Positions 1 to 64,000 of a stretch of DNA of 64,000 bases are shown piece by piece; within the stretch, counting starts at the first letter, position 1, and each line of letters opens with the position of its first letter. The position numbers were made by a program, and so were the translations under genes. Where the stretch lies: contig NIVC01001000.1 of NCBI GenBank assembly GCA_002269645.1, positions 62,001 to 126,000 on the forward strand. Reading direction: 5' to 3'. Below the pieces are notes generated by a model that was not told the DNA's origin, searched no databases, and worked only from the letters and a program-made list of their open reading frames with translations. This stretch comes from Macrostomum lignano. Its lineage: Eukaryota.

Positions 1-29
1 GCAGACAGATAATCTCTCTATGAGTAATG

Positions 30-1970
30 AGACTTGGCACGGACACACACATACATGCAATCTCAATGAGACATGACACAAACTCTCTCTCTGTGAGGCA
101 TGGCACAGACAGACACAAACTCTCTCTACGGGACATGGCACAGAAAGACACAAACTCTCTCTATGGGAAATGGTACAAAAAGACACAAACTCTCTCTATG
201 GGACATGGTACAAAAAGACACAAACTCTCTCTCTGGGACATGGTACAGAAAGACACAAACTCTCTCTATGGGACATGGTACAAAAAGACACAAACTCTCT
301 CTATGGGACATGGTACAAAAAGACACAAACTCTCTCTCTGGGACATGGTACAGAAAGACACAAACTCTCTCTCTGGGACATGGTACAGAAAGACACAAAC
401 TCTCTCTCTGGGACATGGTACAGAAAGACACAAACTCTCTCTATGGGACATGGTACAGAAAGACACAAACTCTCTCTATGGGACATGGTACAGAAAGACA
501 CAAACTCTCTCTATGGGACATGGTACAGAAAGACACAAACTCTCTCTATGGGACATGGTACAGAAAGACACAAACTCTCTCTCTGGGACATGGTACAGAA
601 AGACACAAACTCTCTCTCTGGGACATGGTACAGAAAGACACAAACTCTCTCTATGGGACATGGTACAGAAAGACACAAACTCTCTCTATGGGACATGGTA
701 CAGAAAGACACAAACTCTCTCTATGGGACATGGTACAGAAAGACACAAACTCTCTCTATGGGACATGGTATAGAAAGACACAAACTCTCTCTCTGGGACA
801 TGGTACAGAAAGACCAAACTCTCTCTATGGGACATGGCACAGACAGACACAAACTCTCTCTATGGGACATGGCACAGACAGACACAAACTCTCTCTCTGG
901 GACATGGTACAGAAAGACACAAACTCTCTCTATGGGACATGGCACAGAAAGACACAAACTCTCTCTATGGGACATGGCACAGAAAGACACAAGCTCTCTC
1001 TATGGGACATGGCACAGACAGACACAAACTCTCTCTATGGGACATGGCACAGACAGACACAAACTCTCTCTATGGGACATGGCACAGAAAGACACAAACT
1101 CTCTCTATGGGACATGGCACAGACAGACACAAACTCTCTCTATGGGACATGGCACAGACAGACACAAACTGTCTCTATGGGACATGGCACAGAAAGACAC
1201 AAACTCTCTCTATGGGACATGGCACAGACAGACACAAACTCTCTCTATGGGACATGGCACAGACAGACACAAACTCTCTCTATGGGACATGGTACAGAAA
1301 GACACAAACTCTCTCTATGAGACATGGTACAGAAAGACACAAACTCTCTGTGGGACATGGCACAGATAGACACAAACTCTCTGTGGGACATGGCACAGAT
1401 AGACACAAACTCTCTCTATGAGACATGGTACAGAAAGACACAAACTCTCTGTGGGACATGGCACAGATAGACACAAACTCTCTCTATGAGACATGGTACA
1501 GAAAGATACAAACTCTCTGTGGGACATGGCACAGATAGACACAAACTCTCTCAATGAGACATGGTACAGAAAGACACAAACTCTCTGTGGGACATGGCAC
1601 AGATAGACACATACATGTAATCTCAATGAGACATAAAACAGGCAAACACACTCTCTCGATAAGACATTGCACAAACACAAAATCTCCATGTGAGACATCA
1701 GACATGGCACAAACACAATCTCCGTGTGAGACGTCAGACATGGCACAAACACATAATCTCCCTGTGAGACATGGCACAAAAACACATAATCTCCCTGTGA
1801 GACATGGCACAAACACATAATCTCCGTGTGAAACATGGCACAAACACATAATCTCCCTGTGAGACATGGCACAAACACATAATCTCCCTGTGAGACATGG
1901 CACAAACACATAATCTCCCTGTGAGACATGGCACAAACACATAATCTCCCTGTGAGACATGCCACAAAGA
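30..1970. repeat. 35-bp minisatellite (GGACATGGTACAGAAAGACACAAACTCTCTCTATG) grading into a related 31-bp unit (GTGAGACATGGCACAAACACATAATCTCCCT) at the right end
   Basis: Units read directly. The long ORFs in all frames here are a by-product of a stop-free unit. Confidence 0.95.
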
Positions 1971-2369
1971 GCTGTGAGTCAGAAAAGCACAGAAATGAAA
2001 AGTGACTCAGCTTATTACATAACAAAGGGCTATTTTAGTTAACAATTCAGTAAGCCACGAGTCCAACACACCATTGACAAATTTTGTTTATATTTTCTTA
2101 GAAACAACAAAAAATGGACAATCGATTAGAGACTGTTACGAGTAGTAAAGCTGTTTTAGCTGGAAAATCATCGAAATACAATTATTAACCAAATAATATT
2201 GATTCAGCAGTGAACAAAACAGTAATTTAATTAATTTAATTAAAGTATTGTACAGTAATTTAACAGTGCAATACGTAGCATGATTTTAATTTTCATATGA
2301 TTTTAATCTACAATGTCATATTGTCTGCGATTTTGACGTAATATGCAGACTCCGCACTTGCGCAGATGC

Positions 2370-2812
2370 CATTGGCTCATAGGGGAATTTCTCAGATGCT
2401 ATAGGCTCATGGGGGAATTTCTCAGACGCTATAGGCTCATGGGGGAATTTCTCAGATGCTATAGGCTCATGGGGGAATTTCTCAGATGCTATAGGCTCAT
2501 GGGGAATTGCTCAGATGCTATAGGCTCATGGGGGAATTTCTCAGATGCTATAGGCTCATGGGGGAATTTCTCAGATGCTATAGGCTCATGGGGGAATTTC
2601 TCAGATGCTATAGGCTCATGGGGGAATTGCTCAGATGCTATAGGCTCATGGGGAATTTCTCAGATGCTATAGGCTCATGGGGGAATTTCTCAGATGCTAT
2701 AGGCTCATGGGGGAATTTCTCAGATGCTATAGGCTCATGGGGGAATTTCTCAGATGCTATAGGCTCATGGGGGAATTTCTCAGATGCTATAGGCTCATGG
2801 GGGATTTCTCAG
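2370..2812. repeat. 30-bp minisatellite GGGGGAATTTCTCAGATGCTATAGGCTCAT
   Basis: Period 30; consecutive 60-nt lines are nearly identical. Confidence 0.95.
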
Positions 2813-2904
2813 AACATAATAGCTCGGGGGATTTACAACGTCAATGCTAACAGATGAGTACGTAAGCAAGTGAGAATTTCAACAGAGCATAAGTTGATTG
2901 GACA

Positions 2905-3225
2905 GTGTAAAATAAGTAGATATAAAGTGAGAGAAGTAGATAGACAATGAGAGTAGATAGACAGTGAGGGAATTAGAGAGACGGTGAGAGTAGATATACA
3001 ATTAGAGAGAAGTAAGTAGATGGACAATGAGAGAAGTAGATGGACATTGAGAGAGGAGTAGATAAACAGTGACAGAGAAGTAGATAGACAGTGACAGAGA
3101 AGTAGATAGACAGTGACAGAGAAGCAGATAGACAGTGACAGAGAAGTAGATAGACAGTGACAGAGAAGTAGATAGACAGTGACAGAGAAGCAGATAGACA
3201 GTGACAGAGAAGTAGATAGACAATG
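2905..3225. repeat. 22-bp minisatellite GACAGTGACAGAGAAGTAGATA
   Basis: Tandem units seen at 3065-3220, with degenerate copies to the left. Confidence 0.85.
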
Positions 3226-3529
3226 GCGTTATAAATAAATCCATGCTGACAGACAAATAAGACAAATTTTTATGCTAAAGCAGCTTAAAGCAAAATAACC
3301 AGCATAACTATCAACGTTAATAAAGGACCACAGATCACAATATTTAGACTTGTGTCACCAATGATTATATATGATAATATTGTAATATAAAATACTAATA
3401 CCAATTAATACATACACATGACTAAACACGATTAATAAAACTGCCGGCCGACCAGTCTATTGGGAACAACAATACGATCCATAATATTTAGGAGCGTGAA
3501 TAGCAAAAGAAATACAGAGCAAAACTCCG

Positions 3530-4255
3530 AGGGTTTCTAAGGGGAATTTAAAGGGGAATGAAAAGGGGAATAAGAATAGAAACACAGAGGAATATCACGG
3601 GGATGCTAATGAGAATTTTAAGAACAATTAGAAGAATTCCAAGACATTGTAGGGAGAATCCAAGGGGAAATCTCAAAGGGAAGTCGAGGGAAATTCCAAG
3701 GGGAATCTTAATGGGAATTCCAAAGAGAATCCTAAAGGAAATCCCAAGGTGAATTCCTAGGGGAATCCTTATGGAAATTCCAAGAGAAAATCCAAGGCAA
3801 ATTCCAAGGAGAATCCTAAGGGAAATTCAATGGAGATCCCATGGGAATTTCAAAGAGAATCCCTAAAATGAATCCCAGGGGGAATTCCAAGGGGGAATGA
3901 ATCCAAAGGGAAGTCCCAAGGGAAATTCAAAAAGGAATTCCAAGGGCTCCCAAAGGGAATCCCAAGCGGAATTCCGAGGGAACTTCTAAGGAGGGGGGTC
4001 CCGATGGGTATTCCAAAGAGAATCCTAAAGGTAATTAATCCCAAGGGAAATTGCTAGGGGAATCTAATCCTAAGGTGAATTCCAGGGGGAATCCCAAGGT
4101 GAATCCCAAGGTGAATCCCAAGGTGAATCCCAAGGTGAATCCCAAGGTGAATCCCAAGGGAATCCCAAGGGAATCCCAAGGGAATTCCAATAGGAATCGC
4201 AAGGGAAATCCCAAGAAACCCAAATTGGAATTACACAGGGAATCCCAAAGGAAAT
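3530..4255. repeat. Degenerate GGGAATTCC/GAATCCCAAG low-complexity repeat, including a clean 12-bp GTGAATCCCAAG run at about 4088-4180
   Basis: Read directly. Confidence 0.8.
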
Positions 4256-4314
4256 TTCAACAAGAACATGAGTCAATAGGCAAGCCCCAGAGCTCACAAG
4301 TTCCAACTGTCAGC

Positions 4315-13382
<9,068 letters not shown>

Positions 13383-14569
13383 GATTAAATTAACAATTAA
13401 AGTTTAGATTACTTTTATCGATACCCTTGGCTATAGTCTTGAACAATAAAGGCTCAAAATACACTTGTGAATTAGAAAACACCAAAATATGCGTAAATAC
13501 ACTGGATTTTTGTAAAGTCAAACTTAAAGCTATGCCTCGAGTGAGCTGATTATCTTGACGATAAAATAGCGTGCTCGATATGGAAGTTAAAATCGAATCG
13601 AATCTTTAGCGTGTCAGGAGTCTTTAACAGCACGAAACTGGATGAAAAAGGACTGAAATTCGACATTTATTCAGTAATTTTGTCACGCGGCAATATAATT
13701 CAAATGCAATTTAATGCTTTGGCAGAAGTTCATTTGAAATATTTGTTAAGTTTTATTTCGTGAAACCGTTCAGAACAGTCTTGAAACTAGCGTTAGCTAG
13801 GACAATTGTTGCTGCAATTACATTTGTGATTGTAAATTTTGGAAAAACTTCTACATGACTAAGTTATACGCTCTTAAAACAAGGGACACTAGAAGTTACA
13901 GTCGTACAACAACGTAGAAGATACAAAGGTAAATTTAGTCGAAAAAGTCCACAATAACTGTATAGTTACAAATTATACTATTAATACCAGTTCCCTACAC
14001 TAGTACTTTAGTTATCTAGTACTTGATGATTTTAGTCGTACATGATAACCATTCCTTTAATCAGGGCGTCGCCATGGATTTTATGGTGGGGGGGGTGTTA
14101 TGGTTTAGGATCTCCGGGGGTCCGGTCAGTTTAGGGTGTCCGGGGCGGAGACCCTAAACGGTTTAGGATCTCCGCCCGGAGACCCTAAACCGTTTAGGAT
14201 CTCCCCTGGAGACTTCTAACGGTTATGGGTCTCCGGGGTAGGAGATCTGAAACCGTTTAAGGGTCTCCGGGGCATTTTCAGGTCTCCGCACCCGGAGATC
14301 TTAAACCAGTTTCTGATCTCCGTCAGGGCCGCAAAAACAAAGTCCTGGTTTAGGATCTCCGGTTTCCGATCTCCCCCCCCATTTGTGTAAAACCAATGGT
14401 CATGGTATTGAACGCGTACATGTATAAGAAGTGGAAAGGCATTTTTATCATCAACGTAGCACTAGTTTTATATGTATATGCTCGCACAACTGTGTATTTA
14501 AATGGAAAACTGTTTACTGTTAAAGAAATGAAGTAAATGTCCGCTTAGTGAAAAACCGGTGATGCACTT

Positions 14570-15179
14570 TCAGCCCGGTGCTTGGAGGAAGCATCTCTTG
14601 AGGTGTTTTCCATTGACACACCTGGTTAGTCCTCCTAGCCTGTACACGTTTTGACCAAGACACCTGGTCACGATGTAGACTTGCTGACTCCAAGTGTATC
14701 GCATCTTACCACCCTTCCGATCGTCCCTGCGAAGATTGCGAAGCCTAACTCTGTTCCCTCGCTTCAGATCCTGAACCCCAGCTGCTCCCACGGTGTGACC
14801 AGCTCGCACCTGTCACAAGACTCGACCACTGCCTTGGCAATCGTGTGACGGGGATGTCAGCATAGTATCGTGCAGTAAAAAGGCTCACTGTGCTGTTGAC
14901 ACCCACGTGACTTCCTTGCGAGTGAAGGCTGCGGATCTTATCCCGTACCTCTTCCTCTGTGAAAAGTACTCTGCGATGGTCTTCAGGCCGCATTCGCTGA
15001 CTGTCGTCCTTATTAGTCACCCTGTAGTAAAGCGCTCCGTCATGGATGGAGAAACGCTTGCTCTTTTCTCTAATACGTCTTTTTAAGTTGGCCTTATCTT
15101 TGGCGTCCAATCTGGCTGGTACCTGCGTGTATTCATTGTTTAGGACGTAGAAAAATATTTGATTGAGCGAAGCCATCAA
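14570..15179 (-). pseudogene. Internally deleted Gypsy/Ginger-like integrase remnant (HHCC zinc-binding region joined to the C-terminal GPY/F-like region, no DDE core)
   Basis: LHSQGSHVGVNST..ARYY is followed, after a frameshift, by AKAVVESCDRC. A third frame reads GNRVRLRNLRRDDRKGGKMRYTWSQQVYIVTRCLGQNVYRL..VNGKHLK. Confidence 0.65.
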
Positions 15180-15619
15180 GCTTTGAAATGCAGAAATCGA
15201 CGAAAATCACACAGCACAAACCTTTCTTATCATCTGCCCAATATAAATGTTTACAGCGCTTCCCGCCACCCATAAAATATGAGTACAAAGCTGATCTCCA
15301 AAATGTGCAAAGCCTATTGAAAGTTACGCAAGACTGCTCACACTTTGGGGTGCCAATCTCGATGTACATAGAAGTAGCGATAATTTTCATATAGAAAAGA
15401 ACCGCGGAGATCCTAACACGGCGGAGACTGTAACTCTATCTTATGTTATGGTTTCCGATCTCCGTGTGGGCGATCTTAAAATGACACAATTTTCAGTTTG
15501 TGATCTCCGGGCCGGAGACCCTAAAACGCGGAGATCCTAAACTCTAACAGGGGGCAAAGCCAAGAATTCAACATGTACATGACTAAATTTGTAAAATTCC
15601 ATTATCTTCAGAATCGTGT

Positions 15620-15830
15620 TGTCAGCGCTCATTTTGGCGCCGCAGGCATACATTTTAGCTCTGCAGGCACTTATTTTAGCGCCACAGGAACTCATTTTGG
15701 CGCCGCAGGCATTCATTTTAGCGCCACATGCACTCATTTTGGCGCCGCAGGCATTTATATTTTAGCGCCGCAGGAACTCATTTTGGCGCCGCAGGCATTT
15801 ATTTTAGCGCCGGAGGTGTTTTATTTTGGC
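15620..15830. repeat. About 40-bp tandem repeat with GGCGCC cores (CATTTTGGCGCCGCAGGCATT...) inside the hAT-type element
   Basis: Read directly. Confidence 0.8.
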
Positions 15831-16710
15831 GTCCTCAAGAAAAGTTATTGATTAACACAATGAGTCACAAGGTAGGGTGGGGGGACAAGCATTGGCTTGT
15901 CCCCCCATAGCTTTTACTGCATGGGGGGACATGTCCCCCCTGTCCCCCCCCGGTGGGACGCGCGCCTGCCTTTAATCCAATGTACTGTAATCCAATGAGT
16001 TGTTTGCAGGTATCTAATATAATTACATGATAGAATTCCAAAATTTTTGAATACTTAACTTTTCATAGCTTGCCACTTTTTAAGACCCCAATTTATGTAT
16101 GATGGCCCTCTACAATGTCGACATAAATTTTTAGAAAGCGTGGTAAGCTGCTCGATTCATGTATGGAATACAGTACATTTGAGGGACATAAAAGAGCGCT
16201 CGTTGGAGATTATAAAATTATAGGATAAGATCGAATTTACGGAAAAGGTATTACATGCATGTACATTTTAAAATTAGAGCTTAAAATTGACCGTGGTTGT
16301 TTAGTTAGCGATGCTCCAACCAGATATTTAATTAAAATATATATTAGCTGGTATCTAATGCACCACAAAAATTGCATTAGCTAGTTGAAATTCTAGTTTA
16401 CGGTGCATGGTGAGTTAGACTTCTTATTGTAAAACGAGCGAGGTTTGAGATTGCGAGAAAACCGACTTGGCGCTCAGGCCTGACAATCGATATATTTTAT
16501 AAGCCGAAGATTGAGGTGGGGTTTGGGTGTTGCACACACACGGGCGCAGCCGCACGTTGCAAACAACCACCCCCCATACGCAAGCACGTACAAATAGGAC
16601 TACGAACAACATTAGAATATTTAGGTGCATAGAATGCTCACACCACTTCCCCCCGGGTTTAAAAGACGCAACACAATGTCTATGGCAAAAGTTCACAGAA
16701 AATCAAGCAT

Positions 16711-19700
16711 TCACATTGGGCGATAAAAATCAGGACGTCTTCGCTCTCTGGCCGACCGTCTCGGCAGCTGAGCCTCTTGCTGATTGGTCTCAGTCGCTGT
16801 CTCATCCGGTCCGCCGTTACCGTCGAACAGCTGCACCCAGGCATCAGGCGCCTGGAGCTGAGGGTCCACCAGTCCGTCAGCAGCCTCGTTTGCGGTAGCC
16901 TGCAGGTCGTCGCCGGGCCGTAAGGAGTTGCGCCGTTCCACAAATGGTTTGAGCCGGTCGTGGTGCACCACCTGCCTGCGTCGCATCCGCACGCCGGGAC
17001 CCGAGGCCGGCCGCACTCGGTAGTTGACCTCGCCGATCCTCTTCAGGATGATGTACGGATGATGTTACTGAGGCTTTTTGATCTGCCAGGTTTCACCACC
17101 TTGCAGCTCAGCATCACCAAGTCGCCCTCTTTGTACGGCCGGAACCGAGTCTCCATGTTGTACCGCTCGTTGCGCTCGGTCTGCGACGCCTGCAGCTGCT
17201 GATGGAAACGCGCCCGGTTGTCCAGCAGGCGCCTCTGAGTTGCCTCTGCAAAGTCCAGCGCATCAGTGAAGCCATCCGATGCTTTGGGCAGCTTGGAGTC
17301 GATTGGCAGCCTTGGTGGCCATCCGTGCAGCGTCTGGTACGGCGACAGGCCCGTGGTCGAGTGCACCGAGCTGTTGAAGGCCCACGTGACGAAGGCAAGT
17401 TGGAGGTCCCAGTCGTCCTGATCCTCTGCCACAACCGTCGCTAGCATGTCACCAAGGGTTCGGTTTCCGCGCTCAACCAGGCCGTTGCCGCTGGGATGGA
17501 AAGGCGAAGTGCGGCTTTTCTGCATGCCGAGCCGCTGGCACAGGGACTGGAACAGATGGCTTTCGAATTGACGCCCTTGGTCGCTGTGGATAGCGTCTGG
17601 GACGCCGTGCCGAAGCGCTACCTGCCTGACCAGAGCGTCGGCCACCCGCTCAGCCTCGATGCTTGGTAGAGCGCAGGTCTCCATCCACTTTGAGAAGCAG
17701 TCACAGATGCTCAGCACGTAACTGTTGCCTCGTGGTGTCCTTAGCAGCGGACCCTTGATATCGATCTGGACCATCTCCCATGGCCTCGACGGCAGTGGAG
17801 TCGCTTGCAGTGGTGCTCGCTGCGGCCGACTGCTGTTCTTCCGCCGAAGACAAGCGGCGCAGCTGGCGACCCAGTTCTTGACGTCGTTGTGCATGCCCGG
17901 CCACCAGCAGCGGTCGGCGAGCTTGTCCAGCGTTCGGTCTGTGCCGAGGTGACCGCTGCAGGCGGCGTCGTGCGCGTCAGCCAGGAACTGCGCACGCAGG
18001 TGACTGGGCACCACCGGTTTGCCCTGCCGGACCAGCTCACCGTGTTGCCCGATCTGGATGTCGCCATTTGCTAGGAATTCTTCGACTCGCTGCCGACAGC
18101 CTTTGGACAGGTGGACGAAGCCGTCACTGATCGCCTTGAAGACATTCTGCAGAAGGCTGTCTCGGAGCTGCTCTGCCAGCAAGTCATCGCGATTTGCCAG
18201 TTGAGTAACAGCCGTCCGACTGAGCACGTCTGGCACCACGTTCTCCCGCCCTGGCCGATAGCAGAGCGCGAAATTGAACTGCTGGATGGTGTCGAGCCAA
18301 CGTGCCAGCCGACCCTCTGGCTCCTTGGTCTGCAGCAGGCCCTTGAGCGGCTGGTGATCGGTAAACACAGTGAAGTCTTTCACGCTGCACAGGTAGGCTC
18401 TGAAGTGCTTGAGACTCCAAACCAAGGCCAGCAGTTCCCTGTCAGTGGCCGAGTAATTTCGTTCCGCCTTGTTGAGGGTCCTGGAGGCAAATGCCACTGG
18501 AAGCTCCGCGTCTCCGTAACGCTGGCAGAGAACCGCGCCCACTGCGAAGGCGCTGGCGTCGCAGCTCATGATAAATGGTCGGCGGAAGTCCGGCAGGCGA
18601 AGCACAGGTGCTCGCCCAAGTTGCTCCTTGAGCGTCTGGAAGGCCGTCTTGCACTCGTCTGTCCAGGTGAAGCCCGTCTTCTGTGTTGCGGCATGCAGTG
18701 GTGCCGCTGTCTTGCTGAAGTCCCTGATGAATCTGCGATAGAAGCACAACATGCCGATGAATCGTCGCACCTCCTCGGCAGAACTTGGTGACTGAATCTT
18801 GGCCAGGGCCTCCACTTTGTCCGGATCCGGCCGAATTCCTTCCCGGCTGACGATGTGGCCCAGGTACTTCATGCTCCTGTGAGCGAACACCGACTTGTCC
18901 TTGTTGAGCTTCAGTCCCGCAGCTCGCAGCCGGTCGAAAACTTTGCGCAGGCTGGCCAGATGCTCTTCGAAGCTCCGACTGAACACGATCAAGTCGTCCA
19001 CGTAGACTAGCACCTCTTCCCAGGTCAGGCCGGACATAACGAGCTCCATTAGCCTCTGGAAGGTCGCAGGAGAGTTGCACATACCGAAGCCCATCTTCTT
19101 GAACTGCATAAGGCCTCGTGTGAAATAGAAAGCAGTCTTGTAGCGGTCTGCCTCGTCGACCACGACCTGGTTGAACCCCTGCTTGCAGTCGATAGTGGTA
19201 AACCAAGAGCAGCCCGCCAGAGTATCCATCGATTGTTGCAGGTGCGGCAGGGGGTAGGCGTCCTTGATGGTCACAGCGTTCAACTGACGCCAGTCGGTGC
19301 ATAGGCGGATGTCGCCGCTCTTTTTCCGGACGACGATAAGATTGCTGGCCCAGGGCGAGTTGGACGGCTCAATGATGTCGTGCTCCAGCATCTGGCCAAT
19401 TTTCTGGTCGACCTGGTCACGAACCGGCAGCGGAATCGGTCGCTGGCGCTGCTTATAGGGCTGCGTGCCGGGCTGCAGCTCGATACGATGTTTCAGCAGC
19501 GCGGTGGAGCCGAGGTCGTACTCGTGAGTGCTGAACAGGTCACCGTTCGCCTTGAGTAGTGCCAGTAGTCTCTGCCTGTCAGCCGCATCCAAGTCAGGGT
19601 TGACATCCCAGCAGTCCGACTGCTTGACTGTGCCAGCGCTGTTGTTGATCAGGTCGGCAGCTTCAAAAGAGCCGACGACCTTGTTGGCGTAGAGTAGCAC

Positions 19701-20465
19701 CTCCTCGGAGCCTAAATTGCACACCCGGACTGGAATCTTCTGATCAGCTGAAACGGTCAAAACTCTTGAGACAAGCAAACCAGTCGCTTGGGTAAAGTTG
19801 GCGTTGGGCTCGAAGATGCCTTGCTCGTCTTCCGACTTGACGCGGAGCCACACCAGCTTTTCGCTTCGTGCTGGAACACTTGTTTTGCTTTCCACTCGAG
19901 CAACGAGGGTGCCGGTCACAATTCGGACGCTTGAGCTGCTGTTGAAGAACGGGGCTTTCTCTCCGTTGAGGCATACGGTCCTACCAACGATGTCGATCTG
20001 AAGCTCTCGGGTGGTTCGGGTGATGAAGTCCATGCCGAGGATGAGATCCAGACTGATTTTCTCCACCACGTTGAGCTCATGGACAACATTGACTGACTGG
20101 CCGACTTGAATTGTGGCTCGGGCAATCCCGATGCAACTCAGGCGGCCACCATCGACCGAAGTCGGGCAGCAGCTTCCACCGGGCTCGATCTGAAGGCCGC
20201 AGACTTGCGCGAGGCTGCGGCTGATCAAGGATGTCTGTGCGCCAGTGTCGAGCAGGAAACTGACCTCCTTGCCTTGCAGAAGCGCACGCACGAAGATTGA
20301 GAGTGCAGATTGGGCACTTGATTGACGGGTTGGAGCTGGCCCTTCGCTGCCGACCCTCAGAAGTTTCCCGACGGCCGAGCCTTTGACGGACAGACAGCCG
20401 CGCCGTGGCCCCAGCCGGAGCAGTTGAAGCAGCGACCTTGGCCCTGAGATCCGCCAGCAGGGCAC
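16711..20465 (-). CDS. pol: Gypsy pol (protease-RT-RNase H-integrase), frameshifted near the integrase C-terminus at about 17050
   Basis: Motifs LLDTGA, YVDD, CDAS and HHCC/DDE integrase are present in Gypsy order. The C-terminal tail (PYIILKRIGEVNY..VVHHDRLKPF) continues in another frame to 16711. Confidence 0.93.
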
Positions 20466-21203
20466 CGGCGGGCGATGTGGCCTTCCTTACCGCACCGAAA
20501 GCAGCCTGATGACCGCTGCTGCTGATCTCTCGGCCTGCCGCCACCGCGTCCTCTCGCGCTGCCGCCCCTCGTCACCGCAGCCGTCAGGGTCTCCAGCTGC
20601 TGCTCCAGCCGTGCCAGTCGATCGTCAACCATCGCCACTGCGGGCGAGTTGCCTGGTTTGCATTTGCTCGCGATTTGCTCCAGCCTCGTGGCCCACTCGA
20701 CCAGCTCCTCCAGCGTGCAGGAGTCCAGGTCCCTGTCCTTGAGCAGGGTGTCGCGTATGTCCGCAGTCATCAGCTGAATTATTCGAAATTTCACCTCACG
20801 ATCTCGCAGCGCCGAGGAGTCATCAGGCCGTGCTGTCATGTACAGCAGCCTCAAGGAGTACGAAAGCTCTCGCAGAGTCTCTGCGCTGTTTCTCCGTCGA
20901 TCTTGGAACTCTTCCATGGCGCGATGCTGGCTGGCTGCTCCGCCGAACTGCTTTTGTAGCACCTCTTTTATCTTTTTGTAGCTTTTCCTATCAGCCTCCG
21001 GCAGATCCCAAAACGCATATCTGGGCTTCACCATGCAGCAGGAGCTTCAGCTTCGAAGCAGATTGTGCGTCGTCCCAGCCTTTGTCCTCTACAAAGTCTT
21101 CGAAGACACTGAGCCATTTGTGCACGTTTGACTGGCCGGAGAATTTCGGCGGTAGCAAAGCAGCATTATTTTCACTTGTGTGAGTTGAGCCCATCGCTGC
21201 CAC
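20357..21203 (-). CDS. gag: Gypsy gag with two CCHC knuckles, interrupted by a +1 frameshift at about 21027
   Basis: ORF 20991-21203 (PPKFSG..KWL..FE) continues into ORF 20357-21034 (CFRCGKEGHIARRC, CFNCSGWGHGAAVC). An extra C in GAAGCCCAGA explains the shift. Confidence 0.85.
20363..20369 (-). promoter_or_regulatory. -1 ribosomal frameshift slippery heptamer G GGA AAC at the gag-pol junction
   Basis: Canonical X XXY YYZ, in the gag frame just before the gag stop; pol is in the -1 frame. Confidence 0.8.
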
Positions 21204-22112
21204 CAGTGTAAAACGAGCGAGGTTTGAGATTGCGAGAAAACCGACTTGGCGCTCAGGCCTGACAATCGATATATTTTATAAGCCGAAGATTGAGATGGGG
21301 TTTGGGTGTTGCACACACACGGGGCAGCCGCACGTTGCAAACAACCACCCCCATACGCAAGCACGTACAAATAGGACTACAAACAACATTAGAATATTTA
21401 GGTGCATAGAATGCTCACATTATAAAAACAAATTTAAGCCCTAGATGAAAGAGGCTTATCAGTATTTAAAGCATATACATGTAGAAACTGCCTACAGTCA
21501 TAATACAGCTTATATATGCAGTCCGACTCTGTCCCGAGGTGGCATACGGTGTGTAGCAGCGGGCAGCTAATAGCTAAAAAAGACAGCGAGATGCGCATGT
21601 CAGCGGGGAGAATTTGTATTGAAAAATAGAAATCAGCTAATCCGTAGTTTAGGCTAAATCCGCCGCCATCAAACCCCCTGGGATCTGCGCGGCTCTTACC
21701 AAACCAGCTCTATCGAAATCGTGTTTCAACTTGAAAGGGGATCTGAACTACTATACATGTAGTGCGTTTGCTCGCAACAGTCAACCTCGAAGTCATAGCC
21801 GATAAAGAGGACCCAACTGCTGGGACTGGATCGCATTACCTAAATAATGCAAGGACATGGAGAAGATCGCCTTTGCGGGAGGTTCTTTCGAACTGCCGAA
21901 TCTATCCCTGTCAAAAGTACATTAGCCAATCATGATTCAGAAACTATCTCTTTCACTTCTAAATTCTGAATGTTTGAGTAAAAAAGTAAAAGTAAAAATC
22001 AATGCACTAAAATGTTTGAATGCGTTGAAATATTTCTCTCAAGTTAATTAGAATGTGCTGTGCTGAGTTTTTTATATAGTAATTCAATCGTTCTTAGAAG
22101 CATAATCGCTTT

Positions 22113-23142
22113 TCATACAAACTCAGTATACAGGCACTCAAAGCTGCGATGCGAGTACCACAGAACGAACGGATAGCTGGATGCGGGCCACGTGTACGTC
22201 ATCGCCGGTCCTCCCGTCTGGCCGGGGGCCGTAGCCTCGAAGTCCACATAGCGACCGTTAGGGTTGAACCAGAAGCAGTTTCCGAACCACCAGCCCGAGT
22301 AGTACGCCTGAGCGCAATTTTTGCCATGCAGCAGATCATTGTCGTTGTCGTAGGTTGTGAAGGACTGGTTGTTAGGGGATCGCGAGTGGTTGAGTTCGGG
22401 CATTCCTAAGGTGGACCTGGGCGAGTCCAGCGCTCCCAGGCTTAGCCGGTAATTTTCGGCGGGTCCGTGCACTACAAACAGTTCGTTCTCGGCCCAGAAC
22501 GGCTCCCCTGACCACAGGGTCAGCTCCCAGCGGAGTCGCCGAAGTCCATCCTTTGTGGCGTCGTGCATCGCGTCCAAGCCCATCCAGTGGTTGAGCCGCT
22601 CGCCCTGGCCGAAGCCGGCTTGGTAGTCCGCCCAGGATCGGTTGAAGAGCACGGAGCCGTCCACCCGATGCTGGAAGGTGCGCCAGCAGACTCTACGGTT
22701 GAGATGATGCAGCTGACGCACCTGAAACGATCCGGGATTAAAGTTTTCAGACTCGCGGTAACCTTGCGATCGCTTTCGGCAACTGGCATGGCCATGGACC
22801 ACAAAATTAGAAGTAGATGCAGATATTTCTCACCCAAAGCGGCTGCTCGTCGTTCCGGCGAAGGTTGCGGCACTTCCGGCAGCCCCAGCGGCCCCACCTG
22901 CAACTGTACAGGCGGCAGAGTCCATCAGATTCGTTAAAGTCGACAGCGTCCGAGTCTGCCTCAATGCCGCTAGCCAGGCAGACAAGGTAGTTACTCTCCG
23001 GAAAGGCGGCCTGCTGCAGGCTGTACTCCTGCAGGTCCTCGTTGACCAGTTCCCAGTAGGTTGGCTCGAAGTCGGCTGCAGCTCCGTCGGCGAGAATGCT
23101 GCTGCAGCTGGCAAACAGAAGCAACACAAAGATACGAGGCAT
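22113..23142 (-). CDS. Secreted fibrinogen-related protein (signal peptide + PAN/apple-like module + FBG C-terminal domain), 2 exons (23142-22834, 22721-22113), 305 aa
   Basis: Hydrophobic N-terminus; phase-0 GT-AG intron at 22833-22722. FBG motifs FQHRVDGSVLFNRSWADYQAGFG, HWMGLD, FTTYDNDND, NCAQAYYSGWWFGNC and NPNG are present. Confidence 0.85.
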
Positions 23143-23519
23143 AGTCCGGGTGTTGTTGGTTGGAAAAAGATGGTAGAATTAATTGCGATTCTGAGTTGTC
23201 GATTTAGGCAATATTTATCCTGGTAGCTGAGCATTGAGCAAGATCGAAGACAACCAGACAGGAAATCATTAATTGTTAGCTCTATGCCAAAATTCATTCC
23301 CCCGAATCTCCTGGAGAAATCAAGATGCATTTCATTCGCAATGCAGTTTAAAACAATAGCTGGAGAGAGAAATATTTCTGTGATGTTTTCTGTCTTTTTG
23401 TGTTTTCGTGTTTTTTTATGCTTTTTTAAAGGAGCTATGGCAGTGGAAATTTATCAGATTTAATTTTTGGCTTTGTTTTCGTGTTTGTGTGAGAGATGAA
23501 ATTCTGTGGCTCATAGCTC

Positions 23520-24507
23520 ATGGGAGAATTGCTGAGACATGCTGAGACTCATGGGGGAATTCCTGAGATGTCAAGGCTCATTTGGGAGTTGCTGAGATGT
23601 CAAGGCTCATTGGGAAGTTGCTGAGATGTCAAGGCTCATTGGGGAGTTGCTAGGATGTCAAGGCTCATTGAGGAGTTGCTGAGATGTCAAGACTCATTGG
23701 GGAGTTGCTGAGATGTCAAGGCTCATTGGGGAGTTGCTGAGATGTCAAGGCTCATTGGGGAGTTGCTGAGATGTCAAGGCTCATTGGGGAGTTGCTGAGA
23801 TGTCAAGGCTCATTGGGGAGTTGCTAGGATGTCAAGGCTCATTGGGGAGTTGCTGAGATGTCAAGGCTCATTGGGAAGTTGCTGAGATGTCAAGGCTCAT
23901 TGGGGAGTTGCTAGGATGTCAAGGCTCATTGAGGAGTTGCTGAGATGTCAAGGCTCATTGGGGAGTTGCTGAGATGTCAAGGCTCATTGGGGAGTTGCTG
24001 AGATGTCAAGGCTCATTGGGGAGTTGCTGAGATGTCAAGGCTCATTGGGGAGTTGCTAGGATGTCAAGGCTCATTGGGGAGTTGCTGAGATGTCGAGGCT
24101 CATTGGGGAGTTGCTGAGATGTCGAGGCTCATTGGGGAGTTGCTGAGATGTCAAGGCTCATTGGGGAGTTGCTAGGATGTCAAGGCTCATTGGGGAGTTG
24201 CTGAGATGTCGAGGCTCATTGGGGAGTTGCTGAGATGTCGAGGCTCATTGGGGAGTTGCTGAGATGTCAAGGCTCATTGGGGAGTTGCTAGGATGTCAAG
24301 GCTCATTGGGGAGTTGCTGAGATGTCGAGGCTCATTGGGGAGTTGCTGAGATGTCGAGGCTCATTGGGGAGTTGCTGAGATGTCAAGGCTCATTGGGGAG
24401 TTGCTAGGATGTCAAGGCTCATTGGGGAGTTGCTGAGATGTCGAGGCTCATTGGGGAGTTGCTGAGATGTCGAGGCTCATTGGGGAGTTGCTGAGATGTC
24501 GAGGCTC
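23520..24507. repeat. 29-bp minisatellite GGGGAGTTGCTGAGATGTCAAGGCTCATT
   Basis: Period 29, about 33 units. Confidence 0.95.
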
Positions 24508-25049
24508 ATATGTAGAATGCATGGTTACTCAGATTGGTTTTGATCCAATTCAATTTTTTTTAATTCAAATTCAGATTAAATTTCATTCATTCATTGGTTC
24601 GATTCCGTTTCACATTTATTGGGCTTGTGAGTGTGCACGAAAATTGGCCGGTGACGGTTGTCGTGTTCGATCCAACACCCTGTGTGAGCGTGTGTATGAG
24701 TTCAGTAATGGCGCGCTTGTGTGTGTTGAGTCAGCATTTTGCTTTAGGGCGCTAAAGTATAGCGAATATAAATACAAATATAGATGGCGAAAAAGAGTGC
24801 TTGCGGCGCCAAAATGAGTGCTAACAAGACTACGATTTTTAAAATAATGTACATGTAAAGTTTAGTCATGTGTACAGGTTTTACTTAAATTGAAAGATGT
24901 CTCGCAGATTTTTGCTAATAAAAAAGAAAGATCCCTTAGTCGACTAGTCGATACAGTACTCAAATTAATCAAAATCTTCTTATTAATAAGTATGATAAAT
25001 AATATTTGGTAATTTTTTTCTTAATTTATTGCTTTTAAGAGTACGTGTG

Positions 25050-25990
25050 TATTGGGGCAGGTGTGGGTTGGGGTAGGTGTGGGTTGGGGTACGTGTTGAT
25101 TGGGGCAGGTGTGGGTTGGGGTAGGTGTGGATTGGGGTAGGTGTTGATTGGGGTAGGTGTGGGTTGGGGTAGGTGTGGATTGGGGTAGGTATTGATTGGG
25201 GCAGGTGTGGGTTGGGGTGGGTGTTGATTGGGGCAGGTATGGGTTGAGGTAGGTGTGGGTTGGGGTACGTGTTGATTGGGGCAGGTGTGGGTTGGGGTAG
25301 GTGTTGATTGGGGCAGGTGTGGGTTGAGGTAGGTGTGGGTTGGGGTACGTGTTGATTGGGGCAGGTGTGGGTTGGGGTACGTGTTGATTGGGGCAGGTGT
25401 GGGTTGGGGTAGGTGTGGATTGGGGTACGTGTTGATTGGGGCAGGTGTGGGTTGGGGTAGGTGTGGATTGGGGTACGTGTTGATTGGGACAGGTGTGGGT
25501 TGGGGTAGGTGTGGATTGGGGTACGTGTTGATTGGGGCAGGTGTGGGTTGGGGTAGTTGTGGATTGGGGTACGTGTTGATTGGGGCAGGTGTGGGTTGGG
25601 GTAGGTGTGGATTGCGGTACGTGTTGATTGGGGCAGGTGTGGGTTGGGGTAGGTGTGGATTGGGGTAGGTGTTGATTGGGGCAGGTGTGGGTTGGGGTAG
25701 GTGTGGATTGGGGTAGGTATTGATTGGGGCAGGTGTGGGTTGGGGTGGGTGTTGATTGGGGCAGGTGTGGGTTGAGGTAGGTGTGGGTTGGGGTACGTGT
25801 TGATTGGGGCAGGTGTGGGTTGGGGTAGGTGTTGATTGGGGCAGGTGTGGGTTGAGGTAGGTGTGGATTGGGGTACGTGTTGATTGGGGCAGGTGTGGGT
25901 TGGGGCAGGTGTGGGTTGGGGTAGGTGTGGATTGCGGTACGTGTTGATTGGGGCAGGTGTGGGTTGGGGTAGGTGTGGATTGGGGTAGAT
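25050..25990. repeat. G-rich 15-bp-based minisatellite (GTGGGTTGGGGTAGG / GTTGATTGGGGCAGG)
   Basis: Read directly; it gives the PTPAPINTY pseudo-ORFs. Confidence 0.93.
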
Positions 25991-26869
25991 GTGAGCAAGG
26001 ACAACTTAAGTAGAAGGATGCAACACTCAAAATCTATGGCAATTTTTTGAAGGCAACTTTTCGCCGAAAATACACTACGGAGATAGGAGGTTTTCATTTT
26101 TCAGCACTAAAGTTGTTATTGCTTTCGATAGGAGACAGACCCGATGTTCATATTTTACTGGGAATATTTTGTGCCTTTCTTATAGCTCTATCGATATTCA
26201 TAAGGCTCAGAAAGTTAGGTGGATGTGGATTGCAGTAGACTTGGCTGGGGGTAGGTGTGGATTGTGTATATGCGGAAAATCCTTAGAAAATCGTTATAAT
26301 CTACACTGTATAAAGTAAAGTAAATGTTTGAGATAACTGTGACATGATCACACACTGAGACTATATTATTATCACAAGTTTGAAGCAATAATAGCCGTTT
26401 TCAGTTTATTAGTTTAGCAATTAGTAATTAAACCAGTGAACTGTGATATCGGATTCATTTGCCACAATCAGTTTCAATCAGGCCATAAACTTGATGCAAG
26501 AAAATCGATTATGTATGTAGCTCAGCAGAGTAATAATACTCGTAATAATAAATATAAAATCCTAAAAAATACTAATTATAGTCACAACGATCTATTGACA
26601 CAGGTTGCTACTATAAAAACTATATAGTTAATTTAGATGCATAACTTTATTACATATTAAATTATAATCGTTAATCAAAACAAGAAAAGGCAACTAAAAT
26701 GATGAATTGTTAACAAATAATGGAAAAAGGTTTATCTTCAGTACCAGCATGTATTTTCTAGGAATTAAACTATGCATAATTTAATTTCGTCATTTCGAAG
26801 ACATTTTAAGATGGGCCTTTACAAGTACATGAAGCAACTTCAATGAATTATTATATCCTAAACAAACGG

Positions 26870-27245
26870 CCATTTATGAAAACGGCCCTTTTAAGAACTT
26901 TTATTATGAAAACGGCCCTTTAAAAAACTTTTATTATGAAAACGACCCTTTAAGAAGTCTAATTATGAAAACGACCCTTTAAGAAGTCTAATTATGAAAA
27001 CGACCCTTTAAGAAGTCTAATTATGAAAACGGCCCTTTAAGGAACTTTTATTATGAAAACGGCCCTTTAAGGAACTTTTATTATGAAAACGGCCCTTTAA
27101 AGAACTTTTATTATGAAAACGGCCCTTTAAGGAACTTTTATTATGAAAACGGCCCTTTTAAGAAATCGTATTATGAAAACGGCCATTTTAAGAACTTTTA
27201 TCATGAAAGCGGCCCTTTTAAGAGATCTTAATTATGAAAACGGCC
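26870..27245. repeat. 30-bp minisatellite TTATGAAAACGGCCCTTTAAGGAACTTTTA
   Basis: Read directly. Confidence 0.9.
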
Positions 27246-27351
27246 TTCTTACAATAAGAATTGCATCAAGTCAATAAGTTTGCATTAGTAAATTTTGTTT
27301 TTTTAGGGTCGAAAGAAAAAGCTTTCAGTGAATAAAAACAAAACACAATAT

Positions 27352-27394
<43 letters not shown>

Positions 27395-27479
27395 TAACAG
27401 AATAATTCAAATAGAAAATTAACTCCGACTCCAGAGGCACAATTTGCCGAACCAGAGAGAAATATATACCGCTAACAGG

Positions 27480-30400
27480 TCACGGCACACCTTTCGGCAG
27501 AAAGTAGAAGGGCACAAACGGTTCCGTTTGCTCAAGTTCAGCCGCCGTCAACAGGCACTGGGCCGCCTCCGCTTCCTGACCAGTGAGCGACAGAGCCTGG
27601 CCTAGCAGAGTCCAACTCCTACTGCTAGTAGGCTGGTAGTTCACGGCATCGGTGAGGATTTTCTCAGCTAACTGCAGATTGCCCTGACGAATCAGTAGCA
27701 GTCCGAGGCGTTGCAGAGAGCGCACGTGACCGGGATTGATGGACACGGCGTCCTGCGGTGCGGAAATGATTATTTTTATCCAACTGTTAGTTAGTTTCTC
27801 AGTCAGTCGGTCAGTCAGTCAGTCAGTCAGTCAGTCAGTCAGTCAGTCAGTCAGTCAGCATCTCTGACAGGTCAGTCAGTCAGTCAGTCAGTCAGCATCT
27901 CTGACAGGTCAGTCAGTCAGTCAGTCAGTCAGCATCTCTGACAGGTCAGTCAGTCAGTCAGTCAGTCAGCATCTCTGACAGGTCAGTCAGTCAGTCAGTC
28001 AGTCTCTCAGTCAGTCAGTCAGTCAGTCAGTCAGTCAGTCAGTCAGTCAGTCAGTCAGTCAGTCAGTCAGTCAGTCAGTCAGTCAGTCAGCATCTCTGAC
28101 AGGTCAGTCAGTCAGTCAGTCAGTATCTCTGACAGGTCAGTCAGTCAGTCAGTCAGTCAGTCAGTCAGTCAGTCAGTCAGTCAGTCAGTCAGTCAGTCAG
28201 TCAGTCAGTCAGTCAGTCAGTCAGTCAGTCAGTCAGTCAGTCAGTCAGTCAGTCAGTCAGTCAGTCAGTCAGTCAGTCAGTCAGTCAGTCAGTCAGTCAG
28301 TCAGTCAGTCAGTCAGTCAGTCAGTCAGTCAGTCAGTCAGTCAGTCAGTCAGTCAGTCAGTCAGTCAGTCAGTCAGTCAGTCAGTCAGTCAGTCAGTCAG
28401 TCAGTCAGTCAGTCAGTCAGTCAGTCAGTCAGTCAGTCAGTCAGTCAGTCAGTCAGTCAGTCAGTTTTTTTCTTAGAAGTTTTATTTTAAATCTTAATCA
28501 AAAGGTTTAAATTAAATTTCAATAATTGCTACTTCTCCGAATCAGTAGTATGAAAAGCCTCACCTGATAGGCCTCCCTGGCTCTAGCCGGCTGATCGCAG
28601 GCCTCTAAAATTCTGCCGCGCAAATACAGCACGTGATGGCTGAGGCGCACCAGCTGCTCGCATTCCCGCACCGCGTCGCCCGCCTCCTGCAGCATGCCGT
28701 GATCCACGTACAGCTCGGCCAGCTCCAGCAGGATTCGAACCTGCAGCCTGAAGGTTCGGGTTGGGTAAGGAGAACTATCCAGCTAGTACTAGTGAGAATG
28801 GAAATCTAGGATACATTTATTTATAGGGTGAACAAATACAGGCAGGCAGGCCCAACAAACGAACTTAAACACACAGGCAGAAAAAGAACAGACAACAGAC
28901 ACAACAGACAGACACAACAGACAGACACAACAGACACACACAACAGACAGACACAACAGACACAACAGACAGACACAACAGACACACACAACAGACAGAC
29001 ACAACAGACAGACACAACATACACAACAGACAGACACAACAGACAGACAAAACAGACAGACACAACAGACAGACACAACAGACCGATACAACAGACAGAC
29101 ACAACAGACTGATACAATAGACAACAGACACAACAGACAGACACAACAGACCTCTGCGCCTCAGACTGGCCGGACGCCTGCCCGCCACTGGCGCTAAGCG
29201 AGCAGTCGCTGGTGCCGGTGACCAGCTCGGTGAAAGCGTGCTCAATCCTGCTAGCGGCTGCAGACTCCCGCTTCACAGACTGGTCCCGCTCCATCAGCTC
29301 CGAGTCCAGTCGGCCCAGCCAGCGGTCCAACACCGAGCCCTCCTGACGACCGCTGTCGCCGAACCGGTCCGTCCAGGACTGGATGAGGGCGCGATAGACG
29401 TTAACAGCGCGGCGGAGGCCGTGCAGGAAGGCGGCCAAGGAGGCTCGGGTGATCAAGATGCTCGAATGGTAGGGATGGGCGCGGGAGGCGGCTGACAGCA
29501 CCTGGCGAATGAATTTGATTAAGTAGATAGGTTGCTAGGATAAACAGATCGGTTGCTAGGCAATACAAATCGGTTGCTAGACTAATAAAGATCGGTTGAT
29601 AGGCAATACAGATCGGTTGCTAGACTAATACAGATCGGTTGCTGGGCTAAACAAATCGGTTGATAGGCTAATACAGATCGGTTGCCAGGCTAAACAGATC
29701 GGTTGATAGGCTAAACAGATCGGTTGCTAGGCTAAACAAATCGGTTGATAGGCAATACAGATCGGTTGCTAGGCAGAACAGATTGGTTGATAGGCAATAC
29801 AGATCGGTTGCTAGGCAGAACAGATTGGTTGTTAGGCTAAAATAGATCGGTTGCTAGGCTAAACAGATCGGTAGCTAGAGAAAACACATCAGTTGCTAGG
29901 TGACTAGGAGATAATATTAAGTTGCTAGGCGACACACCAAAAAGCATTGACAAACCTTCTGAGCCACATCCCACTGCCGCAGACCGGTATACACCAAAGC
30001 CAGCAGGTGCGCCGAGTCGGTGTGGTCGGGATTCAATTCCAACGCTTGCAGAACGGTGGCCCGAGCCTCCTGAAGATTGCGCTGCTCGGCTAGACAGAGA
30101 GCCAGGTGATAGAAGGCCAAATAGTCAGCTGGATCCTCGGCGCACGCCAGCCGGAGAGCTTTCTCGCCTTCGTCAAGGTGACCCCGACGCTCTTCCAAGC
30201 TGCGACTGTCGGCCGCCTTTAGTAGGCAGCCGACTCCGCGAAACAGCGCGGCCCGGTGCACGCTGCCGGCCCGTTCAACCCAGCGAAGGCCTTCGCCGAG
30301 GCGTTGCAGTTCAAAGGCGGCTTTCGCGGCCAGCAGGCAATAGTGACCGTCCATGGTTTCCAGGCGGTAGCATTCCTGCGCAGCGACAGCGAGCGGATGT

Positions 30401-33400
30401 AAGTAGTCATGGTTATTGTGGAATTCAATGTTTCCCTTTAAAATTCCCATTGAACTACTGGTACGAATCGTCATGGTAGTAGTATATGAGTTAACACAGA
30501 AGTCAAACATTCATAGTAGTATAAGTACTATGTAATATTAGTTACTACTACTACTAATAATTGACTACACCTGGCCCAAATGGGCCAGATGTGCAACCGA
30601 CAGCTCAGCCGCAGCTATTGCGCGGCGCATCTGAAGGCTGCGTACGGCTGTTCAGTCCAAGGACTCGGGGGTCGCCACACACAGCCTCAATTACCCCCAG
30701 CTAATGCTGGCACCCTTTTACAGCTGGGTGAACTGAAGCAATGCAGAGTTAAGTGTCTTGCTCAAGGACACAAATCGTTCCGAGTAGGTCGAGAATCGAA
30801 TCCCCGACCTTTTAGTCGTGAGTCCGACGCTCTGACCACTAGGCTACAACCCCCTTCTACTACTACTACTGAATACTGACTACTACTACTATTACTACTA
30901 CTATTACTAGCAGTAGTAATCAATCACACTACAGCAAGCTCACCTGAAACACGGCCAAGCCCCTGCTCAAATTGCCAGCCGAGATCAAAGCCAAGCCGAA
31001 CTGCAGCCAGATGTGCGATTCGCCAAACGAAAATTTCATAGCGTGCTCAAGAATCTCAGTCAACTGAGCGTAGGCCCCCACCCTAGACAGGGCTACGCAG
31101 AGTAAATCGTACACCGCCACAGTGTTTTCAAAAGCAATTTTCCTTTCTAGGCGAGTGTCCTGGTCACGTGACAGCACAGCCTGTTGGAAGGCAATGAGCT
31201 CCGAGATCATCAGCAGCAGGATGGCCTCCTGCAGCGGCGAGTCCGGCACCAGCAGGTCGTCGCCTGAGTGCTGATAGACGCCGATTGTGCGAGCTCTGGA
31301 CAGCTCCGGCTTGCGGTAGGTTTCTGGCGAGACACCGCGGAGCAAGATTTCCGCCAGCTGCCGGGAAAGCGTCTGCCGGATCGACCGGCTGCACTTGGTC
31401 TCGTGACAGCGGAGCACCTGGGGGAGCCAAGGGGTGGCCAGATAGAGCGCCTAATCAAGAGACACTTCGAGGAACGATTCAAAAACGAATTTAAAAGTAC
31501 AAACTCAAATCTGAGAGATATGGGAGGCTGGTAGCTTCGTATGGGAGATCTGGGAGGCTGATAGCTTAATCTGGGGGATCTGGGAGGCTGGTAGCTTAAT
31601 TTGGAGGATCTGGGGGAGCTGGGGAGGCTGGTAGCTTAATCTGAGGGAGCTGCGGAGGCTGGTAGCTTAATCTGGGAGATCTGGGAGGCTGGTGGCTTAA
31701 TTTGGGGCCTGGGGGATCTGGAAGGCTGGTAGCTTAATCTGGGGGATCTGGTAGCTTAATCTGGGGGATCTGGGAGGCTGGTAGCTCCTCTGAGGATCTG
31801 GGAGGCTGGTAGCTTATTCTGGGTAATCGGGGAGCTAGGCTGGTAGCTTAATCAGGGGGATTTGAGAGGCTGGTAGCTTAATCTGGGGGATCTGTTAGCC
31901 TAATCTGGGGGATCTGGGAGGCTGGTAGCTCCTCTGAGGATCTGGGAGACTGGTAGCTTATTCTGGGTAATCTGGGAGGCTGGCTGGAGGCTGTAACTTC
32001 AACATCAAGCTGTAGGCGACAACCCTAAACCCGATTAACCAAGCCTACAGCGGCGCACCTGTCTCAACCGGTGAATAGCTCCAGTTAAATCGCCATGCGA
32101 CATCCGCAATATAGGCGACTGCTGTAGAGCGTGCCCGACCTCTTCGCTAACGGTGACAGTCCGCTTATCCAGCACCTGAGCCTGGGACTCCTGCAGGTGC
32201 TGGATGTAGAGGTCGCCTGCCCGCTCGTAGCATTCGATCACCTCCTCGTGTCGGCCGATGCGAACAACGTGCGACTGGGACTGGCTCACCTGGGGAATGG
32301 GAAGCGTAATTATTGAAGGGATTTATAACGGATTTTAGTCCTAAGTTAACGCATTGGGACAGGACAGTCTGGTCACAGTTCCGTTATAGGCAATTGAGCA
32401 AGAGATCTCTGTAACATACATCCTAATAGCAGACAGTTCTGTAAAAAACAGCTTAATTACAGACAGTTCTGTAACAGAGAGCTTAATTGCAGAGAGAGCT
32501 CTGTAACAGACAGCTTAATTACAGACACTTCTGTAACACGCTGTTAAATTACAGACAGTTCTGTAACAGACAGCTTAATTACAGACAGAGTTCTGTAACA
32601 GACAGGCTTAATAACAGACACTTCTGTAACACGCTGTTAAATTACAGACAGTTTAATTACAGACAGGGTTCTGTAACAGACAGATTAATTACAGACAGTT
32701 CTTTAACAGACAGCTTAATTGCATCCAGACAGTTCTGTAACAGACAGCTTAATTACAGACAGAGTTCTGTAACAGACAGACTTAATAACAGACACTTCTG
32801 TAACAGACAGAGTTCTGTAACAGACAGGCTTAATAACAGACACTTCTGTAACACGCTGTTAAATTACAGACAGTTCTGTAACAGACAGCTTAATTACAGA
32901 CAGTTCTGTAACAGACAGCTTAATTACAGACAGTTCTGTAACAGACAGCTTAATTACAGACAGTTCTGTAGCAGACAGCTTAATTACAGACAGTTCTGTA
33001 ACAGACAGCTTAATTACAGACAGTTCTGTAACAGACAGCTTAATTACAGACAGTTCTGTAACAGACAAAACAATAGTTTAAAAAACTACAAAAAACTCAA
33101 CTAACAAGATACGCAATATAACAAGAATAACATCCACATAGCTCACCTTCTCCAAGCAGATGCCTCGAACAGCGTAACCCTCACTGAGCAGGCGGCTTGT
33201 TCTACTAGCGGCTGACCAGCCAGACTGGCTATCCAGAGCCAAATCATCCAGCACAGACAGAGCCTTCTGGTACAGATTGGAATAGTACAAAGCTTTGGCT
33301 AGCAACAATCCAGAGTCGATGTGTACAACCAAATCATCGCTGCCGCTGTTAAATATTGATCGAAGAGTCTCCTGATAGGCGGTTGGTACGACACTATCTG

Positions 33401-35699
33401 CTCCAGCATAGTCATTGAGTAGGAAGTTCTCTAGTTGGGCTTCCACTTCGCATAGGCGGATGAAGTCAGCTTGAGAAACAGGATGCGGGTAGTGAAAGCC
33501 CTCATTAATTGATTATTAACTTGATAAATTATAATATTGATCAATTGATCCTGGCAAACAGAAACTTACAAAGCCTTAGCACAGAAACTTAGGGGGTTAT
33601 TTACAAATAGCAAAAATTTCTACCAACTACCCTAGACAATTAAGATTATAGCTTATATAACTTCAGTGCTTAGAATATGCCTATCATAATAGTAACAAAA
33701 AGAGTGCTACCCTAGCAATCCTATTTTGGCTCTATATTAAATGCCATTTGACATGATTTTGTTTAGTTGCCATAGAGACAAGGGCTACGTGCACCCCATA
33801 GATTATATATCTGATAGATAGGCTACTTTATATACTTGCATGCATGATTCTTCAAAAATTTAGCTACCAATGTTTACTTATTATTAAATTCTAGTAACTT
33901 AGTAATAAGTGCATTTAGTTTTTGTGCCACGATTGTCTGATCTTTAGATTTATTTCCCTCAGATACTGAAATTTAACTTTTAGCAACTGCAATTTGCAAA
34001 AAAATTCCAGCTTTTTTAGGGTTATTTATTGATCTAATTGCTAAATTAACTTACAATGGGTATATCAATTATATGAGGGATGTCCAGAAAATGGTTTTAC
34101 TTTAATTTTACTTGTAGCAGATATTTTGTAAGTTGCATTGACACAAGTTTGGCATTGTTTTAAAATGGCAGGTCTCTTTTTTAAAATGACTTAAACTGCA
34201 ATCGATTTAGGTTTGTATTTTAAGAGATATGTGCACTTAAGTAGAGGGAGATTAGTCATAGACTTACAGAACCTAGATACAAGTCTTTTGTACAGATGAT
34301 CCAGCTTCATGTCTAGTCCTTAGTGAGCCACCAGGGAACCAACAGGCACTCAGCTTGATATGAATTATCTTCTGTAGACACTTGTAAACTGTGGACTTTA
34401 AGCAATCTAGTCTATTAGCTTTGTGTGGATGCTTTGTTGGTCTTTATCAGTCTTTAGCAGTCTTTATCAATGAAATCAAGAATGGATGCAAGACAAGGCC
34501 GTCCCTGGCATGGATCTCAGGGTATCCTGACTTTTAATCAGTTTAGTTCCAGTTCACATCAGTTCTTTCACCTCTAAACTTGTTCATCCACTTGTTCACT
34601 GTTATTGTGCTGATGGAATGGTTACCATGTTGCCTATAAAGATCAGCTACTTTATACCTGGAGCTCCAAAGTATAAAGATGCCATGTTGTTTCCTAGTCT
34701 TTGAATGCACATCTATTTGACAATTGATGGATCAAAATTGAGCAACAGTGAAGATTTTTCAATATAACTAGTTCAGCAATTTTCTTTTCAATGTGCCACA
34801 TTTGACTATAAAACAACTTATGTATGCCAAAAATATTGATTGCCATTGAGCAGAATGCTAATTTTAGCAGTTCCACTCATATTTGATCTTCTGTAAGTCT
34901 ATGACTGATCTCCCTCTACTTAAGTGCAATTTTTATAATATAAGTCCAAATCAATCATGGTTAAAATCATTTTAAAGAAGAGACTTGCCATTTTTATATA
35001 CACCAAATTTATGTCAATGCAGCTAACAAAATGTCTGCATCAGGTAAAAGTAACACTATTTTCTGGATACCCCTCATATATTACTAGTGTAATATGAACA
35101 GTATAACTAGTTATACTATTGTGACTAGTTATACCAGTATAATATATAATTATTAATGTTTCAATTTTCAAGGAAACTTAATAAAATATCAAAAGTTTAT
35201 TGAAAAAAAGTATAATATCAGGCATATGCATATCATAGTCATAAGACCATTTTGCCATTATATATTTTCAAAATTATTTTTTATTAAAACTAAAGCAAAG
35301 TGACTAGATTGTATTAAGAACACTATGCTTTCACCTATCTTTAAGCTAGTCCGCTAGAATGAGGCTTAGACTATGTTTATGGTATAGGAATAAAAATATG
35401 TCTATTTATAGTTTTATTATAAAATACTGTTTTTAACTAGGAATTCAGGAACCTTAACTAAGTAGCTAATATAGAATAGAAATCTTGGCATTACCTCTGG
35501 TCTAAGTATAAAAATTTGAACAAATATACACAAAAATTCGATACAGCTGCTTACATTTTGGTACTTTGGCAGTTTTAAGTACATCAAGAATAGTTGACCA
35601 CTTTTCTTCCAGTCGATATTTTTCAAATTCCGTCTCTTGTTTGTTACGCTTTATGCGTGGAGATTTAGCTGTTTTGGTGACAACAGCTGAACTCGCCAT
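27480..35699 (-). CDS. TTC7: TTC7 (YPP1-like TPR scaffold of the PI4KIIIalpha complex), 8 exons: 35699-35555, 33469-33147, 32289-32059, 31417-30944, 30375-29956, 29501-29152, 28747-28564, 27752-27480; 799 aa
   Basis: All seven GT-AG introns are phase-consistent (total 2400 nt). TTC7-like motifs include ETEFEKYRLEEKW, LSRQLAEILLRGV, EAILLLMISE, AVYDLLCVAL, AMKFSFGESHIWLQFGLAL, the TPRs and a C-terminal ELEQTEPFVPF. Confidence 0.92.
27810..28465. repeat. (CAGT)n microsatellite in TTC7 intron 7
   Basis: Read directly. Confidence 0.97.
28885..29150. repeat. ACAACAGACAG-type repeat in TTC7 intron 6
   Basis: Read directly. Confidence 0.9.
29525..29900. repeat. About 21-bp minisatellite GATCGGTTGCTAGGCTAAACA in TTC7 intron 5
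   Basis: Read directly. Confidence 0.88.
30565..30854 (-). mobile_element. tRNA-derived SINE in TTC7 intron 4
   Basis: The minus strand begins GGTTGTAGCCTAGTGG (A box) and has GGGATTCGATTC (B-box-like). A central GTGTCCTTGAGCAAGACACTTAAC...CACCCAGCTGTAAA resembles conserved metazoan SINE cores. It is flanked by TAG/TAC microsatellites. Confidence 0.75.
31520..31990. repeat. About 24-bp minisatellite GGAGGCTGGTAGCTTAATCTGGG in TTC7 intron 3
   Basis: Read directly. Confidence 0.85.
32430..33065. repeat. 30-bp minisatellite TTCTGTAACAGACAGCTTAATTACAGACAG in TTC7 intron 2
   Basis: Read directly. Confidence 0.92.
34074..35076 (-). mobile_element. Old mariner-derived element with about 200-bp imperfect TIRs and TA TSD, in TTC7 intron 1
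   Basis: Ends read TA|TGAGGGATGTCCAGAAAAT and ATTTTCTGGATACCCCTCA|TA, with inverted similarity extending to ..GTCATAGACTTACAGAA. A decayed HTH-like peptide (LYRQHGNHSISTITVNKWMNKF) lies on the minus strand. Confidence 0.8.
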
Positions 35700-37614
35700 T
35701 TCTCAGTCTGGTTTATGTTTTTAGCGTTTTTTACTGTCGTGCTGTTGTTATAACTTATAGGATCACTGGCCCAGTACTATTACTAGTAGGCTCTAGTAGT
35801 GGAGCAATCCATTGTTTCTATCGTTCAGGCAGTATGCTGCAATAAAATACTGTACACTTTAAAGAAGCAGATAAATCATTTAATAAATTAGCATAGTAGG
35901 TTATTATTTTGAGCTGATTAGTTGGAAAAACTGTGCAGATTTTATAGGCTAGGTTCAGATATCATTAACATTAGAAAAAAATGGTTCAAAATTGATAACT
36001 TAAAAAAGGAATATACGCTTTTGTAAAAATAAAACAAGTGTATAATTATTGCAACCCAACATATTTACAACTAAAAGAAGAGTTTTTATAGCACGTTTTT
36101 TTTAAAAATTGATTTTTTTCATTAATAAACAGAAAAATAAGCATTATTTTTAAGTTAGCACTTTAATTTTCGAGCATTTGATATTTTATTCTACGCGCAA
36201 TCGTACATGTTCTATGCCTAAAAAACCATTCAAATGACAGGGCTCAACTCATGAGTTTTATGAATCAGTTTACCATTCTTAGCTAACTTGTGTTACAAAT
36301 ATCAAAATATGGTATTTGCATGGCAAAACATTTCAAAATATGAACAATTAAATGGTCTGCCTCAGCTATCGAAAGCGATGACAATTAATTTATTATAAAA
36401 AAGTGAGAGTTAATACACGTAGTGTATATATATCCCCATAGTGTATTTTTCGGCGAAAATCAGCCTCCCTAACATTTTCTATGAAACATAGTTTCGCCGT
36501 CTTAGTAGAGTATAGTCCCTGATTGATGAATCCCGCGTTGTTTAGAATTCATTTCGGAGCTGGAAGCTCGAAGTCACTGCTGTCTGACGGCTGGCTTTAT
36601 GCTGGCTTGATAAGATCGTCTGAAGTAGTATTCCCGTCGAGAACAGCTTCGTCCGGACATGCAGCTGACTGCATGAACTTCTGCAACTAGCTATAGCTCA
36701 GTTGACGAGCAGGACAGCCCGTGCAACCAGAGATTGTTGTCAACCATCTTCTCCAGTGATGGTTATGGTAAATCATGCAGCAGCTATAGGGTTGTGTTCC
36801 CCAGACACATGAAACCATTCGGAAGGTGATGAGAGAGACGGCGGAATTTCACTAACTCTGTGTTTGCACAAATAGTTGCTTTGTGACATTTCAAGCCTTT
36901 TCACTGGCATCCCAGAATCCATGCAAAATGATTTGAAGCGGCTTAGATCGAAAGAGGAAGCGCAGTACTTCAAATGTACACGAAGTGGTTGAATTAGCCA
37001 CTGATTCTATATTTGAAGAATGTCGGCGGGGACCTCCGCATCCCATGACGACGACACTTACAAATATAAAACTACTGTAGGAAACATTTTGCTAGCGTGT
37101 GAGAACCCGTGAAAGTAAGCCAAAAGGATCATATAGCCTCGCAAGAAATCCTAGGATTGATCGCTTTAATTGGTAGGTAGTTGAGATGAAACTGCTGGGA
37201 GCTCGTTTGCTAATATTGTCGCAGATTCATTCCTGCAGACGGGAAAATCATATTTAGCTTCCTAATGGAGCTGATAGGCTTTATCTACGGAGTCACAACT
37301 TATAGTTACCAAAAGTAGTTTACGTACGAGCGTACATGTACGTCCCGGATTAGAATCGAGGTGCTTTTCGTGAACTTGGACTGAATGGAGTCTCAAGATG
37401 GTGTAAAATCGTAATTGTTTTAGGTACAATAGCGGTTAGTCCCGTGATCAGAAGCCAATAATAAAAATGGAATTTTCGACGAACGATGGCGTGCCTGGCA
37501 CTTCTGCAATATGACGTCATTTTGGCGCGTAATTTTGGAATTTCAAAGTGAGCAATTGTGAGCTGGAGGAAGTGGGCTAGCAACAAATTTTGACGATGAG
37601 ACGCTCTTGAACTA

Positions 37615-38317
37615 CGTGGGGTGTCCGGGAAGTTCTGGACACTTTTAATCCCAGAGCAAAAACAGTAGCAGCTGCAAGCACAACTTTGGTGTCAATATAA
37701 GGCGGTACATCTCTTCTTTCCAATGAATTTAGTTGCTTTTATTTTATTCATTTCATTAAAAAGTCATGCGTGAAAAAGTCCTCAAAGAAACGAATTGTAG
37801 TCATTCATCATGATCACCAACCTTCAAGTCAGCCTTCTCAACATAGTCTCTACCTGTAGCAACACACTTTCCCCATCGCTTGAGCATTCCGTCAATCGCA
37901 TCAGGATACGCTCGTAGCATTGTCCTGAAACATCATGGGAGAGAATGCGCCGAACAATTGTCTTCCAAATGATCCCATCGGTAGACGGTACACCGGCTCA
38001 CTACATCTGACCCATGAATCGATGTCAAATGAGAATTTTGCTCTGCTCTGCCTCGTCTTTCTGATTCTCCAAAGCGTAAAATTCCGTCCCTTTTGGCCAC
38101 TCGTACTTCACCTTTTACTTAAGACTCAGTGGCATTGTGATGGTTTTTCACGCATAACTTTTGAATGAAATGAATAAAATACACGCGACTGAATTCATTG
38201 AAACAAAAGATGTACGTGCCGCTTTAAAATGACACCAAAGTTGTGCCTGCAGCTGCCACTGTTTTTTGATTTGGGATTATGAGCGTAAAAGCGTCAGAAC
38301 TTTCCATACACCCCTCG
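37615..38317 (-). mobile_element. Internally deleted mariner element (copy 1), TA TSD
   Basis: Ends read TA|CGTGGGGTGTCC and ACACCCCTCG|TA, with long imperfect TIRs. Minus-strand remnants of the transposase N-terminus (IHGSDVVSRCTVYRW) and C-terminus (DGMLKRWGKCVATGRDYVEK) are present. Confidence 0.85.
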
Positions 38318-38790
38318 TACCTAGTGGTTTTTCGAATTTCTCACGCTTTCGAATTTTTCGAAAACTGCTGCAGCTGAAAAAAACTCGACCAACTTGCTGA
38401 ACTTACTGAATATTTAATGACAGAGGCCCATGTCCTGAGCAAATGCTTTACGACAACAGAGCTCTGCATTCAACAGTTTACGTGGCCTATTAAGCCAATA
38501 AAAAAGCAGTGTCAAAACAAGACAAAAAACATTTAAACAAACCAATTAGTAAAGAAAACAACTAAAGTTCGCAATGTCACCAGTGTAATTTATAAATACA
38601 GGGGAGTAAAGTTTCGAGAGAACGCTTGATTGCAAAAAATTACAACGCAAGTTAAGGAGTCAAAGAAAAAGTTTAACTGCTGAGTACTTTTACAGTAAGC
38701 AATAAAATGATTGGGAAACAATTGGAAACCTTAGGCAGGAACACAAAGTAAAAAGCTGGTCTAGCAGTACAGTGCAGTATAGTGTAGCTA

Positions 38791-40075
38791 GTGTCACTAG
38801 CTGGTCGTTGAGTGCTGTCACTAACTGGTCGTTGAGTGCTGTCACTAACTGGTCATTAAGTGCTGTCATTAACTAGTCATTAAGTGCTGTCATTAACTAG
38901 TCATTGAGTGCTGTCACTAACTAGTCTTTGAGTGCTGTCACTAACTGGTCGTTGAGTGCTCTCAATAACTGTCATTAAATACTGTCACTAACTGGTCATT
39001 GAGTGCTGTCACTAACTGGTCATTGAGTGCTCTCAATAACTGGTCATTGATTGCTGTCACAAACTGGTCATTGAGTGCTGTCACTAACTAATCATTGAGT
39101 GCTGTCACTAACTGGTCATTGAGTGCTCTCAATAACTGGTCATTGATTGCTGTCACAAACTGGTCATTGAGTGCTGTCACTAAGTAATCATTGAGTGCTG
39201 TTACTAACTGGTCATTGATTGCTGTCCTAACGGGCCATTGAGGGCTGTCACTAAATGGTCATTGAGTGCTGTCACTAACTGGTCATTGAGTGCTGTCACT
39301 AACTGGTCATTGAGTGCTGTCACTAACTAGTCATTGAGTGCTGTCACTAACTGGTCATTGATTGCTGTCCTAACTCCTAACTGGTCATTGAGTGCTGTCA
39401 CTAACTGGTCGTTGAGTGCTGTCACTAACTGGTCATTGAGTGCTGTCACTAACTGGTCATTGAGTGCTGTCACTAACTTGTCATTGAGTGCTGTCACTAA
39501 CTGCTCATTGAGTGCTGTCACTAACTGGTCATTGAGTGCTGTCACTAACTGCTCATTGAGTGCTGTCACTAACTGGTCATTGAGTGCTGTCACTAACTGG
39601 TCGTTGAGTGCTGTCACTAACTGGTCATTGAGTGATGTCACTAACTGGTCATTGAGTGCTGTCACTAACTGGTCATTGAGTGCTGTCACTAACTGGTCAT
39701 TGAGTGCTGTCACTAACTGGTCATTAAATGCTGTCACTAACTGGTCATTAAGTGCTGTCACTAACTGGTCGTTGAGTGCTGTCACTAACTAGTCATTGAG
39801 TGCTGTCTCTAACTGGTCATTGAGTGCTGTCACTAACTGGTCATTGAGTGCTGTCACTAACTGGTCATTGAGTGCTGTCACTAACTGGTCATTGAGTGCT
39901 CTCACTGGCTGCTCATTGAGTGCTGTCACTAACTGGTCATTGAGTGCTCTCACTGACTGGTCATTAAGTGCTCTCACTGGCTGCTTATTGAGTGCTGTCA
40001 CTAACTGGTCATTGAGTGCTCTCACTGACTGGTCATTAAGTGCTGTCACTAACTGGCCATTAGGTGCTGTCTTTA
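38791..40075. repeat. 24-bp satellite array 1 (ACTAACTGGTCATTGAGTGCTGTC), about 53 units
   Basis: Read directly. Confidence 0.96.
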
Positions 40076-40310
40076 ATTGGATATTGGATTAGCTTCCGAA
40101 TGCTTTAAGAGAATTCAACAAAGTCCGAAGATCATGAATAAAACGACAAAACAGCTGCTAAAGGATTGCGAGCACACTAAAGACCAAGACCGATTGTGCA
40201 CGTCGGCAATGACGGAGCGCCGCAAGGGTGAATATTCGCTACAGAAAGTGCAGTCGGAGTGCTACTTAAGATTCTTGACTTGATTGAATTTCTTGCCGCA
40301 CACTTTGCAC

Positions 40311-41417
40311 TCAAATGGCTTTTCTTGTGTGGAGCCTTGAGTGCCTAGTAAGATGGCTGCTGTCACTGAATCTCTTGCCGCACACTTTGCACTCAAATGG
40401 CTTTTCTCCTGTGTGCAGCCTTGAGTGCCTAGTGAGATGGCTGCTGACACTGAATCTCTTGCCGCACACTTTGCACTCAAATAGCTTTTCTCCTGTGTGC
40501 TGCCTGGAGTGTCTAGTAAGGCTGCTGCTGACACTGAATCTCTTGCCGCATACTTTGCACTCAAATGGCTTTTCTCCTGTGTGCAGCCTTGAGTGCCTAG
40601 TGAGATGGCTGCTGACACTGAATCTCTTGCCGCACACTTTGCACTCATATGGCTTTTCTCCTGTGTGCTGCCTGGAGTGTGTAGTAAGGCTGCTGCTGAC
40701 ACTGAATCTCTTGCCGCACACTTTGCACTCAAATGGCTTTTCTCCTGTGTGCTGCCTGGAGTGTGTAGTAAGGCTGCTGCTGACACTGAATTTCTTGCCG
40801 CACACTTTGCACTCAAATGGCTTTTCTCCTGTGTGCAGCCTTGAGTGCGTTGTGAGATTGCTGCTGTCACTGAATCTCTTGCCGCACACCTTGCACTCAA
40901 ATGGCTTTTCTCCTGTATGCTGCCTGGAGTGTGTAGTAAGGCTGCTGCTGATACTGAATCTCTTGCCGCACACCTTGCACTCAAACGGTCTCTCACCAGT
41001 GTGAGACCGGCTGTGCACGTGCAGATCGTGTTTTGCTGAGAAGGACTTCCCACACCGCTTGCATTTGTGCGGTTTTGCCTTCCTGTGCACCACACTAATG
41101 TGAGCATTGAGATAGCTTCTCCTGGAGAACTTCTTTTGACAAGTGTCGCACTGGAACGGCTTCTGGAGACCCTGAGCACTATTTGTCACTGCACGACCGC
41201 CATCTGCACACGGCTTCATCGCTGACTCATTGCGAGACGCGACCTGCTCGACCGCCGCCGCTCTGCCAGCTTCTGAGTTGGTCGCAGCCGCCTCCTCAGG
41301 CTCCGAGTCGCGGCCAATTCCGTGTGACCGCACATGACGCAAGTACTGCGCCGCTGCCGGTCGGGTGCGGCAGAACCGCCTGGGACAAAACGGGCAGGCG
41401 ACAGAGCCCCGGCGCAT
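40311..41417 (-). CDS. C2H2 zinc-finger protein copy Z1 (368 aa): N-terminal atypical finger, 2 unique fingers and 8 84-bp repeat fingers
   Basis: ORF with repeated [25 protein letters not shown]. Confidence 0.88.
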
Positions 41418-42269
41418 CTCTGAGAAACTGTGGGCTACAATCCGTGCTGAGATGCCGATGCTCGAAGCCCGTCTCTGCCTTGAGCTGCAATGCGGAGCGA
41501 TAGAGACTTCGTCACTTTGTCATCCAAGTTTGAATGACGTTCAAAGATTTTTAAACACGTATTGTCAGAAGATTCCGTTTAATGATAAAGATAGTTGGGT
41601 ATTTTAGTATGGAGACAAAAGATTCAAGCATTCAATTTGCATCTGAATGCATTGAGGTTCATTTTAATGAATAAAGGCAAAAATATTTTTTAAACTTGTT
41701 TTTTGTAGCTACCCGTGCACCGAATTTCACTTATGTACTTTTTATGAAATTTCTCTTACAATACGTATGAATATACTCTTATTATCATTTGCTGCAAAAT
41801 TAACAAAACGAAATTGCTGACCCACGATTATATAACTGTAGTAGTCAGCATAGCAGCAGCAATTACGCAATTATTTGTCAGAAATGAAAACACACGGGGC
41901 GATTAAAGGATTTGCTGTTATATGCCCAAATAAAAAACACACATGGATGAGTTTACGTTGCCTATTAAGTCATTAAAAAAGCAATTAAAATATCCTGGCA
42001 AACATTTAAACAAACCAATTAGTAAAGAAAACAAGTAAAATTTGAATGCCACCGGTGTAATTTATAAATACAGGGGAGAAAAGGTTCGATAACAACGCTT
42101 GATTGCACAAAATTGAAACGCAAGTTAGGGAGTCAAAGAAAAAGTTTAAGTGCTAAGTACTTCTACAGTAAGTAATGAAATGATTGGGAAACAATTGGAT
42201 ACCTTTGGCAGGAAAACAAAGTAAAAAGCTGGTCTAGCAGTACAGTGCAGTATAGTATATGCAGTGCCT

Positions 42270-45200
42270 ACTGGTCATTGATTGCTGTCAGTGTCACTAA
42301 CTGGTCATTGAGTGCTGTCACTAACTGGTCTTTGAGTCCTGTCACTAACTGGTCATTGAGTGCTGTCACTAACTGGTCATTGAGTGCTGTCAATAACTGG
42401 TCATTGAGTGCTGTCACTAACTAGTCATTGAGTGCTGTCACTAACTGGTCATTGATTGCTGTCAGTGTCACTAACTGGTCATTGATTGCTGTCAGTGTCA
42501 CTAACTGGTCATTAAGTGCTGTCACTAACTGGTCGTTGAGTGCTGTCACTAACTGGTCATTGAGTGCTGTCACTAACTGGTCTTTGAGTGCTGTCACTAA
42601 CTGGTCATTGAGTGCTGTCACTAACTGGTTATTGAGTGCTGTCACTAACTGGTCATTGAGTGCTGTCACTAACTGGTCATCGAGTGCTGTCACTAACTGG
42701 TCATTGAGTGCTGTCACTAACTGGTCATTTAGTGATGTCACTAACTAGTCATTGAGTGCTGTCACTAACTGGTCATTGATTGCTGTCTCCAACTGGTCAT
42801 TGATTGCTGTCTCTAACTGGTCATTGAGTTCTGTCACTAATTGGTCATTGAGTGCTGTCACTAACTGGTCATTAAGTGCTGTCACTAACTGGTCATTGAG
42901 TGTTGTCACTAACTGCTCATTGAGTGCTGTCACTAACTGGTCATTGAGTGCTGTCACTAACTGGTCATCGAGTGCTGTCTATAACTGGTCATTAAGTGCT
43001 CTCACTAACTGGTCATTGAGTGATGTCACTAACTGGTCATTGAGTGATGTCACTAACTGGTCATTAAGTGCTGTCACTAACTGGTCATTGAGTGCTGTCA
43101 CTAACTGGTCATTAAGTGCTATCACTAACTAGTCATTAAGTGCTGTCACTAACTGGTCATTGAGTGTTGTCACTAACTGCTCATTGAGTGCTGTCACTAA
43201 CTGGTCATATATTGCTGTCAATACTTGGTCATTGAGTGCTGTCTATAACTGGTCTTTAAGTGCTCTCACTAACTGGTCATTGAGTGATGTCACTAACTGG
43301 TCATTGAGTGATGTCACTAACTGGTCATTAAGTGCTGTCACTAACTGGTCATTGAGTGCTGTCACTAACTGGTCATTAAGTGCTATCACTAACTAGTCAT
43401 TGAGTGCTGTCACTAACTGGTCATTAACTGCTGTCACTAACTGGTCATTGAGTGTTGTCACTAACTGCTCATTGAGTGCTGTCACTAACTGGTCCTATAT
43501 TGCTGTCAATACTTGGTCATTGAGTGCTGTCTATAACTGGTCATTAAGTGCTCTCACTAACTGGTCATTGAGTGATGTCACTAACTGGTCATTGAGTGAT
43601 GTCACTAACTGGTCATTAAGTGCTGTCACTAACTGGTCATTGAGTGCTGTCACTAACTAGTTATTGAGTGCTGTCACTAACTGGTCATTGATTGCTGTCT
43701 CTAACTGGTCATTGAGTTCTGTCACTAACTGGTCATTGAGTGCTGTCAGTAACTGGTCATTAAGTGCTGTCCTAACTGGTCATTGAGTGTTGTCACTAAC
43801 TGGTCATTGAGTGCTGTCACTAACTGGTCATATATTGCTGTCAATACTTGGTCATTGAGTGCTGTCTATAACTGGTCATTAAGTGCTGTCACTAACTGGT
43901 CATTGAGTGCTGTCACAAACTAGTCATTGAGTGCTATCACTAACTAGTCATTGAGTGCTGTCACTAACTGGTCATTAAGTGCTGTCACTAACTGGTCATT
44001 GAGTGTTGTCACTAACTGCTCATTGAGTGCTCTCACTAACTGGTCATTGAGTGATGTCACTAACTGGTCATTAAGTGCTGTCACTAACTGGTCATTGATT
44101 GCTGTCTCTAACTGGTCATTGAGTTCTGTCACTAACTGGTCATTGAGTGCTGTCACTAACTGGTCATTAAGTGCTGTCACTAACTGGTCATTGAGTGTTG
44201 TCACTAACTGCTCATTGAGTGCTGTCACTAACTGGTCATATATTGCTGTTAATACTTTGTCATTGAGTGCTGTCTATAACTGGTCATTAAGTGCTCTCAC
44301 TAACTGGTCATTGAGTGATGTCACTAACTGGTCATTGAGTGATGTCACTAACTGGTCATCAAGTGCTGTCACTAACTGGTCATTGAGTGCTGTAACTAAC
44401 TAGTTATTGAGTGCTGTCACAAACTGGTCATTGCGTGCTATAACTAACTAGTCATTAAGTGCTGTCACTAACTGGTCATTAAGTGCTGTCACTAACTGGT
44501 CTTTGATTGCTGTCTCTAACTGGTCATTGAGTTCTGTCACTAACTGGTCATTGAGTGCTGTCAGTAACTGGTCATTAAGTGCTGTCCTAACTGGTCATTG
44601 AGTGTTGTCACTAACTGGTCATTGAGTGCTGTCACTAACTGGTCATATATTGCTGTCAATACTTGGTCATTGAGTGCTGTCTATAACTGGTCATTAAGTG
44701 CTGTCACTAACTGGTCATTGAGTGCTGTCACAAACTAGTCATTGAGTGCTATCACTAACTAGTCATTGAGTGCTGTCACTAACTGGTCATTAAGTGCTGT
44801 CACTAACTGGTCATTGAGTGTTGTCACTAACTGCTCATTGAGTGCTCTCACTAACTGGTCATTGAGTGATGTCACTAACTGGTCATTAAGTGCTGTCACT
44901 AACTGGTCATTGATTGCTGTCTCTAACTGGTCATTGAGTTCTTTCACTAACTGCTCATTGAGTGCTGTCACTAACTGGTCATATATTGCTGTTAATACTT
45001 TGTCATTGAGTGCTGTCTATAACTGGTCATTAAGTGCTCTCACTAACTGGTCATTGAGTGATGTCACTAACTGGTCATTGAGTGATGTCACTAACTGGTC
45101 ATCAAGTGCTGTCACTAACTGGTCATTGAGTGCTGTAACTAACTAGTTATTGAGTGCTGTCACAAACTGGTCATTGCGTGCTATCACTAACTAGTCATTA

Positions 45201-45730
45201 AGTGCTGTCACTAACTGGTCATTAAGTGCTGTCACTAACTGGTCTTTGATTGCTGTCTCTAACTGGTCATTGAGTTTTGTCACTAACTGGTCATTGAGTG
45301 CTGTCACTAACTGGTCATTAAGTGCTGTCACTAACTGGTCATTGAGTGTTGTCACTAACTGGTCATTGAGTGCTGTCACTAACTGGTCATAAGTGGCTGT
45401 CAATACTTGGTCATTGAGTGCTGTCTATAACTGGTCATTGAGTGCTATCACTAACTAGTCATTGAGTGCTGTCACTAACTGGTCATTGAGTGCTGTCACT
45501 AACTAGTCATTAAATGCTGTTACTAACTGATCATTGAGTGCTGTCACTAACTGGTCATTGAGTGCTGTCACTAACTGATCATTGAGTGCTGTCACTAACT
45601 GGTCATTGAGTGCTGTCACTAACTAGTAATTGAGTGCTGTCACTAACTGGTCGAGTGCTGTCACTAAATGCTGTTACTTTGCACTTAGTAAGTGCTGTCA
45701 CTAACTGGTCATTAGGTGCTGTCACTATAT
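42270..45730. repeat. 24-bp satellite array 2, about 144 units, with higher-order repeats
   Basis: Read directly; diagnostic variant units recur. Confidence 0.96.
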
Positions 45731-45745
45731 GGTTATTGGATTAGC

Positions 45746-45981
45746 TTACGAATGCATCACTTTAAGAGAATTCAACAAAGTTCGAAGATCATGAATAAAA
45801 CGACAAAAAGCTGCTAAGGGATTGCGAGCAAACACTTGGCGCACAATAAGGACCAAGACAGATTGCTCACGTCGGCAATGACGGAGCGCCGCAAAGGTGA
45901 ATATTTGCGACAGAAAGTGCTGCTCGGAGTGCTTTTTAAGATTGCTGATTTGATTGAATCTCTTGCCACACATTTTGCACT
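45746..45981 (-). pseudogene. Detached 3' tail of a ZNF copy: last finger plus about 55-aa C-terminal tail, open to its stop
   Basis: CKMCGKRFNQISNLKKHSEQHFLSQIFTFAALRHCRREQSVLVL...LKVMHS*. It is homologous to the decayed tails behind Z1 and Z3-Z6. Confidence 0.75.
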
Positions 45982-46064
45982 AGAATATATAAATCCTTCA
46001 GGCTTTCTAGGGCAAAAAGGAGGAGAATCCGAGGGCCGCGAAGCTGGCCTGCTGGATTTGTATT

Positions 46065-47026
46065 CCTTCTTGATTTTGCGGGCGGGCCGAGAAACGACAT
46101 TCTTCGGCCCGCAAGTCAAGTCAAACTGCATTCGCTTCAGTCTAAGTTCAGTGCAAGTCCTGATTCTCGGCCCGCAAGAAAATGGAATTTGTCTATGGTA
46201 CAAAATGCAAACTGTATTTCATTTTAGCTTGTAGTTCCGAGCCTAAAAGAGCGACTGACAAAGTATTAATTGGTCTAACTTTTTATTAAAATTTATTCAA
46301 TTGACTCCTGACCCGAACGTTCTGAGAAAATGATAGACTACTCCTGTATAGAAGGACGAGAGATTTCTGGGTTGCAGCGCGAAGAAATCGACTTTGTATG
46401 CCAACTCCGTGGCCGTGGGCGAATGTTCAATCGGTACACTTGCCTGTGCCTGGAATTGGATTCAGCAAGGCGCTCGAAAACGGCCTGTTGGATGCTCTAG
46501 TAAACGATCTTCTGCTGAAGTGAGCAGCGACAATCAACCCCGGAAGCTAACAAGTGATGAAGTGAGCGCCATTTTGGATGTGGAGAATGCCTCACGCGTC
46601 ATCTCTACCGAAGCAAAAAGCCTAATCCAATCGTTAAACCAGTCACGATCGAGCGATGTCCCACTTCAATCGCCTAGTTTTAGCGTTGAGCGTGGCAACC
46701 TAAAAGTATCTGCTGTTGACTGCGAACAAAGGGACTTTAATGGAGTTCTGCCGACTGCAGTGCTAGAGAAAAATAGATCCCGTGTTCTATTTTTCCTATA
46801 AGTGAGTACCTCTGAAAGCCACTTGGGCATTGAACTACCCTATGTACTGTAAAGTCGGAGTGGGTTGCACCACAAGACTATATTAAATCGTTACTGTTGT
46901 CCTCTGTGTAATGTTGCGATTTTAACGTTTTAAATACAATCGTTTCGGCTTCGTCTATGGCCCAGCCCGATATCGGGCAGAGAATAGGCCGTTTCTTAAG
47001 CAGTCTTGCCCGCAAAATCAAGCAGG
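46065..47026. mobile_element. Unclassified TIR element inserted in ZNF copy Z2
   Basis: CCTTCTTGATTTTGCGGGC at 46065 is inverted to GCCCGCAAAATCAAGCAGG ending at 47026. It interrupts the finger repeat; no direct TSD is visible. Confidence 0.6.
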
Positions 47027-48300
47027 AATGGCTTTTCTCCTGTATGCAGCATCGAGTGTGTTGCGAGGTTGCTGCTGTCACTGAATCTCTTGCTGCACAC
47101 TTTGCACTCAAATGGCTTTTCTCCTGTGTGCAGCATTAAGTGCCTAGTAAGATGGCTGCTGACACTGAATCTCTTGCCGCACACTTTGCACTCAAATGGC
47201 TTTTCTCCTGTGTGGAGCCTTGAGTGCCTAGTGAGATGGCTGCTGACACTGAATCTCTTGCCGCACACTTTGCACTCAAATGGCTTTTCTCCTGTGTGCT
47301 GCCTGGAGTGTGTAGTAAGGCTGCTGCTGTCACTGAATCTCTTGCTGCACACTTTGCACTCAAATGGCTTTTCTCCTGTGTGCAGCCTTAAGTGCCTAGT
47401 AAAATGGCTGCTGACACTGAATCTCTTGCCGCGCACTTTGCACTCAAATGGCTTTTCTCCTGTGTGCAGCCTTGAGTGCCTAGTGAGATGGCTGCTGACA
47501 CTAAATCTCTTGCCGCACACTTTGCACTCAAATGGCTTTTCTCCTGTATGCAGCCTGGAGTGTGTAGTAAGGCTGCTGCTGACACTGAATCTCTTGCCGC
47601 ACACCTTGCACCCAAATGGCTTTTCTCCTGTATGCAGCCTGGAGTGTGTAGTAAGGCTGCTGCTGTCACTGAATCTCTTGCCGCACACTTTGCACCCAAA
47701 TGGCTTTTCTCCTGTATGCAGCCTGGAGTGTGTAGTAAGATGGCTGCTGACACTGAATCTCTTGCCGCACACTTTGCTCTCAAATGGCTTTTCTCCTGTA
47801 TGCAGCCTGGAGTGTGTAGTAAGGCTGCTGCTGACACTGAATCTCTTGCCGCACACCTTGCACTCAAATGGTCTCTCACCAGTGTGAGACCGGCTGTGCA
47901 CGTGCAGATCGCGTTTTGCTGAGAAGGACTTTTCACACCGCTTGCATTTGTGCGGTGTTGCCTTCCTGTGCACCACACTAATGTGAGCATTGAGATAGCT
48001 TCTCCTGGAGAACTTCTTTTGACAAGTGTCGCACTGGAACGGCTTCTGGAGACCCTGAGCACGATTTGTCACTGCACGACTGCCATCTGTACACGGCTTC
48101 ATCGCTGACTCATTGCGAGACGCGACCTGCTCGACCGCCGCCGCTCTGCCAGCTTCTGAGTTGGTCGCAGCCGCCTCCTCAGGCTCCGAGTCGTAGCCAA
48201 TTCCGTGTGACCGCACATGACGCAAGTACTGCGCCGCTGCCGGTCGGGTGCGGCAGAACCGCCTGGGACAAAACGGGCAGGCGACAGAGCCCCGGCGCAT
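46996..48300 (-). CDS. C2H2 zinc-finger protein copy Z2 (434 aa; 10 repeat fingers, two with a lost Cys; C-terminus read into the insertion)
   Basis: The ORF has broken fingers ESKVC and CKVRG and ends HTGEKPFLLDFAGKTA* inside the inserted element. Confidence 0.75.
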   Translation of the reverse strand: MRRGSVACPFCPRRFCRTRPAAAQYLRHVRSHGIGYDSEPEEAAATNSEAGRAAAVEQVASRNESAMKPCTDGSRAVTNRAQGLQKPFQCDTCQKKFSRRSYLNAHISVVHRKATPHKCKRCEKSFSAKRDLHVHSRSHTGERPFECKVCGKRFSVSSSLTTHSRLHTGEKPFESKVCGKRFSVSSHLTTHSRLHTGEKPFGCKVCGKRFSDSSSLTTHSRLHTGEKPFGCKVCGKRFSVSSSLTTHSRLHTGEKPFECKVCGKRFSVSSHLTRHSRLHTGEKPFECKVRGKRFSVSSHFTRHLRLHTGEKPFECKVCSKRFSDSSSLTTHSRQHTGEKPFECKVCGKRFSVSSHLTRHSRLHTGEKPFECKVCGKRFSVSSHLTRHLMLHTGEKPFECKVCSKRFSDSSNLATHSMLHTGEKPFLLDFAGKTA

Positions 48301-49145
48301 CTCTGAGAAACTGTGGGGCTACAATCCGTGCTGAGATGCCGATGCTCGAAGCCCGTCTCTGCCTTGAGCTGCAATGCGGAGCGATAGAGACTTCGTCACT
48401 TTGTCATCCAAGTTTGAATGACGTTCAAAGATTTTTAATCACGTATTGTCAGAAGATTCAGTTTAATGATTAAAAAAATTTAGTATGGAGACAAAATATT
48501 TAAGCATTCGATTTGCATCTGAATGCATTGAGGTTCATATAGAAAGAATAAGGGCAAAATATTTTTTTAACTTGTTTTTTGTAGCTACCCGTGCACCGAA
48601 TTTCACCAATGTACTTTTCTTGCATTAGCATGTGAGATTTCTTTTACAATAGGTATAAATATATTATCGTTTGCTGCAAAATTAACAAGACGAAATTGCT
48701 GTCCCACGAGTATACTGTAGTCAGCATAGCAGCAGCAACTAAGCAATTATTTGTCAGAAATGAAAACACACGGGGCGATTAAAGGATTTGCTGTTATATG
48801 CACAAATAAATAACACACATGGATGAGTTTACGTTGCCTATTAAGTCATTAAAAAGCAATTAAAATATCCTGGCAAACATTTAAACAAACCAATTAGTAA
48901 AGAAAACAAGTAAAATTTGAATGCCACCGGTGTAATTTATAAATACAGGGGAGAAAAGGTTCGATAACAACGCTTGATTGCACAAAATTGAAACGCAAGT
49001 TAGGGAGTCAAAGAAAAAGTTTAAGTGCTAAGTACTTCTACAGTAAGTAATGAAATGATTGGGAAACAATTGGATACCTTTGGCAGGAAAACAAAGTAAA
49101 AAGCTGGTCTAGCAGTACAGTGCAGTATAGTATATGCAGTGCCTA

Positions 49146-49995
49146 CTGGTCATTGATTGCTGTCAGTGTCACTAACTGGTCATTGAGTGCTGTCACTAAC
49201 TGGTCATTGAGTGCTGTCACTAACTGGTCATTGAGTGCTGTCACTAACTGGTCATTGAGTGCTGTCACTAACTGGTCTTTGAGTCATGTCACTAACTGGT
49301 CATTGAGTGCTGTCACTAACTGGTCATTGAGTGCTGTCACTAACTGGTCATTGAGTGCTGTCACTAACTGGTCTTTGAGTGCTGTCACTAACTGGTCATT
49401 GAGTGCTGTCACTAACTGGTCATTGAGTGCTGTCACTAACTGGTCATTGAGTGCTGTCACTAACTGGTCTTTGAGTGCTGTCACTAACTGGTCTTTGAGT
49501 CCTGTCACTAACTGGTCATTGTGTGCTGTCACTAACTGGTCATTGAGTGCTGTCACTACCTGGTCTTCGAGTGCTGTCACTAACTGGTCATTGAGTGCTG
49601 TCACTACCTGGTCTTTGAGTGCTGTCACTAACTGCTCATTGAGTGCTGTCACTAACTGGTCATTGAGTGCTGTCACTAACTGGTCATTGAGTGCTGTCAC
49701 TAACTGGTCATTGAGTGCTGTCACTACCTGGTCTTTGAGTGCTGTCACTAACTGGTCATTAAGTGCTGTCACTAACTAGTCATTGAGTGCTGTCAATAAC
49801 TGGTCATTGAGTGCTGCCACTAACTAGTCATTGAGTGCTGTCTATAACTGGTCATTAAGTGCTGTCACAAACTAGTCATTGAGTGCTGTAACTAACTGGT
49901 CATTAAGTGCTGTCACAAACTAGTCATTGAGTGCTGTAACTAACTGGTCATTAAGTGCTGTCACTAACTGGCCATTAAGTTCTGTCACTAATTGG
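49146..49995. repeat. 24-bp satellite array 3, about 35 units
   Basis: Read directly. Confidence 0.96.
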
Positions 49996-50230
49996 ATATT
50001 GGATTAGCTTCCGAATGCATCACTTTAAGAGAATTCAATAAAGTTCAAAGATCATGAATAAAACAACAAAAAAGCTGCTAAAGGATTCCGAGCACACTAA
50101 CGACCAAGACCGATTGTGCACGTCAGCAATGACGGAGCGCCGCAAGGGTGAATATTCGCTACAGAAAGTGCAGTCGGAGTGCCACTTAAGATTGTTGACT
50201 TGATTGAATTTCTTGCCGCACACTTTGCAC

Positions 50231-51502
50231 TCAAATGGCTTTTCTTGTGTGGAGCCTTGAGTGCCTGGTAAGATGGCTGCTGTCACTGAATCTCTTGCCG
50301 CACACTTTGCACTCAAATGGCTTTTCTCCTGTGTGCAGCCTTGAGTGCCTAGTGAGATGGCTGCTGACACTGAATCTCTTGCTGCACACTTTGCACTCAA
50401 ATGGCTTTTCTCCTGTGTGCTGCCTTAAGTGCCCAGTAAGATGGCTGCTGTCACTGAATCTCTTGCCGCACACTTTGCACTCAAATGGCTTTTCTCCTGT
50501 GTGCAGCCTTGAGTGCGTTGTGAGATTGCTGCTGTCACTGAATCTCTTGCCGCATACTTTGCACTCAAACGGCTTTTCTCCTGTGTGCTGCCTGGAGTGT
50601 GTAGTAAGGCTGCTGCTGACACTGAATCTCTTGCCGCACACTTTGCACTCAAATGGCTTTTCTCCTGTGTGCAGCCTTGAGTGCCTAGTGAGATGGCTGC
50701 TGACACTGAATCTCTTGCCGCACACTTTGCACTCAAACGGCTTTTCTCCTGTGTGCTGCCTGGAGTGTGTAGTAAGGCTGCTGCTGACACTGAATCTCTT
50801 GCCGCACACTTTGCACTCAAATGGCTTTTCTCCTGTATGCAGCCTGGAGTGTGTAGTAAGGCTGCTGCTGACACTGAATCTCTTGCCGCACACTTTGCAC
50901 TCAAATGACTTTTCTCCCGTGTGCAGCCTGGAGTGTGTAGTAAGGCTGCTGCTGTCACTGAATCTCTTGCCACACACTTTGCACTCAAATGGCTTTTCTC
51001 CTGTGTGCTGCCTGGAGTGTGTAGTAAGGCTGCTGCTGTCACTGAATCTCTTGCCGCACACCTTGCACTCAAACGGTCTCTCACCAGTGTGAGACCGGCT
51101 GTGCAAGTGCAGATCGGGTTTCGCTGAGGACTTCCCACACCGCTTGCATTTGTGCGGTGTTGCCTTCCTGTGCACCACACTAATGTGAGCATTGAGATAG
51201 CTTCTCCTGGAGAACTTCTTTTGACAAGTGTCGCACTGGAACGGCTTCTGGAGACCCTGAGCACGATTTGTCACTGCACGACTGCCATCTGTACACGGCT
51301 TCATCGCTGACTCATTGCGAGACGCGACCTGCTCGACCGCCGCCGCTCTGCCAGCTTCTGAGTTGGTCGCAGCCGTCTCCTCAGGCTCCGAGTCGTAGCC
51401 AATTCCGTGTGACCGCACATGACGCAAGTATTGCGCCGCTGCCGGTCGGGTGCGGCAGAACCGCCTGGGACAAAACGGGCAGGCGACAGAGCCCCGGCGC
51501 AT
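50231..51502 (-). CDS. C2H2 zinc-finger protein copy Z3 (423 aa; 10 repeat fingers)
   Basis: ORF with repeated C2H2 fingers; the second unique finger lacks its Phe (GKSSAKPDL). Confidence 0.88.
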
Positions 51503-52473
51503 CTCTGAGAAACTGTGGGGCTACAATCCGTGCTGAGATGCCGATGCTCGAAGCCCGTCTCTGCCTTGAGCTGCAATGCGGAGCGATAGAGACTTCGTCA
51601 CTTTGTCATCCAAGTTTGAATGACGTTCAAAGATTTTTAATCACGTATTGTCAGAAGATTCCGTTTAATTATAAAGATAGTTGGGTATTTTAGTATGGAG
51701 ACAAAATATTTAAGCATTCGATTTGCATCTGAATGCATTGAGGTTCATATAGAAATAATAAAGGCAAAACTATTTTTTAAATTTTTTTTCTTGTTGCTAC
51801 CCGTGCACCGAATTTCACCAATGTACTTTTCTTGCATTAGCATGTGAGTGAAATTTCTTTTACAATACGTATAAATATATTATCGTTTGCTGCAAAATAA
51901 ACAAGACGAAATTGCTGACCCAACGAGTATACTGTAGTCAGCATAGCAGCAGCAATTAAGCAATTATTTGTCAGAAATGAAAACACCCGGGACGAATAAA
52001 GGATTTGCTGTTATATGCACAAAAAAATAACACACATGGATATGAGCGACAGACACAGGCATAAAGTACTACAAACGAAATGAGTCACAAAATTGAAAGC
52101 AATTACAAATAAACGTAATATTTCACCACCTAGTCCGAATGCGGAAAAGCATCACTTACTACTATCTCTCCGAACTAAGACATAAGTAGCATAGTTGGAG
52201 CATGCAATAATATGAAAAAAAACGAGAAAAAACAACGAGACAGATGACACAATCCACCCTATTAATCAGACAAAGAAGTGAAATAAAACTTTGTAATAAA
52301 CTGTATTATCATTTCGTTTTAATATAATTTTTACATAGAACTTTTAATTGCATCAAATAGAAATCTGCTAGCAAATCAGGAGCTTGTGAATTATATTCAG
52401 ATCCAACAGTTGATTTTATTATTGTCATTGACTTGTCAGAAACTATAAGAACAATAATTAGCCAATAATAAGC

Positions 52474-53114
52474 TCAGGTGAGCTGACCCAATTCAGCCAG
52501 CTGTAGCAGGAACTGACACCCGGTCACCAGCTGGGTGCTGCCGTAGGTGATCCGCCTGCCACTGCCGCCGCTGCCGCCGCCGCCTCCGCCGGCGCCCGTA
52601 ACGCCGGAAGATTTTGAAGTTCGACGCAAATCAACCAGATTCTGATATTCAATATAGTTGCCGCCGCCAACTACGAATACGATGGCCTCCTGTTTGGTTT
52701 TGTTTCGTGGGTGACGGGAAATGATATCAATGATATTGGAACAGCGGCGGTGTTGAAGAGAGAGGGAGATGGAGAGATGGATATGAAGAGACGGAGATGA
52801 GGGAGATGGAGAGGGAGAGAGTTGGAGAGAGGGAGTTGGAGAGAGGGAGATGGAGAGAGAGAGAGTTGGAGAGAGAGAGTTGGAGAGAGGGAGATGGAGA
52901 GAGGGAGATGGAGAGAGGGAGATGGAGAGGGAGAGAGTTGGAGAGAGGGAGTTGGAGAGAGGGAGATGGAGAGAGAGAGAGTTGGAGAGAGGGAGTTGGA
53001 GAGAGGGAGATGGAGAGAGGGAGATGGAGAGAGGGAGATGGAGAGAGAGAGAGTTGGAGAGAGTGAGATGGAGAGAGGGACATGGAGGAGAGAGGTAGAT
53101 GGAGAGAGAGAGAG

Positions 53115-53167
<53 letters not shown>

Positions 53168-53330
53168 TTGGAGGGAGGGAGATGGAGAGAGAGAGAGTTG
53201 GAGAGAGGGAGTTGGAGAGAGGGAGATGGAGAGAGGGAGATGGAGAGAGGGAGATGGAGAGAGAGAGAGTTGGAGAGAGTGAGATGGAGAGAGGGACATG
53301 GAGGAGAGAGGTAGATGGAGAGAGAGAGAG

Positions 53331-53391
<61 letters not shown>

Positions 53392-53910
53392 TTGGAGGGA
53401 GGGAGATGGAGAGAGAGGTAGATGCAGATAGGGAGTTGGAGAGAGAGGGAGATGGAGAGAGGGAGATGGGAGGGAGGGAGGGGGAGAGAGGGAACCAAGC
53501 AGAATATTGGGAGGGAGTTGGGAGACAGGAAGCAAAGAGACAAGGAGAGAGAGTTGAAGAGAGATGAGATGAAGAGTGAAAGAACTAGGAGGAAGAGAGA
53601 TGCAGACAAAAATTAGCCAGAAAGAAGGGAGCGGGAAGTGAAGAGGGGGGGGGCTAAATTTCTTGCAAAGCAGACACCCGAGCACGACAAACCTGAAACG
53701 GCTGCTTCTGCCTAGGAATCTGAGACGGATCGGTCACCCGGTGCAGTTTCGGGTCGAAGTAGCGATACTCTTCAACTTCGGCCTGGCCGGCCCGGTTGTC
53801 CATCAAACAGTCGGCAATGCGAGCTGCTGGCAGGTTGTGCTTCCTCAGCACCAGATTCCTTACGCCCTCCATCAGGAATGAGCCGCCCTTTGATAGACCG
53901 CCTAGCCAGC
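52474..53910 (-). CDS. SCFD1: Last two exons of SCFD1/Sly1 (Sec1/Munc18 family): 53910-53693 and 52689-52474; no upstream exons within the window
   Basis: FLMEGVRNLVLRKHNLPAARIADCLMD..EEYRYFDPKL..KQPFQ|EAIVFVVGGGNYIEYQNLVD..RRITYGSTQLVTGCQFLLQLAELGQ* matches the Sly1 C-terminus. Phase-0 GT-AG intron at 53692-52690. Confidence 0.85.
52755..53500. repeat. GA-rich compound repeat (GGAGAGAGGGAGAT / (GA)n) in the SCFD1 intron
   Basis: Read directly. Confidence 0.92.
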
Positions 53911-53941
53911 CTAATTTTGACGATGAGACGCTCTTGAACTA

Positions 53942-54644
53942 CGTGGGGTGTCCGGGAAGTTCTGGACACTTTTAATCCCAGAGCAAAAACAGTAGCAGCT
54001 GCAAGCACAACTTTGGTGTCATTTTAAGGCGGTACATCTCTTCTTTCCAATGAATTTAGTTGCTTTTATTTTATTCATTTCATTAAAAAGTCATGCGTGA
54101 AAAAGTCCTCAAAGAAATGAATTGTAGTCATTCATCATGATCACCAACCTTCAAGTCAGCCTTCTCAACATAGTCTCTACCTGTAGCAACACACTTTCCC
54201 CATCGCTTGAGCATTCCGTCAATCGCATCAGGATACGCTCGTAGCATTGTCCTGAAACATCATGGGAGAGAATGCGCCGAACAATTGTCTTCCAAATGAT
54301 CCCATCGGTCGACGGTACACCGGCTCACTACATCTGACCCATGAATCGATGTCAAATGAGAATTTTGCTCTGCTCTGCCTCGTCTTTCTGATTCTCCAAA
54401 GCGTAAAATTCCGTCCCTTTTGGCCACTCGTACTTCACCTTTTACTTAAGACTCAGTGGCATTGTGATGGTTTTTCACGCATAACTTTTGAATGAAATGA
54501 ATAAAATACACGCGACTGAATTCATTGAAACAAAAGATGTACGTGCCGCTTTAAAATGACACCAAAGTTGTGCCTGCAGCTGCCACTGTTTTTTGATTTG
54601 GGATTATGAGCGTAAAAGCGTCAGAACTTTCCATACACCCCTCG
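53942..54644 (-). mobile_element. Internally deleted mariner element (copy 2), near-identical to 37615-38317 including its flanks
   Basis: Same TIRs and same flanking sequence, so it was duplicated with the segment rather than inserted independently. Confidence 0.85.
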
Positions 54645-55117
54645 TACCTAGTGGTTTTTCGAATTTCTCACGCTTTCGAATTTTTCGAAAACTGCTGCAG
54701 CTGAAAAAAACTCGACCAACTTGCTGAACTTACTGAATATTTAATGACAGAGGCCCATGTCCTGAGCAAATGCCTTACGACAACAGAGCTCTGCATTCAA
54801 CAGTTTACGTGGCCTATTAAGCCAATAAAAAAGCAGTGTCAAAACAAGACAAAAAACATTTAAACAAACCAATTAGTAAAGAAAACAACTAAAGTTCGCA
54901 ATGTCACCAGTGTAATTTATAAATACAGGGGAGTAAAGTTTCGAGAGAACGCTTGATTGCAAAAAATTACAACGCAAGTTAAGGAGTCAAAGAAAAAGTT
55001 TAACTGCTGAGTACTTTTACAGTAAGCAATAAAATGATTTGGGAAACAATTGGAAACCTTAGGCAGGAACACAAAGTAAAAAGCTGGTCTAGCAGTACAG
55101 TGCAGTATAGTGTAGCT

Positions 55118-56762
55118 AGTGTCACTAGCTGGTCGTTGAGTGCTGTCACTAACTGGTCGTTGAGTGCTGTCACTAACTGGTCATTAAGTGCTGTCATTAA
55201 CTAGTCATTAAGTGCTGTCATTAACTAGTCATTGAGTGCTGTCACTAACTAGTCTTTGAGTGCTGTCACTAACTGGTCATTGATTGCTCTCAATAACTGT
55301 CATTAAATACTGTCACTAACTGGTCATTGAGTGCTGTCACTAACTGGTCATTGAGTGCTCTCAATAACTGGTCATTGATTGCTGTCACAAACTGGTCATT
55401 GAGTGCTGTCACTAACTAATCATTGAGTGCTGTCACTAACTGGTCATTGAGTGCTCTCAATAACTGGTCATTGATTGCTGTCACAAACTGGTCATTGAGT
55501 GCTGTCACTAAGTAATCATTGAGTGCTGTTACTAACTGGTCATTGATTGCTGTCCTAACGGGCCATTGAGGGCTGTCACTAAATGGTCATTGAGTGCTGT
55601 CACTAACTGGTCATTGAGTGCTGTCACTAACTGGTCATTGAGTGCTGTCACTAACTAGTCATTGAGTGCTGTCACTAACTGGTCATTGAGTGATGTCACT
55701 AACTGGTCGTTGAGTGCTGTCACTAACTGGTCATTGAGTGATGTCACTAACTGGTCATTGAGTGCTGTCACTAACTAGTCATTAAGTGCTCTCACTAACT
55801 AGTAATTGAGTGCTGTCACTAACTAGTCATTAGGTGCTCTCACTAACTAGTCATTTAGTGCTGTCACTAACTGGTCATTAAGTGCTGTCACTAACTGGTC
55901 ATTAAGTGCTGTCACTAACTGGTAATTGATTGCTGTCCTAACTGGTCATTGAGTGCTGTCACTAACTAGTCATTAGGTGCTCTCACTAACTATTCATTTA
56001 GTGCTGTCACTAACTGGTCATTGAGTGATGTCACTAACTGGTCATTGATTGCTGTCCTAACTGGTCATTAAGTGCTGTCACTAAGTGGTCATTAAGTGCT
56101 GTCACTAAGTGGTCATTAAGTGCTGTCACTAAGTGGTCATTAAGTGCTGTCACCAACTAGTCATTGAGTGCTGTCACTAACTAATCATTGAGTGCTGTCA
56201 ATAACTGGTCATTGAGTGCTGTCACTAACTGGTCAGTGAGTGCTGTCACTAACTGTTCATTGAGTGCTGTCACTAACTGGTCATTGATTGCTGTCCTAAC
56301 TCCTAACTGGTCATTGAGTGCTGTCACTAACTGGTCGTTGAGTGCTGTAACTAACTGGTCATTGAGTGCTCTCACTGACTGGTCATTAAGTGCTCTCACT
56401 GGCTGCTTATTGAGTGCTGTCACTAACTGGTCATTGAGTGCTGTCACTAACTGGTCATTGAGTGCTGTCACTAACTGGTCGTTGAGTGCTGTCACTAACT
56501 AGTCATTGAGTGCTGTCTCTAACTGGTCATTGAGTGCTGTCACTAACTGGTCGTTGAGTGCTGTCACTAACTGGTCATTGAGTGCTCTCACTGGCTGCTC
56601 ATTGAGTGCTGTCACTAACTGGTCATTGAGTGCTCTCACTGACTGGTCATTAAGTGCTCTCACTGGCTGCTTATTGAGTGCTGTCACTAACTGGTCATTG
56701 AGTGCTCTCACTGACTGGTCATTAAGTGCTGTCACTAACTGGCCATTAGGTGCTGTCTTTAA
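55118..56762. repeat. 24-bp satellite array 4, about 68 units
   Basis: Read directly. Confidence 0.96.
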
Positions 56763-56996
56763 TTGGATATTGGATTAGCTTCCGAATGCTTTAAGAGAAT
56801 TCAACAAAGTCCGAAGATCATGAATAAAACGACAAAACAGCTGCTAAAGGATTGCGAGCACACTAAAGACCAAGACCGATTGTGCACGTCGGCAATGACG
56901 GAGCGCCGCAAGGGTGAATATTCGCTACAGAAAGTGCAGTCGGAGTGCTACTTAAGATTCTTGACTTGATTGAATTTCTTGCCGCACACTTTGCAC

Positions 56997-58103
56997 TCAA
57001 ATGGCTTTTCTTGTGTGGAGCCTTGAGTGCCTAGTAAGATGGCTGCTGTCACTGAATCTCTTGCCGCACACTTTGCACTCAAATGGCTTTTCTCCTGTGT
57101 GCAGCCTTGAGTGCCTAGTGAGATGGCTGCTGACACTGAATCTCTTGCCGCACACTTTGCACTCAAATAGCTTTTCTCCTGTGTGCTGCCTGGAGTGTCT
57201 AGTAAGGCTGCTGCTGACACTGAATCTCTTGCCGCATACTTTGCACTCAAATGGCTTTTCTCCTGTGTGCAGCCTTGAGTGCCTAGTGAGATGGCTGCTG
57301 ACACTGAATCTCTTGCCGCACACTTTGCACTCATATGGCTTTTCTCCTGTGTGCTGCCTGGAGTGTGTAGTAAGGCTGCTGCTGACACTGAATCTCTTGC
57401 CGCACACTTTGCACTCAAATGGCTTTTCTCCTGTGTGCTGCCTGGAGTGTGTAGTAAGGCTGCTGCTGACACTGAATTTCTTGCCGCACACTTTGCACTC
57501 AAATGGCTTTTCTCCTGTGTGCAGCCTTGAGTGCGTTGTGAGATTGCTGCTGTCACTGAATCTCTTGCCGCACACCTTGCACTCAAATGGCTTTTCTCCT
57601 GTATGCTGCCTGGAGTGTGTAGTAAGGCTGCTGCTGATACTGAATCTCTTGCCGCACACCTTGCACTCAAACGGTCTCTCACCAGTGTGAGACCGGCTGT
57701 GCACGTGCAGATCGTGTTTTGCTGAGAAGGACTTCCCACACCGCTTGCATTTGTGCGGTTTTGCCTTCCTGTGCACCACACTAATGTGAGCATTGAGATA
57801 GCTTCTCCTGGAGAACTTCTTTTGACAAGTGTCGCACTGGAACGGCTTCTGGAGACCCTGAGCACTATTTGTCACTGCACGACCGCCATCTGCACACGGC
57901 TTCATCGCTGACTCATTGCGAGACGCGACCTGCTCGACCGCCGCCGCTCTGCCAGCTTCTGAGTTGGTCGCAGCCGCCTCCTCAGGCTCCGAGTCGCGGC
58001 CAATTCCGTGTGACCGCACATGACGCAAGTACTGCGCCGCTGCCGGTCGGGTGCGGCAGAACCGCCTGGGACAAAACGGGCAGGCGACAGAGCCCCGGCG
58101 CAT
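56997..58103 (-). CDS. C2H2 zinc-finger protein copy Z4 (368 aa, protein identical to Z1)
   Basis: The ORF translation is identical to 40311-41417. Confidence 0.88.
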
Positions 58104-58956
58104 CTCTGAGAAACTGTGGGGCTACAATCCGTGCTGAGATGCCGATGCTCGAAGCCCGTCTCTGCCTTGAGCTGCAATGCGGAGCGATAGAGACTTCGTC
58201 ACTTTGTCATCCAAGTTTGAATGACGTTCAAAGATTTTTAAACACGTATTGTCAGAAGATTCCGTTTAATGATAAAGATAGTTGGGTATTTTAGTATGGA
58301 GACAAAAGATTCAAGCATTCAATTTGCATCTGAATGCATTGAGGTTCATTTTAATGAATAAAGGCAAAAATATTTTTTAAACTTGTTTTTTGTAGCTACC
58401 CGTGCACCGAATTTCACTTATGTACTTTTTATGAAATTTCTCTTACAATACGTATGAATATACTCTTATTATCATTTGCTGCAAAATTAACAAAACGAAA
58501 TTGCTGACCCACGATTATATAACTGTAGTAGTCAGCATAGCAGCAGCAATTACGCAATTATTTGTCAGAAATGAAAACACACGGGGCGATTAAAGGATTT
58601 GCTGTTATATGCCCAAATAAAAAACACACATGGATGAGTTTACGTTGCCTATTAAGTCATTAAAAAGCAATTAAAATATCCTGGCAAACATTTAAACAAA
58701 CCAATTAGTAAAGAAAACAAGTAAAATTTGAATGCCACCGGTGTAATTTATAAATACAGGGGAGAAAAGGTTCGATAATAACGCTTTATTGAACAAAATC
58801 GAAACGCAAGTTAGGGAGTCAAAGGAAAAGTTGAAGTGCTAAGCACTTCTACAGTAAGTAATGAAATTATTGGGAAACAATTGGAAACCTTTGGCAGGAA
58901 AACAAAGTAAAAAGCTGATCTAGCAGTACAGTGCAGTATAGTATATGCAGTGCCTA

Positions 58957-59755
58957 CTGGTCATTGATTGCTGTCAGTGTCACTAACTGGTCATTGAGTG
59001 CTGTCACTAACTGGTCGTTGAGTGCTGTCAATAACTGGTCATTGAGTGCTGTCACTAACTGGTCGTTGAGTGCTGTCAATAACTGGTCATTGAGTGCTGT
59101 CACTAACTGGTCATTGAGTGCTGTCTCTAACTGGTCATTGAGTGATGTCACTAACTGGTCATTGAGTGCTGTCACTAACTGGTCATTGAGTGCTGTCTCT
59201 AACTGGTCATTGAGTGCTGTCACTAACTGGTCGTTGAGTGCTGTCACTAACTGGTCATTGAGTGATGTCACTAACTGGTCATTGAGTGCTGTCACTAACT
59301 GGTCATTGAGTGCTGTCACTAACTGGTCATTGAGTGCTGTCACTAACTGGTCATTGAGTGCTGTCACTAACTGGTCATTGAGTGCTGTCACTAACTGGTC
59401 ATTAAATGCTGTCACTAACTGGTCATTAAGTGCTGTCACTAACTGGTCGTTGAGTGCTGTCACTAACTAGTCATTGAGTGCTGTCTCTAACTGGTCATTG
59501 AGTGCTGTCACTAACTGGTCATTGAGTGCTGTCACTAACTGGTCATTGAGTGCTGTCACTAACTGGTCATTGAGTGCTCTCACTGGCTGCTCATTGAGTG
59601 CTGTCACTAACTGGTCATTGAGTGCTCTCACTGACTGGTCATTAAGTGCTCTCACTGGCTGCTTATTGAGTGCTGTCACTAACTGGTCATTGAGTGCTCT
59701 CACTGACTGGTCATTAAGTGCTGTCACTAACTGGCCATTAGGTGCTGTCTTTAAT
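58957..59755. repeat. 24-bp satellite array 5, about 33 units
   Basis: Read directly. Confidence 0.96.
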
Positions 59756-59988
59756 TGGATATTGGATTAGCTTCCGAATGCTTTAAGAGAATTCAACAAA
59801 GTCCGAAGATCATGAATAAAACGACAAAACAGCTGCTAAAGGATTGCGAGCACACTAAAGACCAAGACCGATTGTGCACGTCGGCAATGACGGAGCGCCG
59901 CAAGGGTGAATATTCGCTACAGAAAGTGCAGTCGGAGTGCTACTTAAGATTCTTGACTTGATTGAATTTCTTGCCGCACACTTTGCAC

Positions 59989-61095
59989 TCAAATGGCTTT
60001 TCTTGTGTGGAGCCTTGAGTGCCTAGTAAGATGGCTGCTGTCACTGAATCTCTTGCCGCACACTTTGCACTCAAATGGCTTTTCTCCTGTGTGCAGCCTT
60101 GAGTGCCTAGTGAGATGGCTGCTGACACTGAATCTCTTGCCGCACACTTTGCACTCAAATAGCTTTTCTCCTGTGTGCTGCCTGGAGTGTCTAGTAAGGC
60201 TGCTGCTGACACTGAATCTCTTGCCGCATACTTTGCACTCAAATGGCTTTTCTCCTGTGTGCAGCCTTGAGTGCCTAGTGAGATGGCTGCTGACACTGAA
60301 TCTCTTGCCGCACACTTTGCACTCATATGGCTTTTCTCCTGTGTGCTGCCTGGAGTGTGTAGTAAGGCTGCTGCTGACACTGAATCTCTTGCCGCACACT
60401 TTGCACTCAAATGGCTTTTCTCCTGTGTGCTGCCTGGAGTGTGTAGTAAGGCTGCTGCTGACACTGAATTTCTTGCCGCACACTTTGCACTCAAATGGCT
60501 TTTCTCCTGTGTGCAGCCTTGAGTGCGTTGTGAGATTGCTGCTGTCACTGAATCTCTTGCCGCACACCTTGCACTCAAATGGCTTTTCTCCTGTATGCTG
60601 CCTGGAGTGTGTAGTAAGGCTGCTGCTGTCACTGAATCTCTTGCCGCACACCTTGCACTCAAACGGTCTCTCACCAGTGTGAGACCGGCTGTGCACGTGC
60701 AGATCGTGTTTTGCTGAGAAGGACTTCCCACACCGCTTGCATTTGTGCGGTTTTGCCTTCCTGTGCACCACACTAATGTGAGCATTGAGATAGCTTCTCC
60801 TGGAGAACTTCTTTTGACAAGTGTCGCACTGGAACGGCTTCTGGAGACCCTGAGCACTATTTGTCACTGCACGACCGCCATCTGCACACGGCTTCATCGC
60901 TGACTCATTGCGAGACGCGACCTGCTCGACCGCCGCCGCTCTGCCAGCTTCTGAGTTGGTCGCAGCCGCCTCCTCAGGCTCCGAGTCGCGGCCAATTCCG
61001 TGTCACCGCACATGACGCAAGTACTGCGCCGCTGCCGGTCGGGTGCGGCAGAACCGCCTGGGACAAAACGGGCAGGCGACAGAGCCCCGGCGCAT
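59989..61095 (-). pseudogene. C2H2 zinc-finger copy Z5 with an early nonsense codon (TCA to TGA at 61005-61003); an internal ATG at 60897 leaves a 302-aa frame
   Basis: Plus strand reads GTGTCACCG here versus GTGTGACCG in all other copies. It is otherwise Z1/Z4-like, with finger 1 having I to D at position -1. Confidence 0.75.
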
Positions 61096-61949
61096 CTCTG
61101 AGAAACTGTGGGGCTACAATCCGTGCTGAGATGCCGATGCTCGAAGCCCGTCTCTGCCTTGAGCTGCAATGCGGAGCGATAGAGACTTCGTCACTTTGTC
61201 ATCCAAGTTTGAATGACGTTCAAAGATTTTTAAACACGTATTGTCAGAAGATTCCGTTTAATTATAAAGATAGTTGGGTATTTTAGTATGGAGACAAAAT
61301 ATTTAAGCATTCAATTTGCATCTGAATGCATTGAGGTTCATTTTAATGAATAAAGGCAAAAATATTTTTTAAACTTGTTTTTTGTAGCTACCCGTGCACC
61401 GAATTTCACTTATGTACTTTTTATGAAATTTCTCTTACAATACGTATGAATATACTCTTATTATCATTTGCTGCAAAATTAACAAAACGAAATTGCTGAC
61501 CCACGATTATATAACTGTAGTAGTCAGCATAGCAGCAGCAATTACGCAATTATTTGTCAGAAATGAAAACACACGGGGCAATTAAAGGATTTGCTGTTAT
61601 ATGCCCAAATAAAAAACACACATGAATGAGTTTACGTTGCCTATTAAGTCATTAAAAAAGCAATTAAAATATCCTGGCAAACATTTAAACAAAACAATTA
61701 GTAAGGAAAACAAGTAAAATTTGAATGCCACCGGTGTAATTTATAAATACAGGGGAGAAAAGGTTCGATAATAACGCTTTATTGAACAAAATCGAAACGC
61801 AAGTTAGGGAGTCAAAGGAAAAGTTGAAGTGCTAAGCACTTCTACAGTAAGTAATGAAATTATTGGGAAACAATTGGAAACCTTTGGCAGGAAAACAAAG
61901 TAAAAAGCTGATCTAGCAGTACAGTGCAGTATAGTATATGCAGTGCCTA

Positions 61950-62272
61950 CTGGTCATTGATTGCTGTCAGTGTCACTAACTGGTCATTGAGTGCTGTCAC
62001 TAACTGCTCATTGAGTGCTGTCACTAACTGGTCATTGAGTGCTGTCACTAACTGGTCATTGAGTGCTGTCACTAACTGGTCATTGAGTGCTGTCACTAAC
62101 TGGTCATTGAGTGCTGTCACTAACTGGTCATTGAGTGCTGTCACTAACTGGTCATTGAGTGCTGCCACTAACTGGTCATTGAGTGCTGTCACTAACTGGT
62201 CATTGAGTGTTTTCATTAACTGGTCATTAAGTGCTGTCACTAACTGGCCATTAGGTTCTGTCACTAATTGGA
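61950..62272. repeat. 24-bp satellite array 6, about 13 units
   Basis: Read directly. Confidence 0.95.
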
Positions 62273-62506
62273 TATCGGATTAGCTTCCGAATGCATCACT
62301 TTAAGAGAATTCAACAAAGTCCGAATATCATGAATAAAACGACAAAACAGCTGCTAAAGGATTCCGAGCACACTAAAGACCAAGACCGATTGTGCACGTC
62401 GGCAATGACGGAGCGCCGCAAGGGTGAATATTCGCTACAGAAAGTGCAGTCGGAGTGCCACTTAAGATTGTTGACTTGATTGAATTTCTTGCCGCACACT
62501 TTGCAC

Positions 62507-63613
62507 TCAAATGGCTTTTCTTGTGTGGAGCCTTGAGTGCCTGGTAAGATGGCTGCTGTCACTGAATCTCTTGCCGCACACTTTGCACTCAAATGGCTTT
62601 TTTTGTCCTGTGTGCAGCCTTGAGTGCTTAGTGAGACAGCTGCTGACACTGAATCTCTTGCCGCACACTTTGCACTCAAACGGCTTTTCTCCTGTATGCT
62701 GCCTTAAGTGCCTAGTCAGATGGCTGCTGTCACTGAATCTCTTGCCGCACACTTTGCACTCAAATGGCTTTTCTCCTGTGTGCTGCCTGGAGTGCTTAGT
62801 GAGACAGCTGCCGTCACTGAATCTCTTGCCGCACACTTTGCACTCAAATGGCTTTTCTCCTGTATGCAGCCTTGAGTGCCTAGTGAGATGGCTGCTGTCA
62901 CTGAATCTCTTGCCGCATACTTTGCACTCAAATGGCTTTTCTCCTGTATGCAGCCGTGAGTGCCTAGTGAGATGGCTGCTGTCACTGAATCTCTTGCCGC
63001 ATACTTTGCACTCAAATGGCTTTTCTCCTGTATGCAGCCTGGAGTGTGTAGTAAGATGACTGCTGACACTGAATATCTTGCCGCACACTTTGCACTCAAA
63101 TGGCTTTTCTCTTGTGTGCAGTCTGGAGTGTGTAGTAAGGCTGCTGCTGTCACTGAATCTCTTGCCGCACAACTTGCACTCAAATGGTCTCTCACCAGTG
63201 TGAGACCGGCTGTGCACGTGCAGATCGGGTTTCGCTGAGGACTTCCCACACCGCTTGCATTTGTGCGGTGTTGCCTTCCTGTGCACCACACTAATGTGAG
63301 CATTGAGATAGCTTCTCCTGGAGAACTTCTTTTGACAAGTGTCGCACTGGAACGGCTTCTGGAGACCCTGAGCACTATTTGTCACTGCACGACCGCCATC
63401 TGCACACGGCTGCATCGCTGACTCATTGCGAGACGCGACCTGCTCGACCGCCGCCGCTCTGCCAGCTTCTGAGTTGGTCGCAGCCGCCTCCTCAGGCTCC
63501 GAGTCGCGGCCAATTCCGTGTGACCGCACATGACGCAAGTACTGCGCCGCTGCCGGTCGGGTGCGGCAGAACCGCCTGGGACAAAACGGGCAGGCGACAG
63601 AGCCCCGGCGCAT
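62507..63613 (-). CDS. C2H2 zinc-finger protein copy Z6 (368 aa; 8 repeat fingers including novel DGSCLTK/VSSCLTK helices)
   Basis: ORF with repeated C2H2 fingers; shares the Phe-less second finger with Z3. Confidence 0.88.
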
Positions 63614-64000
63614 CTCTGAGAAACTGTGGGGCTACAATCCGTGCTGAGATGCCGATGCTCGAAGCCCGTCTCTGCCTTGAGCTGCAATGCGGAGCGATAG
63701 AGACTTCGTCACTTTGTCATCCAAGTTTGAATGACGTTCAAAGATTTTTAATCACGTATTGTCAGAAGATTCCGTTTAATTATAAAGATAGTTGGGTATT
63801 TTAGTATGGAGACAAAATATTTAAGCATTCGATTTGCATCTGAATGCATTGAGGTTCATATTGAAAGAACAAAGGCAATTTTTTTTTTCAATTATTTTTT
63901 CTACCCATGCACCGAATTTCACCAATGTACTTTTTTAAGACATTAGCATGTGAAATTTCTCTTACAATACGTATGAATATACTCGTATTATCATTAGCTG

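What the first reader, a model, noticed from the sequence alone, without database searches (positions are those of the whole stretch)
38470..64000. Six tandem cassettes that each pair a C2H2 zinc-finger gene with its own 24-bp satellite array
Seen: on the minus strand the unit is [AT-rich spacer/upstream region, about 650 bp] then [single-exon ZNF gene with about 11-13 fingers] then [24-bp satellite array]. It repeats six times (ATGs at 41417, 48300, 51502, 58103, 61095, 63613). Both array junctions are conserved (CTAGCAGTACAGTGCAGTATAGT.. on one side, ..TAATTGGATATTGGATTAGCTT on the other), while array length varies from about 13 to 144 units. Gene and satellite therefore amplify as one module. 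Established: poly-C2H2 arrays read about 3 bp per finger, and four of the six copies have 8 repeat fingers (8x3 = 24 bp, the satellite period). Inference: this could be a self-contained binder-plus-binding-site system, for example autoregulation, satellite heterochromatin nucleation, a decoy sink or a drive-like selfish cassette. A hand reading of the recognition code gives Z1 roughly GGC GGT GYT GGT NYT NYT NAC NYN, which matches the satellite only partly (e.g. GCT GTC ACT AAC under F5-F2), so binding is not established. I know of no described system with this architecture, but I could not search.
Basis: partly seen in the sequence, partly recalled or inferred. Interest (0 to 1): 0.8.

Follow-up and report, generated by a model that had tools for sequence, protein, structure and literature searches.

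The report
Duplicated zinc-finger genes carrying a passenger minisatellite
A flatworm (Macrostomum lignano) zinc-finger gene that acquired a 24-bp minisatellite just past its stop codon was copied six times in tandem, so the gene-plus-satellite pairing comes from ordinary local duplication in a very repeat-rich genome, and nothing tested here suggests the protein binds its own satellite.

Summary
There are six minus-strand cassettes, each with a C2H2 zinc-finger (ZNF) gene, about 240 bp of flank, a 24-bp array of 12.5 to about 142 units, and a spacer. Both array junctions are conserved.

The "binder plus its own binding site" reading is not supported.
- The window is Macrostomum lignano, and 28-34% of the other 37 kb is minisatellite.
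- Cassettes 1, 4 and 5 are 99.1-99.5% identical outside their arrays, so "four copies with 8 fingers" is really two independent cases. Z2 and Z3 have 10 repeat fingers.
- A rough recognition-code matrix and a code-free test both score the satellite no better than shuffled 24-mers.
- Only Z1, which is identical to Z4, looks intact. Z5 has a nonsense codon, Z2 carries a transposon and two broken fingers, and Z3 and Z6 have a deletion in one finger.
- About 30 paralogous gene copies lack the array. One of them has a single-copy proto-unit at the homologous site.
- A diverged paralogue that is a pseudogene still keeps a homogeneous array at that site.
- A sister cluster carries an unrelated 21/42-bp satellite, roughly one per three genes.

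Best explanation: the minisatellite arose in the 3' flank, was copied by tandem duplication, and then changed length quickly. The closest precedent is the human 19p12 ZNF/beta-satellite cluster. Interest is low.

The parts
40311..41417 (-). Z1: intact 368-aa C2H2 poly-zinc-finger gene. It has an atypical N-terminal CCHH motif, 2 unique fingers and 8 repeat fingers encoded by 84-bp repeats, and ends HTRKAI*.
   Evidence: Pfam zf-C2H2 and zf-H2C2_2, 9 stretches each; none of the 25 families shown of 40 hits is KRAB, SCAN, BTB or ZAD
38792..40071 (.). Array A1: 24-bp minisatellite, 53 units, starting about 240 bp 3' of the Z1 stop codon.
   Evidence: It shares its first 570 bp and last 204 bp with A4.
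46996..48300 (-). Z2: 434-aa copy with 10 repeat fingers. Two fingers have lost a zinc-binding Cys (FESKVC, KVRGKRF), and the C-terminus is replaced by transposon sequence.
46062..47029 (.). Non-autonomous DNA transposon of about 970 bp with 22-nt terminal inverted repeats, inserted in the 3' end of Z2. This is why Z2 lies 1258 bp from its array.
   Evidence: arms 46062-46083 and 47008-47029, 95% complementary
42292..45737 (.). Array A2: 24-bp minisatellite, about 142 units.
50231..51502 (-). Z3: 423-aa copy with 10 repeat fingers and a one-residue deletion in unique finger 3 ([13 protein letters not shown], spacing C-x11-H).
49167..49995 (.). Array A3: 34.5 units.
56997..58103 (-). Z4: protein identical to Z1.
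   Evidence: Its non-array DNA is 99.5% identical to cassette 1.
55120..56757 (.). Array A4: 68 units. It equals A1 with an internal difference of 358 bp (about 15 units).
59989..61095 (-). Z5: a Z1-type copy with a nonsense codon at position 31 (HVR*HG). The longest ORF restarts at Met67 (60897).
58978..59749 (.). Array A5: 32 units. It equals the gene-proximal 778 bp of A1 at 97% identity.
62507..63613 (-). Z6: 368-aa copy with 8 repeat fingers whose contact residues differ from Z1 (DSHR-rich, plus two xSCK fingers). It has the same finger-3 deletion as Z3.
61971..62271 (.). Array A6: 12.5 units.
40072..40310 (-). Pre-array 3' flank of cassette 1; equivalents exist in all cassettes. Its start still encodes a frameshifted extra finger ([16 protein letters not shown]). 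It is homologous to the 3' flank of array-less paralogues.
38475..38791 (-). Post-array segment of about 345 bp. Copies lie at 41950-42291, 48826-49166, 54802-55119, 58637-58977 and 61629-61970. It is also homologous to paralogue flanks.
41418..41949 (-). Upstream segment of about 530 bp. Copies lie at 48301-48825, 51503-52041, 58104-58636, 61096-61628 and 63614-64000 (cut by the window end). Only the last ~130 bp before the ATG is shared with the wider gene family.
37586..38474 (.). Distal flank of cassette 1, duplicated at 53913-54801 (99.5%) as the distal flank of cassette 4. It begins with ancestral 3' flank and then holds a foldback, mariner-like transposon remnant.

Best explanation
The locus is a young tandem cluster of a Macrostomum-restricted Krueppel-type C2H2 zinc-finger gene family. 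The 24-bp satellite is a passenger minisatellite, not a cognate binding site.

**Proposed history**
1. In the ancestor of this subfamily, a stretch of roughly 20-27 bp about 240 bp past the stop codon was amplified in place into a minisatellite. This step is inferred; a precursor sequence is visible in a paralogue.
2. Unequal exchange then duplicated a unit made of about 530 bp upstream, the gene, about 240 bp, the array and about 345 bp. That produced the cassettes and explains why both array junctions are identical. The anatomy shows this directly.
3. A block containing cassette 1 and its distal flank was copied again very recently, giving cassettes 4 and 5. This is also shown.
4. Arrays gain and lose units by slippage or unequal sister-chromatid exchange much faster than point mutations accumulate. 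Arrays of 53, 68 and 32 units sit between flanks that are 99.1-99.5% identical. This is shown.
5. The gene copies follow birth-and-death evolution. Only Z1 (identical to Z4) is fully intact. This is shown.

What the ZNF proteins do is unknown. Sequence-specific DNA binding at other targets, such as the abundant transposons, is the default expectation for a family like this, and that is inference only.
For: **Organism and family.** The N-terminal [19 protein letters not shown] region is found only in Macrostomum lignano proteins.

**Repeat background.** 19-20 separate minisatellite arrays cover 28-34% of window 1-37500. The six other M. lignano loci carry 2-6 arrays per 20-28 kb. The genome is reported as 15% simple and tandem repeats (PMC5730564). 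A 3-6 kb duplication unit is therefore likely to include an array by chance.

**Cassette relationships.** Cassettes 1, 4 and 5 are 99.1-99.5% identical. The others are 93-94% identical to them. Flank 37586-38821 matches 53913-55149 at 99.5%.

**Arrays were copied and then changed.** A1 and A4 share both ends. A5 equals the gene-proximal part of A1 at 97%.

**Paralogues without the array.**
- About 30 family gene copies in L001-L006 lack the array, although their 3' flanks align on both sides of the array site.
- At that site L003 has a single copy, CAATTACCAGTTGGTTACA, matching the unit at 16 of 19 positions. None of 1000 shuffled units scores as well.

**Array beside a dead gene.** L006 has 28.7 units at the same homologous site, next to a 5'-truncated, frameshifted, stop-containing paralogue with different fingers.

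**A second, unrelated satellite.** The sister cluster (L002-L005) co-amplifies a 21/42-bp satellite lying 1.0-1.2 kb 3' of one gene in roughly three.

**No predicted match.**

**Damaged copies.**
Against: - The array has persisted at the same site through about 20% flank divergence (L006 versus the window) and stays fairly homogeneous. This could reflect some constraint rather than ordinary turnover.
- The recognition-code test uses my own rough table. The fingers are rich in Ser, Val and Thr at contact positions, where the canonical code is least reliable.
- Binding in trans by other family members was not tested.
- Only about 131 kb of other M. lignano sequence was examined, so the genome-wide distribution of the satellite is unknown.
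- The proto-unit match is significant only in L003. In L002 and L004 about 15-18% of shuffles score as well.
Confidence: 0.8

Rival explanations
1. Each ZNF, or the subfamily acting in trans, binds the adjacent 24-bp satellite, with 8 fingers reading 8 x 3 bp. The result would be an autoregulatory, heterochromatin-nucleating, decoy or drive-like module.
For: - Gene and array are always linked within the window.
- Four copies have 8 repeat fingers.
- The array also lies beside a family member at the same site in a second contig.
Against: - The predicted target is G-rich (GGC GGn Gnn GGn ... for Z1), whereas the satellite has one GG per unit. Its best score is -3.3 of 23.3 bits and is matched by 91% of shuffles. 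The other copies behave similarly.
- The code-free triplet-consistency test is no better than shuffles.
- Z2 and Z3 have 10 repeat fingers. Contact residues differ between Z1 and Z6 while the satellite stays the same.
- Three of the four 8-finger copies are 99% duplicates of one another.
- Z2 and Z5 are disrupted.
- The L006 array sits beside a pseudogene with different fingers.
- The sister cluster pairs with a 21/42-bp satellite at one per about three genes.
- Other minisatellites in the window have periods from 12 to 48 bp, so 24 is not special.
Confidence: 0.05
2. The array is a cis element of the gene that works without binding by its own product. It might be part of a long 3' UTR, a source of small RNAs, or a chromatin boundary that dampens expression or ectopic recombination in the cluster.
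For: - The array position, about 240 bp past the stop codon, is fixed.
- No canonical poly(A) signal is conserved between the stop codon and the array across the six cassettes. Transcripts could therefore run into the array.
- The array persists at this site in a diverged paralogue.
Against: - About 30 paralogues lack an array at this site.
- Array length varies 11-fold between near-identical cassettes, which argues against a dosage-sensitive role.
- No RNA family was detected.
- No expression data were available.
Confidence: 0.07
3. Part of the structure is an assembly artefact. The near-identical cassettes 1, 4 and 5 would be haplotypes or homeologues of one cassette, wrongly laid out in tandem in a difficult, neopolyploid, repeat-rich genome.
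For: - Cassettes 1, 4 and 5 are 99.1-99.5% identical, including an 889-bp distal flank.
- M. lignano assemblies are known to be redundant (PMC5730564).
Against: - The arrays of cassettes 1, 4 and 5 differ in length and internal structure in an orderly way.
- Cassettes 2, 3 and 6 are clearly distinct at 93-94% identity.
- Independent contigs of another assembly show the same dense tandem arrangement for this family.
Confidence: 0.05
4. The cassette is a mobile element, for example a Helitron-like or other transposon that captured a ZNF gene and carries an internal satellite, and it inserted repeatedly.
For: - The unit has sharp, reproducible boundaries at 41949/41950 and equivalent positions.
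- Transposon remnants lie nearby.
Against: - All copies are head-to-tail at a single locus.
- No terminal inverted or long terminal repeats bound the unit, and it encodes no transposase.
- The sequence beyond the distal boundary of cassette 1 is still homologous to the 3' flank of paralogues. The boundary is therefore a duplication breakpoint and not an element end.
Confidence: 0.02

Closest known systems
Human 19p12 KRAB-ZNF cluster interspersed with beta-satellite (Eichler et al. 1998, Genome Res 8:791). I saw it only as cited and summarised in PMC3018141 and PMC2443715, not in the original.
   Same: ZNF genes and blocks of tandem repeat are amplified together by tandem segmental duplication, so satellite blocks recur at regular positions within a ZNF cluster. 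The satellite is taken to be part of the duplication unit and not a target of the proteins.
   Different: - Scale: units of about 3-6 kb carrying a 24-bp minisatellite here. From my memory of that paper, the human units are on the order of 100 kb or more and carry 68-bp beta-satellite.
- Genes: the human genes are multi-exon KRAB-ZNFs. These are apparently single-exon and lack a KRAB domain.
- Origin of the repeat: beta-satellite is a genome-wide family. This 24-mer appears to have arisen locally in the gene's own 3' flank.
ZNF274/KAP1/SETDB1 marking of the 3' ends of human ZNF genes (Frietze et al. 2010, PMC2999557)
   Same: It is a real case of a zinc-finger protein binding repeated sequence at the 3' ends of clustered ZNF genes.
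   Different: - There the target lies within the finger-coding 3' exons, not in a separate non-coding satellite.
- One KRAB-ZNF acts in trans on many genes.
- Here no effector domain was detected, no match between fingers and satellite is predicted, and no binding data exist.
Ordinary minisatellites (VNTRs) inside segmental duplications (e.g. PMC2812944, seen in the listing by title and abstract only)
   Same: Units of 10-100 bp lie head to tail, arrays contain variant units, and copy number changes quickly between recently duplicated paralogous copies.
   Different: Nothing essential differs. The distinctive points here are that the repeat lies just outside the coding sequence, and that its birth from a single-copy precursor can be seen by comparing paralogues.
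Mouse MMSAT4 'satellite', which is really arrays of KZFP gene units (Kauzlaric et al. 2017, PMC5363842)
   Same: It shows that ZNF clusters are so repetitive, with 84-bp finger repeats and tandem gene copies, that they have themselves been classed as satellites.
   Different: In the mouse case the 'satellite' is the finger-coding DNA itself. Here there is also a separate non-coding 24-bp array.

Membership tests
Krueppel-type C2H2 poly-zinc-finger proteins | Tandem C-x2-C-x12-H-x3-H fingers | tested here: met
   Pfam zf-C2H2 (E = 5e-55, 9 stretches) and zf-H2C2_2 (E = 7e-75) for Z1. Fingers were parsed.
Krueppel-type C2H2 poly-zinc-finger proteins | Conserved TGEKP(F/Y) linkers between fingers | tested here: met
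   [16 protein letters not shown] recurs between all repeat fingers.
KRAB-, SCAN-, BTB- or ZAD-ZNF subfamilies | An N-terminal effector domain of that type | tested here: not met
   The Pfam scan of Z1 returned 40 families, of which the best 25 are shown. All 25 are zinc-finger or zinc-ribbon type, apart from low-scoring partial hits to DUFs, DNA_ligase_OB_2 and C1_2. None is KRAB, SCAN, BTB or ZAD. Residues 1-85 match only Macrostomum proteins.
Macrostomum lignano '[16 protein letters not shown]' ZNF family (unnamed, lineage-restricted) | Shared N-terminal region and 5' leader, arranged in tandem clusters | tested here: met
   - Protein identity of 63-75% to BOX15_Mlig partial proteins.
- The first 236 nt of the CDS are mostly 92-95% identical to the copies in L001-L006 that carry it; one L005 copy is 88% and a few align only as longer stretches at lower identity. 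The ~130 bp before the ATG is also conserved.
- 2-9 copies per 20-28 kb locus.
ZNF cluster with co-amplified satellite (19p12 type) | Satellite blocks recur at a fixed position inside a tandemly duplicated unit that contains ZNF genes | tested here: met
   Six arrays have identical junctions within units that are 93-99.5% identical.
ZNF cluster with co-amplified satellite (19p12 type) | The satellite belongs to a family that is widespread elsewhere in the genome | not testable with these tools
   No searchable M. lignano genome was available. The unit was found in one of six other loci and, in the window, only in the arrays. A protein search with the array translation found nothing.
   Rough matrix: best scores of -6.5 to -0.5 bits against a possible 23-31. 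Between 39% and 96% of shuffled-unit arrays score as well. The code-free test was also negative. Caveat: the code table is my own and approximate.
   The satellite consensus is the same beside genes with 8 or 10 repeat fingers and different contact residues. It is also the same beside a pseudogene in L006.
   This needs ChIP or CUT&RUN, EMSA or SELEX, and RNA-seq. The only indirect hint of transcription is that the partial paralogue proteins recorded in NCBI read through sequence upstream of the ATG.
Minisatellite / VNTR | A 10-100 bp unit, head-to-tail arrays with variant units, and rapid copy-number change | tested here: met
   The period is 24 bp with 88-94% matches between units. Only 16-58% of units are exact consensus. 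Arrays of 53, 68 and 32 units lie between flanks that are 99.1-99.5% identical.
Transposable-element cassette | Defined termini (TIR or LTR, with target-site duplication) and dispersed copies | tested here: not met
   Copies occur only head to tail. Homology to paralogue flanks continues past the distal boundary. No terminal repeats bound the unit.

The most novel reading that the evidence does not exclude
One or more members of this Macrostomum ZNF family bind the 24-bp array in trans through non-canonical finger-DNA contacts, and likewise the 21/42-bp array in the sister cluster. They would then seed repressive chromatin at the 3' ends of their own gene clusters. That would be an invertebrate, KRAB-independent counterpart of the ZNF274 system, one that limits expression or ectopic recombination in the cluster.
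Probability: 0.05. Interest if true: 0.65.

Novelty: new member of a known kind. Interest (0 to 1): 0.18.

Why it matters
As it stands, this is an ordinary product of tandem segmental duplication in an exceptionally minisatellite-rich genome. Its value is descriptive.

- It gives a clean example of a minisatellite being born from a single-copy flank sequence and then inherited through successive gene duplications.
- It gives an internal measure of how much faster array length changes than point substitutions accumulate: arrays of 32 to 68 units at 0.5-0.9% flank divergence.
- It documents a large, lineage-restricted C2H2 family in a regeneration model organism that evolves by birth and death.

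The locus would matter more broadly only if binding to the arrays were shown experimentally.

Tried and rejected
- **Protein search with the two open frames of the satellite** ((LVTALNDQ)n and (SAVTNWSL)n), meant to reach other contigs that carry the array. Nothing was found. This is uninformative, because repeat filters and the lack of gene calls across arrays could both explain it.
- **Exact look-up of Z1 in the contig index.** Not on record, so the window's own assembly could not be extended.
- **Rfam scan of the whole window.** No hits.
- **Poly(A) signal that would place the array inside or outside the 3' UTR.** The ATTAAA at the array edge occurs only in the cassette 1/4/5 type and is a variant of the first degenerate unit. 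It is not conserved in C3, C6 or L006.
- **Selection analysis on the N-terminal coding region.** There are too few substitutions for a meaningful pN/pS (1 synonymous versus 7 non-synonymous). The only clear result is that the coding sequence diverges about ten times less than the upstream DNA.
- **Proto-unit test in L002 and L004.** Not significant on its own, with 15-18% of shuffles scoring as well.
- **Mobile-element reading of the cassette.** Rejected because flank homology with paralogues runs through the supposed terminus.
- **Eichler 1998.** The paper could not be opened, so it is cited only through papers that summarise it.

Full report

Yes. Tandem Repeats Finder reports six arrays with the same 24-bp consensus, TGTCACTAACTGGTCATTGAGTGC:

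| Array | Coordinates | Units |
|---|---|---|
| A1 | 38792-40071 | 53 |
| A2 | 42292-45737 | about 142 |
| A3 | 49167-49995 | 34.5 |
| A4 | 55120-56757 | 68 |
| A5 | 58978-59749 | 32 |
| A6 | 61971-62271 | 12.5 |

On the minus strand each array lies downstream of an ORF that starts at the stated ATG with [16 protein letters not shown] and continues into Krueppel-type fingers. Pfam confirms the C2H2 fingers; none of the 25 best families shown, out of 40 hits, is a KRAB, SCAN, BTB or ZAD domain. No unit-like 24-mer lies outside the arrays.

Some details need correcting:
- The spacer from an ATG to the next array is about 875 bp, made of about 530 bp plus about 345 bp.
- The run of cassettes is interrupted between C3 and C4 by about 3.6 kb of other sequence.
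- The six copies are not independent.

**2. Anatomy of the cluster**

I masked the arrays and compared the window with itself.
- Cassettes 1, 4 and 5 are 99.1-99.5% identical: 40042-42321 matches 56728-59007 and 59720-62000.
- Cassettes 2, 3 and 6 are 93-94% identical to these.
- The distal flank of cassette 1 (37586-38821) is repeated at 53913-55149 at 99.5%.

The repeated unit is therefore about 530 bp upstream, the gene, about 240 bp, the array and about 345 bp. Its breakpoints are sharp, at 41949/41950 and the equivalent positions. The array lies inside the unit, not at its edges.

Array variant patterns show that the arrays were copied along with the genes and then changed. A1 and A4 share their first 570 bp and last 204 bp and differ by 358 bp in the middle. 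A5 equals the gene-proximal 778 bp of A1 at 97%. Array length therefore changes far faster than point substitutions accumulate.

**3. State of the genes**

| Copy | Repeat fingers | Condition |
|---|---|---|
| Z1 = Z4 | 8 | Intact, 368 aa |
| Z5 | 8 | Z1 type with a nonsense codon at position 31 |
| Z2 | 10 | Two fingers have lost a Cys ligand; C-terminus replaced by a ~970-bp element with 22-nt terminal inverted repeats (46062-47029) |
| Z3 | 10 | One-residue deletion in the third finger |
| Z6 | 8 | Same finger-3 deletion as Z3; contact residues unlike Z1 |

All copies also have two or three further N-terminal fingers. The statement "four of six have 8 repeat fingers" is true. It reduces, however, to two independent gene types (Z1 type and Z6) against two with ten fingers.

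**4. Organism and family**

The best matches with the same N-terminal region are all partial Macrostomum lignano proteins. One UniRef entry (P0092) looks like an error-ridden version of this very gene type. The window therefore comes from M. lignano or a very close relative.

The rest of the window fits that genome. It holds a young gypsy element, a fibrinogen-domain gene, exons resembling TTC7 (my reading of the ORF translations, not tested) and 19-20 different minisatellite arrays. Those arrays cover 28-34% of the first 37.5 kb. The published genome is 15% simple and tandem repeats (PMC5730564).

**5. Related loci**

I fetched six contig segments of assembly GCA_002269645.1 that carry family members. 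They hold about 30 gene copies in dense tandem clusters.

- **L001-L005:** none has the 24-bp satellite. Their 3' flanks nevertheless align with the window's sequence on both sides of the array site.
- **L003:** at the array site it has a single copy, CAATTACCAGTTGGTTACA, matching the unit at 16 of 19 positions. None of 1000 shuffled units scores as well. In L002 and L004 the resemblance is weaker.
- **L006:** it has the satellite (28.7 units, 96-98% to the window consensus) at exactly the homologous site. Its flanks are only roughly 75-84% identical to the window's over the stretches that align. The adjacent gene is a pseudogene: it is 5'-truncated and frameshifted, has a stop inside a finger, and its finger contact residues are different.
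- **L002-L005:** they repeatedly carry an unrelated 21/42-bp satellite 1.0-1.2 kb downstream of one gene in about three.

Co-duplication of a ZNF gene with a nearby minisatellite has therefore happened at least twice in this family, each time with a different repeat.

**6. Does the protein plausibly read the satellite?**

I used a rough canonical recognition code of my own, based on helix positions -1, 3 and 6.
- Z1 predicts GGC GGn Gnn GGn nnn nnn nAC nnn. The satellite has one GG per unit.
- The best satellite score is -3.3 bits of a possible 23.3, and 91% of shuffled 24-mer arrays do as well or better.
- Z2, Z3, Z5 and Z6 give the same picture.

I also ran a code-free test. Fingers with identical contact residues should face identical triplets. 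In every register and on both strands the satellite is no better than shuffles.

These are weak predictors for fingers rich in Ser, Val and Thr. They still give no support to the binding idea.

**7. Interpretation**

The most economical account is as follows.
- A minisatellite arose in place in the 3' flank of one family member.
- It was inherited through tandem duplications, the latest of them very recent.
- It changes length by slippage or unequal exchange.
- The gene copies meanwhile diversify and decay.

The conserved junctions, the shared array substructure, the array-less paralogues with a precursor sequence, the array beside a dead gene and the high background density of minisatellites all fit this account.

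The constant consensus across diverged arrays needs no selection. A majority consensus of many units stays ancestral, and turnover keeps arrays homogeneous.

**8. Rivals**

- **Binder plus site (0.05).** Contradicted by sections 3, 5 and 6, but not excluded without binding data.
- **Cis-regulatory or 3'-UTR role (0.07).** No conserved poly(A) signal lies between the stop codon and the array, so transcripts may enter it. However, most paralogues lack the array, and its length varies 11-fold.
- **Partial assembly artefact for cassettes 1, 4 and 5 (0.05).**
- **Mobile cassette (0.02).** Homology with paralogue flanks continues past the distal boundary.

**9. Comparison with known systems**

- The closest precedent for the architecture is the human 19p12 ZNF cluster interspersed with beta-satellite. 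I know it here only through citing papers.
- The genes meet the definition of Krueppel-type C2H2 poly-ZNFs and fail that of KRAB, SCAN, BTB or ZAD subfamilies.
- The array meets the definition of a minisatellite.

**10. Verdict**

The idea that the module is duplicated as a unit is supported. The functional binder-site idea is unsupported. This is a new instance of a known kind of structure and is of low general interest.

Noticed in passing
window 1-37500: Minisatellite density is extraordinary. There are 19-20 unrelated arrays with periods of 12-48 bp, plus long (ACAG)n and (TCAG)n tracts. Together they cover about 28-34% of the sequence, and many lie in apparent introns of the TTC7-like gene.
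   Followed up: partly
window 16428-21323 (minus strand): A young, apparently intact Ty3/gypsy LTR retrotransposon. It has a 1140-aa protease-RT-RNaseH-integrase ORF (17043-20465), a gag ORF with a zinc knuckle (20357-21034), and 117-nt direct repeats at 16428-16544 and 21207-21323 that are 99% identical.
   Followed up: partly
window 52474-52720 (minus strand): A terminal exon of a Sec1-family gene lies between cassette blocks C3 and C4 (Pfam Sec1 positions 522-573 of 575, E = 1e-10). It has a stop codon and a downstream AATAAA. Its upstream exons would have to lie beyond cassettes 4-6. So either the ZNF block sits inside an intron, or this exon is an orphan fragment.
   Followed up: partly
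window 37586-38474 and 53913-54801: A foldback transposon remnant with nested inverted repeats of 60 and 51 nt. It encloses a fragment reading ...EDNCSAH...LKRWGKCVATGRDYVEK, which looks to me like the C-terminus of a mariner/Tc1 transposase. I did not test this against a profile.
   Followed up: partly
window 46062-47029: An element of about 970 bp with 22-nt terminal inverted repeats (ATTCCTTCTTGATTTTGCGGGC) is inserted in the 3' end of Z2. No other copy occurs in the window or in the six fetched loci.
   Followed up: partly
window Z1-Z6 N-terminal CDS; L001-L006: The first ~236 nt of the coding sequence are mostly 92-95% identical to the distant paralogue copies that carry it, while the flanks are about 75-85% identical. 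Within the window, synonymous divergence (about 0.011) is ten times lower than upstream non-coding divergence (about 0.11). This suggests gene conversion or constraint at the nucleotide level on the 5' part of the gene.
   Followed up: partly
window 40262-40330 and equivalents; L002 ~10800-10900: All window copies except the transposon-truncated Z2 end HTRKAI*, because a 2-nt loss in a TGEKP linker shifts the frame. The following finger ([16 protein letters not shown]) is still readable out of frame. In paralogues L002-L006 that last finger is in frame (...NQGSHLK.H....HIV*). P0062, a protein from another contig, shares the RKAI ending.
   Followed up: partly
L002 1083-3065 and 12063-13174; L003 7586-7932; L004 5678-6554 and 17305-19293; L005 16490-17244; L006 3772-4905: A second minisatellite family of 21/42 bp (CTCTCCCTAGCCACCCTATCACTCACCCAAACCACCCTAAGA) recurs 1.0-1.2 kb downstream of particular ZNF copies in sister clusters. 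A possibly related 21-mer lies in L006. The 3' flank of this gene family appears prone to forming minisatellites.
   Followed up: partly
window 22113-22802 (minus strand): An ORF encoding a fibrinogen C-terminal globular domain (Pfam PF00147, E = 2.5e-32) lies next to the gypsy element.
   Followed up: no
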